Shown one piece after another: positions 1 through 54,496 of a stretch of 54,496 nt of DNA. Position 1 is the first letter of the stretch; each line of letters begins with the position of its first letter. A program made the translations under genes and the position numbers. The stretch lies in contig JAYYZV010000061.1 of the NCBI GenBank assembly GCA_036339975.1, positions 1-54,496 on the forward strand, in the 5' to 3' direction. The DNA comes from Pseudomonadota bacterium (GTDB lineage: Bacteria > Pseudomonadota > Alphaproteobacteria > MPNO01 > UBA830). The notes under the pieces are model-generated. The model saw nothing but the letters and a program-made list of their open reading frames with translations. It ran no database searches and was not told the DNA's origin.

Positions 1-751
1 CGACGACAGGCACTAACGGTTCCAGAACACCTTTCTTTGGCGTTTGTGAAAGCTAACAAGCCCAAGCCAGCCAATAACCGTATTAATTTCAGCCTTGAGT
101 AGCTCGATTTATATTCGGCTCCGACGACTTCGCGCGACGTGGAAAATATGCTAGCGCTTCCCCCCCACCTTGATCACCGGTTTTCAACCGGCATTCTGCC
201 TTTCACGGGCAATTATTCGAATTTAATTTACTCTAACGAGCCAATCTCGTGCTGGCCACACTGAATTTCAAAATAAATTTTACGCATAAAATTTCACAAA
301 ACATTTCCGCATAGAGGCGCCCGGGGTTTGGAAGAAGACGTATTCGCCCTTTATGTTTTTCGTCAGCAGCCATAACAAATGCACCTAAAATAGGGTGTCG
401 ATGCATTTCTACTCTTCACGTGCACAAGCAGTATTCTCCAGCGAATATAGAGAGCGCATCAATTAATTTAAAATCGTTATAAAAACATCGGCCTCGCCGT
501 TATCGGGATTCCGGATTGATGGGAGTTTATTGATTTGTTTTTCGTTAATTTTCGGGCTCGAAAACTATTTCCATATTATTACAGTTAATACCTCCGCCAA
601 TATTATGCTCAACGAACATCGAGATAAGGCGCTAAGTGTATGAAATTGTTGGAGTTCCAAGCCATGCGACAGGAAGTTAATTGGATCTATCCAATTTCGA
701 CTAAAAATAGGTTAGGATTACAATGTAAACAGGATAAAGGGACAAAACGAT

Positions 752-1762
752 ATGAAACGCTTCTCACTTATGATTGCGGCAGCAACGCTGATATCAGGCG
801 TGGCTTCTGCCGGGACACTAGACGACGTTAAGAAACGCGGTGTCCTACAATGTGGAATAAATACCGGGCTCGCCGGCTTTGCTTACACAGACGACAATGG
901 AAAATGGGCTGGATTTGACGTCGCCTATTGCAGAGCGCTAGCTGCTGCGGTCCTCGGAAACCCAGACAAAGTAAAATACGTAAACCTCACAGGCAAAAAT
1001 AGATTTCCTGCTCTTGCGTCTGGTGAAATTGATGTCCTTTCAAGGAATACTACTTGGACATTTTCTCGCGACGTAAAGCTTGGATTCACTTTTATTGGGG
1101 TAAGCTATTACGACGGTCAAGGTTTCATTGGACGGAAAAAGCTTGGCGTTAAAAGCGCTAAGGAATTAGATGGCGCATCTATCTGCATTCAAACAGGTAC
1201 TACGACCGAACTTAACCTCGCCGATTTCTTTCGGGTAAATAAAATCAAATACGAGCCAGTACCGATTGAAACGAATGAAGAAGCCCGCAAGGCGTACCTA
1301 GCTGAGCGTTGCGACGTATATACAACCGACGCCTCTGGTCTTGCAGCGACAAAATCAACATTTGCCGACGCTGCTAACCACATGGTTTTTCCGGAAATTA
1401 TTTCGAAGGAACCACTAGGTCCTTTGGTGAGACAGGGCGATGATGCCTGGGCGGATATTGCCCGCTGGACGCTGAATGCCCTCATCAACGCTGAAGAATA
1501 CGGCGTTACCAGGGCCAACATTGGTAGTATGTTGAACGGAACAAAAAATCCTGAGATCAATCGTATGCTTGGCACCGAGGGCAGCCTCGGCGAAATGCTT
1601 GGCCTCCCGAAAGATTGGGCAGTTAAGGCGCTGCTAGCGGGCGGAAACTATGGTGAGATCTTCGAACGTTATCTTGGAGAAAAGACGCCGCTTGGCCTAT
1701 CTCGCGGTTTGAATGCGCTTTGGAGTAACGGTGGAATATTGTACGCACCACCAATGCGTTAA
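752..1762 (+). CDS. aapJ: General L-amino-acid ABC transporter, periplasmic substrate-binding protein (AapJ/BztA type)
   Basis: 336-aa ORF with a signal peptide (MKRFSLMIAAATLISGVASA). Family-3 SBP sequence (GVLQCGINTGLAGFAY, DVLSRNTTWT). AAAGGGA SD upstream. Followed by two permeases and an ATPase in aapJQMP order and sizes. Confidence 0.9.
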   Translation: MKRFSLMIAAATLISGVASAGTLDDVKKRGVLQCGINTGLAGFAYTDDNGKWAGFDVAYCRALAAAVLGNPDKVKYVNLTGKNRFPALASGEIDVLSRNTTWTFSRDVKLGFTFIGVSYYDGQGFIGRKKLGVKSAKELDGASICIQTGTTTELNLADFFRVNKIKYEPVPIETNEEARKAYLAERCDVYTTDASGLAATKSTFADAANHMVFPEIISKEPLGPLVRQGDDAWADIARWTLNALINAEEYGVTRANIGSMLNGTKNPEINRMLGTEGSLGEMLGLPKDWAVKALLAGGNYGEIFERYLGEKTPLGLSRGLNALWSNGGILYAPPMR

Positions 1763-1768
1763 TTTTTA

Positions 1769-1806
1769 CGGGGCTGCCTATACCTATATGCAGCCCCGTT
1801 TTTCTC
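1769..1806 (+). terminator. Rho-independent terminator/attenuator between aapJ and aapQ
   Basis: Perfect 9-bp stem CGGGGCTGC (1769-1777) / GCAGCCCCG (1790-1798) with a 12-nt loop, then TTTTTCTC. This is the typical partial terminator after an SBP gene. Confidence 0.8.
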
Positions 1807-1855
1807 AAAATTAAACAAACTGGCAGATCACTAAAATGCTAGGAAGTCTGCCCCA

Positions 1856-3022
1856 ATGATCGACCGTATAACCTTTCGTAACATATGGTTCGACAGACGG
1901 GGCCGAGGATACCTACTGCAACTCCTCGTACTATTCTGCGTTGCAGCTTTCTTGGCTGTTATAGCCACAAATACAATCGCTAACTTGCAAAGAGCAGGTC
2001 TTACGTCTGGTTTCGGGTTTCTCGACGATCAGGCTTTTTTCGACATTAACCAGCGTCTAATTGAATACACCTCGCAGTCTTCCTTCGGAAGGGCTCTAAT
2101 TGTTGGTCTTTTAAACACTGTTCTGGTTTCAAGCCTTGGAATAATAACCGCCACTTTAATTGGTTTTATTGCAGGAATACTGAGGCTTTCAAATAACTGG
2201 CTTGTTAGTCGACTTATCACGTCTTACGTAGAGATCACACGAAATGTGCCACTTCTGCTGCAGATCATTCTTTGGTGGGCGATTTTAACAAGCCTGCCAA
2301 AAGTTCGAGAGAGTATGTCTATCTTTGGTGCATTCTTCCTGAACAATCGCGGATTACGCGCACCATCCCCAAATTTTGAAGCTCCATTTCTATGGGTATG
2401 CGTTGCGGTATTGTTTTGCTTATTCGTCACAGTGGCTATCTCTATTTGGTCGCGCCGGCGGCAAAAACTTACTGGGAAGACCTTTCCTGTGGTCCTTTCT
2501 GGCCTATTCCTTCTGGTCATCGTACCGATCTTTGTTTTCAACCTATTAGGCCAACCGATCAGCTGGGATATACCCGCAAGGACACGTTTCAATTTTCGAG
2601 GCGGGTTCAATATTACTCCCGAACTACTTGCGCTTTGGATTGCCCTTGCCACATACACGGGAGCTTTCATCTCTGAAATTGTAAGAGCAGGCATTCTTTC
2701 CGTCAGTACCGGACAGTCTGAAGCGGCTCTATCGCTCGGCCTTCGGAAAAATCAGACAATGCGCTTGATAATTATACCTCAAGCACTCCGCGTGATTATC
2801 CCACCGTTGACAAGTCAGTATTTAAATTTGACGAAAAATTCATCGTTGGCGATCGCAATCGGCTATCAGGATCTCGTCTCTATTGGCGGGACTATTCTTA
2901 ACCAAAGCGGGCACGCTCTTGAAGTCGTCGCAATCTGGATGGTTGTATACCTCAGCCTCAGTTTAGCCACCTCGGCGTTTATGAACTGGTATAACAAGCG
3001 AATATCGTTGGTGGAACGCTGA
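1856..3022 (+). CDS. aapQ: Amino-acid ABC transporter permease (AapQ/BztB type)
   Basis: 388-aa polytopic membrane ORF. EAA-type permease loop SEAALSLGLRKNQTMRLIIIPQALRVIIPP. Position and length match AapQ. Confidence 0.85.
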   Translation: MIDRITFRNIWFDRRGRGYLLQLLVLFCVAAFLAVIATNTIANLQRAGLTSGFGFLDDQAFFDINQRLIEYTSQSSFGRALIVGLLNTVLVSSLGIITATLIGFIAGILRLSNNWLVSRLITSYVEITRNVPLLLQIILWWAILTSLPKVRESMSIFGAFFLNNRGLRAPSPNFEAPFLWVCVAVLFCLFVTVAISIWSRRRQKLTGKTFPVVLSGLFLLVIVPIFVFNLLGQPISWDIPARTRFNFRGGFNITPELLALWIALATYTGAFISEIVRAGILSVSTGQSEAALSLGLRKNQTMRLIIIPQALRVIIPPLTSQYLNLTKNSSLAIAIGYQDLVSIGGTILNQSGHALEVVAIWMVVYLSLSLATSAFMNWYNKRISLVER

Positions 3023-3024
3023 TC

Positions 3025-4128
3025 ATGAGTGCTTCGAGCGATACAATTAAGCAGTACAAAGAGGCCCGCCCGCCCCCTATTGCATCGACAGGGATTATAG
3101 GCTGGCTGCGCCAGAATCTCTTTTCGAGCATGTCAAATACGGCTTTAACTCTCGTCGCCATTTATCTTCTCACGCTGGCAATACCGGCAATTTTGGACTG
3201 GGTGTTTCTAAGCTCCCAAATTTCTGGGGACACCAGGTTTGACTGTAAAGTGGAGGGAGCTTGCTGGGCCTGGATAGATCAACGCTTTGGACAATTTCTG
3301 TTCGGGTTTTACCCGGCCGGCGAAAGATGGCGAGTTGTAATCGCTTTTATACTTTTATTCCCGGCGCTCATTCCTTGGTTAACCCACGGCACACCAGGGC
3401 AACGTTACCTTCGATGGTTTTCGGTTGCTTACCCAGTGATTGCCACCATTTTGTTGGCGGGGGGATTTGGCCTTCAGGAAGTCCCAACGGACAAGTTTGG
3501 TGGGTTTATGCTAAATTTGATTGTGGGGCTTTCCGGGATTGTTCTGTCCCTCCCGGTTGGAATACTGCTAGCCCTCGGTAGGCAGTCAAAATTACCGCTG
3601 ATCAGGTGGTTCTCAATCGGCTTCATCGAAGCTGTCAGAGGTGTTCCTCTGATAACGTTGTTGTTCGTATCCAATATCCTCTTACCAATTTTCCTACCGC
3701 CGGATGTGACACTGGATTCGATCATTCGCGTTATCATAATGGTCACGGCTTTTGCCTCCGCTTACATGGCGGAGGTCATTCGAGGGGGGCTGCAGGCAAT
3801 ACCTTCAGGTCAATACGAAGCCGCACACGCAATGGGTTTAAATTACTGGAAATCGATGCGACTAATTATACTTCCTCAAGCCCTGAGAATATCAATTCCC
3901 GGCATCGTCAATACATTTACAGGGCTCTTTAAAGATACGACGCTGGTGATCGTAATCGGTCTTTTTGATATCCTTGGAATTGCTAACGCAATGGTTTCCA
4001 ACCCTGACTGGCTTGGGTTATCGACCGAGACTTATGTTTTTGTTGCAGTGTTCTTTTTCGCGGTTTGTTTTTCGATGTCACGTTACTCGATGTGGCTAGA
4101 ACGACGCCTAGGCAAGCAACGGCATTAG
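3025..4128 (+). CDS. aapM: Amino-acid ABC transporter permease (AapM/BztC type)
   Basis: 367-aa membrane ORF starting 3 nt after the aapQ stop. EAA loop [30 protein letters not shown]. Confidence 0.85.
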
Positions 4129-4139
4129 GAGGCCAGATC

Positions 4140-4910
4140 GTGAACAATTCTGAATCAAATAAATCAAACAATCGTCGCCCAGTTATAGACATTGAAGGGC
4201 TCAATAAATGGTTCGGTTCATTCCATGTGTTGCGGGACATATCACTATCTGTAGAACAGGGTGAAAAAATAGTCATTTGCGGTCCCTCGGGAAGTGGCAA
4301 ATCGACACTGATACGTTGTATCAATTTTTTAGAGGAACATCAGGAAGGACAGATAGTTGTTGATGGCATCGAGTTAACTGGGGATTTAAAAAACATTGAT
4401 GCTGTGCGTAGAGAGGTTGGAATGGTTTTTCAATCATTCAATCTATTTCCCCACCTATCTGTCATTGAAAATTGTACACTGGCGCCAATCTGGGTCCGAA
4501 AGACGCCACATGCAGAAGCAGAAGAACTCGCAATGGAGTATCTCGAGCGGGTAAAAATTCCAGAACAGGCTCACAAGTATCCTGGACAGTTATCTGGAGG
4601 ACAACAGCAAAGGGTCGCTATCGCGCGTTCCTTGTGCATGAAGCCCAAAATAATGTTGTTCGATGAACCCACTTCAGCTCTTGATCCAGAGATGATCAAG
4701 GAAGTCTTGGACGTTATGGTCGACCTAGCGGATTCGGGGATGACAATGCTTGTTGTCACCCATGAAATGGGTTTCGCAGCACAAGTCGCTGATCAAGTTA
4801 TTTTTATGGATGAAGGTCAGATTGTTGAGCAAAACACACCTGATGAGTTTTTCGAGAACCCTCAATCCGACCGGACAAAACTGTTTTTAAGCCAAATACT
4901 TAGCCATTGA
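4140..4910 (+). CDS. aapP: Amino-acid ABC transporter ATP-binding protein (AapP/BztD type)
   Basis: Walker [10 protein letters not shown], signature [13 protein letters not shown], Walker [13 protein letters not shown] prefer the in-frame GTG at 4140 (AGGAGG at 4127-4132, 7-nt spacing, 11 nt after the aapM stop) over the track start 4065, which overlaps aapM by 64 nt. Confidence 0.9.
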
Positions 4911-5009
4911 ATTTTTTTATTTGTTTGGTTTATTTGTCGGCGCTAATGACGTTAATGCTTACCCCGCATAACTCAGGAAAGTGAATAATATGGGGTGGGC
5001 GGGTAAACG

Positions 5010-6728
5010 CTAGCTTGGACCGCAAACGACGTTGACCAGCGCCTGGCGCTTTTCGCCGGTCACGACATCCACGGCTTTATCCAGTGTATCCATCAAATCT
5101 CTCGGTTCGGTAACCCGAAACCCTGCGCCTCCCGAGACTTCGACTGCCTTTTCGTAGTGCTGATCAACCGTGAAATGCGTTAACGGTTGGCGGTTTGCCT
5201 TAGCGGCGTATCCTTCTGGCTCCAGCCCTAGCGTGGACCTGTGTACAGCCTGCCAATGCTGGTTGTTGAACACTATCCAAAGGATAGGCAAATTCTGTTC
5301 GGCAGCCACGTAATGACATGACACCGGCACATTGAACATATAGGCCCCGTCGCCCTCCGTACCGATGACCAACTTATCCGGAGCAGCGAGTTGGGCGCCC
5401 AGCGCAACGCCCAGTCCGTGCCCCAGACCTGACGCCGCCCCGGCATTCAGCATCGTCCCCGGACGGTCGGTATCGATGTATTGCTGCATCAGCGGTGATT
5501 CCCGGACCATTATCGTATCCGGTTCGCGGAGTTCGTTGAGGCAGTGGGACAAAAATGCCGGGCTTATTGGCGATTGTTCCTTTTCAGCACTTAGCTTCGC
5601 CTCCCATTCATCTTCCAGTTTCTCGTGCGCCCTCGTAATGCGGTCTCTTCGGGTAGAGATTTTATCCGAAGCCGTTTTTTCAAATTGTGACATGGCGGGA
5701 ATTAAGGCGCGAAAACCGATATCCGCCGGGCAGGTCAATGAAATGTCGGCCGGAAACCCCCGGACTGGGACCATCGTATACATCGGGTCCGCCGCGATAT
5801 GAACTACCTTGCAATCGTCAGGCGGCGTCACCTGCGAAGGCAGCCACGGCACCACCGTATCGAACACGATAATTACATCGGCGTCGGCGACATAGGGATT
5901 AGGATTATAACCGGCATGCATCGGATGGCGTGGTGACATCGCGGTGGCACGGTTACGGTACTCGACAACCGGGATAGCAAACCTCTCCGCAAGGTCCGAC
6001 AGCGGCACCATAACCCCTGGATTACGCCCCCCCCAATTGGTGATCATGACCGGTCGCTCGGCATTTGCCAGCAGAGATGCGACCTCGTCCACCATATTGG
6101 GGTCGGGCCACGGTGGCGAGGCCGGCTGAACGCGGTTCGGGGAGTCAAAACTGAACTCGTCCATTTTGATGGATAGCACCTCCCGCGGTAACGACAAATA
6201 TACGGGCCCACGAGGCTCACTCATCGCTACCGACAGCGCGCGGTCGACTATCCCGGCGACCTGTTCGCCATTGCGTAGCTCGTAATCCCATTTGACAGCT
6301 TCGCGCGTCATTGCCGCTTGATCGTACATCTCCTGTGTCCAATGGATATCGAGACTGCGATGTCCCTTAAGGGTATCTTCGTTCGTCGGCGTGCGTCCCG
6401 CCGTGAACAGCATCGGAATATACCCCCGTGCCGCATTCAGCAGTCCGTTCATACCATTTGCGGTACCTACGTTGACGTGCATCATCGTCATCTGCGGCCG
6501 GCCAGAAATCATATAATGGCCAATGGCCATGTGCTGGGCGGTGTTCTCGTGTGGGCAAGTCACAGGCTCGGGTATTGGCGTACCCAGGGCCTGAGCTTTC
6601 GCAAGCGCCTCAATCAACGGCGCGAAATCAGTCCCTGCATTAGCAAAAAGGTAGTCGACACCACGGTCTGCCAACACCGATAGATAAGCGTCGGCTACGG
6701 TGCAATCTTTCAACGTCTTCTTCGGCAC
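5010..6728 (-). CDS. Thiamine-diphosphate-dependent enzyme (acetolactate synthase / benzoylformate decarboxylase superfamily), substrate unknown
   Basis: 572 aa. Pyr domain with catalytic Glu (PHENTAQHMAIGH). ThDP-Mg motif GDG-x26-NN (GTEGDGAYMFN...IVFNNQ). GTG start with GGGGGTGA SD. Last gene of the UbiD operon. Confidence 0.85.
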   Translation of the reverse strand: MPKKTLKDCTVADAYLSVLADRGVDYLFANAGTDFAPLIEALAKAQALGTPIPEPVTCPHENTAQHMAIGHYMISGRPQMTMMHVNVGTANGMNGLLNAARGYIPMLFTAGRTPTNEDTLKGHRSLDIHWTQEMYDQAAMTREAVKWDYELRNGEQVAGIVDRALSVAMSEPRGPVYLSLPREVLSIKMDEFSFDSPNRVQPASPPWPDPNMVDEVASLLANAERPVMITNWGGRNPGVMVPLSDLAERFAIPVVEYRNRATAMSPRHPMHAGYNPNPYVADADVIIVFDTVVPWLPSQVTPPDDCKVVHIAADPMYTMVPVRGFPADISLTCPADIGFRALIPAMSQFEKTASDKISTRRDRITRAHEKLEDEWEAKLSAEKEQSPISPAFLSHCLNELREPDTIMVRESPLMQQYIDTDRPGTMLNAGAASGLGHGLGVALGAQLAAPDKLVIGTEGDGAYMFNVPVSCHYVAAEQNLPILWIVFNNQHWQAVHRSTLGLEPEGYAAKANRQPLTHFTVDQHYEKAVEVSGGAGFRVTEPRDLMDTLDKAVDVVTGEKRQALVNVVCGPS

Positions 6729-6926
6729 GTTTCACCCCCAACCTTATAAATTGTCGCAAAGCATGCCTCTTTGGAGACTTGATGGCAAAATCTGTCGACT
6801 TTGCTCTCACGGCGCAAACCAATAACTCAGATCGAATATCGGACCACCCAGGAGACGATGCAGGTCCTGTACAAACATTATTCCGCGAGCCTTCTATAGT
6901 CCGCCGGCCGGAATTTTGGGTTGTCC

Positions 6927-8576
6927 CTAGTCTTCGTCCTCTCCCCTTAAGGTCCTGACCTCGGTATTCATGGTCAGGTCGCTGCGGCGACGCTGTGCAA
7001 TAATTTCGCCGGTCTTGAAATAGTCGCTCTCGACGGCACGCTGAGCCATCACATCGAACTCCTCTTCCCATTCTCCCAGAGAATAGCCATGCCATGGCAC
7101 TTGAGGCTTGAGTTCGGGAAGTCCAAGTTCATCCCAGATCTCCTTAGCATTTTCCATATATTCCTTTTTCGGAAGAGAGATCGGCGGAAAATCCTCCTTG
7201 AGAGTTGCGTCAAATAGGACCGAAGCGTCTTCTCCACCATTGCGGGCGCTACGCGGACCATGACCCGAGTCCCGGTGTTTCAGGATTTCGACGTCGAGCG
7301 CTGGATTGGCGCGGTAAGCCATCGCCCAGAAAACAGCATCTGCATTGTTCGGGTCGATGTCGTCGTTAACTGCGATCACGTACTTCCCCGCCGCCCGATG
7401 CAACGATGCGGCTCCATACATGGCACGCCAAATCTCCGTCGTCGGCATACCGCGCTCGCAAATTATGACTATCAGTTTGCGGATGTTCGTCAACGGCTCG
7501 TGCATCGACACGCGGATCACGCCTTTTATACCTAGGTGATCGCGGAGGTGCTCCGTGAACATTGGCTCGTAGGCAACTCGTTTAATAACAGAGGATTCCG
7601 AAGGCGTTACTTGGCTGATAATTGAGGTAAGGATTGCATCCCGCTTCCTCGTGATGCAGGTGACATCCATATAGGCGTTATATTCCTGAAGGTTCACGTG
7701 CCCGTGGGACTCACCGAAAGGTGCTTCAGGTTCTAAGTACTCGGTATCAATATAACCCTCGATAACGATTTCGGCTTCCGCCGGCACCAGAAGATCGACG
7801 GTCTTCGCCTTAACGACGTTGATCGGCGAGCCCGCTAGCGCACCAGCAACCCGGAATTCGTCAAGGTCCTCCGTCAGCTTGATCGCAGACGTGAACGTAA
7901 CCGATGGGGGGGCGCCAAGCACCACGGCTGCCGGCATCTTTTCTCCGCGTTTTTTATACTTTTCCCAGTGGATATAGATACCAGGACGGAGTTCCAAGGA
8001 CGGGTTCATACCCATCCGCTTCTGACCTTTGATCTGTCCGCGGTAGTTACCCATATTCTGGATTCCGCTGTCAGGATCCTTGGTGATATATTGGGACAAC
8101 GTCGTATAGGGGGCGTTATCCCAGCCCGGCGTTGATATTGGCACCGGGACACCATCAAGACCCTGCCCTTCGATATCCAAGTCGTCGCCCTGCCAGACTA
8201 TTTCTTGACACGGAGCGTCGTTAACTTCGACCGGATCGACCGGGTTCGCCATCGCCTGTTTCCAAGTCGCCTCAATCTCTTCGAGCTCGCAACCTATGCC
8301 GGTGCGATAGATATCTCGGCTCGCCGCCAGAACCCCGACGGCTACCGGGATATCAAATTTCCGTCCCTTTGAATCGACGACGTTGGTGAAAAGGAATGCC
8401 TTTCGGTCCTTCTCTTCAAGACCGCCGCGGAACTGCCAGCGCACCAACGGATGCAGTTCGGTATCCTTATTGATTTCCCGGTCGACCTTTACAAGAAGCC
8501 CTCGCCGGTCAAGCTCTTTCAGGTGGTCATGCAGGTCGGGATAGTCACGTTTCAAGGTCTTTTCGTTAGTTACCAT
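6927..8576 (-). CDS. UbiD-family (prFMN-dependent) decarboxylase/carboxylase, paralog 1
   Basis: 549 aa. UbiD hallmarks HPLVRWQ, IQNMGNYRG, YIHW and EAPFGESHGH (E-R-E and metal-ligand positions of Fdc1/UbiD). About 60-aa C-terminal extension shared with paralogs 2 and 3. Confidence 0.9.
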   Translation of the reverse strand: MVTNEKTLKRDYPDLHDHLKELDRRGLLVKVDREINKDTELHPLVRWQFRGGLEEKDRKAFLFTNVVDSKGRKFDIPVAVGVLAASRDIYRTGIGCELEEIEATWKQAMANPVDPVEVNDAPCQEIVWQGDDLDIEGQGLDGVPVPISTPGWDNAPYTTLSQYITKDPDSGIQNMGNYRGQIKGQKRMGMNPSLELRPGIYIHWEKYKKRGEKMPAAVVLGAPPSVTFTSAIKLTEDLDEFRVAGALAGSPINVVKAKTVDLLVPAEAEIVIEGYIDTEYLEPEAPFGESHGHVNLQEYNAYMDVTCITRKRDAILTSIISQVTPSESSVIKRVAYEPMFTEHLRDHLGIKGVIRVSMHEPLTNIRKLIVIICERGMPTTEIWRAMYGAASLHRAAGKYVIAVNDDIDPNNADAVFWAMAYRANPALDVEILKHRDSGHGPRSARNGGEDASVLFDATLKEDFPPISLPKKEYMENAKEIWDELGLPELKPQVPWHGYSLGEWEEEFDVMAQRAVESDYFKTGEIIAQRRRSDLTMNTEVRTLRGEDED

Positions 8577-8742
8577 ATTTCGCGTTCCAGTCTGGGCAGT
8601 TTCTGTGGTTGATCCAGAGGCCGAAATTGTGCGTCACCACATTGCCGAACCGCCACCAACAACCGCCGTTTTGCCTGTTGCCACAGCGACACGTCGATCC
8701 AGTTTTGCAATTATCAAATCATTCCGCCAAACATACAGTCCG

Positions 8743-10470
8743 TCATTTATCTTTAACCTGGGAGGCATCTTCCAGCTTGTCCCAGGTCAGGCTCTCGTCA
8801 ACATCATCACCGGCGCCGGGATTTCCCATATCGAGGGTGCGCACCTCGGTGTTGATGGGTACGTCGCCTCTTCGGCGCTGGGCGATGATCTGACCCGTGG
8901 TCCAGTACTCGCTCTTTACCGCCCGGCGGGCCATCGCCTCAAGTCCGGCATTCCATTCACCAAGATCGTAACCGAACCACGGCGCCTTAGGCTTAAGCTT
9001 AGGCAACCCGAGATCCTCCCATATTTTTTTCGCCTTTTCCATATACTCGCGTTTGGGTAACGAGACTGGCGGGAATGTCTCCTTAAGGGTGGCGTCAATC
9101 AGTACGGCGCTGTCTTCAGAATCCAGTAGGCTCCTAGGACCGTGCCCTTCATGCTTGTGCTTCAGTATCTCTACGTCGTTATGCGGTTTGCACCGATAGG
9201 ACATCGCCCAGAAGACGGCGTCGGTATCATCCGGATCGATGTCTTCATTGACAGCGATGATCCACTTTCCTTCTGCCTGACGCAAAGAAGCAACGCCATA
9301 CATCGCTCTCCAGATTTCTGTCCGCGGGACCCCGCGCTCTAATACGATGATAATCAACTTATGGAGCGAGGTCAGCGGCTCGTGAGTGGAAACGTGCTTA
9401 ACACCCTTAATACCCAGATGATCTCGCAGGTGTTCAATCTGACGCGCTTCATAGGCAGGACGTTTAATGGTTCCTGATTCCGATGGTGTTACCTGGCTTA
9501 CCCAGGATGTCATTACGGATTTTTCGCGCCTGGTAATCGCCGTAATATCCAGATAGGCGTTATATTCCTGTAGGTTAACGTGACCATGCGACTCCCCGAA
9601 CGGAGCTTCAGGCTCTAGAAGCTCCGTCGACACAAAACCCTCGATGACGATCTCAGATTCAGCGGGCACGATAAGATCAACCGTCTTGCATTTTGTAACA
9701 TTCAGCGGCGCGCCGGCGAGACCGCCGGACACCGCCAGCTCATCCAACTTCTCAGGCACTTTCTGCACAGCGGTAAAAGAGACTACCGGTGGCGCTCCGA
9801 TCACGACAGCGACGGGCATCGGCTTGCCAAGCTTTTTCCATTCCAGCCAATGCATATATCCACCGGTGCGGAGTTCTGTTGACGGGTTCATACCGAGTCT
9901 GTTTGGCGCCTTAACCATCCCGCGGTAATTGCCCATGTTCTGGACGCCTGTATTCGGATCCTTGGTAATAAAGTGTGAAGACGAGAAGTAAGGGGCATTA
10001 TCCCAACCCGGCGATGAAATCGGAACCGGAATGGCGTCCAGCCCATTTCCATTCAGAAGGTCGTCACCCTGAAATACCAAATCATGGCAAGGTGCGTCGC
10101 CATCCGGAACCATATTAGGTTTGAGTGGATTGTTGATGGCATTGATCCAAGTATTTTTCAGTTCCTTTAAGTCGCAACGCATGCCGAGTTGATAAATTTC
10201 CTGATTACCTGCCAACCCACAGACCAATACCGGAATGTCATACTTCCGCCCCTTGGAGTCCGAAATGTTCGTAAACAGAAAAGCCTTCCGATCTTCTTCT
10301 TCAATGCCGCCACGAAACTGCCAACGGACCAGCGGGTGCATTTCCGTGTCCTTGTTAATCTCCCTATCAATCTCGATCAGAAGGTTTTTCGCCCGAAGCT
10401 CCTCAATATGTTCGTGAAGGTCGGTGTATCCGCGATCTTCCAACGTCATACCAGCCGTTTTCGTTACCAT
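8743..10470 (-). CDS. UbiD-family (prFMN-dependent) decarboxylase/carboxylase, paralog 2
   Basis: 575 aa, full-length homolog of 6927-8576. Motifs VQNMGNYRG, YMHW and EAPFGESHGH. GGAGG SD 9 nt before the ATG at 10470. Extra acidic tail (GNPGAGDDVDESLTWDKLEDASQVKDK). Confidence 0.9.
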   Translation of the reverse strand: MVTKTAGMTLEDRGYTDLHEHIEELRAKNLLIEIDREINKDTEMHPLVRWQFRGGIEEEDRKAFLFTNISDSKGRKYDIPVLVCGLAGNQEIYQLGMRCDLKELKNTWINAINNPLKPNMVPDGDAPCHDLVFQGDDLLNGNGLDAIPVPISSPGWDNAPYFSSSHFITKDPNTGVQNMGNYRGMVKAPNRLGMNPSTELRTGGYMHWLEWKKLGKPMPVAVVIGAPPVVSFTAVQKVPEKLDELAVSGGLAGAPLNVTKCKTVDLIVPAESEIVIEGFVSTELLEPEAPFGESHGHVNLQEYNAYLDITAITRREKSVMTSWVSQVTPSESGTIKRPAYEARQIEHLRDHLGIKGVKHVSTHEPLTSLHKLIIIVLERGVPRTEIWRAMYGVASLRQAEGKWIIAVNEDIDPDDTDAVFWAMSYRCKPHNDVEILKHKHEGHGPRSLLDSEDSAVLIDATLKETFPPVSLPKREYMEKAKKIWEDLGLPKLKPKAPWFGYDLGEWNAGLEAMARRAVKSEYWTTGQIIAQRRRGDVPINTEVRTLDMGNPGAGDDVDESLTWDKLEDASQVKDK

Positions 10471-10502
10471 CTCACTAGCCTCCGGTCGTGTTATCTGATT
10501 TT

Positions 10503-12167
10503 TCAGGGTTGATCTTCATCCCAGCCCGGCACTGATCGGACATGGGTATTTGGTTTTACGCCAGCACGCCTGCGCTGGCCGCTTCGTTTACCATTCTCGA
10601 GGTATTTCCCGTGGGCAGCATGCTTGGCTAGCTGATCCCATTCTTCAGTCCAGTCGCCTAAGGAATATCCGTGCCAAGGGCTCTCAGGGTTCAGTGGCGG
10701 CAGACCAAGTTCTTCCCACAGTTCCCGGGCACGCTCCATGTATTCGCGTTTCGGCAGCGCCAAGGGAGGCATTTCGCGTTTCAGAGTGGCGTCTATCAAC
10801 AGCGTGGAATCCTCGGGACGGGTGCCATCCTTCCCTTTGGGACCATGCCCGGCGTCACGGTGCCGGAGGATTTCGACATCCTTATCGGGGTCAGCCCGAT
10901 ACCCCAGCGACCAGAACACAGCGTCACCATTATCAGGGTCAATATCCTCATTGACGGCGATGACATACTTGCCGCAATCGGCGCGGAGACTAGTCGCACC
11001 GTATAGTGCACGCCATACCTCGGTACGCGGGGTTCCGGGCTCCATCTGAAGGAAGATCACGCGGCGGATATTGGTCAGCGGCTCGTGAAGGAAGACGCGC
11101 TTCACCCCCTTGATGCCAAGCTGGTCGCGCAGATGGGCAAGAAACATTGGCTCATAGGCAACGCGCTTGATAACCGACGACTCTGATGGTGTCACCTGAC
11201 TGATAATTGACGAGAGAACGGCGTCCGATTTACGCGTAATCGCCGAAACCTCGAAAATCATATTGTAATCTTCAAGCGAAATATGGCCGTGGGACTCGCC
11301 AAATGGTGCCTCAGGTTCGAGGTATTCCGTATCTATAAAGCCCTCAATGATAATTTCGGCCTCTGCCGGAACCATCAGATCCAAGGTTCTGCACTTCACA
11401 ATCCGGATTGGTGTACCGGTAAGGGCGCCGGCGATCGTCAGTTCATCAACATCTCGCCTGATTTTTTGAGGTCCCGTATATGCGACTGCCGGGGGACAAC
11501 CTAGCACCACGGCACATGGCATTCTCTCGCCCCGCGCCCGATACTTCTCCCAGTGCAGGTATCCGCCTGCACCTCCTTCCCGGGCCGACATACGTACCGC
11601 CATCCGGTTCGACGCTTTTAGCCCTCCACGGTAAGTGCCCATGTTCTGGATGCCGGTTTCTGGATCGACAGATACGAAAAGACCAGAAGTCAGATACGGC
11701 GCGCTATCGAAGCCGGGAGTAGATATCGGAACTGGAAGTGCATCGAGGCCATTTCCATCTCCAATAAGGTCTTCGCCAGAGATCACTATCTCCTGACAAG
11801 CCCCTTCAGAAACGGTAACGGTATCAATGGGATTGTTTACCGCTTGCGCCCAATGCGGGCCGATATCACTCAACGGTACGCCAATTCCGATACTATACAC
11901 TTCCCGATTGGCGGCAAGCGCACCGACGACCACCGGCATGTCGAAACTCCGGCCGCGACTATCGCAAACATTGGTAAAAAGGAAGGCTTTTCGGCCAGAA
12001 TCAGGGATCCCGCCGCGGTACTGCCATCGCACGAGCGGGTGTAGTTCGGTATCCTTGTTAATTGGGCGATCGATCCGTAGGAGTAAACCTGCTTCTTCCA
12101 AATCGGATAAATGGTCCTGCAGATCCGGATAACCGCGGGAGGGTGTCGCACTAGTTCCCATTTTCAC
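10503..12167 (-). CDS. UbiD-family (prFMN-dependent) decarboxylase/carboxylase, paralog 3
   Basis: 554 aa. Motifs IQNMGTYRG, YLHW and EAPFGESHGH. The track start is the GTG at 12167. The ATG at 12161 has better SD spacing (AGGCGAAG). Stop lies 32 nt before the paralog 2 start. Confidence 0.9.
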   Translation of the reverse strand: MKMGTSATPSRGYPDLQDHLSDLEEAGLLLRIDRPINKDTELHPLVRWQYRGGIPDSGRKAFLFTNVCDSRGRSFDMPVVVGALAANREVYSIGIGVPLSDIGPHWAQAVNNPIDTVTVSEGACQEIVISGEDLIGDGNGLDALPVPISTPGFDSAPYLTSGLFVSVDPETGIQNMGTYRGGLKASNRMAVRMSAREGGAGGYLHWEKYRARGERMPCAVVLGCPPAVAYTGPQKIRRDVDELTIAGALTGTPIRIVKCRTLDLMVPAEAEIIIEGFIDTEYLEPEAPFGESHGHISLEDYNMIFEVSAITRKSDAVLSSIISQVTPSESSVIKRVAYEPMFLAHLRDQLGIKGVKRVFLHEPLTNIRRVIFLQMEPGTPRTEVWRALYGATSLRADCGKYVIAVNEDIDPDNGDAVFWSLGYRADPDKDVEILRHRDAGHGPKGKDGTRPEDSTLLIDATLKREMPPLALPKREYMERARELWEELGLPPLNPESPWHGYSLGDWTEEWDQLAKHAAHGKYLENGKRSGQRRRAGVKPNTHVRSVPGWDEDQP

Positions 12168-12276
12168 TTCGCCTATTGTGAAATTACGTGCCGACCGTCT
12201 GTGGATACAGACCAGACAATACGACGGCGGAACCCAAATTTCAATACGCTACCGTATGGCATGTAAGATACTGATA

Positions 12277-12876
12277 TTAATCAGGCAAATTAGTCGACAG
12301 TAGTAGGTGGTATTCTCTCGCACGGGAGAGCCGCTCTTCCAGCGGTAGCCCACCGCTTCGCAAAAATTCTCCTGTCATTATTGCCTGGTAGATTTGACCC
12401 CGCACCCGAGCCTCTTCCTGCGGAAAACCGATTTCCTTCAGTTCCCTAATCAGAAACGCCAGTCTCTGCGCGTCACGGTCTTCTATCCGCCGCGCCGCGT
12501 CAGGATCTTTATGCGAGAAGAGCCGCAAGGTCACCGTTTGTCCACGCGTAGTGCGCCGGATCACACTTTCGAACAACTTCCAGATCCTATCCGCAGCATT
12601 ATCGCCACCGTCGCAATTTGGCGACAGATACTCCTCCCCGATCGTAAACCAGCGATCAAGTAGCGCGTCCAACAATTCCTGACGGTCTTTAAAATGCCAG
12701 TAAAAACTGCCCTTGGTGACGCCGAGGCGTTTTGCAAGCGGCTCCACACGAACCCCGTCTAAACCTGTTTCGCCAAGCATTTCCCACGCACCGGAGATCC
12801 AGTCTCCTTTCGTCAAGCTCTCGTTTACCCGCCCCCTGTCTGCGGCCGAGGATGATGAGTCAGCGGTTTTCACCAT
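12277..12876 (-). CDS. TetR/AcrR-family transcriptional regulator
   Basis: N-terminal HTH (GVRVEPLAKRLGVTKGSFYWHFKDRQELL). I use the internal ATG at 12876 (GGAGGAG SD 7 nt upstream, 199 aa) rather than the track start 12987, whose extra 37 residues look non-protein-like. Confidence 0.85.
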   Translation of the reverse strand: MVKTADSSSSAADRGRVNESLTKGDWISGAWEMLGETGLDGVRVEPLAKRLGVTKGSFYWHFKDRQELLDALLDRWFTIGEEYLSPNCDGGDNAADRIWKLFESVIRRTTRGQTVTLRLFSHKDPDAARRIEDRDAQRLAFLIRELKEIGFPQEEARVRGQIYQAIMTGEFLRSGGLPLEERLSRAREYHLLLSTNLPD

Positions 12877-13049
12877 TGTCGTGCTCCTCCAGTGAAAATG
12901 AATGCCGGCAAATCGGCCAGAGAGCAACCCGCAACAGTATTGATATACGAAATTAAATATTTTTAAACTTCGCTGCCCTCTTTCCAATTTCTCTCCGTCC
13001 CCTTAGTCTTTTGGTACCCATAACTGAAAGGGCAAAAGGGAGGATCCAC

Positions 13050-14075
13050 ATGTCCAAGCGTATTAAACACTTAATCACTAGCGTATCCGCCGTTGCGGTA
13101 ATTGGGATTGCCGCTCCGGCTGTCACAAACGCCAACGTTGCAGATTTCTACAAGGGGAAGACGGTCACGGTCATGGTGCCGTCAGGGCTAGGGGCAACCC
13201 TCGGTCTTTACGGCCGGCTAACGACAGAACACCTTGGGAAACATATTCCCGGGAATCCAACGGTAATTATCCAGTCACGCCCTGGAGGGGGAGGCACCAA
13301 GGGTGCGGCATATGCGTATAACGCAGCGCCGAAAGACGGAACCTATATCGCCGAAGCGTTGGCCCCTTCGGCGCTCGCACCACTACTTCGCAAGATGAAA
13401 TTTGATGCGTCAAAATTTCAATGGCTGGGATCGATCACGCCGCGTCCGGCTGTCGTTTCCGTATGGCACAAGGCGCCGGTCAGCGATCTAGCTTCTGCGC
13501 AGAAGCGTCAAGCTATTATGGGTTCGACTGGCCTCGGTTCAGAAACCTATCTCGCGCCGACACTACTGAACCACATCGCCGGAACAAAGTTCAAGATAGT
13601 CAAAGGCTATAAGGGTGGCGCCAAGATCAACAAAGCCATGGAAGGCGGCGAAGTGCACGGTCGGATGAATTACTGGTCTGGCTGGACCGCAGGCAAACCC
13701 GCTTGGGTCAGTGGCAATAAACTGCGTCACATCGTGAGCTACGGCGGCAACATCCCTGCGCTACCCAATCTGCCGAAGATGATCGATCTTGCAAAAACAG
13801 CGGAACAGAAAGCAATGGTTCGGTTCCTAGAGGTAGCGCCGCGGATCGGCATGGGTTTCTGGGTACATCCGGAAGTTCCGAAAGCTCGTGTAGCGGCACT
13901 CCGTAAGGCGTTCATGTCAATGCTTAACTCCCCGGCATTTCTGGCGGATGCGAAGAAGCGTAAGGCACCGGTCAATCCAGTGCCGGGTAAGGTGCTCGAC
14001 AAGCTTGTCGCCGAAGCTTACGCAACACCTTCTGCAACCATCGGAAAGCTAAAGAAAGTGTTCGGCTTCAAGTAA
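13050..14075 (+). CDS. Tripartite tricarboxylate transporter substrate-binding protein (Bug/TctC family)
   Basis: 341 aa from the ATG at 13050 (GGGAGGA SD). Signal peptide (ITSVSAVAVIGIAAPAVTNA). Bug-family sequence (FYKGKTVTVMVPSGLG, IIQSRPGGGGTKGA). Divergent from the TetR gene. Confidence 0.85.
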   Translation: MSKRIKHLITSVSAVAVIGIAAPAVTNANVADFYKGKTVTVMVPSGLGATLGLYGRLTTEHLGKHIPGNPTVIIQSRPGGGGTKGAAYAYNAAPKDGTYIAEALAPSALAPLLRKMKFDASKFQWLGSITPRPAVVSVWHKAPVSDLASAQKRQAIMGSTGLGSETYLAPTLLNHIAGTKFKIVKGYKGGAKINKAMEGGEVHGRMNYWSGWTAGKPAWVSGNKLRHIVSYGGNIPALPNLPKMIDLAKTAEQKAMVRFLEVAPRIGMGFWVHPEVPKARVAALRKAFMSMLNSPAFLADAKKRKAPVNPVPGKVLDKLVAEAYATPSATIGKLKKVFGFK

Positions 14076-14091
14076 GCGGACTACTTTATGT

Positions 14092-14130
14092 AAAAAACAC
14101 CCCGGAGCGGCGGCTCCGGGGTGTTTTTTT
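14092..14130. terminator. Bidirectional rho-independent terminator
   Basis: Perfect 11-bp stem CACCCCGGAGC (14098-14108) / GCTCCGGGGTG (14113-14123) with a GGCG loop. Flanked by A6 on the left and T7 on the right. Sits between convergent tctC-like and tctA-like genes. Confidence 0.9.
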
Positions 14131-14152
14131 GTTTGTGATCAGGCTGCAACGC

Positions 14153-16288
14153 TCAGAACATATTTGCCCACGGGATTGACCGCACTTGGGGGTACCAGTC
14201 ACCTAACAGCGACTGCGGCCACGGGATAATCAAAACATAGTGGAACAGTAAATATGAGAGGGCCCAGATAGATGATGCCACTCCCAGCGTCACCCCCCAA
14301 TCTTCCTTACCCTCGAAGCGCATATAAGCAACGAGGAAAACGAACATCGCCGGCAAAAGACCGATGACCGCGGAAGCACCGAAGAAAAACACCAGCCATG
14401 AGAAATACGCAATGACCCGCTTCGTGATTTCAGCCCCCGGCAAGTCACCGTAATCGGCGCTAATGTCAAAATGCACATCGCTTTGTGCAGGCGCGCCTCC
14501 CTCGCCGCGTCCGGGTATCCCATCTTCGGTCGCAGCCACTGGTTCACCAGGCGCCACAAACATTGCCGACAAAATTAGCCAACCAATAAAAATCATCGCC
14601 GCTACGGACACAACCTGAGGAATCAGCCTGGCGCCAAATTCCCAGCTAGACGAAATACCAAATGCCGTCGCGAATAGCGCGAATAGAATGATCGCAAAAA
14701 CAAAATCAGGATTGATCGCAGCTTTTTGAAAACCAAATTTGCTCGCCGCCTTGGAAGTTTTGGCGCGGGCGCGGTAACCTCGAATGATAGGTGCCAGCAC
14801 CCCATAAAGCGTGACAGCAAAGATGATTGGCACATAAGGTGCGAACACCACATTGCCGTCTCCGAAGTCGCGCCAAATCCAAAGCCAGTCTGCGCCATAC
14901 CGCTCTGTCGAAATGAACATATAGCGTTCTACTAAACCGCCGAGAACAAAACCGAGGATCAGCGGCGGCCGCGGCCAGCGCAGACGTTTCATAATCCAAC
15001 CGATAAGTCCGAATATCAAAAGAGCGTAAATATCTCCCCACTGACGAGAACCTTGGAACGCCCCTACATAGGTCACAGCCAGCACGACAGGCGCAAGTAT
15101 ACCGATCCGGATCAGTGCCACCTTTGCAAGCTGGTTCGCAAAGGTGAAACAAATACCCGCACCCAGAATATTGGCGATGGCCACCGACCATACCAGTGTG
15201 TAGGTGACATCCAGATTTTTGGTTAACATTTCCGGCCCGGGCACGAGGCCATGAATCAGAAACGCCCCCAGAACCAGTGCCATCGAGGCGGATCCAGGAA
15301 CGCCAAATGCGATGGTCGGCACAAGCGCACCGCCTTCTTTGGCGTTGTTAGACGATTCAGATGCTATCACGCCTCGAACGTCACCCTTACCAAAGGTTTC
15401 AGGCGCTCCTTTCTCGGATCGCGCAGCATGTCCGTAGGCGATCCAGTCGATAACCGACGCGCCAATTCCTGGCACCGCACCCAGTGACGAACCGATCGAC
15501 GAACATCGGAGTACCAAGAACCAGTTTCTCAAGGTATCCTTAATTCCTTCGAGCTGCCCGAAGCGGACATCTTGCTTCTCGCCGGCCTTCACATTAATCG
15601 ATTGTTTTGTAATCGCCATGTCGGCGAGTTCCGGTATTGCAAATAGGCCAAGTGCAAGGGGAACAACCGGCAACCCGTCCCACAGATAAAGGGAGTCAAA
15701 CGTCCATCGCAGGGTACCCGTCTGCGGATCATCTCCCGCCGTGGCTACCATCAGACCAATACAAGCTCCCGCCAGGCCCTTTAGCGGCGAACCACCAGAT
15801 AGGACGGCCACGAGGGAGAGGCCAAAAACGCAGATCGCCAGCAATTCTGGGGAGCCTATTTCAAGTACAATCGGACGCAGTACAGGCACACTGACACCGA
15901 GCAACAGGGCACCAAACAACCCGCCTATCACGGAAGCAGAAAAGGCGGCACCAAAAGCCCGACCCGCCTCGCCCTTTCGTGCCATTGGGTAGCCGTCCAA
16001 TATCGTAGCCGCCGATCCCACCGTCCCCGGCACTCCAAATAACACCGCTGGTATTGTATCAGATGTCACAACGACCGACTGCAGGCCCATCATGAAGGCG
16101 AGGGCGGTGAATGGGTCCATGTTGAATGTAAAAGGCAGGAGGAGTGACAATCCAACCAAGCCGCCGAGCCCCGGGATCACACCCAGAACGAGACCTATAA
16201 TCACCCCGAAGGAGAGAAAGCCAAGCCTTTCAAGGCTCGCCATATTTTGGAACGCCTGTATGGCGCTACCCAACATATCAACTTCCAT
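14153..16288 (-). CDS. Tripartite tricarboxylate transporter large permease TctA with fused C-terminal TctB-like 4-TM domain
   Basis: 711 aa. The first ~500 aa are typical TctA (GVIPGLGGLVGLSLLLPFTF, DGYPMARKG). The last ~200 aa add four further hydrophobic helices after a hydrophilic linker. GGGAG SD before the ATG at 16288. No separate tctB gene. Confidence 0.8.
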   Translation of the reverse strand: MEVDMLGSAIQAFQNMASLERLGFLSFGVIIGLVLGVIPGLGGLVGLSLLLPFTFNMDPFTALAFMMGLQSVVVTSDTIPAVLFGVPGTVGSAATILDGYPMARKGEAGRAFGAAFSASVIGGLFGALLLGVSVPVLRPIVLEIGSPELLAICVFGLSLVAVLSGGSPLKGLAGACIGLMVATAGDDPQTGTLRWTFDSLYLWDGLPVVPLALGLFAIPELADMAITKQSINVKAGEKQDVRFGQLEGIKDTLRNWFLVLRCSSIGSSLGAVPGIGASVIDWIAYGHAARSEKGAPETFGKGDVRGVIASESSNNAKEGGALVPTIAFGVPGSASMALVLGAFLIHGLVPGPEMLTKNLDVTYTLVWSVAIANILGAGICFTFANQLAKVALIRIGILAPVVLAVTYVGAFQGSRQWGDIYALLIFGLIGWIMKRLRWPRPPLILGFVLGGLVERYMFISTERYGADWLWIWRDFGDGNVVFAPYVPIIFAVTLYGVLAPIIRGYRARAKTSKAASKFGFQKAAINPDFVFAIILFALFATAFGISSSWEFGARLIPQVVSVAAMIFIGWLILSAMFVAPGEPVAATEDGIPGRGEGGAPAQSDVHFDISADYGDLPGAEITKRVIAYFSWLVFFFGASAVIGLLPAMFVFLVAYMRFEGKEDWGVTLGVASSIWALSYLLFHYVLIIPWPQSLLGDWYPQVRSIPWANMF

Positions 16289-16373
16289 CTCACGCTCCCT
16301 GTCCGGCCTTTTTAAAGCGGCCCGTTATCCCAAACACCTGATTAAAGTAAACACGTATCAGACCGATTTAGCC

Positions 16374-16402
16374 TGTCAAGCAATGCCATACGATATCGTA
16401 TG
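16374..16402 (-). promoter_or_regulatory. Candidate promoter -35 (TTGACA) preceded by a perfect 16-bp palindrome upstream of the tctA-like gene
   Basis: CATACGATATCGTATG (16387-16402) is a perfect palindrome. On the minus strand a consensus TTGACA (16379-16374) follows 7 nt later. The -10 element is not obvious. Confidence 0.4.
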
Positions 16403-16411
16403 ATGCTCTCT

Positions 16412-17761
16412 TTACTCCGCCGCAACTGCCGTGTAATCCGGATGCCGGGCGCTTACGTCGATCTTGAAGATATTTTGCGCAGTCCGACCCAAGATATTCC
16501 GTTTTGCCGCTTCGTCGATAAAAGGTAGATCCCAAATCACGGACGGAATGTCCATATCCCAATGCGGGTAGTCGGATGCCCAGAGAAGCTGTGTTTCAGC
16601 GTTCATAGCTTTAAAGGTGGCTTCCAGCAATCCGATATCGTCCGGCATCTCCATCGGTTGTGTCGTGTAATACATGTCACGCATGTAATCGCTAGGTAGC
16701 TTTTTCAGCATCGGGCACTCCGACGAACGCATTCGGTATTGTGTGTCCAGTCGCTGCATCAGGAACGGGACCCAAGAAATACCGGATTCGATCCAGACCA
16801 CCGGCAGTCCCGGAAACCGCTCATTCATTCCGTTTAGCACCCAGTTCGTGCAATGCACCACATTGTACCAGGTGAAGCCTAGCGCGTGGACCGCTAGAAA
16901 CCGATTACAGGTCCGAAACATCGGATCATCCCAGTTAAAACCGGAATGGAACCCAATCGGAAGTCCAAGTTCCTCGATGGCATGGTAAATTTTCATGTAG
17001 TCGTTGTGATGGACAGGCCGGTGACGAACTGACGTAACCATAAATCCGATTACCCCTTCGGCGTCCCCGAAATCCTCGACGATTTTCAACGCCGCGTCTG
17101 GATTATTGAACGGAAGGTACAGCATGGATTTCATGCGCGGGCTTCCTGGCAAAATCTTTTCGACCAGCCATCGGTTATAGGCGCGCGCCAGTGTTACCTC
17201 GACGTCGGCTTGAGGATGCATCGCAAGGCCAAGCATCGGCGTTGGGAATACACAGGCGTAGTCTACACCCATAGCATCCATCCAGCGGTGACTAAGGTGC
17301 ACATCGCGATGGGTGCCGTCGTCCGGTGTTTCCTCCATCCCGCGCAACGGATAACGGGTCACCCGTCCGCCAATATCCTGATATCCGACGCGTCCCAGCG
17401 AGAACATCGATCCGCGGTGGGCTATCTGCTGCGCTGATTTGGCCAGTTGGCGCAAGACCGGATCCTCAATGAATTCAACGATCTCTTTCATCGATTCCGT
17501 TTCGTAGTGATGAGCATCGACATCGATAATCAGCATATCGTTGAAGTTGCGCCGGTCGCGCTGCCGTGCGGCATTCTGCATGAGCTTTTCGGTGTCGAAT
17601 TCCTCGACGCTCATGCGGAAATATCTCTCATTCCCTGTAGGGAGTTCCATTGTTACCGTCCCCCGGATCGACGTTTTGACGTTCATTGTAACGCGAAATA
17701 TTCCTGAGGCCAAAGGATTGGATTCATCCGCTGTCTGCCCCATAAACCCCATATCCAACAC
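16412..17761 (-). CDS. Amidohydrolase_2 (ACMSD/LigW-type metal-dependent hydrolase or decarboxylase) family protein
   Basis: IDVDAHHYE metal motif near the N-terminus, HSGF, and C-terminal WASDYPHWD. The maximal ORF starts at the GTG at 17761, only 14 nt from the divergent gene. Internal ATGs at 17743, 17686 or 17650 (GGGGGACGG SD) are plausible true starts. Confidence 0.8.
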   Translation of the reverse strand: MLDMGFMGQTADESNPLASGIFRVTMNVKTSIRGTVTMELPTGNERYFRMSVEEFDTEKLMQNAARQRDRRNFNDMLIIDVDAHHYETESMKEIVEFIEDPVLRQLAKSAQQIAHRGSMFSLGRVGYQDIGGRVTRYPLRGMEETPDDGTHRDVHLSHRWMDAMGVDYACVFPTPMLGLAMHPQADVEVTLARAYNRWLVEKILPGSPRMKSMLYLPFNNPDAALKIVEDFGDAEGVIGFMVTSVRHRPVHHNDYMKIYHAIEELGLPIGFHSGFNWDDPMFRTCNRFLAVHALGFTWYNVVHCTNWVLNGMNERFPGLPVVWIESGISWVPFLMQRLDTQYRMRSSECPMLKKLPSDYMRDMYYTTQPMEMPDDIGLLEATFKAMNAETQLLWASDYPHWDMDIPSVIWDLPFIDEAAKRNILGRTAQNIFKIDVSARHPDYTAVAAE

Positions 17762-17775
17762 TTTAGGGAATTCCT

Positions 17776-18540
17776 ATGACTGATAAGCCATTCACCCGCA
17801 TCGGCACGCCAACATCCGACACCGACCGGTTCCGTATGCGCGGCCGCGATGTACTGAGTGAAATTCTAGGCGAAAAAAGTTTCTCCGAAACTTTCTATCT
17901 TCTGGTTACCGGCAATGAATTGCCGGAAAACCACGTCCGGACTTTCGACGCCTGCATGGTCATTCTGATGGATCACGGTATCACACCAACTGCACTAGTC
18001 GCCCGCATGGTACACGATTCCCTGCCGGAAGACGTCCAGCTACCCATGATCGCCGGCGCCATGATGGTCGGCAATAAATTCGCCGGTACAATGGCCGGCG
18101 CAGGTGCCATTTTTAAGGAAGGCATAGAGGCCGGCGGCGACCCCCACGAATTCGCACGTTCCGTCATCGCCCGTCACAAAGAACAGAAAAAATTCATCCC
18201 GGGTTACGGACACCCCTACTACTTCCCGACCGATCCCCGATCCGACCGCATGTTCCAGATCGCTCGTGAAGGCGGCGTCGAGGGAAAATACATCGAATTG
18301 GCAAAGGTCCTATCTGAGGAAATTGAAAAATCACGCGGCAAGCCTTTAACCCTAAATGTCACCGGCGCCCTCGGTGCGGTACTGAACGAAGTGTCATTTC
18401 CAGTGGAAGTTATGCGTGGCGTCGCCGCCGTCAGCCGCTCGGCAGGCTTGATCGGCCATGTATTTGAGGAGATGGAAAACCCGATAGCGCCATCGGTAGT
18501 CGATTTCATCAACAGTATCGAATATCGCGACCCGGATTAA
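17776..18540 (+). CDS. Citrate-synthase-fold short protein (citryl-CoA lyase-like)
   Basis: 254 aa, about the size of the catalytic part of a citrate synthase. GYGHPYYFPTDPRSDRM corresponds to the citrate synthase His/Asp signature region. Confidence 0.65.
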   Translation: MTDKPFTRIGTPTSDTDRFRMRGRDVLSEILGEKSFSETFYLLVTGNELPENHVRTFDACMVILMDHGITPTALVARMVHDSLPEDVQLPMIAGAMMVGNKFAGTMAGAGAIFKEGIEAGGDPHEFARSVIARHKEQKKFIPGYGHPYYFPTDPRSDRMFQIAREGGVEGKYIELAKVLSEEIEKSRGKPLTLNVTGALGAVLNEVSFPVEVMRGVAAVSRSAGLIGHVFEEMENPIAPSVVDFINSIEYRDPD

Positions 18541-18651
18541 GGCAATCTAAAACCTACACGACTATTCGGGGCCGCCTCACGATAAGAAAAATGACTCTAA
18601 ACCCTGAGCAAACCCTGTCTGGGGCTTCGCGACGGACAAAGAAAAACTTAT

Positions 18652-19572
18652 ATGAGCCAACTAAGTACCAACTTGAAGATGACACCCCTTACCTGGGGCT
18701 ACCTGGTGGCTCTTTCGATTGTCTGGGGAGGAACATTCTTTTTTCAGGAAATTGCGGTAGCTGAGCTACCGACACTAGTAATTGTCGGCTGCCGGGTGGT
18801 TTTAGCGGCAGTTATTCTGATTTTCGTGATGTTGCTATTCCGTATACCCTTCCCGCGGGGAACAGGCGTGTGGCGAGCATTTGTCACTCTTGCGGTAATC
18901 AATAATATCATTCCCTTCAGCTTGATCGTTTGGGGTCAGATTTACATCACGTCTTCGCTAGCCTCGATCTTGAATGCAACGACGCCTCTTTTCGGTGTAG
19001 TCGCGGCACATTTCATGACGGCGGACGAAAAAATGAGCCCGCTGAAAGTTCTTGGCTTGATACTTGGGTTCATCGGTGTCGTGATCATGATTGGTGGCGA
19101 GGTGCTGCTGCAGATAGGATCTGACATCCCGGGACAGCTCGCGGTGGTAGCAGCTGCGGCCGCCTATGCATTCGGCGGCATATACGGCCGCCGGTTTAAG
19201 GCCATGGGAGTGGCTCCAACAGCCACGGCGACCTGCCAACTGACCGTTTCAGCCATAATTTTAGTTCCTGTGGTCCTTTTGGTTCATCAACCATGGACAT
19301 TAGCTGCACCAGGAACCGACGTCGTCCTTTCGCTGATTGCGCTCGCATCCGTTTCCACAGCGCTGGCCTATTTTTTCTATTTCCGTATCCTGTCGGCGGC
19401 CGGCGCAACCAACCTGATGTTGGTGACATTCCTGATCCCCGTGACCGGCATCGCGCTCGGTATATTATTCCTGAACGAGGTACTGGAGTTACCCCACGTC
19501 ATCGGTTTTGCCTTCATAGCCGCCGGGCTGGCAGCTATCGACGGTCGCATATTCGGCAAGATTCCAGTCTAG
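18652..19572 (+). CDS. DMT-superfamily (EamA-type) transporter
   Basis: 306 aa, about 10 hydrophobic helices, two EamA-like halves. Confidence 0.8.
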   Translation: MSQLSTNLKMTPLTWGYLVALSIVWGGTFFFQEIAVAELPTLVIVGCRVVLAAVILIFVMLLFRIPFPRGTGVWRAFVTLAVINNIIPFSLIVWGQIYITSSLASILNATTPLFGVVAAHFMTADEKMSPLKVLGLILGFIGVVIMIGGEVLLQIGSDIPGQLAVVAAAAAYAFGGIYGRRFKAMGVAPTATATCQLTVSAIILVPVVLLVHQPWTLAAPGTDVVLSLIALASVSTALAYFFYFRILSAAGATNLMLVTFLIPVTGIALGILFLNEVLELPHVIGFAFIAAGLAAIDGRIFGKIPV

Positions 19573-19650
19573 GGCAATCAATCCGGATTATATTTTCATC
19601 AGTTTAGTTGGGTGTTATCCGATCAAAAGTCACTCCCATCTGAGAACACA

Positions 19651-20829
19651 CTATACTATCCCCTTCTTTTGCAGACCCCCGATCGCCGCCTGGTCCAGCC
19701 CCAGTTCGACCAACACCTCCGTTGTATGTTCTCCCAACTGCGGCGGTGGCCGCTTCGGCTGATCGTCCCGCGACCCATCTATGTATACAGCGCGACGGCT
19801 GAACGTCTGCTTCCCTTCCTCAGGATGCTCTACCTGAAAGAAGGTATCCAGGTGCTTTACTTGGGGGTCATCGAATACGTCCGGTAAAGTATTTATCGGG
19901 GCATATGGCACGTCGTTTTCTTCGAGACGTGGCATCCAGTAATCTCGAGGCTGGGTTATCGCCGCCTGCTTGAATTCCGCACCCATATCGAAGTAGTGAA
20001 CGATGCGCGACATACGGTCAGCATAGCGCTCATCGTCACGCATATACTCGACACCAAACGCCGCCGTCACCCCCTGCCAGAATTTTTCCTGAGATGAAAG
20101 GTGTACCGCCAACAGCTTGCCGTCGGCACATTTCATGGCATGCGACTGAGAAGCCTCAGAACGCGATGTCCGGCTGGGCTGAATATCCTGCTGCGTCAGA
20201 TTGGCGAATGGATCGGGTAAAAACCAGATAGAACTTTCCAGCATATTAACCGCTAACGAACGGGCTGGCCCACCCCGCTCGCGTTCAAAAAGCGCCGATA
20301 AAATGCCGTAGCACGCATTGATGCCGGTAATATTGTCACCGATTGTCGGGCCGGTCGTCTGCGGATTATCGGGGTCCAGAAAAAGGCTGGCGACGCCCGA
20401 CAGAGACTGCGCAACCGCATCGTAGGCAGGGCGCTTCTCGTAGGGGCCTTCCTCCCCAAATCCCGTTATAGAACAATAGATCAGGTTAGGATTTCTCTTG
20501 CGCAACTGGTCGACTGACAATTTTAGGCGGTCCATCACCCCGGGGCGGAAATTCTCTACCAATACATCTGCCGTCTCAACCAGCTTCAGCAAGATTTCCC
20601 TACCATCTTCGGAACGAATGTCGAGCGTGACCGAACGCTTGTTGCGATTATAGGCTCCGAACTGCGCCGAGTACGTACCCCCTCGCCATGCCCGAAACAT
20701 GTCTCCACCCTCCACCTTTTCGATCTTAATGCAATCGGCACCCATATCGCCCAGCATCTGGCCGCATAGAGATCCAGTGATCATAGTTGTCAGTTCGATC
20801 ACTCGAACACCGTCGAGAGGTCCCGCCAT
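19651..20829 (-). CDS. Family III CoA-transferase (CaiB/BaiF/Frc type)
   Basis: 392 aa. N-terminus LDGVRVIELTTMITGSLCGQMLGDMGADCIKIE is the family hallmark. Confidence 0.9.
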   Translation of the reverse strand: MAGPLDGVRVIELTTMITGSLCGQMLGDMGADCIKIEKVEGGDMFRAWRGGTYSAQFGAYNRNKRSVTLDIRSEDGREILLKLVETADVLVENFRPGVMDRLKLSVDQLRKRNPNLIYCSITGFGEEGPYEKRPAYDAVAQSLSGVASLFLDPDNPQTTGPTIGDNITGINACYGILSALFERERGGPARSLAVNMLESSIWFLPDPFANLTQQDIQPSRTSRSEASQSHAMKCADGKLLAVHLSSQEKFWQGVTAAFGVEYMRDDERYADRMSRIVHYFDMGAEFKQAAITQPRDYWMPRLEENDVPYAPINTLPDVFDDPQVKHLDTFFQVEHPEEGKQTFSRRAVYIDGSRDDQPKRPPPQLGEHTTEVLVELGLDQAAIGGLQKKGIV

Positions 20830-20859
20830 ATATATTCTCCCTGATATTTCTCGTTGTCC

Positions 20860-21924
20860 CTAGGCGTTCTCTCGCGCGCAAGAATAATCCATTTGTTCCG
20901 CGGCGATCATCTCGTCAATCATTCGCCGAACCTGAATATTGGGCGCATCGGGTTTGATGTCGATCTCGTGCGCTCCGGGAAACTGTGACATTCTCATCTG
21001 TTGGCCTTCTAGCACCGCCTTGTCCTCATCGAAAACTTTTGTAAATTGGTTGCGATAAATTTCGTCCCATTCTTCTGAGTCGATTTCGAAGTGGCGGCAG
21101 TGTGAATAGAAGTAATGGGTTGAATGTTCCGTCTCCGGCGTGGGTAGGTTCATTATTTTCATCTCGACACCCCGTTCCGGTCCCACCGCACCGGGCGTGA
21201 TACCGGTTCCAACCTCAACCGACCCGGCGTCGGATGCCATGTAACAGGGTAAATCGGAAGTCGTCATGATCCACCGATCAACGTTACCCTTGAATTGTCC
21301 CGCCTTCTGATAGAAGGGCGCGGCGGGTCGATCGTAGATCACGCGGCTCATCTTCACGCGTTTTTCGTCGTCCCAGCGTTCCGTTTTTACTGGGAAATCG
21401 ACGATGGAGTCGGCGCCTATAGAGGACGCATGGACGTATGTCAGGTGCGTGATATCGAACAAATTATCTGAAATAAGTAAGTAGTTCGCGTTAATGTGCA
21501 TCGGCAGACCACCACGCCCAGGAATGGTTTTCCATTCTGGGCTTTCCAACCACCACCAGTCCGGAACCTGGTCCGGAACTGCTTTCGCGGGATCGCCGGT
21601 CCATATCCAAACCCATCCATATCTCAGTAGAACCGGATAGGAACGAACTTCTGCTCCAGGCGGAATCCTAGATTGACCGGGCACCTTCACGCACTTGCCA
21701 GTACAGTCAAATTCAAGCCCATGATAGCCACACTGAAGATTATCCCCGATAACTTTACCCATCGACAGTGGCAGGGATCGGTGGCAGCAACGGTCTTCAA
21801 GCGCCGCTATACCTTCAGGCGTTCGGAATATCACCACGGGTTCGTTCAAAATCGTGCGCGCCAGCGGTGCGTCGCCGATTTCTGTTTCCCAGGCCGCCAC
21901 GTACCAGGCGTTGCGTACGAACAT
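20860..21924 (-). CDS. Rieske [2Fe-2S] non-heme-iron oxygenase, VanA/phthalate-family oxygenase component
   Basis: Rieske motif CCHRSLPL...CGYHGLEF. Mononuclear-iron motif DNLFDITHLTYVH. I use the ATG at 21924 (MFVRNAWYVAAW, the typical N-terminus) rather than 21972. No reductase gene is nearby. Confidence 0.85.
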   Translation of the reverse strand: MFVRNAWYVAAWETEIGDAPLARTILNEPVVIFRTPEGIAALEDRCCHRSLPLSMGKVIGDNLQCGYHGLEFDCTGKCVKVPGQSRIPPGAEVRSYPVLLRYGWVWIWTGDPAKAVPDQVPDWWWLESPEWKTIPGRGGLPMHINANYLLISDNLFDITHLTYVHASSIGADSIVDFPVKTERWDDEKRVKMSRVIYDRPAAPFYQKAGQFKGNVDRWIMTTSDLPCYMASDAGSVEVGTGITPGAVGPERGVEMKIMNLPTPETEHSTHYFYSHCRHFEIDSEEWDEIYRNQFTKVFDEDKAVLEGQQMRMSQFPGAHEIDIKPDAPNIQVRRMIDEMIAAEQMDYSCARENA

Positions 21925-22021
21925 TCTAATTCTCCCCGCCCCGTTTTCCCATATCGAATGGGTTTTGCACAATGGCGCAAGCCAACTATCATTAGAAAAT
22001 AATATTTCTCCGGGAGGGCAA

Positions 22022-22219
22022 ATGGCCCTTATCGACGCCTACAACCACGTCATTCCAAATACCTATTTCAAGAAGCTGGCCGAGATAGCCCCCGACCCAG
22101 AGGGCGGAACCCTGCTTATCCGGGAAACTATCAATGCCTTGGAAAACCTAGATATCAGCCGAGCAGAACGGGATAAAATATATAGCGGCAACCTGAAACG
22201 GTTGCTGAAGATCTCCTAA
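22022..22219 (+). pseudogene. 65-aa mini-ORF that looks like an amidohydrolase N-terminus fused to an amidohydrolase C-terminus (internal-deletion remnant)
   Basis: MALIDAYNHVIPNTYF resembles the first strand and metal-His region of amidohydrolase_2 proteins. ISRAERDKIYSGNLKRLLKI resembles their C-terminal helix. The whole barrel in between is missing. GGGAGGG SD. Stop lies 4 nt before the ligase ATG. Confidence 0.5.
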
Positions 22220-22223
22220 TGTA

Positions 22224-23789
22224 ATGTTGAACCCAACCGTCGACCCAGAAAGACTGGAAATTCCATTCCGCACCTTGGGCGCAGCCTTTGCAGATTACGA
22301 GAGCTTGCACCCCGAGAAAACAGCAATTTTTGCCATAGACCAAGGCTCATCTTTGTCCTTCGGCAAACTCCGCGAACTAACCGACCGGTTGGCAGCAAGA
22401 ATGTGGTCAGATGGTGTTCGGCGCGGTGACAGGGTTGCCATTCTAGCCAGCGAATGCATGGAAAAATTGGTACTGATGTTCGCGGCGTGGCGGTGCGGTG
22501 CGTCCTCATGTCCATTTCATGCTGAAATCGCGCCGGATCATCTGCGCTCCATCCTGCATACCATCAGTCCGGCATTGATCGTATGGCGCCGCGGTGATTT
22601 GGACGGTGAAGCGCTAGTGGAAGGTATGGCATGCCCGGCTTATGAATTCTCATCACTTAATGCCGAAGATGGATACTTCGCTAACCTTCCTGACAACGTA
22701 AGCACTCTGCCAACCATTGGCACCGAATACGGTCCAGGTGACGAAGGATGTATATTCGCGACGTCGGGAACGACGGATAGGCCGAAATGTGTCGTATGGG
22801 ATCAGTTGGGCCTCTGGCTATGCGGATTATCAACCATCGATTTCACTGGGATGCACTCCAACGACCGGATACTCGAATACCGGACTTTCAGCTGGCTTTC
22901 CCCGCAGATCGTTACGTTCATGCCATTTGTCTCGCTGGGCTTGACTATTGTAATGGCGGAAGGGTTTTCCAGGTCCCGGTTCATAGCATGGGTTAAGGAT
23001 TATCGGGTCACCATCGCAGCCGGTGTCCCGACCGTAATCAACATGCTGCTAGATGAACCGGTTCCATTTGAGCGACAGGATATAGCAACACTCCGCATCA
23101 TGACGGCAAGTTCCGCCCCGCTCGCCCCTGAAAGGTGGCGGCAATTTGAGGCCTATTACGGCATCCGCCTCCTGCAGTTCTACGGTGCATCTGAAGGCGG
23201 CTGGCTGTGTGGCAACCGGCAGGACAAATTTCGCGTGGGCACCGCAGGTCCACCGGCTCGGCATATGGATCTGGCGATCATTGCACCGGACGGTACAAAA
23301 TGCCCATCAGGCGTCGAGGGTGAAATCACCATCCGAGGCCCGCAAACCGCCACCGCATCAATCACTGCAGACGGTGCATGGGAGGACCGAACTCCCTTCA
23401 GGCTAACGGAACGAACGCGTGTCGGCGACCTTGGGGTTCTGGATGCCGACGGCTTTATCACCGTCACTGGGCGGGTCAAGGACATCATCCTCCGCGGTGG
23501 TGCCTCAATCGCACCATTAGAGATTGATGCGGCTTTGATGACCCATCCGGATGTCCACGAAGCGGCTGTCGTCGGTGTGCCCGACAGGATCTGGGGTGAG
23601 GAGATCGCGGCTTATGTCGTCAGAACCGACGGTGCCGACAGTTCAACGGAAGACATCCTCGCCCACGCCGCCGCGGTACTTCCGGAATTCAAGCGCCCCA
23701 AAACAGTGGAATTCATTGACGCACTTCCAAAGAACGAGCGAGGCAAAATCCGCCGCGACGAGTTAAAAAAAACAAAGGATGATGCGTGA
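22224..23789 (+). CDS. AMP-dependent acyl/aryl-CoA synthetase (ANL superfamily)
   Basis: 521 aa. AMP-binding motif ATSGTTDRPKCV, YGASEGG, C-terminal PKNERGKIRR. Confidence 0.9.
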   Translation: MLNPTVDPERLEIPFRTLGAAFADYESLHPEKTAIFAIDQGSSLSFGKLRELTDRLAARMWSDGVRRGDRVAILASECMEKLVLMFAAWRCGASSCPFHAEIAPDHLRSILHTISPALIVWRRGDLDGEALVEGMACPAYEFSSLNAEDGYFANLPDNVSTLPTIGTEYGPGDEGCIFATSGTTDRPKCVVWDQLGLWLCGLSTIDFTGMHSNDRILEYRTFSWLSPQIVTFMPFVSLGLTIVMAEGFSRSRFIAWVKDYRVTIAAGVPTVINMLLDEPVPFERQDIATLRIMTASSAPLAPERWRQFEAYYGIRLLQFYGASEGGWLCGNRQDKFRVGTAGPPARHMDLAIIAPDGTKCPSGVEGEITIRGPQTATASITADGAWEDRTPFRLTERTRVGDLGVLDADGFITVTGRVKDIILRGGASIAPLEIDAALMTHPDVHEAAVVGVPDRIWGEEIAAYVVRTDGADSSTEDILAHAAAVLPEFKRPKTVEFIDALPKNERGKIRRDELKKTKDDA

Positions 23790-23792
23790 CGC

Positions 23793-24692
23793 CTAAACTT
23801 GTCGACTTCTTTGCCTATCCGGAGCCGATACCAGCGCGACGCCGCTGACGATTAGCACCAGGCCGGAAGCCAGATCCAGCGTCAGCTCCTCGTTCAAGAA
23901 TAACACAGATAGTAAGAGCGCAAACACTGGCGCCCCGAGAAGCCCGACGGTCGACACCACTGTCGGCAGATACCTTACACAGGTGGTGACTGACATCATC
24001 GCCAGCGCCGTTCCAAACGTGCCACCATAGCCTAACAGCGCCCATTCTGTTCCGTTCCAGTCGAAATCGGGGAGGGGCTCAAAAATCAGCGCCAACAGCC
24101 CGATAAACGACGCTGAAATCATTAACTGATATGGAGCAAGCTGAATTGGTGTGAGAAGTGAACGATAAGACCGGATATGAATGATGGTGACCGACCATAA
24201 GAGCGCGCAGATCATCAGCAGCGCATTACCCAAAACCACGTCGCCATTGGACCAGTCGAAGGCGCCGGGATTGAACAGCACGAACAGTCCTATCATTGCG
24301 ATGACCATGCCGATTAGCCTGCGCTTTGACGGCTTCTCACCAAACAGAAAGTAAGCGGCAGGCAAGACCCAGAGCGGCGTGGTATATCCGAGCAGCGCGG
24401 CGCGCCCGGCTTCGACATACAAAAGCGCGATATGCATTAGTGTGGTGTAAAACGCCAGCATTATAAAACCGACAGAGATGACCAACGGCAGATCTTGTCG
24501 AGGCGGTAGTCGCAGGCGGCCGGTAAAATGCAATACGCCTAACAGGATAATAACTCCGGTCGACATCCTGAGCGACGCAAACCAGAATGGCGGAATAGTC
24601 TCGATCGCGTTCCGGGTGACGGGCCACAACCCACCATAACCGACTACGGCGCCAACCAGAGCCAAATATCCCACAGTTCGGTTATTCAGCAT
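23793..24692 (-). CDS. DMT-superfamily (EamA-type) transporter, paralog of 25521-26426
   Basis: 299 aa, 10-TM pattern. Clearly alignable with the 301-aa ORF two genes upstream (AGRAALLGYTTPLWV vs AGRATVLGYTTAIFV). Confidence 0.8.
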   Translation of the reverse strand: MLNNRTVGYLALVGAVVGYGGLWPVTRNAIETIPPFWFASLRMSTGVIILLGVLHFTGRLRLPPRQDLPLVISVGFIMLAFYTTLMHIALLYVEAGRAALLGYTTPLWVLPAAYFLFGEKPSKRRLIGMVIAMIGLFVLFNPGAFDWSNGDVVLGNALLMICALLWSVTIIHIRSYRSLLTPIQLAPYQLMISASFIGLLALIFEPLPDFDWNGTEWALLGYGGTFGTALAMMSVTTCVRYLPTVVSTVGLLGAPVFALLLSVLFLNEELTLDLASGLVLIVSGVALVSAPDRQRSRQV

Positions 24693-24698
24693 GGTGGT

Positions 24699-25448
24699 TT
24701 AGCCGAACGCGGCTCCGCCATTGATATTCGTGTTCTCTCCGGTAATAAATCCGGCTTCCTCAGATAATAGCCAGATCGCAGCGGCGGCCTGCTCTTCTGG
24801 TTGCGACACTCGGCCGAGCGCCGCACGGGCAGCCGCACCCTGCATCGCCTCATTGGAATATTCAGACGTCATCGCCGTTTCGACTACACCGGGGCTGATC
24901 GCATTTACGCGGATACCGTATTTTCCCCAGGATTTCGCTAGTGTGCGCACAAGCACCAATACCCCGCCCTTGGACGTCGTATATGCCGGACCGCCGCGTC
25001 CGTTCTCACCGGTTCCGCCCATCAGCACCCCGCCCGATGCCGTAAGTACCATTGAACCCTTGATAGCCTGATCGATCATCACATTTGCGGCCGCTTTCGC
25101 CATCAGAAAAGAGCCCGTCACATTGATGGAGAGAATACGGTTGAATTCATCTTCATCCGCCAACTCCCAATTAAGCTTTGAATGAGCGGCGGCAAAATGC
25201 GCAAGACAATCGACGCGCCCAAAGGCGTCGACCGCGGTCTGCGCCGCGGCACCTGCCGTAGTCGACTTCGCTACATCGCCTGGCACAAGTTTCAGCGTGT
25301 CGGTTTCATCACCTAGTTCAGCCTGCAGGCGGTCACCATCGAGATCCACGGCAATGACCTGATTACCGCCGGTGATAAGTCTTTGGGCGCAAGCCCGTCC
25401 GATGCCGCTGGCGGCACCGGAGACTATTACAGTTTTATTGGTCAACAT
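24699..25448 (-). CDS. Short-chain dehydrogenase/reductase (SDR), paralog of 28517-29251
   Basis: TGAASGIG-type NAD(P) motif (VSGAASGIGRA). Active-site AYTTSK (YxxxK). Unusual glycine-rich insert GGTGENGRGGP shared with the second SDR. Confidence 0.9.
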   Translation of the reverse strand: MLTNKTVIVSGAASGIGRACAQRLITGGNQVIAVDLDGDRLQAELGDETDTLKLVPGDVAKSTTAGAAAQTAVDAFGRVDCLAHFAAAHSKLNWELADEDEFNRILSINVTGSFLMAKAAANVMIDQAIKGSMVLTASGGVLMGGTGENGRGGPAYTTSKGGVLVLVRTLAKSWGKYGIRVNAISPGVVETAMTSEYSNEAMQGAAARAALGRVSQPEEQAAAAIWLLSEEAGFITGENTNINGGAAFG

Positions 25449-25520
25449 CTGTAACCGCAGCTCCGTTGTTAAATCCTTAGCAAGGATTTTTGCATGGGAC
25501 AGCCCATCACCTCTCGACGA

Positions 25521-26426
25521 TTAGCTGACATAACCCTCGTCCGGCGGACGCGACAAAGTTACAGCAACAATACCAGACACGATAAGCACTAACCCAATAA
25601 GTAGTGACCAGGTAAGTATTTCGCCGAGGAATGCGACACTAATAATAATTGCAAAAACGGGCACACCCAACAATCCAATCGTTGAAGTTGTCGCTGGCAG
25701 GTTCATGATTGCGGTGGTTACGCCCCAATTCCCGATACCGCTGCAAATGATACCGGCGTACAAGAATATTACCCAACCGGTACCGCTTACCTCGAATACG
25801 GGCGGACCCTCAAAAATCAATCCCGCCGTCGCAGCTACCATGAAAGACACCACCAGATACCACGGCACCAGCGCGAGTGTATCAGATACCTGACGATGCA
25901 CCCGGAGATGGAGAATTACACAGGACCAAAGGATCACACAGAGTAACAGCAACCCATTACCGATAAGTACTTCGCGGTCCGACCAATCTAACTCCGCCGG
26001 GCTGAACAAAAGAAGAAGCCCGGCAAAAGCCGCCATAAGGCCAACAATTTTGATCCGGGTCAGCCTTTCACCAAGAAACAGAACAGCGACAGGCGTAACG
26101 AAAATTGCCGTTGTGTAGCCGAGGACCGTCGCTCTCCCGGCATGGACGAATTCCAAGGCACACTGAAAGATTGACGAATACAATCCCAACATGATGCCAC
26201 CAACGGAAAGGATTATAGGAATGTCTTTACTGTCGGGAAATTTTAGGCGGCCCTGCAAGCCGAGGAGTGCCGCTACGAATATAGCGCCAATGGCGAACCG
26301 CCCGGCAGTAAACCAAAGCGGCGGCAGGTAATCGATTGAAAGCTTGGCGGTTGTCCAAAGCGTGCCAAAGCAGAACACTGTGGTGGCAAGCGCGACGAAG
26401 CCAAGTCGTTGGTTTTCGCCCATCAA
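25521..26426 (-). CDS. DMT-superfamily (EamA-type) transporter
   Basis: 301 aa, 10-TM pattern, paralog of 23793-24692. Confidence 0.8.
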   Translation of the reverse strand: MMGENQRLGFVALATTVFCFGTLWTTAKLSIDYLPPLWFTAGRFAIGAIFVAALLGLQGRLKFPDSKDIPIILSVGGIMLGLYSSIFQCALEFVHAGRATVLGYTTAIFVTPVAVLFLGERLTRIKIVGLMAAFAGLLLLFSPAELDWSDREVLIGNGLLLLCVILWSCVILHLRVHRQVSDTLALVPWYLVVSFMVAATAGLIFEGPPVFEVSGTGWVIFLYAGIICSGIGNWGVTTAIMNLPATTSTIGLLGVPVFAIIISVAFLGEILTWSLLIGLVLIVSGIVAVTLSRPPDEGYVS

Positions 26427-26475
26427 ATCGTGGAACCAAACGGACGGCGCGTTGGTCTAACGCGCCGTCCTGCCA

Positions 26476-27747
26476 TTACATCAGACGGGTCAGGAACAGC
26501 GAGAGTTCCGGAATGTAAGTAATAACCATCAAAGCCACGAGGTTCACAATTATGAACGGCACCAATCCCGGATAGATACTCGTGAGCGGCGCCTTAAATA
26601 ATGCCTGAGTGACGAAGATGTTTAAGCCGAAGGGCGGGGTAAACATACCAATCGCCAAGTTGACCGTCATGATGATGCCGAAGTGGATCAGATCCACGCC
26701 CATGGCGGCCGCGATGGGTGCCAGAAGGGGCGTCAGCACAAGAATAGCCGACCCGGGATCAAGCAGACAGCCAACAAACAGCAGGAAGACGTTGATCACT
26801 AAAAGAACCATCCAAGGCTGCATGTTCATTTCTTGGATTGCGGCGACGGCACTCTGTGGGATACCGCTGATCGTCAACAGATTCGAGAACACACCGGCGG
26901 CCGCCACAATGATCAGGACTTGGGCAGTCAGGAACATCGAGTTTACCGATACATCCCAAATACCCTTCCACGAAATATCGCCATAGACGAAGCGGGTCAC
27001 GAATATCGCGTAGACGCAGGCAACGCCCGCCGACTCTGTGGGCGAAAAAATGCCGGCATAAATACCGCCTAGGATGATGAACGGCGTACCAAGCGCCCAA
27101 ACACCCTCCTTGCTAGCCGTCAAGAATTGGGCAAAGGAAAAGCCTGCAGCCTCGCGAATACCGCTCTTGAGCGCAAAAGCGTAGATGTATGCGGCCATGA
27201 GACCGGCCATTACAAGACCTGGAATAACACCCGCGACAAATAAAAGCGCGACCGACTGTTCGGCCGACGCTCCATAAAGGATCATACTGATTGACGGTGG
27301 AATAACGATTGCGATAGCGCCTGACGATGCTAGCAAACCCGATGAGAATTTCTCGTTATACCCGGCGTTGCGCAGTGGGCCATATAATAGGCGCCCGACC
27401 GCTGCCACAGTAGCCGGGCTAGAGCCTGAAATGGCGCCGAATACCGTACAGGTGCCGACAGTGGTTAGCGCGAGACTACCGCGGACACCGCCAATGATCG
27501 AGAGCACCCAGGCTACTATCCGCTTCGATATCCCGCCATGTCCCATAATTTCGCCGGCGAAGATGAAGAACGGCACTGCCATGAGCGCGAATTTGTCAAC
27601 GCTGCCGAACATATTGATATGCATCGAATACGGTGGCACCGGCGCAAATATCAATAAGATAATCGCAGCAGTGGCAAGCAGGATAATGAAAATCGGAAAA
27701 CCCAGCACCAATAGGACAATCGGCACTATCCCCATAATCCATTCCAT
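26476..27747 (-). CDS. dctM: TRAP transporter large permease subunit
   Basis: 423 aa polytopic membrane protein with typical DctM sequence (FALMAVPFFIFAGEIM). Directly downstream of a DctQ-size gene. Confidence 0.9.
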   Translation of the reverse strand: MEWIMGIVPIVLLVLGFPIFIILLATAAIILLIFAPVPPYSMHINMFGSVDKFALMAVPFFIFAGEIMGHGGISKRIVAWVLSIIGGVRGSLALTTVGTCTVFGAISGSSPATVAAVGRLLYGPLRNAGYNEKFSSGLLASSGAIAIVIPPSISMILYGASAEQSVALLFVAGVIPGLVMAGLMAAYIYAFALKSGIREAAGFSFAQFLTASKEGVWALGTPFIILGGIYAGIFSPTESAGVACVYAIFVTRFVYGDISWKGIWDVSVNSMFLTAQVLIIVAAAGVFSNLLTISGIPQSAVAAIQEMNMQPWMVLLVINVFLLFVGCLLDPGSAILVLTPLLAPIAAAMGVDLIHFGIIMTVNLAIGMFTPPFGLNIFVTQALFKAPLTSIYPGLVPFIIVNLVALMVITYIPELSLFLTRLM

Positions 27748-27779
27748 AAATATACGCTCCTTCTTCTCTCGTTCTTACG

Positions 27780-28352
27780 CTACAGGGATTTGTTTTCGTC
27801 GGTGATGGCGTCGTCGGAGCCATATTCCTCGATTATATCGTCGACCTCGCTAGAAAGCGTTCCCATCACATTGGATTTGAACCTCAGCGCAACAGCGACA
27901 AATATCAAAACGAAGCCTAACAGCAGAGCGAAATGCGGGATGACCATCGGTGCTTCCGCGACCACGCTTCGTTGATCGTTATTCCACATCAGTTCGACAA
28001 CCGTCCAGTTGTAGGGAATTATATAAGCACAGACCAAAAGAACGGAGACTGCCGCTATGAAATTGATAATCTCTTTGTAGGGGCTCGGCATCATGATGGA
28101 AAAGAAATCCATCTTAAGGTGTTGTCCCTCAAACGACACCAGAACCGCCCCGACAAACACCGTCCAAACCATGATGTAAATCATAATTTCTTCAGCCCAG
28201 ACGATCGGTTCAAGGAAAAAATACCTACCGATTACATTTGCAAAATTTATCGCAATTCCGAGGAGAATAGCGACACCGATAATGAACCGCGGGATAGTTC
28301 TAATCCCAAACATTACTGGCTGCGGCAAAGAATTAGTGGACGTCTCCGACAT
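27780..28352 (-). CDS. dctQ: TRAP transporter small permease subunit
   Basis: 190 aa, four TM helices, gene order Q-M. No dctP on either side. Confidence 0.8.
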   Translation of the reverse strand: MSETSTNSLPQPVMFGIRTIPRFIIGVAILLGIAINFANVIGRYFFLEPIVWAEEIMIYIMVWTVFVGAVLVSFEGQHLKMDFFSIMMPSPYKEIINFIAAVSVLLVCAYIIPYNWTVVELMWNNDQRSVVAEAPMVIPHFALLLGFVLIFVAVALRFKSNVMGTLSSEVDDIIEEYGSDDAITDENKSL

Positions 28353-28516
28353 TTCAGCTCCTGAGAAAACGGTCGAGAATGAACCGCTACAAACTTTTGT
28401 TGTGCCCTCGTTTTGGGCCTCTTATCAAGAGAGGAGCATTATTGACCCACTCCCCTCCACCAATAGATGTTGCTAACCTACACTTTGTTATCTTTCTAAT
28501 CAATTCGGGGAAAATC

Positions 28517-29251
28517 ATGGGAAAGACGGTTTTAGTAACTGGAGCGGCAAGCGGGATTGGTCTCGCCTGCACGAAATTGCTACTCGAGGATGACTGCAAG
28601 GTTTTGGCGTTCGACCCGCAGGAAGATCGAATGCGCGCCGAACTTCCGTCGTGTAAAGAGGTAGAAATATTCGTTGGTGATGTTTCCAAAACGGACGATT
28701 GCCAGAGGGCGGTAGCAAAGACTGTCGAAAAATTCGGGGAGCTCAACGCTTTGATGCATTGGGGCGCCGCGCATTCCACCAAACGTTGGGACGAACTCGA
28801 TGCTGATGAGTGTAACTTCATTATGGCGGTCAACGTCACAGGTTCATTCCTAATCTCGCAGGCCGCCGCGGCCCACATGATGGCACATGAAGGGGGATCG
28901 ATCGTGCTAACTACGTCTGCGTCGATGCTCTATGGCGTCACCGGCGGGAATGGTCAGGGCGGCCCAGCTTATACGACGTCTAAGGCAGCGATCATCGGTC
29001 TAAATCGCTCACTGGCCCGCTCGTTAGCGCCGAAAGTCCGTTGCAATGCAGTCAGTCCTGGCATTGCCGAAACGGCAATGATCGCAGAATATACTGAAGA
29101 ACAGCGCAGCGCGATGTCTGTGTGGTTCCCAATGGGTCGGTTCGGGGAACCTCAGGAAATTGCCCATGCAGGCATTTTTCTGATCTCTGACAAAGCAAGT
29201 TTCATCACTGGTGAAGTCATTCATGCAAATGGTGGGTCCAACTTTAATTGA
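28517..29251 (+). CDS. Short-chain dehydrogenase/reductase (SDR)
   Basis: 244 aa from the ATG at 28517 (MGKTVLVTGAASGIGLA). AYTTSK catalytic motif. Insert GVTGGNGQGGP as in 24699-25448. The 46-codon upstream extension in the track is not protein-like. Confidence 0.9.
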   Translation: MGKTVLVTGAASGIGLACTKLLLEDDCKVLAFDPQEDRMRAELPSCKEVEIFVGDVSKTDDCQRAVAKTVEKFGELNALMHWGAAHSTKRWDELDADECNFIMAVNVTGSFLISQAAAAHMMAHEGGSIVLTTSASMLYGVTGGNGQGGPAYTTSKAAIIGLNRSLARSLAPKVRCNAVSPGIAETAMIAEYTEEQRSAMSVWFPMGRFGEPQEIAHAGIFLISDKASFITGEVIHANGGSNFN

Positions 29252-29297
29252 GGCCTAGGAGTCGGTAAGATCGATACAAGTAACAGGGAGACACAAC

Positions 29298-30008
29298 ATG
29301 CCCCATGCATTTGAAATGCCGCAAAAATATATAGACAAAATCGTCGCGCGTATGGGTCGCTAACATTCTCAGGAGATTTTTGAGACGGAAAAAACGGCGC
29401 TAGTGGTCGTCGATATGCAGAATTATTTCATGGACGAAAGCCAGCAGGCAGGCTGCCCCGTCGGCCAGACCGTGGTCGGCAACGTCAACCGCATCGCGGA
29501 TACGGTCCGTCGAACCGGCGGTATTGTTATCTGGATCCAGAACATGGCGCCTGACGATACTCAGGAAACATGGAGTACGGCGCACGAACGGTATCTGCCC
29601 GAAAAAGCGAAACTCCGCGTAGAGTCTATGACACCCGGTGAGTGGCCATTCGAACTCTGGTCTGACCTCGACGTCAAGGACGATGACTTCCGCGTTATAA
29701 AGCGCCGGTACAGCGCCTTCATCCAAGGCTCATCCGACATCGAATTGATCCTCAAAGATAACGGGATCGAAAATATCCTCGTCTGTGGTGTAGCAACGAA
29801 TGTGTGTTGCGAGAGCACAGCACGTGACGCGATGATGCTGAACTATCGAGCGTTGATGGTCTCGGACGGTTGCGCCACGTCATCCGATGAGGAACATACG
29901 AATTCTCTAATTGCGTTTTACACGCATTTCGGTGACGTGCAGAATACTGACGAACTTTGCGCACGGCTTGAGGCCTCTGACAGGCAGAACTCAACAGCCG
30001 CTGAATAA
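29298..30008 (+). pseudogene. Isochorismatase-family cysteine hydrolase (nicotinamidase / amidase-like) interrupted by an in-frame TAA at 29361-29363
   Basis: The frame from the ATG at 29298 (GGGAG SD) reads MPHAFEMPQKYIDKIVARMGR*HSQEIFETEKTALVVVDMQNYF. The family's usual N-terminus therefore spans the stop. Catalytic Asp (VVVDMQ) and Cys (GVATNVCCESTARDA) are present downstream. The track ORF restarts at the GTG at 29403. Confidence 0.7.
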
Positions 30009-30036
30009 AACATAAGAAACTATAGGGAACAAAGAT

Positions 30037-31227
30037 ATGGCTGCCCCCGCCGCGCCGCAAACGCCGAAAGGCAAAACCGTCATCAGAAACATCGGCATGA
30101 TGCTTTCCGGCGCAATGGAAAACCCAATCCTTAACGCCGATAGTCTTATCGCAATAGATGGCAAAATCGACTCCTTCGGTAAGGAGAAGGATCTTGATAC
30201 TGATCAGGCGGACGTGAATATTGATGCACACGGAACCACATTGTGCCCCGGCCTGATCGACAGCCACGTTCATCCCGTTTTCGGCGACTGGACGCCTCGC
30301 CAAAACCAGCTTAACTGGATCGATTCATCGATGCATGGCGGCGTCACAACAATGATTTCTGCGGGTGAAGTCCATCTTCCCGGCCGGCCAAAAGATCCGA
30401 AAGGCGTTGTGGCCCTAGGTATTACCGCGCAACGCTGTTTTTCGGCCTTTCCCCCGGGTGGTGTAAAAGTTCACGCCGGCGCGCCGATCCTCGAAAAAGG
30501 TATGGTCGAGGAAGATTTCAAGGAAATGAGTGAGGCTGGCGTCAAGCTGCTGGGTGAAATTGGCCTCGGCGGCGTCAAAGCCGGCGACGAGGCAAAGAAG
30601 ATGGTCGACTGGGCCCGAAAATACGGTATCCAGTCAACGATCCATACCGGTGGTCCTTCCATCCCCGGTTCCGGTCTAATCGACAAGGACGTGGTTCTGG
30701 AAGCCGGTGCAGACATAATCGGTCACATTAATGGCGGCCACACATCGCTGCCGCTCGACCAGATTCGTTGCCTTTGTGAAGACTGTAGTGCGGGGATCGA
30801 AATCGTCCATAACGGCAATGAGAAAGCGGCACTATTCGCTCTGCGGACCGCCTTCGAATTGGATCAATCCGAAAGGGTCATTCTCGGTACAGACGGTCCA
30901 GCCGGATCTGGCGTACAGCCGCTCGGTATCATTCGCATGGTGTCAATGCTGTCGGCTCTGGGCGACATCCCTGCCGAAATCGCATTTTGTTTCGCCACCG
31001 GCAATACTGCGCGAATGCGCGACCTCGACTGCGGTCTGATAGAGAAAGGTCGCGCCGCGGATTTCGTGTTTCTAGACCGCGCACAGCACACGGCGGGCAA
31101 AGACTTGTTGGAGAGCGTCCAGATGGGCGACATTCCTGGTGTTGGGATGGTCGTCATTGACGGTCAGGTCGCGTCAGGTCGCAGCCGCAACACCCCGCCG
31201 GCGGACACTATTCCAGAACTGGTTTAA
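30037..31227 (+). CDS. Enamidase-like amidohydrolase (1,4,5,6-tetrahydro-6-oxonicotinate-type cyclic amide hydrolase)
   Basis: 396 aa. HxH metal motif GLIDSHVHP. The blocks HGGVTTMISAGEVHLPGRPKDPKG, IHTGGPSIPGS, GHINGG and the C-terminal SRNTPPA match my recollection of Eubacterium barkeri enamidase. Not verified by search. Confidence 0.65.
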   Translation: MAAPAAPQTPKGKTVIRNIGMMLSGAMENPILNADSLIAIDGKIDSFGKEKDLDTDQADVNIDAHGTTLCPGLIDSHVHPVFGDWTPRQNQLNWIDSSMHGGVTTMISAGEVHLPGRPKDPKGVVALGITAQRCFSAFPPGGVKVHAGAPILEKGMVEEDFKEMSEAGVKLLGEIGLGGVKAGDEAKKMVDWARKYGIQSTIHTGGPSIPGSGLIDKDVVLEAGADIIGHINGGHTSLPLDQIRCLCEDCSAGIEIVHNGNEKAALFALRTAFELDQSERVILGTDGPAGSGVQPLGIIRMVSMLSALGDIPAEIAFCFATGNTARMRDLDCGLIEKGRAADFVFLDRAQHTAGKDLLESVQMGDIPGVGMVVIDGQVASGRSRNTPPADTIPELV

Positions 31228-31321
31228 ATCATCTTCAGGTGTCGGTAGCCAACAACCCGTGCATGCCACCGGAAAGCAAAAATTTCTCGTCTCGTAAGGC
31301 TAATTGAACTTTCATCAGAAA

Positions 31322-31906
31322 TTATCGGAGCCCGTCTTCCCCGACCATCTCATCTGTCGTTAACCCGCCGACGCGAGGGAACGGTCGGCCAGAGTCGGTC
31401 ACCGATATTGCGACAAGAATTTCATTTGCCCGGGGAGCGTCAGCGAGACGAACTTCCATCCCATCGAAGTGGCTGCGCACGTAGGCGGCGTCCTTGTGGC
31501 CAAGCGGGACATCGATCGGCGTACCGGGCCCACCCAATTTTTTGACCGATGGAACCAAGGCCGCACCCTTCTCAACTTCCTTTCGCAGCGGTGCGCCTAA
31601 CTTCGGATGCAAGATAGCCGCAGCATGTTCCCATTCGCCGTTCTCACCGACGATTGCCGCCTTCCCATAGCTCTCTGCTTCTTCAGGTGTAATGCCCAAA
31701 GCATCGACGCACATTTTGCCAAGCACTTCACCCAGTTCGGCACCGATATCCATCAGCGCCGATAGGTCTTCCTCATATGTGCCGGCGAACGGGTTTTCGA
31801 TCACAGCCAGTGCCGCAGCCTTCCGCGTCGGCGGATTGACCTCTTTCCCGATATCCTGACGCGTTTCTTCAACAATCACCGATGTTTTGCGGATGTTGGC
31901 TGGCAT
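31322..31906 (-). CDS. 'Amino acid synthesis' family protein (PF06684/DUF1185), function unknown
   Basis: 194 aa from the ATG at 31906 (GGGGGG SD). Blocks IRK..V.EE, AVIENPFAG, YGKAAIVGENGEWEHAAA, VKKLGGPGTPIDVPLGHKDAAYVRSHFD. Paralog of 34493-35128. Confidence 0.7.
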   Translation of the reverse strand: MPANIRKTSVIVEETRQDIGKEVNPPTRKAAALAVIENPFAGTYEEDLSALMDIGAELGEVLGKMCVDALGITPEEAESYGKAAIVGENGEWEHAAAILHPKLGAPLRKEVEKGAALVPSVKKLGGPGTPIDVPLGHKDAAYVRSHFDGMEVRLADAPRANEILVAISVTDSGRPFPRVGGLTTDEMVGEDGLR

Positions 31907-31928
31907 TGCACCCCCCGTCATTACAATT

Positions 31929-31946
31929 TTGTTAGTATACATATGA
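31929..31946. promoter_or_regulatory. Box C: copy of an 18-bp quasi-palindromic box (TTGTnTGTnnACAnACAA)
   Basis: TTGTTAGTATACATATGA lies 23-40 nt upstream of the ATG at 31906, in the divergent region shared with the 32076 gene. It has 3 mismatches to the pattern. Confidence 0.4.
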
Positions 31947-32075
31947 TGTTTAAGCGGGCGAGATCCGAAGTCAATAGCTGTACCGCGCAACGAGACCTGC
32001 ATTTTTGATGGATTGCGCCTGCACCGTGCTCTGGTAAATTAGGAGAATTCTATCCAGATCAAAGAGCCTGAAGCT

Positions 32076-34430
32076 ATGCCCGACGACGCCGTAATAGATA
32101 CACTTAAATTCGGCATTGGACAGCCCGTCCTTCGGACAGAGGACCCCAAGCTGCTGACAGGTCGCGGAGAATTCACCGACGATTACAGCGCCGATGGGCA
32201 GGCCTACTGCGCCTTTTTTCGCTCGCCGGTCGCCCATGGAAGCATCATATCTATAGACACCTCTGCTGCGGAGGCGGCACCCGGCGTCATAGCAATTATT
32301 ACTGGTAAGGACCTTAGAGACGCGGGCGTGAAAGACATTCCTTGCCCGATCAGTGTCAAAAGCAGAGACGGCTCCGCCGCCGTTGTTCCACCGCGTCCGG
32401 CAATGGCCGTCGGGCAGGTAAAACACGTTGGCGATCCCGTGGCCGCGGTTATCGCGGAGACTTCTATACAAGCACGTGACGCGGCGGAGATGATCATACT
32501 CGATACCGAGAACCTGCCTTCGGTTTCGGATCCCGTGGCGGCAGAGAAAAATGGCGCGCCTCAGGTCTGGGAGGAAGCGCCGGGGAACACCTGTCTGGAT
32601 TTTCAATGCGGAGATAACGAAACAGTAGAGAAAGCCTTCGCCGATGCCGCGCACATCACCAAGATCGAGCTCACTAATACACGGGTGATCGTCAGTGCCA
32701 TGGAACCACGCGCGACGGTCGCTGAATATGATCGCGGAACTGAAAAATTCACGCTCCACGTCGGCACGCAGGGCGTCGCCGGGTATCGTGGTGCGATGTG
32801 TAATATGCTCGACATCGAACCAGATAAAATGCGGATTATCTCGAAGGAAGTGGGTGGCTCATTCGGCATGAAGGGCAGCGCATTCAATGAAGCGATCGTG
32901 GTTCTGCATGCCTCGCGAGTGCTCGGCCGGCCGGTAAAATGGACTGCCGATCGATCAGAGAGCTTTCTGTCCGATCACCATGGTCGAGCGATGACGTTCG
33001 AACTTGGCCTCGCACTCGACAAGGACGGGAACTTTCTGGCGCTCCGAGTTGATGGGGTCGGCGACATGGGCGCCTATCTGACTTCGATGGGACCTTGGCC
33101 GGCGACTATGGTGACGAGCCGTAACATCATCAGCGTCTATAAAACGCCAGCTATTTCATACAACGCTAAATGTATTTTTACGAACACTGTTCCCACAGGC
33201 CCCTACCGTGGGGCCGGCCGCCCAGAATCAAAATTCTTCATGGAGCGCCTAATCGACAAGGCGGCAGAGGAAATGGGCATCGACAGGGTTGAACTGCGGC
33301 GTCTGAATTTAATTAGTCCCGACATGCTACCCCACGAAACACCCATCGATTTGACATACGACTCCGGGGAATTCGAGACTATCATGGATTTGTGCCTCGA
33401 ACGCGCCGACTATGCCGGATACAATGCACGTAAGAAAGAATCGGAAACCGCCGGCATGATCCGGGGCTTCGGCGTCGCACCCTACTTGGAAACCACAGCA
33501 GGACCCGGCACAGAACTTGCCGACATCCGATTTGAGGATGACGGTACCGTTACGTTAGTTACCGGCAACAAGGATTTTGGTATGGGCCACGCGACACCCT
33601 TCGCACAGGTGTTGTCAACCAAACTTGGTATTCCGTTCGAGGCCATCAACCTCGTGCAGTACGATTCCGATGAGATGAGCACCGGCGCCGGCGGATCCGG
33701 CGGTTCACGATCCATGATCGCCGCCAGTGGCGCGATACTCGAATGCGCCGAGACCATCATTGAAAACGGAAAGAAACTCGCGGGTCACGTGCTGGAGGCA
33801 GCGGTCGAGGATATCGAATTCACTGATGGCGTGTTCACAGTCGTAGGGACAGACCGAAACATCGGAATAATGACGCTTTCACATAAGGCCCGCGAATTGG
33901 ATGGCGCGGGCGATTTACCAGCGAACCTATCGCACAAGGTTAACCACGACACGGCCCCAATCAGCTTCCCGAACGGATGTCACATAGCAGAGGTAGAGAT
34001 TGATCCAGATACCGGCGTGGTCGCCATTGATCGTTACACCGTGGTGGACGATTTCGGTGTGGTGGTAAACCCGCTGATCGTCGAGGGACAAGTCCATGGT
34101 GGCATCGCCCAGGGTATTGGCCAGGTTCTGGCCGAAGATACAATCTACGACGACGAAGGCCAGCTTATGACCGGAACGTATCTCGATTATCAATTACCAA
34201 GAGCCGACGATATCGCCCACATCAATTTCACAACACACGCGGTACCGTGCAAAACCAACCCTCTGGGCGTCAAGGGCTGCGGGGAAGCCGGAAATGGCGG
34301 ATCCTACCCTGTGATCTACAACGCTATTATGGACGCGCTTGACGGCAATGGGGGAAAAGAACTGGGAATACCAGCGACTCCTCACCGCATCTGGCAAGCG
34401 ATTAGGCAACGCGGATTGGGCGTAGGCTAA
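32076..34430 (+). CDS. Molybdopterin-binding large subunit of a xanthine-dehydrogenase-family hydroxylase (CoxL form-II-like), stand-alone
   Basis: 784 aa. N-terminal a/b-hammerhead start (IGQPVLRTEDPKLLTGRGEFTDDY). Active-site loop GPYRGAGRPE (the AYRGAGR-type of form II CoxL-like enzymes). No adjacent Fe-S or FAD subunit genes. Confidence 0.85.
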   Translation: MPDDAVIDTLKFGIGQPVLRTEDPKLLTGRGEFTDDYSADGQAYCAFFRSPVAHGSIISIDTSAAEAAPGVIAIITGKDLRDAGVKDIPCPISVKSRDGSAAVVPPRPAMAVGQVKHVGDPVAAVIAETSIQARDAAEMIILDTENLPSVSDPVAAEKNGAPQVWEEAPGNTCLDFQCGDNETVEKAFADAAHITKIELTNTRVIVSAMEPRATVAEYDRGTEKFTLHVGTQGVAGYRGAMCNMLDIEPDKMRIISKEVGGSFGMKGSAFNEAIVVLHASRVLGRPVKWTADRSESFLSDHHGRAMTFELGLALDKDGNFLALRVDGVGDMGAYLTSMGPWPATMVTSRNIISVYKTPAISYNAKCIFTNTVPTGPYRGAGRPESKFFMERLIDKAAEEMGIDRVELRRLNLISPDMLPHETPIDLTYDSGEFETIMDLCLERADYAGYNARKKESETAGMIRGFGVAPYLETTAGPGTELADIRFEDDGTVTLVTGNKDFGMGHATPFAQVLSTKLGIPFEAINLVQYDSDEMSTGAGGSGGSRSMIAASGAILECAETIIENGKKLAGHVLEAAVEDIEFTDGVFTVVGTDRNIGIMTLSHKARELDGAGDLPANLSHKVNHDTAPISFPNGCHIAEVEIDPDTGVVAIDRYTVVDDFGVVVNPLIVEGQVHGGIAQGIGQVLAEDTIYDDEGQLMTGTYLDYQLPRADDIAHINFTTHAVPCKTNPLGVKGCGEAGNGGSYPVIYNAIMDALDGNGGKELGIPATPHRIWQAIRQRGLGVG

Positions 34431-34436
34431 ATTAAA

Positions 34437-34469
34437 CCCCGCGGCACAAATGCCCCTCCGGTTTTTTTT
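34437..34469 (+). terminator. Probable rho-independent terminator
   Basis: Imperfect GC-rich hairpin (CCCCGCGGCA CAAA TGCCCCTCCGG) followed by T8 (34462-34469). Sits between convergent genes. Confidence 0.55.
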
Positions 34470-34492
34470 GCTAGATAAATACTATTGACCCG

Positions 34493-35128
34493 TCAGCGCA
34501 GTCCGTCTTCGCCAACAACATCCTCGTTTTTTAAGCCGGCCGACCGGCTATAAATCCGAGGACCATTAGACATCGACTGTATCCAGACGATTTCGTTCGC
34601 TCGCGGGGCATCATTGATAGAGCATACGACAGTATCAAAATGAGAGCGGACGTATGCAGCATTGGCGTGAGCGATCGGCACGTCGATAGTGCAACCGGGG
34701 CCTCCTACCTTCTTAGTAGACGGAACGATCGCTGCCGATTTTTGCATCAACTGTCGCATTCCATATCCGCCGGGCTCGTGCCACAACGCGGCGTGCTCCA
34801 ATTCGCCGTTTTCTCCAACGATGGCAGCCTTGCCATAGGCGACGATAGCATCCGCGCCACCCATTACCGCCATCAGTTTCTTGGACATTTCAATACCCAT
34901 CGGTTTGAGCTGCTCCATTAATGGCAGGATGTCCTCTACATATTTTCCGGCATAAGGATTGTGCGTGACGGCCGCGATGTAGCCCTTCAGTTGCGGACGT
35001 TCTGCCGGTGGACCAAATTCGTGCAAAACCTCCTCGACATGCATCACAAACTTTCGGACCTTGACCAAATCTCCGAAATCTCCGTTGGTCGTCGTTTCCA
35101 CTGCGATTCTTCCATCATCCATTATCAT
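34493..35128 (-). CDS. 'Amino acid synthesis' family protein (PF06684/DUF1185), function unknown
   Basis: 211 aa. Blocks VRKFVMHVEE, AVTHNPYAG, YGKAAIVGENGELEHAAL, TKKVGGPGCTIDVPIAHANAAYVRSHFD. Its start overlaps the stop of the upstream UPF0280 gene (ATGATAATGGATGA). Confidence 0.7.
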   Translation of the reverse strand: MIMDDGRIAVETTTNGDFGDLVKVRKFVMHVEEVLHEFGPPAERPQLKGYIAAVTHNPYAGKYVEDILPLMEQLKPMGIEMSKKLMAVMGGADAIVAYGKAAIVGENGELEHAALWHEPGGYGMRQLMQKSAAIVPSTKKVGGPGCTIDVPIAHANAAYVRSHFDTVVCSINDAPRANEIVWIQSMSNGPRIYSRSAGLKNEDVVGEDGLR

Positions 35129-35999
35129 TTCCTTTTATGCTGACCGTTTCCGGCAGGGTCGCAGGCAAATCGCCCAAGGCCCGGATTTCATTTTTCAATA
35201 CCAGCACCGCCGCCGTAATGAGTCCAGCCTCATACATGCGGCCAGCCACTTCGATGCCGTTGCCCAATGCTTTTTCAACTGTCGTCGGATCCAGAAGACC
35301 AACATTCACTGTCACCATTCTATCACCGAGGTCGGACTGATCGTCCTGTTCCGACGCCGGCGCTCTTTCTATCGCCTCATGATCTGCGTTCACGGCATTG
35401 GCTATAAGTGTCGCAGCCACATCCGCTGCCGCCGCGTTTTCAGCAAGCACCGTCACCGCGTCAGCAATTCCGAGAGACCAGCTTCGCCCTTGCCAACCAC
35501 TAGTGGCTACACCTCGCACAGGCCGGTCGAACGCTAGTTCTGTTGTGCCGTCGATTGCGGCGTAAAAAAGCTGTCCTACGATACCTAACTTTAGCGTTTC
35601 TCCGGGCGTCAGGTAGACAGCTATGTCGCCGGAATTATTGATGTAAGCCTTCTCCAGGCAACGTCCATCGAGAAGGGCGCTCATCATCTCGTCAGCAACA
35701 GAGCCAGCGACCGCCGCCATCGGGGTCAAGAACGTTTCCCTATGCGGCCAGGCCGCGTCAAGCATTCGTATTGCCGTCGGTCCCTTTACATTGGGACGGA
35801 GGTCGCAGAGTGGCCGGCGCAGTACAGACAACTCCTTGGCCAATTCCACCAGAACCGTCTCGAATTTCAACCGGGCCTGCATGTAAGCTGCCGCGACTTC
35901 GTCGAGGGATCCAAACGCCTCTATTACGAGATCAATAGGCCCGTGCTGCAGGTGTAGCCGGCGACCATCTGCCAGCAATCCGACTTGTGGAACATCCAT
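35115..35999 (-). CDS. UPF0280-family protein (ApbE-like fold by my recollection), function unknown
   Basis: 294 aa from the ATG at 35999, 5 nt after the stop of the upstream reductase gene. N-terminal block DGRRLHLQHGPIDLVIEAFG resembles UPF0280 proteins. The track start 36044 would overlap the upstream gene by 40 nt. Confidence 0.5.
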   Translation of the reverse strand: MDVPQVGLLADGRRLHLQHGPIDLVIEAFGSLDEVAAAYMQARLKFETVLVELAKELSVLRRPLCDLRPNVKGPTAIRMLDAAWPHRETFLTPMAAVAGSVADEMMSALLDGRCLEKAYINNSGDIAVYLTPGETLKLGIVGQLFYAAIDGTTELAFDRPVRGVATSGWQGRSWSLGIADAVTVLAENAAAADVAATLIANAVNADHEAIERAPASEQDDQSDLGDRMVTVNVGLLDPTTVEKALGNGIEVAGRMYEAGLITAAVLVLKNEIRALGDLPATLPETVSIKGNDNG

Positions 36000-36004
36000 C
36001 CTGC

Positions 36005-37537
36005 TCAGGTGTCTTCCAGCGCCATTCGTTCTGCCAGAGGCCAAGGGTTATTGCCCTGCCAAGCCATGGGCTGAACGCCGTGCAGACCGCCTTCGCGAAT
36101 AACGTCGGTAAGGGGCTTAATATGATCTTCGTAGCCTCCTAACGCTAGGTATTCCTCGCGTGACATAGAGAACTCAATAGGGGCTACTAGGGCTGGTGTC
36201 GGCACGTAACCGAAGGAATCGTTCGGCAAACGTAGAACGTCGACCATTACAGTAATGCCACCGCCGGGCCATACATATACGGGTGCGCCGCCACAGGTAA
36301 CACGGGTACGCAATTCGCGCACCGAGCGTGTCAGCAAAACCGGGTTTACAGTTACCCCTGCCCGCAAAGACCCGCCAGCACCGCCCATGAACAAGACCGT
36401 GCTAAGCGCAGGTTCACAGTTTTCTGCAATCCGATCGACCGAAGTCTCGAGGTCGGCCGGCATTTCGGCGGGTACGGGTTTCAGGTCATCGTCCAGTATG
36501 AAGTAGGCCTGATCCTCGCCTGTGGTGCTCACCATCAGAAGACGAAGACCCGCCCATGCAACATCGGGGTCAATACTCTCTATTATTGATAGCGGTTCGG
36601 TGATGTCGGTACCGCCCCACCCAGCACCGGGCTCAGCTACCTGAAAGTAGCGGCCAGGTGTCGAACGGCGGCCGCGCACGCGAATACCAGCCGACGGCAT
36701 ATCTAGGAATTTTCCCGACTGGTGTTCCGAAAGAACACCAGTGATGTGATCATCTACCACAATGACTTCGTCGGCATGACCATGCCATTGCAGTGCGAAC
36801 ATTCCGATAGCAGCCGACCCACAGCCAACGCGCATCCGCTCCTCTTGATTTGTGTCAATTATTGGAGGTTCGCCGGCCTGAACCGTCAATGTTGCACCTC
36901 CATCAATTGTCATTTCCACCCGGTCCTTGTTGCAAAGAGACAACATCGACTGACATGTGACGTTGCCTTCTTTCTTCGCGCCGCCAGTCAGATGGTGTAC
37001 GCCGCCGAGGGCAAGCATCTGTGAACCATACTCGGCAGTCGTTACATGACCGATTTTTTCACCTTTGACGCGGACCGGCGCCGATTCCGGGCCAATAAAG
37101 CGGTCAGTGTCGATCTTTACTTTGACACCGCAGTAGCTGAAAACCCCCTCCGATACGACCGTGACCATATCGACGTCATGATGTTCCGATGACACGATAA
37201 ACGGTGCCGGCTTGTAATCGGGGTAGGTGGTGGTTGCGCCAATGCCGGTAATAAAGGACGGGGATTGGAAGTTCATCGATCCATCCCAGTCTTCCTGTTC
37301 GGGCAAGAACGGAACAAGCCCCCCGTTTTCATCAGAAATTTGCTGTGTAACGATCACCGGATCGGTCCGCGTCAGCTTTCCGTTGACATTACCGTAGCGG
37401 CTGCAGGCTCCGGTTTTTTCTGGGCGAATTCGACACAATACGGGACAGGCGTCGCAAGTGATGACGCCATCGTCTTTGACGTCGCCTGCTTTTATCCCGG
37501 ACGCGCCTTCGGCCTTGGCCTCGGTTTTTTGGCTCAT
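36005..37537 (-). CDS. Putative 6-hydroxynicotinate reductase-like (ferredoxin-dependent N-heterocycle ring reductase)
   Basis: 510 aa. N-terminal Cys cluster CDACPVLCRIRPEKTGAC. The size and its neighbours (enamidase-like, Mo hydroxylase, UPF0280, DUF1185) fit the proteobacterial 'hnr' context as I remember it. The ATG overlaps the stop of the upstream gene (TAATG). Confidence 0.55.
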   Translation of the reverse strand: MSQKTEAKAEGASGIKAGDVKDDGVITCDACPVLCRIRPEKTGACSRYGNVNGKLTRTDPVIVTQQISDENGGLVPFLPEQEDWDGSMNFQSPSFITGIGATTTYPDYKPAPFIVSSEHHDVDMVTVVSEGVFSYCGVKVKIDTDRFIGPESAPVRVKGEKIGHVTTAEYGSQMLALGGVHHLTGGAKKEGNVTCQSMLSLCNKDRVEMTIDGGATLTVQAGEPPIIDTNQEERMRVGCGSAAIGMFALQWHGHADEVIVVDDHITGVLSEHQSGKFLDMPSAGIRVRGRRSTPGRYFQVAEPGAGWGGTDITEPLSIIESIDPDVAWAGLRLLMVSTTGEDQAYFILDDDLKPVPAEMPADLETSVDRIAENCEPALSTVLFMGGAGGSLRAGVTVNPVLLTRSVRELRTRVTCGGAPVYVWPGGGITVMVDVLRLPNDSFGYVPTPALVAPIEFSMSREEYLALGGYEDHIKPLTDVIREGGLHGVQPMAWQGNNPWPLAERMALEDT

Positions 37538-40284
37538 TATTTACTTCCCCTTTGAGCAAGGATCGCGGCTCGAACCCGATCCGGCGTAGCGGGTGCCTGT
37601 TTCATATGCACGCCAGTGGCATGATAGATTGCCCCGAATATGGCGGGCGGCGTTGGAATCAGAGCCGGCTCACCTATACCCTTAGCGCCGTACGGGCCCG
37701 TCGGTTCTGGGTCTTCAATCAGAAATACATCGATCGGCGGCACGTCACCGAAGGTTGGCATCAGATAATCGTGAAGGTTCTCGGTAAGGCCCGGGATGTA
37801 TTCCTCCATTAGGGCGAGACCGAGACCCTGCGCCACTCCACCATGTATCTGCCCTTCGACCTGCATCGGGTTGATTGCAGCGCCTACATCGTGTGCGGCC
37901 CAAACGTGCAGCACTTTTACTGTGCCAAGCTCGGTATCAACTTCAACCTCGGCGACCTGGGCCCCAAACCCATATGTACCGTAGGGGTTTCCCTGCCCCA
38001 TTTCGTCCAGCGGCGTGGCCGGGGGATCGAATGTCGCCTCGCCTAAAAGTACATTGCCATCATGTTTGTCGGCGGGAAGAACTGTCAGGTCAATCTCGCG
38101 GACCGCGGCGTCGTCTGTAACAGTAAGCTTCCCTTCACCAAACTCGAAGGTCGCATCGTCCCCGGCATTCGCCATGCGCAGTATCTGGCGGCGCAGATCC
38201 TCTCCGGCTTCCATGGCCGCACGGCCGGACACATACGCCTGTCGCGACGCCGAGCTTTTGCCCGCATCGGCCGTCAGATCCGTATCTCCCCAGACCAGAT
38301 TAACCCGGTCCATGTGGATGCCAAGCGCATCGGCCACGACCTGAACCATCGTCGTGTTAGTACCTTGGCCAATGTCCTGCGCCCCAGAATATAGGGTAAC
38401 GGTTCCATCAGAAGCTATACCGATCTGCATGGTTGAAGGGTTCGAGAGAGAGGTATTACCGCAGCCATACCACATGCAGCCTACGCCGACGCCACGGCGT
38501 TTGGCACCATGGGTCTCAGCGTTGAATTTCTCTGCCGCTACCCGGGCCCTTTTCCAAGGGGCCCGAAGCGCCTCAAGACACTGATCAAGTCCAGCGGAAT
38601 ATTCCAGCACCTGTCCCGTTGCTGTTTCCTGGCCTTTTCGGATGGCATTGCGGAGCCGAAAATCCAGCGGATCCATACCTATCGCCTCAGCCATGCGGTC
38701 CATTAGGTTATCATGTGCGATCGCGGCCTGTGGAATTCCAAACCCACGGAAAGCGCCGGCGGGCGTGCCATTCGTGAAAATACCGCGCGCCTTGGCCTCG
38801 ACGTTGGGTACGAAATACGGGCCGGTGGCATGCACCGGGACCCGGTCCTTTACCGTCAACCCCCAAGAGACATAAGCGCCTGTGTCAAAATCGCCGTCAA
38901 CCTCATAAGCAACCAGATCTCCATCCTTGGTACATCCATAACGCGCGGTGATTCGAGACGGGTGCCGCTTAGTGGACGCCGACATAGACTCGATCCGGTT
39001 CCACGTGCAACGGACCGGCTTATTCAAAATCCAGGCAGCAAGGCCGATTACCGGGTGGACGCCGAGGTCCAACTTCCCGCCGAAACCGCCGCCACACGCT
39101 GTAGGGATCACACGAACCGATTCATTGGGCAGCCCCAATATGTTGGCAACCTCGTCACGATCCATATAAGGGGCTTGGGTCGAAACCGTGATTTCCAGTC
39201 GGTCGCCGACACGCCGCGCCCACCCGGCTTCTGGCTCGATATAGCCGTGCTCTACAAATCCGGTCCGATAGGAATCCTCAATCACCACATCCGCGGTTTT
39301 CATCGCCGCAGCGGCGTCCCCTTTCTTCACGTACCCCTCAGCCATGACGTTGCCCGGATAGCCCTCGTGAATCCGATGGGCATCTTCAGCTAGTGCTGCA
39401 TCGAAGCCGTAAATATCGTCGCGTTCCTGATAGAATATCGGCAGGTCGTCGTCCCGAATACCGAAGACGGTCTCGTAATCGCCGACCAGCGCGACCACAT
39501 TTTCGCCTTTGAATCTAACTTCACCGTCAGCGAAGGCGGGCTGGTCCTTGATATTTGGATACACGCCGTAGCCATTCAGACCGGGTATGTCGGCTGCTGT
39601 CAGGATCCGTTCAAGACCTGACCATTCATCATACAACGGCTGAAAATCACCCAGCGTGAACGTCGCGCTCGCATGTGGGGAGCGTACTGCCCTTGCCCAT
39701 AAAGCATCGCTCGGCGCCTGATCAGCGCCATATTTCTCTGTCCCATCGACCTTCTGGATACCGTCGGTTTTCAGCGCACGGGCTCCCATGGCGTCGCCAA
39801 CATTTGGATACTGGAACGACTGTCCATTCGGCTGCACGACGTGCTTCACCGCATCAACGATATTGCGATAGCCGGTGCAGCGGCAAAGAACGCCGCCCAT
39901 TGCGTCCATAATCTGTTTTTCGTTTGGCGTCTCATTGCGTTTGAAGAGGTCTACCGCCGCCATCAGCATGCCGGGGGTGCAGATACCGCACTGCGCCGCG
40001 CCGTATTCGTGAAATGCCCGCTGCAAGTCGGTAAGCCGCCCGTCCTGACCAGCGAGGCCCTCTACAGTAGTTACGTCCCGCCCCTCAACTTGCGCTAAGG
40101 GCACGAGACACGAACATACCTGTTCTCCGTCCAAAAGGACCGTGCAGGCACCACAATCGCCTGCATCACAACCGACTTTCGTGCCGGTGTAGCCGAGATC
40201 GTCACGCAACACATTGGCAAGCCGACAGACCGGATCGGCTGCGGTGACAGCCGATTTACCGTTGAGATTAAATGAAATAGACAT
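37537..40284 (-). CDS. Xanthine-dehydrogenase-family hydroxylase, fused [2Fe-2S] and molybdopterin-binding subunit (nicotinate-dehydrogenase-like)
   Basis: 915 aa. N-terminal two-cluster ferredoxin part (GCDAGDCGACTV, CGICTPG, CRCTGY). Mo domain with an XDH-type loop GAFRGFGIPQ. Confidence 0.85.
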   Translation of the reverse strand: MSISFNLNGKSAVTAADPVCRLANVLRDDLGYTGTKVGCDAGDCGACTVLLDGEQVCSCLVPLAQVEGRDVTTVEGLAGQDGRLTDLQRAFHEYGAAQCGICTPGMLMAAVDLFKRNETPNEKQIMDAMGGVLCRCTGYRNIVDAVKHVVQPNGQSFQYPNVGDAMGARALKTDGIQKVDGTEKYGADQAPSDALWARAVRSPHASATFTLGDFQPLYDEWSGLERILTAADIPGLNGYGVYPNIKDQPAFADGEVRFKGENVVALVGDYETVFGIRDDDLPIFYQERDDIYGFDAALAEDAHRIHEGYPGNVMAEGYVKKGDAAAAMKTADVVIEDSYRTGFVEHGYIEPEAGWARRVGDRLEITVSTQAPYMDRDEVANILGLPNESVRVIPTACGGGFGGKLDLGVHPVIGLAAWILNKPVRCTWNRIESMSASTKRHPSRITARYGCTKDGDLVAYEVDGDFDTGAYVSWGLTVKDRVPVHATGPYFVPNVEAKARGIFTNGTPAGAFRGFGIPQAAIAHDNLMDRMAEAIGMDPLDFRLRNAIRKGQETATGQVLEYSAGLDQCLEALRAPWKRARVAAEKFNAETHGAKRRGVGVGCMWYGCGNTSLSNPSTMQIGIASDGTVTLYSGAQDIGQGTNTTMVQVVADALGIHMDRVNLVWGDTDLTADAGKSSASRQAYVSGRAAMEAGEDLRRQILRMANAGDDATFEFGEGKLTVTDDAAVREIDLTVLPADKHDGNVLLGEATFDPPATPLDEMGQGNPYGTYGFGAQVAEVEVDTELGTVKVLHVWAAHDVGAAINPMQVEGQIHGGVAQGLGLALMEEYIPGLTENLHDYLMPTFGDVPPIDVFLIEDPEPTGPYGAKGIGEPALIPTPPAIFGAIYHATGVHMKQAPATPDRVRAAILAQRGSK

Positions 40285-40286
40285 AT

Positions 40287-41123
40287 TTACTCCGTCAGTT
40301 CGGCAAGCGCACGCCGGACAAGCGTCAGCGCCGCGTCTCGGCGGTAATCAGCGGAGCCGCGTACATCCCCGATAGGGCTAAGCGGTAACAGATGATCCTC
40401 GGACACGAGATTGACCAAACCTGCATCGGCGGGTTTACCAGCAAGCAAAGTCTCAAGAGACGGAAGGCGCGTCGCCACCTCTGAACATGAACCAACGGCG
40501 ATACGGCATCGACCGACAGTGCCATCTGCCGCCTTTTCAAGGACTGCGGACACCATGACGATCGAAATAACCAGATATTTTCGGGCTCCGAGTTTTAAGA
40601 ACGTGCTTTTGGCACCATTATTACATTTCGGTATTAACAAACCGACAACTAGTTCATCACCCTTTCGCGCAGTCCGGCGATTTCCAAGAACGAAATCAGA
40701 GATAGGTATATCCCGTTGGCCGGAAACCGAGGCCAGCCGAACAAGCGCATCCAGCGCGATCAGTCCGGGGGCACCATCGGCGGCCGGCGACGCATTGCAA
40801 ACATTTCCGACGATTGTCCCAGCGTTTTGGATCTGCATGCCGCCAACCTCCCGGGCCGCCAATTTCATGACCCGAAACCAGTCAGGCAGATCCGCGCGGA
40901 TCAGATCAGTCCACGTTGCACCCGCGCCTAAAAAATAGTGATCACCCCTCTCTTCGATCGAACCTAAGCCCTCAATGCCTGTGACGTCGAGTACGTCTTC
41001 GTCTATTGGTTTACCGACCCGTGCCGGATAAAAATCCGTCCCGCCGGCGACAATAGTCCGTCCCCCTACAGATAGCGCGTCTAATGCCTCGGAAAGTGCC
41101 GTAGGTCTGAGATAGGATGACAT
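40287..41123 (-). CDS. FAD-binding subunit of molybdenum hydroxylase (CoxM/XdhB-like)
   Basis: 278 aa. FAD-binding PCMH-type N-terminus (IVAGGTDFYP). C-terminal CO-dehydrogenase flavoprotein domain (IGDVRGSADYRR). Stop lies 2 nt before the next ATG. Confidence 0.85.
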   Translation of the reverse strand: MSSYLRPTALSEALDALSVGGRTIVAGGTDFYPARVGKPIDEDVLDVTGIEGLGSIEERGDHYFLGAGATWTDLIRADLPDWFRVMKLAAREVGGMQIQNAGTIVGNVCNASPAADGAPGLIALDALVRLASVSGQRDIPISDFVLGNRRTARKGDELVVGLLIPKCNNGAKSTFLKLGARKYLVISIVMVSAVLEKAADGTVGRCRIAVGSCSEVATRLPSLETLLAGKPADAGLVNLVSEDHLLPLSPIGDVRGSADYRRDAALTLVRRALAELTE

Positions 41124-41150
41124 TTAAAACTTGCGCTCCGGTTAACAACA

Positions 41151-41168
41151 TTGTTTGTGTACATACAA
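41151..41168. promoter_or_regulatory. Box A: perfect copy of the 18-bp box TTGTnTGTnnACAnACAA
   Basis: TTGTTTGTGTACATACAA lies 28-45 nt upstream of the ATG at 41123. It is a 7+7 inverted repeat and is preceded by a second small palindrome AACAA-CA-TTGTT (41144-41155). Confidence 0.5.
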
Positions 41169-41354
41169 CTATTCGTTAGTCGGGTGGAGGTGTCAAGCGG
41201 CGTCAAATTCCTTTATCAAATACCGTTATTTAGCGGATGAAAAACAAACCCTGCATGCTATAACATGCCACCGGTGATCATGTGAAAAAGAAGCGTTTTG
41301 GCTGTATCTTAATCCACCGGCAACGGCTTGACGGAGAAGACCCCCCCGCCTAAC

Positions 41355-41372
41355 TTGTTTGTACACGTATAA
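41355..41372. promoter_or_regulatory. Box B: copy of the 18-bp box, overlapping a TATAAT hexamer
   Basis: TTGTTTGTACACGTATAA has 2 mismatches to the pattern and lies 18-35 nt upstream of the korA ATG. TATAAT is at 41368-41373. Confidence 0.45.
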
Positions 41373-41389
41373 TAATTTGGACAGTTTTC

Positions 41390-43255
41390 ATGGCAACAAA
41401 TGTCGCCCCCTCCGATGACGGAGAGCGCAAGGCTCTAGACTCTGTGGTGATCCGTTTCGCCGGTGACTCCGGGGACGGTATGCAGCTTACTGGCACACAA
41501 TTTACTCAGTCGACAGCCCTAATGGGTAACGATCTCGCGACTTTCCCGGATTTTCCGGCAGAAATCCGTGCCCCGGCCGGCACCACGTTCGGCGTCAGCG
41601 CGTTTCAGATCAACTTCGCATCCTATGACATCCAAACCCCAGGCGACGATCCAGACGTTCTAGTTGCTATGAACCCCGCAGCATTAAAAGTCCATCTGAA
41701 GGACGTTCCTAAAGGCGGGACAATTATTCTTAACGTCGATGCGTTCACAGACCGCAACGTCGCGCGCGCCGGATATGAGGAAAGCCCTCTCGACGACGGC
41801 ACCTTGGACAACCATGTCGTCATCGCGATCGAGATTAATAAACTGACAAACGCTGCCGTCGCCGATTGCGACGTGACTTCCAAGGAAGCTACACGCTGCA
41901 AAAATTTCTGGGCCCTCGGGCTGATGTGCTGGATGTATAACCGAGACCGCCAGCCGACCGTCGAGTGGGTCGAACAACGGTTCGGAAAACTGCCGAATAT
42001 AGCAGCGGCAAATATAGCGGCTCTCAATGCAGGCCACGCCTATGGAGAAACCGTCGAGCTACCATCTGGTGTCGAAGCCTATGTCGTGCCGAGAGCAGAT
42101 GTTCAACCCGGCACCTATCGTGCCGTCACCGGCACTGAAGCAGTCGCCTGGGGCCTTGTCGCAGGCGCCAAAAAAGCGGGACTTGAACTTTTCCTTGGTT
42201 CCTATCCGATTACGCCAGCCTCCGCCCTGCTGCACACCCTGACCGGCCTAAAACCTCACGGCGTTACCACATTCCAGGCGGAAGACGAAATAGCCGCGGT
42301 GTGCTCGGCGATCGGCGCAGCATATGCAGGTTCGCTGGGCGTTACGTCATCCTCCGGACCAGGTATTGCGCTTAAGACCGAAGCTATCGGGCTTGCTTTG
42401 GTCACCGAACTACCGCTGGTAGTTGTCAATGTCCAGCGCGGCGGGCCCTCAACCGGTCTTCCGACGAAAACCGAACAATCTGACCTATTCCAGGCAGTTT
42501 ATGGCCGTAACGCGGATACACCGCTGCCGGTAGTTGCGTCGCGTACCGCCGGTGACTGCTTTGAAACAGCGATCGAGGCGGTCCGTCTAGCCACCAAATA
42601 CATGACACCGGTCATCCTCCTGACCGATGGATTCCTCGCCAATTCGGCGGAGCCTTGGGAAATTCCGGACGCCGATGCCATTGCCGATTTTCCGGTCGAA
42701 TTCCGTTCCAACCCCGACGGCTTCCATCCATACCTTCGCGACGAAAAAACGCTGGCGCGAAACTGGGCTATTCCCGGCACTCCAGGGCTGATGCACCGCA
42801 TCGGCGGAATCGAAAAAGACTATGACAGTGGTCATATTTCCTATGATAGTGACAACCACCACAGAATGACGAAAGTTCGCGCCGCCAAGATCGACGGCAT
42901 TGCCGACGACATACCGTCTCAGGAGGTCGCCACCGGCCAAGACACCGGTAAGCTCGCGGTTGTCGGCTGGGGATCGACCTTTGGGGCAATTAACCAAGCG
43001 GTCCGGCGCTGTGTTGCTGACGGGATAAGCGTATCGCACATCCACCTGAGGCATATACACCCCTTCCCCAAAAACCTCGGGGACCTGCTTTCGGGTTTCG
43101 ATCAGGTCATGGTGCCAGAAATGAACAACGGACAACTCGTCCATGTACTGCGCGACAAGTACCTCGTCGACGCTGAAAGCATTACTCAAATAACGGGTCA
43201 ACCCTTCAAGGTTTCGACCCTTGAAAGCGAGATCCGCTCGCGGGTTGGAGGATAA
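41390..43255 (+). CDS. korA: 2-oxoglutarate/2-oxoacid:ferredoxin oxidoreductase, alpha subunit
   Basis: 621 aa. N-terminal VVIRFAGDSGDGMQLTG and the size typical of the two-subunit KorAB type. Followed 3 nt later by the ThDP-binding beta subunit. Confidence 0.85.
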   Translation: MATNVAPSDDGERKALDSVVIRFAGDSGDGMQLTGTQFTQSTALMGNDLATFPDFPAEIRAPAGTTFGVSAFQINFASYDIQTPGDDPDVLVAMNPAALKVHLKDVPKGGTIILNVDAFTDRNVARAGYEESPLDDGTLDNHVVIAIEINKLTNAAVADCDVTSKEATRCKNFWALGLMCWMYNRDRQPTVEWVEQRFGKLPNIAAANIAALNAGHAYGETVELPSGVEAYVVPRADVQPGTYRAVTGTEAVAWGLVAGAKKAGLELFLGSYPITPASALLHTLTGLKPHGVTTFQAEDEIAAVCSAIGAAYAGSLGVTSSSGPGIALKTEAIGLALVTELPLVVVNVQRGGPSTGLPTKTEQSDLFQAVYGRNADTPLPVVASRTAGDCFETAIEAVRLATKYMTPVILLTDGFLANSAEPWEIPDADAIADFPVEFRSNPDGFHPYLRDEKTLARNWAIPGTPGLMHRIGGIEKDYDSGHISYDSDNHHRMTKVRAAKIDGIADDIPSQEVATGQDTGKLAVVGWGSTFGAINQAVRRCVADGISVSHIHLRHIHPFPKNLGDLLSGFDQVMVPEMNNGQLVHVLRDKYLVDAESITQITGQPFKVSTLESEIRSRVGG

Positions 43256-43258
43256 GCC

Positions 43259-44293
43259 ATGAACGTCGAGACCCCTGTCGAAGCCTTAAAGCCAAACGAC
43301 TACGCTTCCGACCAGGAAGTCCGCTGGTGTCCCGGATGCGGCGATTATGCTATTGTCAAGGGTGTACACCGCACACTTGCCGAACTGCAAATTCCGCTTG
43401 AAAAGCTCGTGTTTTTCTCGGGCATTGGCTGCGCGGCACGGTTTCCCTACTACATGGCGTCGTATGGTTTTCACACTATACATGGACGCGCGCCGGCACT
43501 GGCCACCGGCGCGAAGCTCGCTAACCCTGACCTCGACATCTGGGTCGTGATGGGCGACGGCGACGCTTTATCGATCGGCGGCAACCACACGATGCACGCT
43601 ATCCGCCGTAACGTCGATCTAAACCTGTTGCTGTTCAATAACGAAATATATGGTCTGACCAAGGGTCAATATTCACCGACAAGTCAACTCGGCACCCGAT
43701 CACCCTCTACACCGCAGGGTTCAGTCGACGCACCGCTGACGCCGCTTACCCTTGCCCTCGGGGCGGGTGCAAGGTTCGTTGCCCGCACCTTCGATACTAA
43801 CCAGAAACAGATGCCAGGCGTCTTAAAAGCCGCGCACGCTCACAAGGGCGCCTCTCTCGTCGAGATTATCCAGAACTGCATCGTTTATAACGACGGCGCG
43901 TTTGACGGATGGACTGACAAGAAAGTGGTGGGCGACAATTCAATCACGGTCGAGCATTCCAAGCCGTTGATTTTTGGCGCTGACAGCAACAAAGGTATCG
44001 CTCGCGCCGAGGACGGTTTCGGCATCAGAGTTGTCACAATTGGTGAAGACGGTATCACCGAAGAGGATATCCTTGTTCATGACGAGACCAACAAGATGCT
44101 CGCCATGATGCTCGCTGATATGAAGCAGCCGGAATTCCCAGTCGCGCTCGGCGTACTCTATAATAATCCGAGTAAAGCTTATGACGAGGCGGTCCATGAA
44201 CAGCTCGCCGCCGTCAAGGAAGCCAACCCGGCCGGCACCATCAACGAGATGCTCCGCAAAGGGCGGACCTGGACCGTATCTGAAGGAGCTTAG
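43259..44293 (+). CDS. korB: 2-oxoglutarate/2-oxoacid:ferredoxin oxidoreductase, beta subunit (ThDP-binding)
   Basis: 344 aa. WCPGCGDY Cys motif. ThDP motif GDGDALSIGGNH...FNNEIYGLTKGQ. Confidence 0.85.
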   Translation: MNVETPVEALKPNDYASDQEVRWCPGCGDYAIVKGVHRTLAELQIPLEKLVFFSGIGCAARFPYYMASYGFHTIHGRAPALATGAKLANPDLDIWVVMGDGDALSIGGNHTMHAIRRNVDLNLLLFNNEIYGLTKGQYSPTSQLGTRSPSTPQGSVDAPLTPLTLALGAGARFVARTFDTNQKQMPGVLKAAHAHKGASLVEIIQNCIVYNDGAFDGWTDKKVVGDNSITVEHSKPLIFGADSNKGIARAEDGFGIRVVTIGEDGITEEDILVHDETNKMLAMMLADMKQPEFPVALGVLYNNPSKAYDEAVHEQLAAVKEANPAGTINEMLRKGRTWTVSEGA

Positions 44294-44346
44294 CCCCTCT
44301 TTTCAGGTGTTCAGGCTGCAAAACGCGCAAAAGGCGAGGTTGCCGG

Positions 44347-44898
44347 TTAGTTGCTGGGCGTTCTAATTGAGTGGATTGGCCGCCAGTGACGGATTACCCA
44401 TCCCGCGGGGCGTTCTTTTATACCCGGGGTTCCCGCCATCACGCCTCGCTGCGCGATCGTCTCATCGAGGCCGACAACAGTTAGCGGAGTAAAGCCGACC
44501 GGCAGTGGCGGAGCGTTTTGCGTCTGCCGGTCTATTAGTGTCAGGGAACCTTCCATCTGCACGGCCAGGTCCGGTTCCAAAGTTCCCATCGGCCCCTGCA
44601 CAAGGTTGCGGTCCCAGTTGATCATATTGGGCCGGAAATTAGGATCGACCGACAGCCGCCCAGCCTTAGATGTGTAGGTATTACTGCTCATTACGTCGGG
44701 TCCGGCCAACCGGTACAGGGCCAGGAACGGCGCCCGGACGTCTTGATCGCAGTAAAAGCGTTGGGCGGTTAGGAAACCTGGTATCGTTAGCAACATGCTA
44801 ATATGTTTCCAGTAGAATTCGTCGAATGCCGCGCGTTGTTCATCTGTCTCATGCGGATAATCGCACTCGACCATATAATAGGTAGCCTGTTCTTCCAT
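44347..44898 (-). CDS. Hypothetical protein
   Basis: 183-aa ORF with protein-like composition, co-directional with the nfu-like gene. I do not recognise a family. Confidence 0.5.
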   Translation of the reverse strand: MEEQATYYMVECDYPHETDEQRAAFDEFYWKHISMLLTIPGFLTAQRFYCDQDVRAPFLALYRLAGPDVMSSNTYTSKAGRLSVDPNFRPNMINWDRNLVQGPMGTLEPDLAVQMEGSLTLIDRQTQNAPPLPVGFTPLTVVGLDETIAQRGVMAGTPGIKERPAGWVIRHWRPIHSIRTPSN

Positions 44899-44997
44899 TT
44901 TAGGGCTTTTGCGACACAGCCTCGCCGTCCATCACTCCTAAGACGGAGCCCGAGGGCGACTGGAGGGGGTGATACGCTTGAGCGGACAACATGACGA

Positions 44998-45813
44998 TTA
45001 TTCAAAAAAGGGATTTACACCCTGTGAGTGATCCGTCAAATCGACCACCCCCTGGATGGTAGGCACTTCGGAAATAATAGCGTTCTGCACGCCCTGCTGG
45101 AGTGTTACGGCGGAGGACGAACAACCCTGACAGCCACCTTCCATCCTCACGTAGGCGATATGATCAGCGACGTCAATCAGCGTGATCTGCCCGCCATGGG
45201 CGGCAACCGCCGGGTTCACCTTTTCATCAAGCAGTTGCATAACAGCCTCGGCCTCAGGACCCGTGGGCGGCTCTTCTTTGCCGTTGAGAAGCCAGTCCGG
45301 AATTTCCGCAGCGGGCGCTTCGCCCACCCACGTCACGCTCTCCACCTCCGGTACATGGTGCGATATAATGTTAGTCATCATGTCGCGCTTCTGCGCGCCA
45401 CCGCCTCCAATTAGCTCCAGCGTCAGCGTCCCGTCAGCAAATTTCTTAAAAAGAACCTCGCCGCCATAGGCTTCTATCGCTGGACGAATTCTGCCATCCA
45501 GCAACTCAAGAAGCCGCAATACTACAGGTTCCGCGATGACAGGTTCCCCTGCCCCGTAATGTTCCATTATAGCGCCTAGGACAGCCGGCTTAAGGATATA
45601 CCATTCGGTACCACCCGATCGTCGTAATGTAATGTCGTCAAGGGATAACGATACACCTTCCACGCCTTCGATTCGCAGCAAACGCCGCGCCAGCGGAGAA
45701 ATATCCAGCGTTTCCGCTTCGCTGAGCGGCTCTTTGCCGACTGGCAGCACTGGTTCGCCTGGCGTGAACCGCATCAGTTCAGGGTCATCCTCAGGATGGG
45801 TCTGAATAAACAT
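44998..45813 (-). CDS. Nfu/NifU-like Fe-S cluster carrier with duplicated C-terminal domain
   Basis: 271 aa. Nfu_N-type start MFIQTHPEDDPELMRFTPG. First NifU-like domain without CxxC (IGGGGAQKRDMMTNIISHHVPEV). Second with CxxC (GGCQGCSSSAVTLQQGVQNAI). Confidence 0.8.
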   Translation of the reverse strand: MFIQTHPEDDPELMRFTPGEPVLPVGKEPLSEAETLDISPLARRLLRIEGVEGVSLSLDDITLRRSGGTEWYILKPAVLGAIMEHYGAGEPVIAEPVVLRLLELLDGRIRPAIEAYGGEVLFKKFADGTLTLELIGGGGAQKRDMMTNIISHHVPEVESVTWVGEAPAAEIPDWLLNGKEEPPTGPEAEAVMQLLDEKVNPAVAAHGGQITLIDVADHIAYVRMEGGCQGCSSSAVTLQQGVQNAIISEVPTIQGVVDLTDHSQGVNPFFE

Positions 45814-45918
45814 GCTCTTTCTTACTTTCTTGTTCTAACCGGGTCTTCCACCGAGGTAACCATTGGGTTGTTCTCTCAGGTTATTCAGCGGCAGAGATTC
45901 GACCTCAAAGAAATAATT

Positions 45919-47154
45919 TTACTGGCCGTAGCGCTTTTCCACATAATCCTCAATAAGGTGGCGAAATTCGTCTGAAATCTCAGGACCACGCAGCGTCATT
46001 TTCTTCTCGCCATCAATAAAGACAGGCGCCGCCGGATCCTCGCCGGTACCGGGAAGACTAATACCAATGTCAGCGTGTTTAGACTCGCCCGGACCGTTCA
46101 CGATACACCCCATCACCGCGACTTTCAGCTCCTCAACCCCCGAATATTTTGCACACCAATCGGGCATGCGGTCACGAATGTGCCCCTGAATACTCTGGGC
46201 CAGTTCCTGGAAAACCGTAGATGTCGTCCGACCGCAGCCGGGACAAGCGGCTACCAGCGGTATAAAGGAGCGGAGCCCCATCGTCTGGAGCAACTCCTGA
46301 GCCACTACAACCTCACGTGTGCGATCGCCGCCAGGCTCCGGTGTCAATGAAATGCGGATGGTGTCCCCTATTCCTTCCTGCAGCAAGATGCCCAGGCCGG
46401 CGGCAGACGCCACCACGCCCTTGGTGCCCATCCCCGCCTCGGTTAGGCCGAGATGCAGTGCATAGTCACAACGGGATGCCAGGTCGCGATAAACGGAAAT
46501 CAGATCTTGCACCGCCGAGACTTTAGCGGAGATAATTATCCGGTTGCGCGGCATACCGAGTTCCTCGGCACGTTCCGCAGACATCAGGCCGGACATAACC
46601 ATCGCGTCGCGGGTAACCTGGGCCGCATCCCTAGGATTTTCGGAGGCGGTGTTTTCATCCATTAGGCGGGTCAAGAGTTCCTGATCAAGCGAACCCCAAT
46701 TAACACCTATGCGGACTGGCTTTTCGTATTTGTTCGCGACTTCAATCATGGTGCTGAACTGTGTGTCTCTCTTTTCCCGGAAACCCACATTCCCGGGGTT
46801 TATTCGGTACTTCGAAAGTGCCTCGGCGCAGTCCGGGTTCTCACTCAGTAGCTTATGGCCAACATAGTGGAAATCTCCAACCAGCGGCGTGTGAACACCC
46901 ATCAGAGCTAGCCGATCGCGGATATATGGTACGGCCTTGGCTGCTTCGTCGCGGTCGACGGTAATACGCACGATCTCGGAGCCAGCCTTTGCAAGGGCAG
47001 CCACCTGTTCAACGGTCGAATCAATATCCGCCGTGTCGGTATTGGTCATCGACTGAACAACAATCGGCGCCGGACCGCCCATCGTGACGCCACCGACATC
47101 AACGGCGACACTCTTGCGCCGTGGAGGAGTTCCGAAGGTAGATGTCTCGCTCAT
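45919..47154 (-). CDS. ispG: 4-hydroxy-3-methylbut-2-en-1-yl diphosphate synthase (MEP pathway)
   Basis: 411 aa. Conserved [26 protein letters not shown] and [10 protein letters not shown] blocks of GcpE/IspG. Confidence 0.95.
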
Positions 47155-47170
47155 CGCTGCTCCGTCAATC

Positions 47171-47806
47171 TCAAGCAGGTATAGCCTGATCAGCCCGGAA
47201 ATCCAGAGACCTTTCAGCCTCGATTACCGACATTAACTGTTCGTACTCGGTAATGACTGGGAACTGAGGAAATTCGTCGATCACGTTCTTCGGTGGGCGG
47301 AACAAGAACCCGGCGTCAGCCTCCCCCAGCATCAAAGTATCGTTATAGGAGTCACCCGCAGCGCAGGTGTAGAAATTCAGTTCCTTGAACGCTCTCACCG
47401 CGGCACGCTTATGGTCCCGTAGGCGCAGACGATATCCAGAAAGACGTCCGTCCCCGTCGACCTCGAGGCGATGACAGAACAGCGTCGGCTGACCCATCTT
47501 GACCATCAGTGGACCGACAAACTCGTAAAAGGTATCCGACAAGATGACGACCTGATATTTCGCCCGTATCGCGTCGAGAAAATCGCGAGCACCGGGCAAT
47601 GGCTCGATCCCGTTGATGATGGGTTGGAGCGCATCAATCCCGAGGCCGTGGTGATCGAGGATATCCAACCTATATTTCATCAAAACGCCGTAATCAGGCT
47701 CATCCCGCGTGGTACGCCGGAGGTCATCGATCCCGGTGCGCTCCGCAAGCTCGATCCAGATCTCGGGCGCGATCACACCCTCCATGTCGAGACATACGAT
47801 TTTCAA
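47171..47806 (-). CDS. thrH: Phosphoserine phosphatase / homoserine phosphotransferase (ThrH-type HAD hydrolase)
   Basis: 211 aa. Closely resembles Pseudomonas ThrH as I remember it ([45 protein letters not shown]). Confidence 0.8.
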
Positions 47807-47991
47807 AGGAGTTACCTGCTAGTTTTTAATATCGGCGGTATAGCAGGCGGACTTTTCAGCGGCAAACGCGAATAAACATCATAGTTTACCTCCATCACAG
47901 CCTGATCAGGCCGATGCACAAATTTTTTCGCTGACAGACTAGTATTGATAATAGACAAATTAAGTCTCCAGTGACCAACAGCTGCCATATC

Positions 47992-48033
47992 TTGACAAAT
48001 TAATATTTTCATATGAAAATTTTTCATATTGAA
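47992..48033 (+). promoter_or_regulatory. Sigma70-type promoter with overlapping palindromic operator (probable MarR site)
   Basis: Consensus -35 TTGACA (47992-47997), a 17-nt spacer and -10-like GAAAAT (48015-48020). A perfect 16-bp palindrome ATTTTCATATGAAAAT (48005-48020) overlaps the spacer and -10. A further TTTTCATAT half-site follows at 48021-48029. The purine-rich SD and start codon are 20-30 nt downstream. Confidence 0.6.
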
Positions 48034-48046
48034 GACAAGAGAAAGA

Positions 48047-49261
48047 ATGCTGATGGCCACCGTCCAAAAACTAGCCGATGTTAGCGCCGACCAGCTTATT
48101 CAGCGGGCTATCCAAATGAGGCCTGAAATCTCCAGTCAGGCGGATGAGACAGAAAAAAATCGTCGGGTTTCTCAAGAATTTATCGAAGAAGTCCGAGCAC
48201 AAGACTTTTTTCGGATTTTTCTGCCAAAGAAGTACGGTGGGCTTGAATTCGACAGCGCCACCGCGACCCGGATCTCGCTTGAATGGTCCTCCGCAGACGC
48301 CTCCACCGGATGGGTATGCGGCCTCGGCATCGTCCATCAGGGGCTGATAGCGCAGTTCCCTGTCGAAACGCATGATGATGTCTGGGGTAACAACCCTTGT
48401 CCCATGACCTGCGGTTCCTACGCTCCAGCCGGACAAATGACAGCCGTCGATGGGGGGTACAGGTTGACGGGTGAATTTCACTTTTCCAGTGGTGTTGATG
48501 TGTCCGACTGGGCGGTCCTGGGTGTGTTTTTTCCGCCCGAGAACAAGGACGGTCCACCCATACCCGGCTTCACCTTAGTTCCAAGATCGGATTTTGATAT
48601 TGACGACAACTGGCACGTCATGGGGTTGACCGGCACGGGCTCAAAAACCATCGTGTGCAAAGACCTATTCATTCCGGCGCACCGACGGGTCACGTTTGCC
48701 GAGCTGGTTTCCGGCAATTCGCCAGGTTACCAAGTGCTGCAGAACGACTTATACCGCTACCCTATTCTATCCCTAGTCGCCTATGCCATCTCTACACCGG
48801 CATTGGGGGCGCTGAATGGCGCCGTGGATAAGTTTTTGGATGCGATCAACGGACGTACGACCCGCGGCGCTGTTGTGCTGGGCGGCAGTAAGATCCGGGA
48901 TTTTCAGGCCGTCCAGATGCGTGTCGGACGAGCTGTCGCTAACCTTAAAGCGGCAAAGGCTATGCTGTTCGCACAGATAGAGGACTCCCGCGCGGCGGTG
49001 ATGGATAGGGGCGAAATTCTCGATGTGACCGGTCGTCTCGATAATAGGCTCACACAGGCGAAAACGGTGGAACTATCCGTTGACGGTCTCGACCAACTTT
49101 TCGGCGCCGTCGGGGGTAATGGCATCCATACTTCGCAGCACGTGCAGAGAGCTTGGCGTGATGCCCATGCGATCTCCCATCACATCAGTTTTAACTGGGA
49201 CGCCCTTACCTCTATGTACGGACAGCATCTGTTAGGTCTCGAGCCACAGGGGCAGTATTGA
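48047..49261 (+). CDS. Acyl-CoA-dehydrogenase-fold flavin-dependent monooxygenase (HsaA / HpaH-C2 / DszC-like oxygenase component)
   Basis: About 404 aa. ACAD N, middle and C domain pattern without the catalytic-base context of true ACADs. The start is either the ATG at 48047 or the ATG at 48053 (the track uses TTG at 48029). No flavin reductase gene is nearby. Confidence 0.7.
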   Translation: MLMATVQKLADVSADQLIQRAIQMRPEISSQADETEKNRRVSQEFIEEVRAQDFFRIFLPKKYGGLEFDSATATRISLEWSSADASTGWVCGLGIVHQGLIAQFPVETHDDVWGNNPCPMTCGSYAPAGQMTAVDGGYRLTGEFHFSSGVDVSDWAVLGVFFPPENKDGPPIPGFTLVPRSDFDIDDNWHVMGLTGTGSKTIVCKDLFIPAHRRVTFAELVSGNSPGYQVLQNDLYRYPILSLVAYAISTPALGALNGAVDKFLDAINGRTTRGAVVLGGSKIRDFQAVQMRVGRAVANLKAAKAMLFAQIEDSRAAVMDRGEILDVTGRLDNRLTQAKTVELSVDGLDQLFGAVGGNGIHTSQHVQRAWRDAHAISHHISFNWDALTSMYGQHLLGLEPQGQY

Positions 49262-49339
49262 TATGGCCGCGTGTTGTATTGCGATACCAGGCGCCGGTTA
49301 TTTGGAAGGTTTGCTCGTCGCATTCATAGGAATGCGGTC

Positions 49340-49813
49340 ATGAGTGTCAAACCGCCGGATTTTCATCTGGAACATTTTTTGCCATACCTCGTTCATCGCG
49401 TCGGCTCGCGTCTGGCCGAGGGTTTTAAGGATGGGTTCGACGAAGTCGGTCTGAACCTTCAGGAATGGCGTGCTGCCGCGGTGCTGTATGAATTTGGCCC
49501 GCAAACAATGGGCGATATCGCGCGACGTACAAATATCAATGCCTCAACTATGACCCGGCTAATAGGCCAGATGGAAAAAAACGGGCTAGTCGAGCGTGAA
49601 CGTCCTATGGCAAATCAGCGTAACGTGTATGTTCGGCTTCTCGAAGAAGGTAGTCGTCGTGTCCAAACCCTTATCCCGAAAGTGATCGACTACGAAACCG
49701 ATTTGAGCGCCTGTTTTTCGGACGCAGAACTGCAAACTTTCAAATTGCTACTCGAAAAACTCTTCCACAGTCTGGTTCGCGACACGCCTGACACGGAGAG
49801 ACTGGCCGGCTAG
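49340..49813 (+). CDS. MarR-family transcriptional regulator
   Basis: 157 aa from the ATG at 49340. Winged-helix block MGDIARRTNINASTMTRLIGQMEKNGLVERE...NVYVRLLEEG. Confidence 0.85.
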   Translation: MSVKPPDFHLEHFLPYLVHRVGSRLAEGFKDGFDEVGLNLQEWRAAAVLYEFGPQTMGDIARRTNINASTMTRLIGQMEKNGLVERERPMANQRNVYVRLLEEGSRRVQTLIPKVIDYETDLSACFSDAELQTFKLLLEKLFHSLVRDTPDTERLAG

Positions 49814-50100
49814 GCACAATATGCGATTATACGGGCGTGCGACAGGAACATCTTACTCGGCTGCAGACGGGCACCGCCGTTACTGCAGATGACAGCACAA
49901 AGTTCAGCTATTGCAGGTAGTGGAGACTATATCGAACTTACCTAAGCAGAGCCCAAACGCTGAGATATAAAACAAGTAGACAAGATCAAAACCTGCCATT
50001 TTACGATGGAAATAGGTTTTCTAGCGCGTATTAGGGAACTTGTCAGAACCCGGCCCACGATTCTAATGTTTGAATTTGTTAGGAAGGTTGGTCCAAAGAA

Positions 50101-50946
50101 ATGAATATTAATCCAATCTCTCCCGCCGGCGGCGCGGTGCTGACCGGTATTGACCTTAGAACGGAACTCTCACCGCAGAATGCGGAAATGATACGACATT
50201 CTTTTCTCGAATACGGTGTGATCGTAATTCGTGGCCAAGAATTGGAAGCCGACGACCAGATCAGGTTCTGCGACGCTATGGGAGGGACGGCCACCCGGGG
50301 CAAACCCGCGGATCAACGCAAAGACGATGCCGACAACGCCTATGACGGCGCCGTACACGTCGTTACTAACCTGACCGAGGACGGCAAACCACTCGGGTCG
50401 TTCGGCGACGGCGAAGTATGGTTCCATCACGACGGCAGCTTCAAGGAAATCCCATACGCTGCGACGGTTCTATATGGCATGGCCGTCACCTCAACCGGCG
50501 GTGAGACCGTCTTCGCGAATATGTACATGGCTTATGACCGGCTGAACCACGGTACAAAACGAAAGATCAAAGGGCTGAGCGGTCTGAACATATACGATTA
50601 CGCCAGCACCGGCCGCGTCGACCTAGAACGAGATATCTCTAGCATCAATCACTGGATCCACCCTTTGGTAATCCGGCATCCTGATACGGGGCGGAAAGCG
50701 CTCTATATTAGCCCCCTGATCACAGCACGCGTAGAGGGACTGCCGGCGGCGGAAAGTGACGCTCTTTTAGAAGAATTATTTAGTTACAAAGATGACGAGG
50801 ACATTACCTTCGAGCACAAATGGGAAGCAGGTGACCTAGTGATGATGGACAATCGCAGCATTACCCATGCTCGGAAGGATTTTCCATCAGGCGAGCCACG
50901 CATGTTGCGAAGGACCATGGTAGAGGGGGTTCCGGTTGGACCTTAA
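50101..50946 (+). CDS. TauD/TfdA-family Fe(II)/2-oxoglutarate-dependent dioxygenase
   Basis: 281 aa. HxD iron motif in WFHHDGSF, distal His in SITHARKDF, and family length. Confidence 0.8.
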   Translation: MNINPISPAGGAVLTGIDLRTELSPQNAEMIRHSFLEYGVIVIRGQELEADDQIRFCDAMGGTATRGKPADQRKDDADNAYDGAVHVVTNLTEDGKPLGSFGDGEVWFHHDGSFKEIPYAATVLYGMAVTSTGGETVFANMYMAYDRLNHGTKRKIKGLSGLNIYDYASTGRVDLERDISSINHWIHPLVIRHPDTGRKALYISPLITARVEGLPAAESDALLEELFSYKDDEDITFEHKWEAGDLVMMDNRSITHARKDFPSGEPRMLRRTMVEGVPVGP

Positions 50947-50990
50947 GACAATACAGTTTAACTCCCCTAAATTTTTACGTGAGAATAACC

Positions 50991-51443
50991 ATGTTGTTTA
51001 AAGGACTCTTCAGCAAAAACGCACCAACTTTGTCGTTCTCGCCTGATATTCCAGAGGAGGAAAAGGCCAGTCTTCTGTCAGAGCTGAACGACTGTGCAAA
51101 CCGACGTGGTGGATCTCTACAAAATGCCCGCCGCGCGAAGGCTCTGGGCGATTTATTCAACGCGCTTTCACCCACTGGCAAAGAAATTTTTGCCAACCTC
51201 CTAGCCGGGACCAACGACAGCGCTGAGCGATCAGCAGGAGAGCGGTATTCAGAAATTGAGGAAGCTGAGCTATTCGGGGGATCAGACAGCAAATTGGCAG
51301 TTCTGGAGATGTTTGAAACCCCGCGACGTCGCCTATTGGCATATCTTGGGACAACACCGGGCGGGAGAGGTTTACTGCACGAAATCAGTGCACTTTCACC
51401 CCCGGAAGTTCGGCAGGACATTCGCGACCTTCAGCCCGACTGA
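50991..51443 (+). pseudogene. Probable N-terminal fragment of a malonyl-CoA decarboxylase-like gene (helical MCD_N domain only)
   Basis: 150 aa. FETPRRRLLAYLGTTPGGRGLLHEISAL resembles the end of the MCD N-terminal domain. The catalytic ~300 aa is absent. The ORF ends in an AT-rich 49-bp junction abutting the convergent BVMO gene. Confidence 0.4.
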
Positions 51444-51492
51444 CCCTTGCAAAAATTTAGGATATTTAAGCTTATATCTTGCAGCAATTTAT

Positions 51493-52923
51493 TTATTTAA
51501 TTTCGAAATCCGCAGTCTTTAAACGGCGGGTCTGGCGACGGTATTCGTACATGAAGCCGGGCCACTGGGTGGTCACCTTGCCCGACGGGTCCTGAAAGTA
51601 ACTGTGGCACATATCGGCCAACAACACCGTTTTCCCCAGACGCACCTGAATATCGGAGTTAAACGCATCCTGCACCGGTCGACGAACGGAAACCTGCCTG
51701 ACGCGGGGGCGACTGAGGAGCCGCGCCGCGTCGACGATATACCTCGCCTGACTTTCCAGCATATAGACAATGCTGCCTGCAATATTCGTATTAGGCCCAT
51801 ACATCATGAAAAAATTCGGAAATCCGGCAACCGTCATGCCAAGATAAGCCTCCGCACCATTTTTCCAAACGCGATTGAGATCATTACCATCGGGTCCGGT
51901 AATTTTTAGCGGCGTCAGATATCGTGTAGGTGTGAAACCGGTCCCGTATACGATAATATCGGCTGCATGAAATTCCCCATCACCGGTTATGACACCGCTT
52001 GGTCGCAGTTCCGTAACGGGGCTGTCGATCAGTTTGACATTCTCTCTCGATAGAGCCGGGTACCAATCGTTCGACTGTAATACACGCTTGCATCCCAGCG
52101 GATAGGATGGTGTCAACTTTCGGCGCAGCGACGGATCCGGAATTTCCCTTTCGAGGCGGGCCAGGAACTGTGCTTGCGCCTGCTCTGTCATTCGCTTCGA
52201 TCCCCGCCGTCGGGAACGTCGTTCCTGTTCCAGATAGATGCCGAACCTATCGGTACTCCGCCGAATTCGATCCAGAACCCCGTGTACCTGAGACACTGGC
52301 CTGCTGTCCCGCGGCAGCACGTATTGCGGCGATCTCTGAAAAACAAGTAGGCGACGGACCTCAGGTGCAATTTGCGGTACAAATTGTATCGCGCTCGCGC
52401 CAGTTCCTATAACCGCCACATTTTTATTCGCCATTTTGCAGTAATGATCCCATCGCGAAGAGTGGAACTGCCGCCCCTCAAAATTGTCCCGCCCGAGCAA
52501 ATCTGGCACGAGAGCCCGATTAAATAGTCCCACCGCCGAGACCAGCATCTCCGCTGTTTCATTTTTGCCGTCAGCGGTTGATATTTGCCACCGCGCAGAA
52601 CTTGTATCGAAACTTGCTTCAGTGACCTCAATGTTAAAGCGAATATGGTCGCGAATACCGAAGCGTTCTGCACAGTATTTAAGATAGCCAAGAATTTCAG
52701 GTTGCCGACCGAACCGCTCTAGCCATGAATAATTGGATGCGAAGGAATATGAATACAGGCGTGACGGCACGTCGCAAGCCGCCCCTGGATATGTATTGTC
52801 CCGCCATACGCCGCCAACCTCGCTGCCGCGCTCAAGGATCGTGAAATTATGGAAGCCTGCCCGTTTAAGGCGGACGCCCAATCCGATTCCACCAAATCCT
52901 GCGCCTATAATGACGATTTTCAT
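51493..52923 (-). CDS. Class B flavoprotein monooxygenase (Baeyer-Villiger monooxygenase-like)
   Basis: 476 aa. FAD Rossmann motif IIGAGFGG. BVMO fingerprint FxGxxxHxxxWD (FEGRQFHSSRWD). Second Rossmann motif VIGTGASA. Confidence 0.85.
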   Translation of the reverse strand: MKIVIIGAGFGGIGLGVRLKRAGFHNFTILERGSEVGGVWRDNTYPGAACDVPSRLYSYSFASNYSWLERFGRQPEILGYLKYCAERFGIRDHIRFNIEVTEASFDTSSARWQISTADGKNETAEMLVSAVGLFNRALVPDLLGRDNFEGRQFHSSRWDHYCKMANKNVAVIGTGASAIQFVPQIAPEVRRLLVFQRSPQYVLPRDSRPVSQVHGVLDRIRRSTDRFGIYLEQERRSRRRGSKRMTEQAQAQFLARLEREIPDPSLRRKLTPSYPLGCKRVLQSNDWYPALSRENVKLIDSPVTELRPSGVITGDGEFHAADIIVYGTGFTPTRYLTPLKITGPDGNDLNRVWKNGAEAYLGMTVAGFPNFFMMYGPNTNIAGSIVYMLESQARYIVDAARLLSRPRVRQVSVRRPVQDAFNSDIQVRLGKTVLLADMCHSYFQDPSGKVTTQWPGFMYEYRRQTRRLKTADFEIK

Positions 52924-53036
52924 CGTTGTTCAATCCACCTTTGGTGCGCCCACGTTCTCCTCCAACAATCCAGTATTTCTCATTCGGTTTCCAGTACCAA
53001 CGCATTACGATTTTTGCAGGCCATTAGATCGCATGA

Positions 53037-53195
53037 AACGCGATTTATGACTTTGAGAAATGGGCCTCAGTTGGACCTATGGCCGATAAAAAGGAAATCG
53101 CATACGCTGTCTTATGGTTTGCATCGCCGGAAGGCGGGTTCATTAAAGGCCAGCTCATTTCACCAAACGGTGGCCAGACCACAGTGGGCATTTAG
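53037..53195 (+). pseudogene. C-terminal fragment of an SDR gene
   Basis: The open frame reads ...SVGPMADKKEIAYAVLWFASPEGGFIKGQLISPNGGQTTVGI*. This is the typical SDR C-terminus (EIA.AVLFLAS....ITGQ...V.GG). No upstream Rossmann or catalytic part exists. Confidence 0.55.
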
Positions 53196-53206
53196 GGAGA
53201 ATGAAT

Positions 53207-53599
53207 ATGTCGGGTCAGAAACTATCTGTCATCCATACGGAAGACACCGAATTCGTCAGCGATGGAATGCGTAAATGTTTTGAATATCGCGATCTAGGCA
53301 TTAAGGAGGCGACAGGTGGCAACTTCCATGCCCATGTAATTCGCGCTATCGATCAGGAGGAAGATGGTATCGGTCTGCACCGCCATAACGAGATCGAATT
53401 CCAGATGGTATATATTTTAAAAGGATGGATGCGGTTCTGGTATGAGGGAAAAGGCGAAGTCGTTGCCAAACAAGGGACCTGCATCCTCCAACCGCCAGCG
53501 GTGAAGCATGATGTACTGGAATGGTCCGATAACCTGGAACTTCTAGAAATCACTTCACCTGGCGACTTTACGTCGGAAGCTCTTCAGGCCACGAAATAA
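53207..53599 (+). CDS. Cupin-domain protein
   Basis: About 130 aa. Cupin motifs GLHRHNEIEFQMVYILKG and ILQPPAVKHD. The ATG at 53207 has better spacing to the GGGAG SD than the ATG at 53201. Confidence 0.75.
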   Translation: MSGQKLSVIHTEDTEFVSDGMRKCFEYRDLGIKEATGGNFHAHVIRAIDQEEDGIGLHRHNEIEFQMVYILKGWMRFWYEGKGEVVAKQGTCILQPPAVKHDVLEWSDNLELLEITSPGDFTSEALQATK

Positions 53600-53698
53600 A
53601 ACAATAAGGACTCCAATCAGAGGAAACGGACAACGCTGATTACAGTAATCGCAGGTCCTGACTGTTAGAAAAATTGCTGATTTAGACGATATCGCTGA

Positions 53699-54334
53699 TC
53701 AGCCGCCCGCGGACGGTCGACCCGAAACAGCCGTATGCCACCTTTGCACGTTCCCACAGTTCTCGGGGATAAAGAGTTTCCTCGAGATGGCAAAGTCAAT
53801 GGCACAAAACGCCGTGATATCGGCGAAAGTGAATGTATCTCCCGTAAGGTATTCGTTTTTTCCGAGTTGGTCGTCGATTTTTCGGAAGAAACGGCCAAGG
53901 CGTAATTCGCCGCGTTTTGCCAACTCGGGTATTTGTGGGATCTCCATATCATAGCCGGACAGTCCGCGACCCACAAACAGCCGGTGCGTGTTGCGGAATA
54001 CTTCCGATACGGCCATCATTCCTTCCCATTCGGCTAGACGGTCCCACATGTCTACCTGGGCAACTTCCTCTGGGCTCCGCCCCATTAATGGATTGTCCGG
54101 ATACAGGGTTTCGAGATACCGACAGATGGTGCTCGCCTCACCGATCCAATCACCGTCATCTAGTTCCAGCAGCGGCACCCGTCGATGAGGGTATTTCGCG
54201 CAGTATGCGTCGCTTAGTTGTCCAGGGTTATCGGGATTGCTGGCTTCTTCTATCTCGATATCTATACCCTTCTCACTAACAAACAAGAGTGCTCGCCTAG
54301 GGTTAGGCGCAGATAACCAAGTGTAGAGTTTCAA
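53699..54334 (-). CDS. Glutathione S-transferase family protein
   Basis: 211 aa. Thioredoxin-like N-domain (KLYTWLSAPNPRRALLFVSEKGI, RRVPLLELDDG) and a helical C-domain. TTG start with GGAG upstream. Confidence 0.8.
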   Translation of the reverse strand: MKLYTWLSAPNPRRALLFVSEKGIDIEIEEASNPDNPGQLSDAYCAKYPHRRVPLLELDDGDWIGEASTICRYLETLYPDNPLMGRSPEEVAQVDMWDRLAEWEGMMAVSEVFRNTHRLFVGRGLSGYDMEIPQIPELAKRGELRLGRFFRKIDDQLGKNEYLTGDTFTFADITAFCAIDFAISRKLFIPENCGNVQRWHTAVSGRPSAGG

Positions 54335-54496
54335 ATTCCCGCTCCCCGTTCAGGCAAACGATCAAGCAATTGATCGGTTTGAGAAATCGGCGCAGCGGGC
54401 AAACTTTCCGACAGCGCCACAATTTACCAGCAGTCTGTCAAATACTCCGCATTTGACTCACTTGCCGTGTGCTATTTGTAATAATACCGTTAAAAA

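Follow-up and report, generated by a model that had tools for sequence, protein, structure and literature searches.

The locus analysed here raises the question of whether three complete UbiD-family genes lying side by side encode the parts of one enzyme or three enzymes with separate tasks. The window, by which we mean the whole 54,496-nucleotide contig of an alphaproteobacterium, had been given a preliminary description as a TetR-headed operon of three old UbiD paralogs (here A, B and C) followed by a ThDP enzyme, without UbiX. An ORF check confirmed the coordinates, lengths and common strand of these five genes, and several neighbors proved to belong to the argument:

5010..6728, minus strand, ThDP-dependent enzyme of the PRK08327 type, 572 aa (NCBIfam NF006203; three TPP domains in Pfam)
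6927..8576, minus strand, UbiD paralog C, 549 aa (Pfam UbiD domains; orthogroup C)
8743..10470, minus strand, UbiD paralog B, 575 aa (Pfam UbiD domains; orthogroup B)
10503..12167, minus strand, UbiD paralog A, 554 aa (Pfam UbiD_N, UbiD and UbiD_C)
12244..12257, no strand assigned, operator-like palindrome ATACG-N4-CGTAT, copy 1, upstream of ubiD-A (promoter scan, conservation)
12277..12876, minus strand, TetR-family repressor, 199 aa (Pfam TetR_N, E 1.7e-13)
13011..14075, plus strand, TctC-type periplasmic binding protein, divergent from tetR (Pfam TctC)
14153..16288, minus strand, fused TctA-TctB membrane component of a TTT transporter, 711 aa (Pfam TctA, E 8e-130; weak TctB)
16388..16401, no strand assigned, exact copy 2 of the palindrome, 100 nt upstream of tctAB (pattern match)
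16412..17761, minus strand, predicted amidohydrolase-related dinuclear oxygenase (ARO), 449 aa as listed (Pfam Amidohydro_2; PDB 8sm7)

The spacers measure 109 nt between tetR and A, 32 nt between A and B and 166 nt between B and C, the latter two as previously given, and 198 nt between C and the ThDP gene. The longest TetR reading frame (236 aa) opens at a TTG at 12987; the true start is the ATG at 12876, 7 nt after the ribosome-binding site GGAGGAG, in agreement with the coordinate first reported.

All three paralogs contain the Pfam domains UbiD_N, UbiD and UbiD_C (E 1e-48 to 1e-54, with UbiD_N slightly below its gathering score in B and C). Their pairwise identities (A-B 54%, A-C 61%, B-C 65%) lie close to the 55 to 70% estimated by eye. 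They do not fall into different characterized clades, since they are one another's closest relatives and only 28 to 31% identical to any solved UbiD, including HmfF and Escherichia coli UbiD. They also score under every curated NCBIfam cutoff and form one uncharacterized subfamily on an unstudied branch of the family. We found no published description of, or pathway for, the gene block.

Residue mapping revealed no degenerate copy. The counterparts of HmfF N147, R152, E254 and E259 and of its Mn/K-bridging Glu are kept in all three proteins (A: N175, R180, E242, E286, E291; B: N178, R183, E288, E293; C: N174, R179, E240, E284, E289), and each carries QNMGxYRG, YxHW and EAPFGESHGH. The exception is the canonical His metal ligand, which could not be placed in A, B or C by alignment; by spacing, its position (H196 in E. 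coli UbiD) is taken by an invariant Glu eight residues before the His of YxHW. The presence of YxHW in all three is therefore secure, while its reading as the metal-binding His is not, and the cofactor or metal binding of the trio may differ from that of known UbiDs. With the Glu-Arg-Glu network and the Asn/Glu metal ligands intact and dN/dS values of 0.006 to 0.04, the earlier view that no subunit is dead holds.

These residues bear directly on whether one or two of the paralogs are prFMN-handling, maturation or regulatory partners of the third instead of decarboxylases in vivo. UbiD enzymes often need cofactor-loading helpers such as LpdD and PhdC (PMC10865409, PMC13040415), no trio locus carries ubiX or a known chaperone, and A stands apart at 15 of the 28 group-specific positions described below, with a remodeled loop after the N/R motif. 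We nevertheless regard a helper role as improbable: no orthogroup shows any change in the Glu-Arg-Glu network, the known helpers are small and unrelated to UbiD, and in rhizobial clusters an A-like gene is the sole UbiD near ubiX, so that A-type proteins act on their own in those bacteria.

The history of the genes was traced in loci of relatives (labeled L001 onward), among 67 of which the trio was counted. A, B and C each form a monophyletic orthogroup with neighbor-joining bootstraps of 98 to 99 of 100 (A, n = 23, 98; B, n = 28, 99; C, n = 40, some members without A or B), with B sister to C (bootstrap 92), in keeping with the old duplications proposed at the outset. About 22 loci, many from uncultured bacteria, hold the full trio, with the gene order shuffled between TetR-A-B-C and B-SDR-A-C, the latter with 8-nt overlaps. 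Between the window and L062-L067, orthologs are 65% (A), 77 to 79% (B) and 75% (C) identical. All three genes are under strong purifying selection (dN/dS about 0.04 for A, about 0.01 for B and 0.006 to 0.036 for C), and B and C evolve more slowly than all other genes of the cluster.

An identical domain set and identical catalytic motifs are what three interchangeable isozymes, maintained by accident or for gene dosage and with no tasks divided among them, would also display. However, paralogs are 54 to 65% identical against 65 to 97% for orthologs, the three orthogroups are well supported and under purifying selection, and 28 positions are conserved inside each orthogroup but differ between them. 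Persistence over such a time is not expected of redundant copies, and we find this explanation scarcely credible. Twelve of the 28 positions fall in C residues 152 to 200, around and after the QNMGxYR motif and up to the expected site of the canonical His ligand, a stretch with residues that line the substrate pocket in Fdc1. This suggests that the group-specific residues lie near the active site, placed here by sequence position (the predicted structure has a pLDDT of 52). In addition, HmfF R331, a distal-carboxylate residue, is Arg in A and C but His in B. Both observations point to different specificities.

Whether the three proteins nonetheless assemble into one hetero-oligomeric prFMN-dependent (de)carboxylase, for example a mixed hexamer, is a harder question. 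The three orthologs have stayed together over deep divergence despite reshuffled gene order, neighboring reading frames meet or overlap at their ends in other genomes (A and C by 8 nt in L062-L067; A and B in L061 and L063), and B and C are the slowest genes of the cluster. The oligomerization domain is the part most conserved between paralogs (61 to 71%), so mixed oligomers would be permitted. On the other hand, catalytic residues are lost in no subunit, the group-specific positions cluster by the active-site motif and not in the oligomerization domain, and nothing resembling the small accessory subunits VdcD or Ppc gamma/delta accompanies them. C-type genes also stand with neither A nor B in the 10 kb to each side (L015, L017, L020, L021, L026 and L027, whose genomes may encode A and B farther away), L012 and L019 have B and C without a nearby A, and A-like genes occur singly, several of these lone genes near ubiX, which argues that each type can work alone. 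The balance of evidence leans toward separate enzymes, leaving a single mixed enzyme a possible but rather doubtful reading.

Tight co-conservation and translational coupling are equally expected of a hetero-oligomer. A parallel exists in phenylphosphate carboxylase of Thauera aromatica and the proposed benzene and naphthalene carboxylases, in which more than one UbiD-like paralog lies side by side and cooperates; phenylphosphate carboxylase has two paralogs, whereas here there are three, each with its active site intact.

The missing ubiX counts against three working decarboxylases rather than for them. No window ORF of 180 to 211 aa has a Pfam Flavoprotein domain, and an E. coli UbiX query gave no tblastn match in the window even at E <= 10. 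The same probe detected UbiX beside relatives in L043, L068 and L069, one match being confirmed as Pfam Flavoprotein and another annotated as UbiX in RefSeq. No trio locus has ubiX within 10 kb, while single subfamily genes in cultured rhizobia and Paraburkholderia lie adjacent to it or, in rhizobia, three genes off. A-like or other singletons close to ubiX occur in L043, in Paraburkholderia caribensis (L069) and on three rhizobial megaplasmids (Neorhizobium petrolearium, S. meliloti LMB1 and S. fredii NGR234). The reported absence of UbiX thus stands but is no anomaly of this locus, and the cofactor of the trio is almost certainly supplied in trans.

The regulatory sequences extend the unit beyond the five genes. 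TetR orthologs (59 to 83% identity) occupy the same position in L001-L008, L028, L030, L056 and L063. Upstream of ubiD-A, the promoter scan found TTGAAA-17-TATTGT on the minus strand (12244-12216), with the palindrome overlapping the -35 box. The block CCATACGGTGGCGTATTGAA is near-invariant upstream of gene A in 11 relatives, between unalignable flanks, and the exact palindrome recurs at the orthologous position in L001-L003, L005-L008, L028, L030, L056 and L063. A conserved operator and promoter between tetR and A would give the trio its own repressible promoter; TetR does precede the trio, but a single TetR-headed operon is an overstatement. The palindrome also lies about 45 to 60 nt upstream of tctAB in L001, L008, L030 and L056. 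Its presence before both genes ties the trio to the TTT carboxylate importer, and TetR would bind it at both sites and control the importer genes too.

The transporter and its neighbors travel with the trio. TctC orthologs (62 to 90% identity) adjoin it in both gene orders, and the fused tctA-tctB gene is conserved beside it in relatives; the closest solved relatives of TctC are terephthalate-binding proteins (E 2.5e-14). The neighboring "amidohydrolase" appears from its sequence to be a dinuclear oxygenase: its best PDB match is 8sm7 (E 1.8e-37), ahead of SfbO, AibH and PtmU3, and it has both ARO signature motifs (PMC13154177), D-x-H as DAH and D-x-P-H-x-D as DYPHWD. Orthologs of 62 to 94% identity occur in trio loci; their length of about 412 aa puts the likely true start near 17650. 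The window encodes no Rieske ferredoxin to serve the ARO, which counts against the catabolic role proposed below. Besides amidohydrolases and two xanthine-dehydrogenase-family Mo hydroxylases, it contains genes for a flavin monooxygenase, a VanA-like Rieske oxygenase and a dioxygenase of the TauD family. Three elements overlooked in the preliminary description define a functional unit with the trio: the shared operator, the ARO and the TTT transporter.

This setting also bears on reaction direction. Because UbiD enzymes can run in either direction and the best-known sets of several UbiD paralogs belong to anaerobic carboxylases, the trio might be thought to carboxylate by C-H activation, the mode of action suggested for the anaerobic benzene, naphthalene and phenylphosphate systems. 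Those hosts are anaerobes, however, whereas the O2-dependent ARO and the three other oxygenases make the context here aerobic. Moreover, high-affinity carboxylate importers are predicted to be coregulated with the trio, neither ATP-dependent nor phosphatase partners (the Ppc gamma and delta genes included) accompany it, and its scores against phenylphosphate carboxylase alpha and beta (TIGR02723/TIGR02724) are 73 to 104 bits against cutoffs of 469 to 565. A physiological carboxylase is thus very improbable, and the trio probably removes CO2 from imported aromatic or heteroaromatic acids.

The ThDP gene does follow C, but it is no fixed partner. Its product scores 644.6 bits for NF006203 (cutoff 456), contains a readable GDG-X26-NN motif and has benzaldehyde lyase, benzoylformate decarboxylase and oxalyl-CoA decarboxylase as closest solved relatives (E about 1e-26). 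This type is present in L002-L008, L014, L030, L042, L056 and L063, whereas L001 and L048, the two loci most closely related to the window, lack it after C. It is a variable accessory of the cluster; the widely conserved partner of the trio is a different ThDP enzyme of about 600 aa, absent from the window.

Among known systems, HmfF, the 2,5-furandicarboxylate decarboxylase of Pelotomaculum thermopropionicum (PDB 6H6V/6H6X), is the best solved match (E 1.5e-34). It shares the UbiD fold family with its three domains, the N-x4-R residues Asn and Arg, and the two Glu of E-x-P-F-G-E; it acts on a heteroaromatic dicarboxylate, and proteobacterial hmf clusters use a TctC-type receptor, as the trio locus does. 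Unlike HmfF, the trio (29 to 31% identical) is about 100 aa longer at the C terminus, has Ser and Tyr in place of the distal-carboxylate residues H296 and R304, and is three paralogs without ubiX, not one gene beside hmfG (ubiX). E. coli UbiD, a 4-hydroxy-3-polyprenylbenzoate decarboxylase, follows (E 2.4e-34) with common prFMN-binding motifs, but is 28 to 30% identical, serves quinone biosynthesis where the trio context is catabolic, and belongs to NF008175, for which the trio scores 123 to 149 bits against a cutoff of 788.

Closer in sequence is an uncharacterized rhizobial megaplasmid block (S. fredii NGR234 pNGR234b, S. meliloti LMB1 pA, Neorhizobium petrolearium OS53). Its UbiD, of the same subfamily and 58 to 59% identical to A, is accompanied by TctC, a TTT permease and a ThDP enzyme 46% identical to the approximately 600-aa one of other trio genomes. 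It differs in having one UbiD, ubiX in the cluster, GntR in place of TetR and no ARO, and is flanked by two xanthine-dehydrogenase-family Mo hydroxylases. By description and gene context, the subfamily also resembles XCDC of Cupriavidus sp. LA-1, a recently characterized, phylogenetically isolated UbiD that decarboxylates the carboxylate intermediate "XC," an N-heteroaromatic acid, to xanthine (PMC12391406). Its gene neighbors, among them UbiX, a Mo hydroxylase and an amidohydrolase-type enzyme, recall the singleton contexts of L015 and L068, but purine/pyrimidine permeases stand in place of TTT, and the cluster lacks a ThDP enzyme and has only one UbiD.

Taken together, we put at about even the chance that A, B and C are three separate decarboxylases of different specificities for imported (hetero)aromatic carboxylates. 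The kinship of TctC to terephthalate-binding proteins, the Mo hydroxylases near singletons and in the window, and the window amidohydrolases point to this substrate class. In this scenario, the block would serve, under TetR control, to break down an aromatic or heteroaromatic (poly)carboxylate taken up from outside the cell. First, the acid would enter through the TTT transporter, TctC and fused TctAB, and it or its product would free TetR from the operators before ubiD-A and tctAB. A, B and C, each most likely its own homo-oligomer and using prFMN made by a ubiX elsewhere in the genome, would then each take a carboxyl group off an sp2 carbon, either of related isomers or of successive intermediates of one polycarboxylated ring. 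The ARO would hydroxylate the substrate or a product, and the benzoylformate-decarboxylase-like ThDP enzyme would handle a 2-oxo-acid or acyloin side reaction only in the lineages that carry its gene.

The block at 5010-12876 is read from the minus strand in the order TetR regulator, three UbiD-family paralogs (A, B and C, together the trio) and a ThDP enzyme:

10503-12167, minus strand: UbiD paralog A, 554 aa
8743-10470, minus strand: UbiD paralog B, 575 aa
6927-8576, minus strand: UbiD paralog C, 549 aa
5010-6728, minus strand: ThDP enzyme gene, 572 aa

The TetR gene starts at ATG 12876, behind a GGAGGAG ribosome-binding site, and the genes are separated by spacers of 109 nt (TetR-A), 32 nt (A-B), 166 nt (B-C) and 198 nt (C-ThDP). 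The ORF sizes, the A-B and B-C spacers and the TetR end of the block agree with the preliminary description, and the motifs quoted there, QNMGxYR and YxHW among them, were found in A, B and C alike. Within the spacers, a generic scan detected no inverted repeats of at least 10 nt and there were no terminator-like sites on the minus strand, while an Rfam scan of 4800-13200 returned no match to an RNA element. Pairwise aligned identity is 54% for A-B, 61% for A-C and 65% for B-C. All three proteins have the three-domain architecture of the UbiD family, consisting of UbiD_N, the prFMN-binding UbiD domain and the UbiD_C oligomerisation domain. The Pfam UbiD domain is matched with E values of 5e-49 (A), 6e-48 (B) and 1e-54 (C), UbiD_C scores above its gathering score in all of them, and UbiD_N scores above it in A and slightly below it in B and C.

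Our comparisons place the trio in a subfamily apart from the characterised branches of the family. The curated NCBIfam UbiD models, which cover canonical UbiD, MqnL-type SCO4490, VdcC, BagN/FevL and phenylphosphate carboxylase alpha/beta, scored A, B and C far below every cutoff (123-149 bits versus a cutoff of 788 for UbiD, 139-162 versus 650 for VdcC and 92-99 versus 565 for phenylphosphate carboxylase alpha), and the generic TIGR00148 model gave 192-217 bits versus a cutoff of 245. The best solved-structure matches were HmfF, a 2,5-furandicarboxylate decarboxylase (E 1.5e-34), E. coli UbiD and 7PDA ("UbiD family decarboxylase"), with the trio sharing 28-31% identity with HmfF and E. coli UbiD. 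From the window and 67 related loci of other genomes (designated by L numbers), 124 UbiD-like ORFs were taken, which sorted by identity to the window paralogs into groups A (n=23), B (n=28) and C (n=40). A neighbour-joining tree (110 sequences, 100 bootstraps) recovers each group as monophyletic (bootstrap 98-99), with B and C as sister groups (bootstrap 92) and single-copy A-like genes also placed inside the A clade. Together, the NCBIfam scores, structure matches and tree reject the assignment of each paralog to a separate known clade, an outcome that the preliminary description had considered.

Clustering of a sequence library at 50% identity leaves very few full-length clusters of the subfamily, and the nearest full-length relatives beyond it reach about 45% identity or less. 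The best 120 matches to C among 5.8 billion proteins are 75-95% identical to it; their annotation is almost always absent or merely "UbiD family decarboxylase," and the few that bear an organism name are MAG derived. Among genomes, marine Alphaproteobacteria MAGs (UBA830, UBA7314 and "Rhodospirillaceae") come closest. We found no published account of the trio, the subfamily or the PRK08327-type ThDP enzyme in the literature, subscription-only journals aside. The UbiD family and its chemistry are already known; new are the subfamily, the conserved set of three paralogs, each with an intact active site and in an aerobic setting, and the regulon predicted for this set.

The catalytic residues were located by taking the PDB chain of HmfF from the HMMER alignment and re-aligning it with 43 diverse representatives. 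HmfF N147, R152, E254 and E259 match Asn, Arg, Glu and Glu in A, B and C. The Glu-Arg-Glu network, formed by R180/183/179, E286/288/284 and E291/293/289 in A/B/C (HmfF R152, E254 and E259), is invariant in 27 subfamily members; a loss of catalytic residues in two of the three paralogs, which the preliminary description had allowed for, is not seen. The metal and phosphate ligands of UbiD enzymes are Asn, His and Glu (N168, H191 and E233 in Fdc1). The Asn and the Glu are both conserved (as N174 and E240 in C), and the metal-bridging Glu of E. coli UbiD ("SEYAFAG") pairs with an invariant Glu ("DEL/DEF") in the subfamily. The His of E. coli UbiD (H196) and HmfF (H169) lies 21-22 residues past the Asn; at that spacing the trio has an invariant Glu (C E195), and the invariant His of YxHW (C H203) follows 8 residues beyond it. 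Judging from the alignment, either C E195 or C H203 could take over the metal-ligand role of the canonical His. An AlphaFold2 model of C, built on a 27-sequence alignment, had a mean pLDDT of 52, too low for residue mapping. In HmfF, we take H296, R304 and R331, whose identities were confirmed in the PDB chain, to be the residues that bind the distal carboxylate; the corresponding positions hold S/Y/R in A and C and S/Y/H in B. HmfF is 29-31% identical overall to A, B and C, and since the counterparts of its three substrate residues are Ser, Tyr and Arg (His in B), the three are not HmfF orthologs.

A full trio was found in about 22 of the 67 loci, in two arrangements: TetR-A-B-C in the marine group and TctC | B-SDR-A-C, in which A and C overlap by 8 nt, in L062 and L064-L067. 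The C proteins of the latter group are 75-78% identical to window C, and similar database entries are named Defluviicoccus. The B-C spacer of the window (8577-8742, 166 nt) is the site of an SDR gene in relatives (9185-9940 in L030 and 8263-9021 in L063; 72% identity to the SDR of the B-SDR-A-C clusters), a gene that has been lost from the window and L001. Measured against close relatives, dN/dS is about 0.04 (A), about 0.01 (B) and 0.006-0.036 (C), and no other gene of the cluster has values as low as B and C; with dS saturated and dN tiny, these ratios serve as upper-bound style indicators only. None of A, B and C is decaying.

The absence of UbiX from the window, as noted in the preliminary description, held up. 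None of the UbiX-size ORFs in the window has a Pfam Flavoprotein domain, and tblastn with E. coli UbiX gave no match in the 54.5-kb window at E <= 10; the same probe detects UbiX in other loci, with one match confirmed as Pfam Flavoprotein and another annotated as UbiX in RefSeq. There is likewise no ubiX in any trio locus examined. Single subfamily members have ubiX within a few genes in L043, L068, L069 (Paraburkholderia caribensis), L070 and L072. A tblastn search of plasmids located further members, at 54-60% identity, in P. caribensis MBA4, Neorhizobium petrolearium OS53, S. meliloti LMB1, several S. fredii strains, including NGR234, and others. The conserved rhizobial block runs, in order, through Mo-hydroxylase subunits, an A-like UbiD, a second Mo subunit, GntR, UbiX, a TIGR02444 protein, TctC, a ThDP enzyme (46% identity to a ~600-aa type) and a TTT permease. 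The subfamily UbiD of Paraburkholderia has ubiX directly upstream, and in L043 ubiX follows the A-like gene. This proximity in rhizobia, Paraburkholderia and L043 ties the subfamily to prFMN supply, and the trio loci without ubiX are best explained by prFMN supplied in trans. An alphaproteobacterium, Rhodobacter capsulatus, has a ubiD-ubiX operon for quinone synthesis (PMC10626278). Of the other single-copy members, that of L015 has Mo hydroxylases, a cupin and an amidohydrolase as neighbours, and that of L027 an AMP-ligase and a distant UbiD. Judging by gene context, subfamily members can be the sole UbiD of a cluster, and the link of the subfamily to TTT transport and a ThDP enzyme is general. 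The subfamily UbiD on a plasmid of Phyllobacterium zundukense (L071, 133119-134741) is a likely pseudogene in that strain, since it aligns as three fragments and lacks an annotated CDS.

With respect to differences between the paralogs, 172 of 549 aligned columns are conserved and identical across the three orthogroups, and 28 are conserved inside each orthogroup and different between orthogroups. Twelve of these 28 fall at C residues 152-200, at and shortly past the QNMGxYR motif, and A is the odd one out at 15. In Fdc1, residues shortly ahead of the His ligand line the substrate pocket, and the clustering of group-specific columns at this stretch suggests that A, B and C differ in specificity. 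The oligomerisation domain is the most conserved region between the paralogs (61-71%), which neither supports nor excludes mixed oligomers. The main rival to three separate enzymes is a single hetero-oligomer of A, B and C, as the tight co-conservation of the three genes and their translational coupling would fit; such a complex is harder to reconcile with an active site that is intact in A, B and C alike, with the existence of single-copy relatives and with the location of the group-specific residues, and we consider it doubtful. A role of one or two copies as helpers or maturases and plain redundancy of the three copies are minor alternatives.

Upstream of the block lie a TTT transporter and a further enzyme gene:

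13011-14075, plus strand: TctC, accompanying the trio in both gene orders
14153-16288, minus strand: fused TctA-TctB (tctAB), accompanying the trio in both gene orders
16412-17761, minus strand: predicted amidohydrolase-related dinuclear oxygenase (ARO) gene, Pfam Amidohydro_2

The best solved relatives of TctC are terephthalate-binding proteins. The ARO signature consists of an N-terminal D-x-H and a C-terminal D-x-P-H-x-D/E motif (PMC13154177), and the 16412-17761 product has both, as DAH and DYPHWD; its best PDB match is 8sm7 (E 1.8e-37), followed by SfbO, AibH and PtmU3. By these motifs and matches, which rule out a LigW/ACMSD-type decarboxylase, the product is classed as an amidohydrolase-related dinuclear (Fe2 or Mn/Fe) oxygenase. 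For the AROs AibH2, PtmU3, SfbO and DitZ, the electron donor is a small Rieske ferredoxin encoded adjacent (PMC10811679). A 122-aa Rieske protein, found also in L063, is encoded next to the ARO in L065-L067; the window has no ortholog of the L065 protein.

The TetR regulator is recognized by its N-terminal HTH domain (Pfam TetR_N, E 1.7e-13). The TetR-A spacer contains one promoter-like site, TTGAAA-17-TATTGT, and when the 150 nt upstream of A were aligned across 11 relatives, a single nearly invariant block, CCATACGGTGGCGTATTGAA, emerged from otherwise unalignable sequence. Its core is the palindrome ATACG-N4-CGTAT, which overlaps the -35 box and of which the window has exactly two perfect copies:

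12244-12257: operator-like palindrome ATACGGTAGCGTAT, upstream of A
16388-16401: operator-like palindrome ATACGATATCGTAT, 100 nt upstream of tctAB

Relatives carry ATACG-N4-CGTAT at both orthologous sites, before A and before tctAB. We infer that TetR binds this palindrome, with a predicted regulon of the trio, possibly the ThDP gene, and the TTT membrane component. Another perfect palindrome, GTCTGTGGATACAGAC (GTCTGT-N4-ACAGAC, 12197-12212), is unique in the window and lies between the promoter-like site and the A start; it is absent from all 69 related loci and hence probably not the operator.

The ThDP enzyme of the window has three TPP domains (Pfam), scores 644.6 bits versus a cutoff of 456 with NF006203, and shows a readable GDG-X(24-27)-NN motif (GDGAYMF...IVFNN); among solved structures, benzaldehyde lyase and benzoylformate decarboxylase are nearest to it. 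We know of no member of this PRK08327 group with a known reaction. The gene is indeed present after C, as the preliminary description had it, and occurs in many marine relatives, but it is not a conserved partner, being absent downstream of C in the two closest, L001 and L048. The broadly conserved companion of the trio is instead a second, ~600-aa ThDP enzyme with only 25% identity to that of the window, usually paired with an FMN-dependent 2-hydroxy-acid dehydrogenase; this window has none. The companion module found with the trio in L065 (11870-21635), and also in L062, L064, L066, L067 and L063, comprises two such dehydrogenases, the ~600-aa ThDP enzyme, an ABC transporter with an SsuA/NMT1-type binding protein, the 122-aa Rieske protein, a 108-aa protein without family match and the ARO, with a PIN/PhdYeFM toxin-antitoxin pair inserted in some copies. 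At positions 1-4910, the window holds an amino-acid-type ABC transporter operon with a GC content of 0.46-0.47, versus about 0.54 elsewhere, and no long ORF in 1-750. This operon has been inserted at the place that the ~600-aa ThDP gene occupies in L030; in L030 itself it is an insertion flanked by the PRK08327 ThDP gene on one side and, on the other, by a truncated FMN-dehydrogenase remnant and the ~600-aa ThDP gene.

Beyond the ARO gene and divergent from it, 17776-18540 (plus strand) encodes a 254-aa protein made up entirely of a citrate-synthase C-terminal-like domain (perhaps citryl-CoA-lyase-like), kept at that place in L001, L002 and L007 (82-93%), and a family III CoA-transferase gene lies nearby at 19651-20829. 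A VanA-like Rieske oxygenase and an AMP-forming ligase follow at 20860-23789. The latter shares 44-47% identity with ligases encoded in the vicinity of single-copy C-type UbiD genes (L015, L017 and L027), and L015 and L027 each have a distant (27%) UbiD paralog, a hint that some subfamily members may act on CoA thioesters. The region 29403-41123, a probable N-heterocycle catabolic island, encodes an isochorismatase-family hydrolase, an amidohydrolase, two PF06684 "AA_synth" proteins and two xanthine-dehydrogenase-family Mo hydroxylases. The first of these (32076-34430) is 42% identical to the Mo subunit adjoining the rhizobial UbiD; the second (37537-40284) is followed by its FAD subunit (40287-41123), and the overlapping ORFs 35115-36044 and 36005-37537 have no Pfam match. 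The genes at 41390-47154 and 50101-52923 are unrelated (a 2-oxoacid:ferredoxin oxidoreductase pair, a NifU-like protein, IspG [GcpE], a TauD-family dioxygenase, a flavin monooxygenase and a MarR regulator).

Considering these data, we propose, with about an even chance of being right, a module under TetR control whose three separate prFMN decarboxylases differ in specificity and act on aromatic or N-heteroaromatic (poly)carboxylates imported by the TTT transporter. Hints at polycarboxylated aromatics or N-heterocycles as substrates come from the binding protein of terephthalate type, from Mo hydroxylases that lie near relatives and in other parts of the window, and from how many CO2-releasing enzymes there are. 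The three decarboxylases would handle isomers in parallel or one ring in succession, assisted by hydroxylation through the ARO and, in some lineages, by benzoylformate-decarboxylase-like ThDP enzymes. Carboxylation as the physiological role is a minor alternative. A new prFMN machine, either a mixed A/B/C oligomer with all active sites or a three-step decarboxylation line on one imported polycarboxylated ring, seems unlikely to us; if true, the three-step line would take several carboxyl groups off one aromatic or N-heteroaromatic ring after tricarboxylate-type import.

UbiD enzymes are sought as catalysts for reversible C-H carboxylation. To our knowledge, only a few dozen have known substrates, and multi-paralog sets have been examined only in hard-to-grow anaerobes. 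The subfamily described here is well defined, widespread and strongly conserved, without a characterised member, and the trio provides a natural experiment in which three diverged active sites have long been kept together. The TetR regulator with its defined putative operator offers a simple handle towards the inducer and hence the substrate, and S. fredii NGR234, S. meliloti and P. caribensis are tractable cultured relatives. Should Glu turn out to replace the canonical His metal ligand, the family would gain a variant cofactor site. On the less likely reading of a new prFMN machine, the trio block, being common in Alpha- and Betaproteobacteria MAGs from marine, freshwater, soil and sludge sources, could represent a previously unseen turnover route for carboxyl-rich aromatic dissolved organic matter. 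If the substrates are polycarboxylated aromatics or N-heterocycles, the block would supply a missing step in the turnover of such compounds in seawater and soil.

What the first reader, a model, noticed from the sequence alone, without database searches (positions are those of the whole stretch)
29298..44293. Reductive (fermentation-type) nicotinate-like N-heterocycle pathway with its own low-potential electron source
Seen: four kinds of genes sit within 15 kb.
- An enamidase-like amidohydrolase (30037-31227).
- A putative 6-hydroxynicotinate-reductase-like gene (36005-37537). It is coupled to an FAD subunit and a fused FeS-Mo hydroxylase by 2-nt and TAATG junctions.
- A second Mo hydroxylase.
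- KorAB 2-oxoacid:ferredoxin oxidoreductase, transcribed divergently from the hydroxylase operon.

Established: in Eubacterium barkeri, nicotinate is hydroxylated, then ring-reduced by a ferredoxin-dependent reductase and opened by enamidase. Azorhizobium uses a related tetrahydro-6-oxonicotinate route, and homologous clusters were noted in a few Proteobacteria.

Inference: this window encodes such a hybrid route, and KorAB supplies the reduced ferredoxin. The substrate need not be nicotinate itself, because there are two hydroxylases. The steps after ring opening are not covered by recognisable genes.
Basis: partly seen in the sequence, partly recalled or inferred. Interest (0 to 1): 0.8.

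Follow-up and report, generated by a model that had tools for sequence, protein, structure and literature searches.

The report
Nicotinate ring-reduction cluster with co-regulated KorAB
A marine alphaproteobacterium carries the known reduce-then-open gene set for breaking down nicotinate (vitamin B3), and next to it, behind the same predicted control site, a 2-oxoacid:ferredoxin oxidoreductase that could supply the low-energy electrons this chemistry needs in an oxygen-breathing cell.

Summary
Ena (30037-31227) matches E. barkeri enamidase over its full length (PDB 2VUN, E=3e-107). Hnr (36005-37537) is 40% identical (E=5e-100) to the Hnr of an E. barkeri-type cluster. The FAD subunit and the fused FeS-Mo protein correspond to NdhF and NdhS+L+M. 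KorAB is divergent from this operon.

This upper pathway (nicotinate, 6-hydroxynicotinate, THON, ring opening) is already described in Proteobacteria. I found Hnr homologues in at least 587 species genomes.

KorAB is the less ordinary part.
- KorAB lies within 10 kb of Hnr in only 8 of 80 species sampled, but in three different gene orders.
- All 15 contexts examined for the window's KorA clade are Hnr-linked.
- KorA homologues outside that clade are not linked, apart from two loci with a co-directional korAB-fprA-ndh-hnr row.
- An 18-bp palindrome occurs three times in the window (0.03 expected). It sits in front of korA, ndhF and a DUF1185 gene. In relatives it also sits next to the cluster's MarR regulator.

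KorAB therefore probably belongs to the nicotinate regulon and probably supplies reductant. This is inferred, not shown. No ferredoxin gene lies nearby. The proteobacterial Hnr lacks the N-terminal two-cluster ferredoxin domain of the E. barkeri-type enzyme.

Verdict: a new variant of a known pathway, of moderate interest.

The parts
26476..28352 (-). TRAP transporter membrane parts DctM (26476-27747) and DctQ (27780-28352). Candidate uptake system. No DctP gene was found in the window.
   Evidence: Pfam DctM E=1e-107 and DctQ E=2e-25. The same SDR|DctQ-DctM arrangement occurs in L001 and L005. Most other Hnr clusters carry an ABC transporter instead.
28517..29251 (+). Short-chain dehydrogenase (244 aa from the probable start; the ORF opens at 28379). 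Candidate enzyme for 2-formylglutarate or its semialdehyde.
   Evidence: Pfam adh_short_C2 E=1e-51. The start at 28517 matches the L001 orthologue. It is conserved beside the hydrolase and Ena in L001, L005, L007 and L014.
29298..30008 (+). Isochorismatase-family cysteine hydrolase (amidase-like), interrupted by an in-frame TAA at 29361-29363. An uninterrupted frame resumes at GTG 29403.
   Evidence: Pfam Isochorismatase E=3.5e-38. The L001 orthologue has Glu at codon 22 where the window has a stop. PDB relatives are generic amidases such as RutB and pyrazinamidase.
30037..31227 (+). Enamidase (Ena). It hydrolyses 1,4,5,6-tetrahydro-6-oxonicotinate (THON) to 2-formylglutarate and ammonia.
   Evidence: PDB 2VUN E=3e-107, full length. 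45.5% identical to the Ena of L084.
31322..31906 (-). DUF1185 / AA_synth protein 1 (194 aa from the probable start; the ORF opens at 32002). Function unknown.
   Evidence: Pfam PF06684 E=2e-72. 49% identical to the DUF1185 gene that follows ena in L084. PDB 2QTP, an uncharacterised protein, E=3e-93.
31929..31946 (.). Operator-like palindrome O3 (TTGTTAGTATACATATGA). It lies 22 nt upstream of the DUF1185-1 start, in the divergent region shared with the second molybdenum gene.
   Evidence: The pattern search gave 3 matches in the window against 0.03 expected. L016 has a site at the equivalent place.
32076..34430 (+). Second molybdenum-hydroxylase large subunit (MoL2), with no FeS or FAD partner of its own. 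Possibly an aldehyde oxidoreductase.
   Evidence: Pfam Ald_Xan_dh_C, MoCoBD_1 and MoCoBD_2. Best NCBIfam match is glyceraldehyde dehydrogenase alpha, 543 bits, below its cutoff of 790. Only 28-29% identical to NdhL/M. Orthologues above 50% identity occur only in KorAB-linked loci of types A and B.
34493..35128 (-). DUF1185 / AA_synth protein 2, the last gene of the ndh-hnr operon.
   Evidence: Pfam PF06684 E=3e-67. 42% identical to the DUF1185 protein of L084.
35115..35999 (-). ApbE-like protein (UPF0280, PF27030). Proposed maturation factor for the flavin of Hnr.
   Evidence: NCBIfam NF003322, 350 bits against a cutoff of 290. PF27030 is recorded on the orthologues. 32% identical to the gene that follows hnr in L084. 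It lies directly after hnr in 55 of 67 loci. The start is 5 nt after the hnr stop.
36005..37537 (-). 6-hydroxynicotinate reductase homologue (Hnr). It keeps one Cys4 motif (Cys28, 31, 35, 45) and lacks the N-terminal 2x[4Fe-4S] domain.
   Evidence: 40% identity over 467 aa, E=5e-100, to the Hnr of L084. The Fer4 dicluster domain is found only in the L084 protein. The four Cys are invariant; they are listed as C27, C30, C34 and C44 because that query omitted codon 1.
37537..40284 (-). Nicotinate dehydrogenase FeS and molybdenum parts fused in one chain (NdhS+NdhL+NdhM).
   Evidence: 44%, 40% and 41% identical to NdhS, NdhL and NdhM of L084, in that order. Tyr606 aligns with Tyr13 of NdhM. PMC5746545 reports that this Tyr is modelled to bind the ring nitrogen of nicotinate.
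40287..41123 (-). Nicotinate dehydrogenase FAD subunit (NdhF).
   Evidence: Pfam FAD_binding_5 and CO_deh_flav_C. 35% identical to NdhF of L084.
41151..41168 (.). Operator-like palindrome O1 (TTGTTTGTGTACATACAA). It lies 27 nt upstream of the ndhF ATG and abuts the predicted -10 hexamer.
   Evidence: One mismatch to the consensus. Predicted promoter: -35 at 41196-41191 and -10 at 41173-41168. The site is conserved in relatives.
41355..41372 (.). Operator-like palindrome O2 (TTGTTTGTACACGTATAA). It lies 17 nt upstream of the korA ATG and overlaps a TATAAT hexamer.
   Evidence: A site on the korA side is also present in L001, L002, L004, L014 and L082. It is absent upstream of the unlinked korA genes, apart from 2 weak matches in 79 loci.
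41390..44293 (+). KorA (41390-43255) and KorB (43259-44293), a two-subunit 2-oxoacid:ferredoxin oxidoreductase. Proposed low-potential electron source for Hnr.
   Evidence: TIGR03710, 647 bits against a cutoff of 483. TIGR02177, 258.1 bits against a cutoff of 261.9. PDB 6N2N chains A and B, E=1.6e-76 and 3.5e-59, with the CPGC and GIGC cysteine motifs aligned. Linkage to hnr.
44347..44898 (-). 183-aa protein with no family match. It stays beside korB in the window's closest lineage. Whether it belongs to the system is uncertain.
   Evidence: No Pfam or NCBIfam match. It lies next to korB in L001-L004, including L003, where the genes beyond it differ.

Best explanation
The window carries the upper pathway for aerobic nicotinate breakdown through a reduced ring intermediate.

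1. NdhF and the fused NdhSLM protein hydroxylate nicotinate to 6-hydroxynicotinate.
2. Hnr reduces the ring to 1,4,5,6-tetrahydro-6-oxonicotinate (THON). Its flavin is probably installed by the ApbE-like protein encoded next to it.
3. Enamidase opens the ring to 2-formylglutarate and ammonia.
4. The SDR, the two DUF1185 proteins and the orphan molybdenum subunit probably process 2-formylglutarate towards glutarate.

The divergent korAB pair belongs to the same regulon. A NicR/BpsR-like MarR repressor, encoded outside the window, would bind the 18-bp palindromes in front of korA, ndhF and DUF1185-1. KorAB oxidises a 2-oxoacid, most likely 2-oxoglutarate. It passes low-potential electrons to Hnr, either through a ferredoxin encoded elsewhere or directly.

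Shown here: homology, synteny, conserved linkage and shared motifs. Inferred: co-regulation, the KorAB substrate, the electron path, and every step after ring opening.
For: Homology to the characterised system:
- Ena matches PDB 2VUN at E=3e-107.
- Hnr is 40% identical, E=5e-100, to the Hnr of L084. The Ena of L084 is 97% identical to the E. barkeri enamidase.
- NdhF, S, L and M are 35-44% identical to their L084 counterparts, and the nicotinate-binding Tyr is kept.
- The ApbE-like and DUF1185 neighbours are shared with L084.

Literature: the proteobacterial Ndh-Hnr-Ena cluster is tied to growth on nicotinate and 6-hydroxynicotinate (PMC3511419).

KorAB linkage:
- Type A is korBA divergent from ndhF-ndhSLM-hnr. 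It occurs in the window, L001-L004 and L016.
- L165-L167 have the type A layout plus fprA and marR after korB.
- Type B is fprA-korB-korA divergent directly from hnr. It occurs in L007, L008, L014, L082 and L085.
- Type C is one co-directional row, korA-korB-fprA-ndhF-ndhSLM-hnr-apbE-hyuAB, with 17-63 nt gaps. It occurs in L024 and L027.
- The KorA proteins of types A and B form one clade, and all 15 contexts examined for it are Hnr-linked. The type C KorA proteins fall among unlinked KorA proteins, which suggests a second recruitment.
- L003 keeps korAB beside the operon although the genes beyond it differ.

Shared control site:
- The palindrome gives 3 matches in the window against 0.03 expected, all in cluster promoter regions.
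- The same motif lies in the korA|ndhF or korA|hnr spacer of relatives. It also lies between marR and ndhF in clusters without KorAB. Among the 79 unlinked korA loci only two weak 3-mismatch matches occur, one of them (L113) about 225 nt upstream of korA.
- The cluster's MarR resembles PDB 6PCP and 6PCO at about E=1e-28.

Need for a donor: the proteobacterial Hnr lacks the two-cluster ferredoxin domain of the E. barkeri-type enzyme.
Against: - 72 of 80 species loci with Hnr have no KorAB within 10 kb. KorAB is therefore not a general requirement of the pathway.
- KorA homologues at 55-69% identity are common without Hnr. The enzyme type is a general-purpose one.
- No ferredoxin gene lies in the window or in the KorAB-linked loci.
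- The window lacks both the cluster-type MarR and the FprA that accompanies KorAB in most relatives.
- The O2 site has 3 mismatches to the consensus.
- L003 shows no palindrome at the thresholds used.
- The trees are neighbour-joining without support values.
- Nothing was measured: no expression data, no enzyme assay and no growth data for this lineage, which is known only from metagenome-assembled genomes.
Confidence: 0.6

Rival explanations
1. KorAB is linked to the cluster as a carbon-flow enzyme. It would oxidise a 2-oxoacid produced downstream of ring opening, for example 2-oxoglutarate formed from glutarate. Feeding electrons to Hnr would be at most a side effect.
For: KorAB matches 2-oxoglutarate-type enzymes. 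PMC3511419 reports that the Azorhizobium route runs through glutarate. The linkage and motif evidence fits any role within the regulon.
Against: Type B relatives carry an acyl-CoA (glutaryl-CoA-like) dehydrogenase and a CoA-transferase in the cluster. That points to a glutaryl-CoA route, which produces no 2-oxoacid. No glutarate hydroxylase or 2-hydroxyglutarate oxidase gene was seen in the window or in the loci. The regular pairing of KorAB with an FprA-type ferredoxin reductase suggests electron handling rather than carbon flow.
Confidence: 0.15
2. KorAB is a housekeeping enzyme that merely lies beside the nicotinate cluster in one lineage. There is no functional coupling.
For: Most Hnr clusters lack KorAB. 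Related KorAB and KorAB-FprA pairs occur widely without Hnr. In the window, korB is followed by housekeeping genes (Nfu-type scaffold, IspG).
Against: Adjacency persists in three gene orders, with KorA diverging down to 63-70% identity. All 15 contexts examined for the window's KorA clade are Hnr-linked. In L003 the flanking genes differ, yet korAB stays. The palindrome in front of korA is the one used elsewhere in the cluster and beside the cluster's MarR.
Confidence: 0.12
3. Hnr receives the electrons released by the nicotinate hydroxylase itself, making a redox-neutral hydroxylation-reduction couple. In relatives the path could be NADPH and FprA. KorAB would only prime or top up the system.
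For: hnr is translationally coupled to the hydroxylase genes through the TAATG overlap. An FeS-Mo orthologue of at least 45% identity lies within 10 kb of hnr in 69 of 80 loci. Most clusters have no KorAB. FprA-type NADPH:ferredoxin reductases sit in the layouts with fprA: types B and C and L165-L167.
Against: The window has no FprA. E. barkeri Hnr needs reduced ferredoxin (my own knowledge; the paper is not held). Electrons from the hydroxylase FAD are probably not reducing enough. Type B clusters have KorAB next to hnr but no ndhF or ndhSLM within 10 kb.
Confidence: 0.2
4. The cluster acts on a different pyridine carboxylate or another N-heterocycle. The second molybdenum subunit would carry out the first hydroxylation.
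For: A second molybdenum large subunit lies inside the cluster. No NCBIfam equivalog model is reached by either molybdenum protein. No growth data exist for this lineage.
Against: The operon-encoded hydroxylase is the Ndh orthologue and keeps the nicotinate-binding Tyr. Ena and Hnr are close to the nicotinate enzymes. The regulator family is NicR/BpsR-like. MoL2 has no FeS or FAD partner, and its best family match is an aldehyde dehydrogenase.
Confidence: 0.12

Closest known systems
Eubacterium barkeri nicotinate fermentation cluster (Alhapel et al. 2006), represented here by contig L084, whose Ena is 97% identical to PDB 2VUN
   Same: Ndh (F, S, L, M), Hnr, the ApbE-like gene after hnr, Ena and DUF1185 all have counterparts at 32-49% identity. 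The chemistry is the same up to ring opening. By analogy, a 2-oxoacid:ferredoxin oxidoreductase supplies reduced ferredoxin. In E. barkeri that would be pyruvate:ferredoxin oxidoreductase acting on the pathway's end product (my own knowledge).
   Different: NdhS, L and M are fused into one chain. Hnr lacks the N-terminal 2x[4Fe-4S] domain. The window has no Hgd, Hmd, Mgm, Mii, DmdAB or Dml. The regulator type is MarR rather than LysR. An oxidoreductase gene lies inside the regulon. The host is an aerobic-type alphaproteobacterium.
Azorhizobium caulinodans / Bradyrhizobiaceae nicotinate cluster (Kitts et al. 1989, 1992; Shettigar et al. 2012, PMC3511419)
   Same: [quoted passage not shown] The window's Hnr is 64-68% identical to those of Bosea and Methylobacterium.
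   Different: The window has TRAP parts instead of the ABC transporter. It also has korAB under the cluster's operator, an extra orphan molybdenum subunit, and no regulator gene in the cluster. A dedicated electron source has not been described for those clusters in the papers I could read.
Two-subunit 2-oxoglutarate:ferredoxin oxidoreductase KorAB (Magnetococcus marinus, PDB 6N2N; the mycobacterial KOR type)
   Same: The same domain layout and the same TPP and [4Fe-4S] motifs.
   Different: In this clade the genes sit next to a catabolic operon, behind its operator, and not in a central-metabolism context.
Pseudomonas putida / Bordetella nic clusters with the MarR-type repressor NicR/BpsR
   Same: A MarR-family regulator related to PDB 6PCP and 6PCO. 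I recall these entries as BpsR, which responds to 6-hydroxynicotinate. Control is through a palindromic operator.
   Different: Those clusters use the oxidative route through 2,5-dihydroxypyridine and maleamate (NicC, NicX, NicD, NicF) and have no Hnr or Ena.

Membership tests
Hnr (6-hydroxynicotinate reductase, EC 1.3.7.1) family | Full-length sequence similarity to the E. barkeri enzyme | tested here: met
   40% identity over 467 aa, E=5e-100, to the Hnr of the E. barkeri-type contig L084. The identity of L084 rests on its Ena being 97% identical to 2VUN and on the complete E. barkeri gene order.
Hnr (6-hydroxynicotinate reductase, EC 1.3.7.1) family | N-terminal 2x[4Fe-4S] ferredoxin-like domain, the presumed electron entry point | tested here: not met
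   Fer4 dicluster motifs occupy residues 3-56 of the L084 protein only. The window protein begins its similarity at the following CxxCxxxC...C motif. The domain is missing from all 14 proteobacterial sequences aligned.
Hnr (6-hydroxynicotinate reductase, EC 1.3.7.1) family | Ferredoxin-dependent reduction of 6-hydroxynicotinate to THON | not testable with these tools
   This needs an enzyme assay.
Hnr (6-hydroxynicotinate reductase, EC 1.3.7.1) family | ApbE-like gene directly downstream | tested here: met
   True of the window (start 5 nt after the hnr stop), of L084 and of 55 of 67 species loci.
Enamidase (Ena) | Full-length similarity to the solved E. barkeri enzyme | tested here: met
   PDB 2VUN, E=3e-107, residues 12-391 against 2-381. 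The next best PDB hit has E=1e-4.
E. barkeri-type nicotinate dehydrogenase (NdhFSLM) | FAD, 2x[2Fe-2S] and molybdenum parts homologous to NdhF, S, L and M, with the substrate-binding Tyr13M | tested here: met
   35%, 44%, 40% and 41% identity respectively. Tyr606 aligns with Tyr13M. The selenium dependence of the E. barkeri enzyme cannot be tested here.
Complete E. barkeri fermentation pathway | Lower-pathway genes Hgd, Hmd, Mgm, Mii, DmdAB and Dml | tested here: not met
   All are present on L084. No counterpart lies among the annotated genes of the window.
Proteobacterial aerobic THON-type nicotinate cluster (PMC3511419) | [quoted passage not shown] | tested here: met
   All are present. The unknowns are most probably the DUF1185 and/or ApbE-like genes; I could not see that paper's figure.
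Proteobacterial aerobic THON-type nicotinate cluster (PMC3511419) | Putative nicotinate ABC transporter in the cluster | tested here: not met
   The window has TRAP DctQ and DctM instead. ABC genes occur in 35 of 80 loci.
Proteobacterial aerobic THON-type nicotinate cluster (PMC3511419) | Growth on nicotinate or 6-hydroxynicotinate | not testable with these tools
   The closest relatives are metagenome-assembled genomes.
Two-subunit 2-oxoacid:ferredoxin oxidoreductase (KorAB) | Alpha subunit reaches the curated family score | tested here: met
   TIGR03710, 647.3 bits against a cutoff of 482.75.
Two-subunit 2-oxoacid:ferredoxin oxidoreductase (KorAB) | Beta subunit with the TPP-binding domain and the cysteines of the [4Fe-4S] cluster | tested here: met
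   TPP_enzyme_C, E=3e-29. The CPGC and GIGC cysteines and a later Cys align with 6N2N chain B. TIGR02177 scores 258.1 bits, just under its cutoff of 261.9.
Two-subunit 2-oxoacid:ferredoxin oxidoreductase (KorAB) | Specificity for 2-oxoglutarate | not tested
   Only source annotations and the best solved relative point that way. I did not check the substrate-binding residues.
NicR/BpsR-type MarR regulon | Palindromic operator in front of the regulated operons | tested here: met
   Three sites in the window against 0.03 expected. The same motif lies next to marR in relatives. Binding was not tested.
NicR/BpsR-type MarR regulon | Regulator gene in or beside the cluster | tested here: not met
   No homologue of the cluster-type MarR lies in the 54.5-kb window. 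A distant MarR at 49271-49813 is not similar to it.

The most novel reading that the evidence does not exclude
A clade of aerobic marine and soil Alphaproteobacteria has placed a 2-oxoacid:ferredoxin oxidoreductase under the nicotinate repressor. In most members an FprA-type ferredoxin reductase accompanies it. The module serves as a dedicated low-potential power supply for a dearomatising pyridine-ring reduction. The Hnr in these organisms has lost its own ferredoxin domain, so it may take electrons directly from KorB. In many related clusters an ATP-dependent hydantoinase/oxoprolinase pair replaces enamidase as the ring-opening enzyme.
Probability: 0.4. Interest if true: 0.7.

Novelty: new variant of a known kind. 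Interest (0 to 1): 0.55.

Why it matters
Aerobic bacteria use a ring reduction that in E. barkeri depends on reduced ferredoxin. The papers I could read do not explain how they do this.

A korAB pair, usually joined by fprA, is linked to hnr and shares its control motif. That gives a concrete hypothesis that can be tested in vitro. It also gives an example of a central-metabolism oxidoreductase recruited into a catabolic regulon.

The clade is common in ocean metagenome-assembled genomes (Tara samples, "MarineAlpha11"). The finding therefore bears on the marine turnover of vitamin B3 and related pyridines.

The survey produced two further leads: an ApbE-like partner of Hnr conserved from Firmicutes to Proteobacteria, and an exclusive Ena / HyuAB alternation.

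Tried and rejected
- Hnr has no Pfam or NCBIfam family above threshold; only a weak sub-threshold Pfam hit (GCV_T_C, E=0.0036) appeared at a relaxed cut-off. It has no solved relative.
- AlphaFold2 on a 14-sequence alignment of Hnr gave pLDDT 42 and pTM 0.31. I ran no fold search and drew nothing from the model.
- Searches for ferredoxin motifs in six frames found no stand-alone ferredoxin in the window or in the KorAB-linked loci. Only scattered ones occur in other loci.
- The cluster-type MarR was searched for in the window and not found.
- The repeat finder reported no inverted repeat in the promoter regions. The palindrome was seen by eye and then confirmed by pattern search with shuffles.
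- The window's own Hnr is not on record in the contig index.
- Alhapel 2006 and Kitts 1989 are not held. Statements about Hnr cofactors, ferredoxin dependence and the source of reduced ferredoxin in E. barkeri rest on my memory.
- My simple ORF caller produced antisense artefacts in high-GC loci. All counts therefore use tblastn maps instead.
- Rejected: that MoL2 is a second nicotinate hydroxylase (28-29% identity to Ndh, no FeS or FAD partner).
- Rejected: that the Nfu-type scaffold and IspG genes belong to the system. They are absent from L003 and from the type B and C loci.

Full report
**Gene map**

ORF listing and family scans give the following map.
- DctM and DctQ, 26476-28352 (-).
- An SDR, probable start 28517 (+).
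- An isochorismatase-family hydrolase, 29298-30008 (+).
- Ena, 30037-31227 (+).
- DUF1185 protein 1, 31322-31906 (-).
- A molybdenum-hydroxylase large subunit with no partner subunits, MoL2, 32076-34430 (+).
- A five-gene minus-strand operon running from 41123 down to 34493: FAD subunit, fused FeS-Mo protein, Hnr, ApbE-like protein, DUF1185 protein 2.
- Divergent from that operon, korA and korB, 41390-44293 (+).
- Beyond korB: a 183-aa protein with no family match, an Nfu-type scaffold gene and ispG.

There is a 2-nt spacer between the FAD gene and the FeS-Mo gene, and a TAATG overlap between the FeS-Mo gene and hnr. The ApbE-like gene starts 5 nt after the hnr stop.

**Identity of the key genes**

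Ena matches the solved E. barkeri enamidase over its full length (2VUN, E=3e-107). The next best PDB hit is about 100 orders of magnitude weaker.

Hnr has no Pfam, NCBIfam or PDB relative. To compare it directly with the characterised enzyme I searched with the 2VUN sequence. The top hit was a protein 97% identical to it. I then fetched the contig that encodes it, L084.

L084 has the whole E. barkeri gene order:
- LysR regulator, Hnr, ApbE-like protein, Hgd;
- NdhF, NdhS, NdhL, NdhM;
- a transporter, Ena, DUF1185;
- Mgm, Mii, a MutL-like protein, Dml, Hmd, DmdA, DmdB.

Identities of the window proteins to their L084 counterparts:

| Window protein | L084 counterpart | Identity |
|---|---|---|
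| Hnr | Hnr | 40% over 467 aa, E=5e-100 |
| ApbE-like | ApbE-like | 32% |
| DUF1185-1 / DUF1185-2 | DUF1185 | 49% / 42% |
| FAD subunit | NdhF | 35% |
| Fused FeS-Mo protein | NdhS / NdhL / NdhM, in order | 44% / 40% / 41% |
| MoL2 | NdhL / NdhM | 28-29% |

Tyr606 of the fused protein aligns with Tyr13 of NdhM. PMC5746545 reports that this residue is modelled to bind the ring nitrogen of nicotinate. No gene of the lower fermentation pathway is in the window.

**One structural difference**

The E. barkeri-type Hnr begins with a two-cluster [4Fe-4S] ferredoxin domain at residues 3-56. The window protein and all 13 aligned proteobacterial homologues lack it. They keep only the next Cys4 motif, Cys28, 31, 35 and 45. 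The built-in electron entry module is therefore missing.

**What is already known**

PMC3511419 describes an Ndh-Hnr-Ena cluster with an ABC transporter and two conserved unknown proteins. It is found in Azorhizobium, Bradyrhizobium, Rhodopseudomonas and strain SG-6C. The paper ties it to growth on nicotinate and to the route through THON and glutarate.

The core of the finding is therefore a known kind of system. The nearest relatives of the window are ocean metagenome-assembled genomes. L004 comes from a Tara sample and its Hnr is 93% identical. A KorA 92% identical to the window's is labelled "MarineAlpha11".

**Is KorAB part of it? Linkage**

tblastn maps of the 80 species loci show KorAB within 10 kb of hnr in only 8. 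It occurs in three gene orders.
- Type A: korBA divergent from ndhF-ndhSLM-hnr. Found in the window, L001-L004 and L016.
- Type B: fprA-korB-korA divergent directly from hnr, with no ndh genes in between. Found in L007, L008, L014, L082 and L085.
- Type C: a co-directional row, korA-korB-fprA-ndhF-ndhSLM-hnr-apbE-hyuA-hyuB, with 17-63 nt gaps. Found in L024 and L027.

In L003 the genes beyond korB differ from those in the window, yet korAB stays beside the operon.

As a reverse test I fetched 80 metagenome loci carrying KorA homologues at 55-71% identity. Only the closest, L085, has hnr beside it. I then looked up three KorA proteins at 78-79% identity from large assemblies. All three show the type A layout, with fprA and marR after korB.

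In a neighbour-joining tree the KorA proteins of types A and B form one clade. Together with L165-L167, all 15 contexts examined for that clade are Hnr-linked. The type C KorA proteins sit among unlinked KorAB-FprA modules. That suggests KorAB was recruited at least twice, though the tree has no support values. The FprA-like protein matches M. tuberculosis FprA and adrenodoxin reductase at about E=1e-77.

**Is KorAB part of it? Shared control motif**

The korA|ndhF spacer contains two copies of an 18-bp palindrome, consensus TTGTWTGTATACAWACAA. A third copy lies in front of DUF1185-1. That makes three matches in the window against 0.03 expected from shuffles.
- O1 (41151-41168) abuts the predicted -10 of the ndhF promoter.
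- O2 (41355-41372) overlaps a TATAAT hexamer and ends 17 nt before the korA ATG.
- O3 (31929-31946) lies 22 nt upstream of the DUF1185-1 start.

The same motif recurs in relatives:
- in the korA|ndhF or korA|hnr spacer;
- upstream of hyuA or ena;
- upstream of marR in types B and A-with-fprA;
- between marR and ndhF in clusters that have no KorAB.

Among the 79 unlinked korA loci only two weak 3-mismatch matches occur, one of them (L113) about 225 nt upstream of korA. The cluster's MarR resembles PDB 6PCP and 6PCO at about E=1e-28. I recall these as Bordetella BpsR/NicR, which responds to 6-hydroxynicotinate. The window itself has no such regulator gene.

**Mechanism proposed**

- Shown: homology, synteny, conserved linkage and a shared motif.
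- Inferred: a NicR-like repressor controls ndh-hnr, DUF1185-1 (and possibly MoL2) and korAB together. KorAB oxidises 2-oxoglutarate and delivers low-potential electrons to Hnr.
- Undecided: the carrier. No ferredoxin gene lies in the window or in the linked loci. Either a ferredoxin encoded elsewhere is used, or the [4Fe-4S] cluster of KorB passes electrons directly to the Cys4 cluster of Hnr.

As I recall, E. barkeri Hnr holds a covalently bound flavin, one [2Fe-2S] cluster and two [4Fe-4S] clusters, and uses reduced ferredoxin. That paper is not held. If this is right, two readings follow.
- The ApbE-like neighbour is the flavin-attachment factor. It follows hnr directly in 55 of 67 loci.
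- The Cys4 motif that remains in the window protein is the [2Fe-2S] site.

In relatives, FprA could recycle NADPH from the hydroxylase to ferredoxin. The window lacks FprA, so KorAB would be its only local electron source.

**Limits**

- Most Hnr clusters have no KorAB, so KorAB is an accessory of one clade and not a pathway requirement.
- KorAB-type enzymes are common elsewhere.
- O2 is a weak match to the consensus.
- There is no experiment of any kind.

**Steps after ring opening**

The conserved candidates are the SDR, the two DUF1185 proteins and MoL2. The solved DUF1185 structures are uncharacterised. The best family match of MoL2 is an aldehyde dehydrogenase. Its orthologues occur only in type A and B loci.

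Type B clusters add an Amidohydro_2 protein, an acyl-CoA (glutaryl-CoA-like) dehydrogenase, a family III CoA-transferase and a flavin-reductase-like protein. This agrees with the glutarate route reported for Azorhizobium.

**Other results**

- Ena and a hydantoinase/oxoprolinase pair (HyuAB) never occur together: 17 loci have Ena only, 27 have HyuAB only, and none has both. Among the 41 loci with full flanks the counts are 13, 18 and 0.
- HyuAB occupies the Ena position in L002 and L004, whose Hnr is 92-93% identical to the window's. It is a candidate ATP-dependent enzyme that opens the THON lactam ring.
- The window's isochorismatase-family gene has a premature TAA at codon 22.

**Verdict**

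The pathway core is already known. The KorAB module, usually with FprA, linked to hnr and sharing its control motif, is a new variant that I did not find in the literature held here.

Noticed in passing
window 29298-30008 (stop codon at 29361-29363): The isochorismatase-family hydrolase between the SDR and Ena has an in-frame TAA at codon 22, where the 236-aa orthologue in L001 has Glu. It may be a pseudogene, a sequencing error, or a restart at GTG 29403 that would remove the first beta-strand.
   Followed up: partly
L002 17659-19660; L004 16520-20283; L024 12318-16050; 27 of the 80 loci L004-L083: A hydantoinase/oxoprolinase pair (HyuA, HyuB) and enamidase are mutually exclusive in Hnr clusters (27 against 17 loci, none with both). 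HyuAB occupies the Ena site in the window's closest relatives. It may be an ATP-dependent enzyme that opens the THON lactam ring in place of enamidase.
   Followed up: partly
L084 2824-3672 and 10703-11284: The E. barkeri-type cluster also has an ApbE-like gene right after hnr and a DUF1185 gene right after ena. These two pairings are therefore conserved from Firmicutes to Proteobacteria. Neither protein has an assigned role.
   Followed up: partly
L007, L008, L014, L082, L024, L027, L165-L167; also L087, L091, L092, L098, L114-L116, L127: An FprA/adrenodoxin-reductase-type NADPH:ferredoxin reductase usually follows korB, both in Hnr-linked loci and in unlinked ones. The window and L003 lack it and have the 183-aa unknown protein beside korB instead.
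   Followed up: partly
window 5010-16288: A TPP-dependent enzyme is followed by three tandem UbiD-family decarboxylase paralogues (549, 575 and 554 aa). Next come a TetR regulator and a TctC / TctA-TctB tricarboxylate transporter. This looks like a separate catabolic or (de)carboxylation locus.
   Followed up: no
window 16412-25448: This stretch holds an Amidohydro_2 protein that is 50% identical to the gene heading type B Hnr clusters. It also holds a citrate-synthase-like fragment, a family III CoA-transferase, a Rieske/VanA-like oxygenase, an AMP-dependent ligase, three EamA exporters and a second SDR. It may be further catabolic genes related to the downstream route.
   Followed up: partly
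L167 4673-8908: The recorded gene call merges the FeS-Mo hydroxylase and Hnr into one 1411-aa product. In the L167 sequence a TGA lies just before the hnr ATG, in a frame I did not resolve. The merge may be a real fusion, a frameshift or a calling artefact.
   Followed up: partly
window 48029-52923: An acyl-CoA-dehydrogenase-like gene, a distant MarR regulator (49271-49813), a TauD/TfdA dioxygenase and a flavin monooxygenase-like gene. The MarR is unrelated in sequence to the cluster-type MarR.
   Followed up: no
window 26476-28352: TRAP transporter DctQ and DctM are present, but none of the ORFs I annotated in the window has a DctP (PF03480) hit; I ran no dedicated DctP search.
   Followed up: no

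Follow-up and report, generated by a model that had tools for sequence, protein, structure and literature searches.

A nicotinate operon ending in the UPF0280 and DUF1185 genes

The window, i.e. the whole 54,496-nucleotide stretch analysed, carries on its minus strand a five-gene nicotinate operon, the tail of which is formed by the genes of a 6-hydroxynicotinate reductase (Hnr) homolog, a UPF0280 protein and a DUF1185 protein. The genes, and the junction between Hnr and UPF0280, are as follows.

40287..41123, minus strand: operon gene 1, FAD-binding subunit of a nicotinate-dehydrogenase-type molybdenum hydroxylase, 278 aa (Pfam FAD_binding_5, 2.9e-34, and CO_deh_flav_C)
37537..40284, minus strand: fused [2Fe-2S] and molybdopterin-binding hydroxylase subunit (Mo-subunit), 915 aa (Pfam Fer2_2, MoCoBD_1, MoCoBD_2)
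36005..37537, minus strand: Hnr homolog, 510 aa (names of homologs and gene context)
35115..35999, minus strand: UPF0280/PF27030 protein, 294 aa (NF003322, 350.6 bits)
34493..35128, minus strand: DUF1185/AA_synth protein, last operon gene (PF06684, 3.2e-67)
35997..36007, minus strand: junction of the Hnr stop and the UPF0280 start, TGA-GCAGG-ATG (direct sequence reading)

The Mo-subunit gene begins 2 nt past the end of the FAD-subunit gene, and its stop TAA shares base 37537 with the Hnr ATG (TAATG, 37539-37535), and the reverse complement of 35997-36007, TGAGCAGGATG, places a 5-nt spacer (GCAGG) between the Hnr TGA and the UPF0280 ATG, exactly as the original prediction had read it. The UPF0280 stop TGA (35117-35115) was likewise correctly said to overlap the next gene, since it falls within the DUF1185 ORF; the overlap amounts to 14 nt if DUF1185 starts at ATG 35128, or to 8 nt from ATG 35122, which has an AAGGA 7 nt upstream. 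With tight or overlapping junctions at all borders, the co-translated unit therefore comprises five genes, from 41123 to 34493, of which the earlier proposal of a reductase–UPF0280–DUF1185 unit had correctly described the tail. A promoter-like site lies at 41196-41168, just 5′ of the FAD-subunit gene, and a scan for internal minus-strand terminators gave none convincing, the sole site (40165-40143) being weak and lying within the Mo-subunit gene. The DUF1185 protein matches PDB 2qtp and 3byq at about 1e-45, and its gene follows UPF0280 in many loci and is absent there in others. An enamidase-like gene lies near the operon as well.

Hnr carries a presumed Fe-S site and a family-wide glycine loop

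In the reductive nicotinate pathway, the key step of ring reduction falls to Hnr. The E. barkeri enzyme reportedly reduces 6-hydroxynicotinate in a ferredoxin-dependent manner and is said to contain a covalently bound flavin; to our knowledge, this is the only organism for which a covalent flavin has been reported in Hnr, and we know of neither a solved Hnr structure nor a literature description of the flavin linkage. The window ORF was assigned to the family by homologs of 70–81% identity that bear the name 6-hydroxynicotinate reductase (NCBI, JGI), by the adjoining hydroxylase and by the nearby enamidase-like gene, with the E. barkeri sequence itself outside the comparison. It matched no model in Pfam and NCBIfam, and 1371 Hnr matches (E ≤ 0.001) were obtained among 50%-identity cluster representatives, spread over several bacterial phyla and archaea. 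The N-terminal 2×[4Fe-4S] domain present in homologs of anaerobes is missing from the window protein. Two segments of Hnr bear on its cofactors.

37403..37456, minus strand: Hnr residues 28-45, CxxCxxxCx9C, presumed Fe-S cluster site, invariant across the family
37223..37252, minus strand: Hnr residues 96-105, ITGIGATTTY, proposed flavin acceptor site; a glycine-rich loop with family consensus GIGAGTT

The cysteines C28, C31, C35 and C45 were invariant (alignments A2 and A3; 92 aligned locus sequences), presumably forming an Fe-S cluster site, and C239 was universally conserved too. A Pfam scan of 17 diverse Hnr sequences (E ≤ 10) detected ferredoxin domains and a weak GCV_T_C barrel (8/17) and nothing else; neither a DUF39 (HcyBio) match was found in these 17 nor, in them or the window Hnr, a recognisable flavin-binding domain. 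The AF2 model of Hnr, built from an input of only 45 sequences of 68–92% identity, reached a pLDDT of 56 (<50 in the motif region) and yielded no Foldseek match below E 0.4, and is unfit for placing the flavin or its acceptor site.

ITGIGATTTY, which had been put forward as the acceptor at about residues 95-104 and lies at 96-105, is weakened as a candidate for this role. The ApbE acceptor motif is D-x-x-[S/T]-G-A-[S/T] (PMC12052999), which the peptide does not fit; T102 is replaced by Gly in most homologs, and the loop does not track UPF0280, being kept by Hnr lineages without UPF0280 and degenerate (GS--KY) in the Bathyarchaeota Hnr although this one is UPF0280-linked. The full motif occurred in 0 and the shorter [ST]GA[ST] in 1 of 135 Hnr sequences. 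Comparing Ser/Thr/Tyr/His/Cys conservation between UPF0280-linked (mostly proteobacterial) and unlinked Hnr revealed no discriminating column.

UPF0280 has a predicted ApbE-derived fold with a retained core and lost elements

The UPF0280 protein belongs to NCBIfam NF003322 (cut-off 290 bits; residues 2-281 covered), with 61–67 bits versus 350 on the other sub-models NF003321, NF003323 and NF003324, and the identical protein is precomputed in Pfam as PF27030 ‘AbpE_bact’. All Hnr-linked UPF0280 proteins scored best on NF003322 and hence constitute one orthologous clade. Its AF2 model (pLDDT 87.7) gave DVU1097 (PDB 2o34) as the best Foldseek match (E 2.5e-11, TM 0.57/0.70), which was also the best sequence match (phmmer E 2.9e-5), with FmnB, Ftp and ApbE next among the structures (E 3e-6 to 1e-3, TM about 0.45–0.52); about 39 ApbE/Ftp/FmnB chains matched with probabilities of 0.93–1.0 and TM of about 0.3–0.5. 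UPF0280 is a cytoplasmic protein with a predicted ApbE-derived fold, sharing its overall architecture with ApbE/Ftp/FmnB (PF02424), which bears out the ApbE relationship suggested for checking. The window protein itself did not match Pfam ApbE (PF02424) even at E ≤ 10; one Hnr-linked ortholog (L085) passed the gathering score of 25.6 with 30.1 bits over profile positions 126-202, and three further orthologs stayed below it.

The relationship was resolved to residues by hhalign, in which a 148-sequence UPF0280 profile aligned to E. coli Ftp over residues 111-336 (E 6.8e-5), whereas the shallow alignment A1 had aligned only 16–17 residues. The GP, AAVAG/GEGYA (a GGIAKG-type loop), NNGGDI (NxGGDI), TSG and ADxxxT motifs of ApbE/Ftp/FmnB fell in register, and these core positions were 97–100% conserved within the clade (n=148). 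Two of them are as follows.

35496..35504, minus strand: UPF0280 T166-S167-G168, counterpart of the ApbE TSG serine motif (aligned to Ftp GISTSG; 97–100% conserved, n=148)
35409..35423, minus strand: UPF0280 D193-V-A-A-T197, counterpart of the ApbE ADxxxT motif (aligned to Ftp EADAWDT)

D193 was 100% and T197 99% conserved (148 sequences), and by alignment the predicted Mg2+/pyrophosphate residues S167, D193 and T197 are all retained at 99–100%; the ADxxxT motif we take, from ApbE/Ftp structures, to bind Mg2+. In V. cholerae ApbE, Ser241 (TSG) and Asp285 (ADxxxT) make up the Mg2+/pyrophosphate site and His257 acts as the general base (PMC12052999). Unlike ApbE/Ftp/FmnB, UPF0280 lacks the HxxDPxTG loop that holds this His, the region being cut from ∼29 to ∼13 residues and the His position aligning to Leu or Thr (L176 in the window protein), and no conserved His exists among the 148 clade sequences. 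The ∼70-residue N-terminal part of ApbE is missing too, the alignment beginning at Ftp residue 111 in agreement with the report that COG2122 homology stops short of the ApbE flavin-binding region (PMC5764234). The protein bears no lipoprotein signal, and no cysteine is conserved across the Hnr-linked clade (12/148 sequences lack Cys altogether).

UPF0280 and Hnr genes are paired across phyla

Of the proteobacterial loci with room downstream of Hnr (n=77), 76 encode UPF0280 there, with a median gap of 3 nt and overlaps at 34 of 82 junctions; in one proteobacterial locus no UPF0280 was found within 10 kb of Hnr. Conversely, metagenome loci centred on UPF0280 had Hnr directly upstream in 59/67 cases and elsewhere in the locus in 5 more. 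The gene order was kept beside Hnr of 34–42% identity in a hydrothermal-vent bacterium, a deltaproteobacterium, a spirochaete and a Bathyarchaeota archaeon, and in locus L089, and an identical overlapping order stands in the PGAP annotation of a Sulfitobacter pontiacus plasmid. UPF0280 still adjoins Hnr in about nine loci without a nearby Mo hydroxylase and in an archaeal locus without one within 7 kb. The co-occurrence that had been called for as a check thus came out clearly, the clade being almost never without Hnr beside it and the reverse being true in Proteobacteria, and the pairing is not due to chance.

Six deep Hnr-like lineages had no UPF0280 within 2–7 kb of Hnr, and in one of them Hnr lies in a complete dehydrogenase–enamidase cluster. 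No canonical ApbE replacing UPF0280 was found in the UPF0280-less loci; ApbE fragments were seen only in two loci (L082 and L083), both already having UPF0280. Database Hnr–UPF0280 fusion proteins (P0277, P0357, P0365) were rejected as assembly/frameshift artefacts, for their real segments alternate with Arg/Ala/Pro-rich out-of-frame translation.

Flavin transfer to Hnr as the leading proposed role of UPF0280

UPF0280 is probably a dedicated partner or helper of the Hnr encoded just upstream, and FMN transfer to Hnr is the leading specific mechanism, to which we assign a probability of roughly 40%. UPF0280 would be made by termination-reinitiation directly after Hnr, and its retained ApbE core pocket (AAVAG, NxGGDI, TSG, D193…T197) would take up a nucleotide-diphosphate cofactor with Mg2+, for which FAD is the most plausible candidate. 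UPF0280 would next attach the flavin moiety to apo-Hnr through a side-chain hydroxyl at a non-canonical position, giving an acid-stable flavin such as that reported for the E. barkeri enzyme; 6-hydroxynicotinate would then receive electrons that arrive from ferredoxin by way of the 4-Cys Fe-S site and this flavin. Counted for such a transfer are the junctions, the synteny, the single clade, the fold, the core motifs and the lack of a recognised flavin-binding domain in Hnr. Pairing with a single redox enzyme has precedents in the cytoplasmic Klebsiella ApbE and the fused trypanosome ApbE domain, each serving one reductase (PMC12052999). The idea of UPF0280 as a flavin-attaching maturase thus keeps its footing in fold, core motifs and pairing, and is weakened by the lost His loop and N-terminal part, by the UPF0280-less Hnr lineages, by the genetics linking COG2122 to DUF39, and by the partner, which, unlike ApbE clients, has neither a D-x-x-[S/T]-G-A-[S/T] site nor an FMN_bind domain. 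No literature linking an ApbE-like protein to Hnr was found, nor did the name UPF0280 appear in the literature searched.

The lost catalytic His loop would suit a rather unlikely alternative in which UPF0280 accompanies Hnr stoichiometrically and without catalysis, as a subunit or an assembly chaperone, its degenerate pocket only holding a nucleotide or flavin or stabilising the enzyme, with no covalent transfer. Genes for equimolar complex partners typically show such tight translational coupling, the Hnr–UPF0280 synteny is very strict both ways, and Salmonella ApbE itself was initially described merely as an FAD-binding protein (PDB 3pnd title). However, the TSG, D193, T197 and G124-D125 residues are 97–100% conserved in 148 sequences at an overall identity of 30–40%, and conservation of Mg2+/phosphate motifs at such divergence suggests chemistry over mere scaffolding; moreover, several Hnr-like lineages apparently manage with no UPF0280 copy beside Hnr, and the fusion proteins, being artefacts, lend no support. 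That UPF0280 is instead an ordinary small-molecule enzyme of nicotinate catabolism, or serves the Mo hydroxylase, e.g. with a dinucleotide cofactor, appears very improbable: it shares an operon with the hydroxylase, with enamidase and DUF1185 genes near, and ApbE-type pockets bind dinucleotides, but it stays beside Hnr where the hydroxylase is missing, a complete hydroxylase–enamidase–Hnr cluster exists without it, and the characterised members of the fold all act on proteins (PMC12052999).

The earlier view that UPF0280 lacks an assigned function no longer holds, as genetic work shows that DUF39-type homocysteine synthesis needs COG2122 members (PMC5764234) and ties them to sulfide assimilation (PMC5764234, PMC9431491), with no biochemical activity known as yet. 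DVU1097 and the COG2122 proteins MA1715 and DvMF_0044 belong to the same UPF0280/DUF375 family as the window protein; proteins of both systems are small, cytoplasmic and tied to one ferredoxin-linked reductive enzyme, which is Hnr in nicotinate catabolism versus DUF39 plus NIL/ferredoxin in methionine synthesis. By analogy with the persulfide/sulfide-assimilation role proposed for COG2122 with DUF39, UPF0280 might contribute to the maturation of Hnr on the sulfur or Fe-S side. In D. vulgaris the COG2122 and DUF39 genes have closely matching fitness (r = 0.98), M. acetivorans depends on MA1715 when sulfide is low (PMC5764234), and Hnr offers an invariant 4-Cys motif and the universal C239. We nevertheless consider such a role improbable, because the proteins linked to Hnr fall into an NF003322 clade of their own without conserved Cys, the C-terminal Cys motif of the methanogen protein (PMC9431491) is absent from them, and neither Hnr nor the ∼20 scanned window ORFs gave a DUF39 (HcyBio) match; a NIL partner was not matched among these ORFs either.

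The widespread UPF0280/COG2122 family shows clear genetic phenotypes and has no known biochemistry, and flavin transfer to Hnr, if true, would be its first biochemical function and could allow production of active recombinant Hnr. Were the Hnr-linked clade to prove a flavin or other cofactor transferase, the ApbE reaction would gain a divergent cytoplasmic branch that works without the His and uses a new acceptor site; were it to prove otherwise, its strict pairing would still single it out as an essential accessory factor that merits study. In an unlikely but broader version, all UPF0280/COG2122 proteins would be cytoplasmic ApbE-derived protein modifiers that attach a nucleotide-derived cofactor (FMN or other), His-independently and at a new acceptor site, to ferredoxin-dependent reductases, with Hnr and the DUF39 homocysteine synthase as clients, which would account for the covalent flavin of Hnr as well as for the COG2122 requirement in methanogens and sulfate reducers.

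At the level of the whole locus, the close known systems are the nicotinate catabolic clusters of Azorhizobium caulinodans, Bradyrhizobium and strain SG-6C, in which two proteins have no role in the literature. Compared with these, the window additionally contains a divergent 2-oxoacid:ferredoxin oxidoreductase, a second DUF1185 gene and a second Mo-subunit gene.

A five-gene operon containing Hnr and UPF0280

The 6-hydroxynicotinate reductase homolog (Hnr) and the UPF0280 (COG2122) protein are encoded in a nicotinate operon.

Genes of the nicotinate operon
40287-41123, minus strand: FAD subunit of the hydroxylase; lies 2 nt upstream of the Mo-subunit gene
37537-40284, minus strand: [2Fe-2S]/molybdopterin (Mo) subunit, 915 aa, from the ORF listing and translation
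36005-37537, minus strand: Hnr, 510 aa; homologs with 70-81% identity are named 6-hydroxynicotinate reductase
35115-35999, minus strand: UPF0280 protein, 294 aa; NF003322, PF27030, PDB 2o34
34493-35128, minus strand: DUF1185/AA_synth protein, 211 aa; PF06684

The stop codon of the Mo-subunit gene overlaps the Hnr ATG by one base (TAATG), Hnr and UPF0280 are joined as TGA-GCAGG-ATG at 36007-35997, and the UPF0280 stop lies within the DUF1185 reading frame, with an overlap of 14 nt that shrinks to 8 nt if DUF1185 starts at the ATG at 35122, which is better placed. Scanning revealed a promoter-like site only upstream of 41123 and no convincing terminator in the operon interior, where the sole minus-strand site (40165-40143) is weak and falls within the Mo-subunit gene. 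Tight junctions, a single promoter-like site and the absence of a convincing internal terminator thus define a five-gene operon. The last two junctions and the single unit of Hnr, UPF0280 and DUF1185 were as described in the original prediction, and the unit also reaches upstream to the FAD and Mo subunits. The UPF0280 protein is a clear member of its family (NCBIfam NF003322, 350.6 bits against a cut-off of 290; precomputed Pfam family PF27030 'AbpE_bact'; PDB 2o34, E 3e-5); no Pfam or NCBIfam model matched the Hnr of the window.

UPF0280 tracks Hnr across genomes

An Hnr profile scan of one genome per species yielded at least 599 matches, and among the best 80, all proteobacterial, UPF0280 was located downstream of Hnr in 76 of the 77 loci with room, L069 being the sole proteobacterial locus of the scan without UPF0280 within 10 kb. 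The median distance from the Hnr stop to the UPF0280 start was 3 nt, with overlaps of 1 or 4 nt at 34 of 82 junctions, and ∼14 loci had 450-740 nt inserted, in several of them a MarR-type gene. In several Hyphomicrobiales and Bosea loci an ∼460-nt gene, MarR-type where clearly readable, separates Hnr from UPF0280 and breaks the translational coupling (L045, L050, L055, L063, L064, L070, L076, L077 and L079). About nine loci keep the pair with no Mo hydroxylase nearby, so UPF0280 tracks Hnr rather than the hydroxylase. In a cultured Sulfitobacter pontiacus, the PGAP annotation of a plasmid (NZ_CP049345.1) gives the same overlapping genes. Apparent Hnr-UPF0280 fusions (P0277, P0357 and P0365) were rejected as frameshift-ridden assembly products.

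From 1.84 billion cluster representatives no more than 1371 Hnr relatives were recovered, and many of these were fragments. Context look-ups found the order hydroxylase, enamidase, Hnr, PF27030 and often AA_synth also beside distant Hnr (28-42% identity) of several lineages, namely a hydrothermal-vent bacterium, a deltaproteobacterium, a spirochaete and a Bathyarchaeota archaeon; at locus L089 a UPF0280-like N-terminus begins 22 nt past Hnr. In the reverse direction, a metagenome scan with a diverse UPF0280 alignment gave 67 loci with room, of which 59 had Hnr directly upstream, five had it elsewhere in the locus, and in three it was not seen. UPF0280 of this clade is thus almost always accompanied by the reductase gene, as is, in Proteobacteria, the reductase by UPF0280, and the refuting condition of the original prediction, homologs generally without reductase partners, did not hold for this clade. 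All UPF0280 proteins of the reverse scan scored best with NF003322, above three other sub-models, which marks them, by sequence, as an Hnr-specific clade.

Six deep Hnr-like lineages, represented by the database proteins P0251, P0334, P0253, P0517, P0528 and P0260, had no PF27030 gene in the available 2-7 kb; they form long separate branches, and P0517 lies in a complete enamidase and hydroxylase cluster with a B12-binding gene alongside. On one anaerobe contig (L082/L083), a canonical ApbE gene (PF02424; 15204-15524, minus strand) was observed ∼5.7 kb downstream of an Hnr-UPF0280 pair, so both branches of the ApbE superfamily coexist in that organism.

UPF0280 has a predicted ApbE-like fold and lacks the ApbE histidine

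The AlphaFold model of UPF0280 was confident (pLDDT 87.7), and Foldseek placed DVU1097 (2o34) at the top, followed exclusively by the FMN transferases FmnB, Ftp and ApbE (E 3e-6 to 1e-3, TM ∼0.45-0.52) and then by noise, in agreement with the ApbE-like fold proposed originally. No sequence match to Pfam ApbE was obtained for the window protein itself; Hnr-linked orthologs do match, one exceeding the gathering score (30.1 bits, profile positions 126-202). A profile of 148 UPF0280 sequences aligned residues 4-230 with 111-336 of E. coli Ftp (E 6.8e-5), with the following segments in register.

Segments in register, UPF0280 / E. coli Ftp
HGPIDLVI / VGPLVNLW
AAVAGSVAD / STVGEGYAAD
NNSGDIA / SVGGALN
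ATSG / STSG
VTVLAENAAAADVAAT / VTVIAPTALEADAWDT

Across these 148 sequences, otherwise 30-40% identical, G20, P21, A96-G99, G124, D125, T166-G168, G171-S173, D193 and T197 are 97-100% conserved. Compared with the trio highlighted in ApbE, Ser241-His257-Asp285 (PMC12052999), UPF0280 retains the Ser and Asp, but the His loop is deleted, the His position aligns to L176, and no His is conserved among the 148 sequences. In the alignment to Ftp, ∼70 N-terminal residues of ApbE have no counterpart. Since neither a signal peptide nor a lipobox could be read at its N-terminus, the window protein is predicted to be cytoplasmic.

Hnr sequences lack the ApbE acceptor motif

The ApbE acceptor motif, D-x-x-[S/T]-G-A-[S/T] (PMC12052999), was found in none of 135 distinct Hnr sequences, and [ST]GA[ST] in only one. 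The peptide ITGIGATTTY (Hnr residues 96-105), originally put forward as a hypothetical acceptor site, loses support: it is the window's version of a GIGAGTT loop shared across the family, which also occurs in Hnr lineages without UPF0280 and is degenerate (GS--KY) in the UPF0280-linked archaeal Hnr, and most homologs have glycine in place of T102. By appearance it would fit a glycine-rich phosphate-binding loop better than a flavinylation tag. Conserved Ser, Thr or Tyr positions of Hnr include T97, T144, T167, Y170, S292/T293, T310 and S/T457, but comparing conservation between UPF0280-linked and unlinked Hnr singled out no other candidate acceptor residue.

The Hnr family is without a Pfam or NCBIfam model or a solved relative. 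Its structure model was poor and gave a marginal GcvT fold match, and the only recurring weak signal was a GCV_T_C-like beta-barrel at about residues 136-173 in 8 of 17 sequences. A CxxCxxxCx9C motif and C239 are universal. Most full-length distant Hnr (28-42% identity) have an additional N-terminal 2x[4Fe-4S] ferredoxin domain, seen in most anaerobe and archaeal Hnr (L082-L094, Hnr alignment A3) and absent from those of the window and other proteobacteria. P0245 and P0254 join Hnr and a GltD-like NAD(P)H/FAD/Fe-S module (∼970 aa) in one chain, and these sequences suggest a pyridine-nucleotide-driven reductase variant.

Possible functions of UPF0280

That Hnr-clade UPF0280 is a dedicated Hnr partner is well supported. 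Conservation falls on the residues with which ApbE binds the pyrophosphate of the dinucleotide as well as Mg2+, so the most economical reading would be that UPF0280 acts on Hnr in a nucleotide-dependent way. Transfer of FMN from FAD to Hnr would be the obvious candidate mechanism, since the E. barkeri enzyme reportedly (Alhapel et al. in 2006) contains a covalently bound flavin and Hnr has no recognisable flavin domain. The missing His, N-terminal segment and acceptor motif, together with the Hnr lineages lacking a nearby UPF0280, count against such transfer, and we put its probability at roughly 0.4. It is rather unlikely that UPF0280 acts instead as a non-catalytic subunit or chaperone.

We know of no biochemical activity for COG2122. 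In Desulfovibrio vulgaris, homocysteine synthesis requires COG2122 with DUF39 and a NIL/ferredoxin protein, the fitness correlation with DUF39 being 0.98 (PMC5764234), and Methanosarcina needs COG2122 for growth at low sulfide (PMC5764234; PMC9431491). The DUF39 system and Hnr are alike ferredoxin-linked reductive enzymes; Pfam scans of 17 diverse Hnr sequences did not show kinship between them. A part in sulfur or Fe-S maturation, suggested for COG2122 proteins elsewhere, appears improbable here, being weakened by the lack of a conserved cysteine in the clade (12 of 148 sequences have none at all), and a small-molecule or hydroxylase-directed role, against which the synteny pattern speaks, more improbable still. 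Databases and one paper already give the gene order, the family and its ApbE-superfamily label; no publication tying UPF0280 functionally to the covalent Hnr flavin turned up in the literature that could be searched. Should FMN transfer prove true, UPF0280-Hnr would represent a divergent form of the ApbE system, one that is cytoplasmic and His-less and uses a new acceptor site.

Neighbouring genes

The cluster runs on through 29403-34430 on both strands, and a 2-oxoacid:ferredoxin oxidoreductase is encoded divergently from the operon.

Genes flanking the operon
41390-43255 and 43259-44293, plus strand: 2-oxoacid:ferredoxin oxidoreductase, alpha and beta
32076-34430: second Mo-hydroxylase large subunit, stand-alone, without its own Fe-S or FAD subunit
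31322-32002, minus strand: second DUF1185 paralog
30037-31227: enamidase-like amidohydrolase
29403-30008: isochorismatase/nicotinamidase-like gene

The oxidoreductase could be the source of the reduced ferredoxin required by Hnr; on the Sulfitobacter plasmid the operon instead starts with a ferredoxin-NADP reductase. In Hnr clusters without DUF1185 (L090, L093 and L094), RidA (Ribonuc_L-PSP) genes take its place; DUF1185 and RidA may each act on the enamine/imine or 2-formylglutarate that the enamidase leaves behind.
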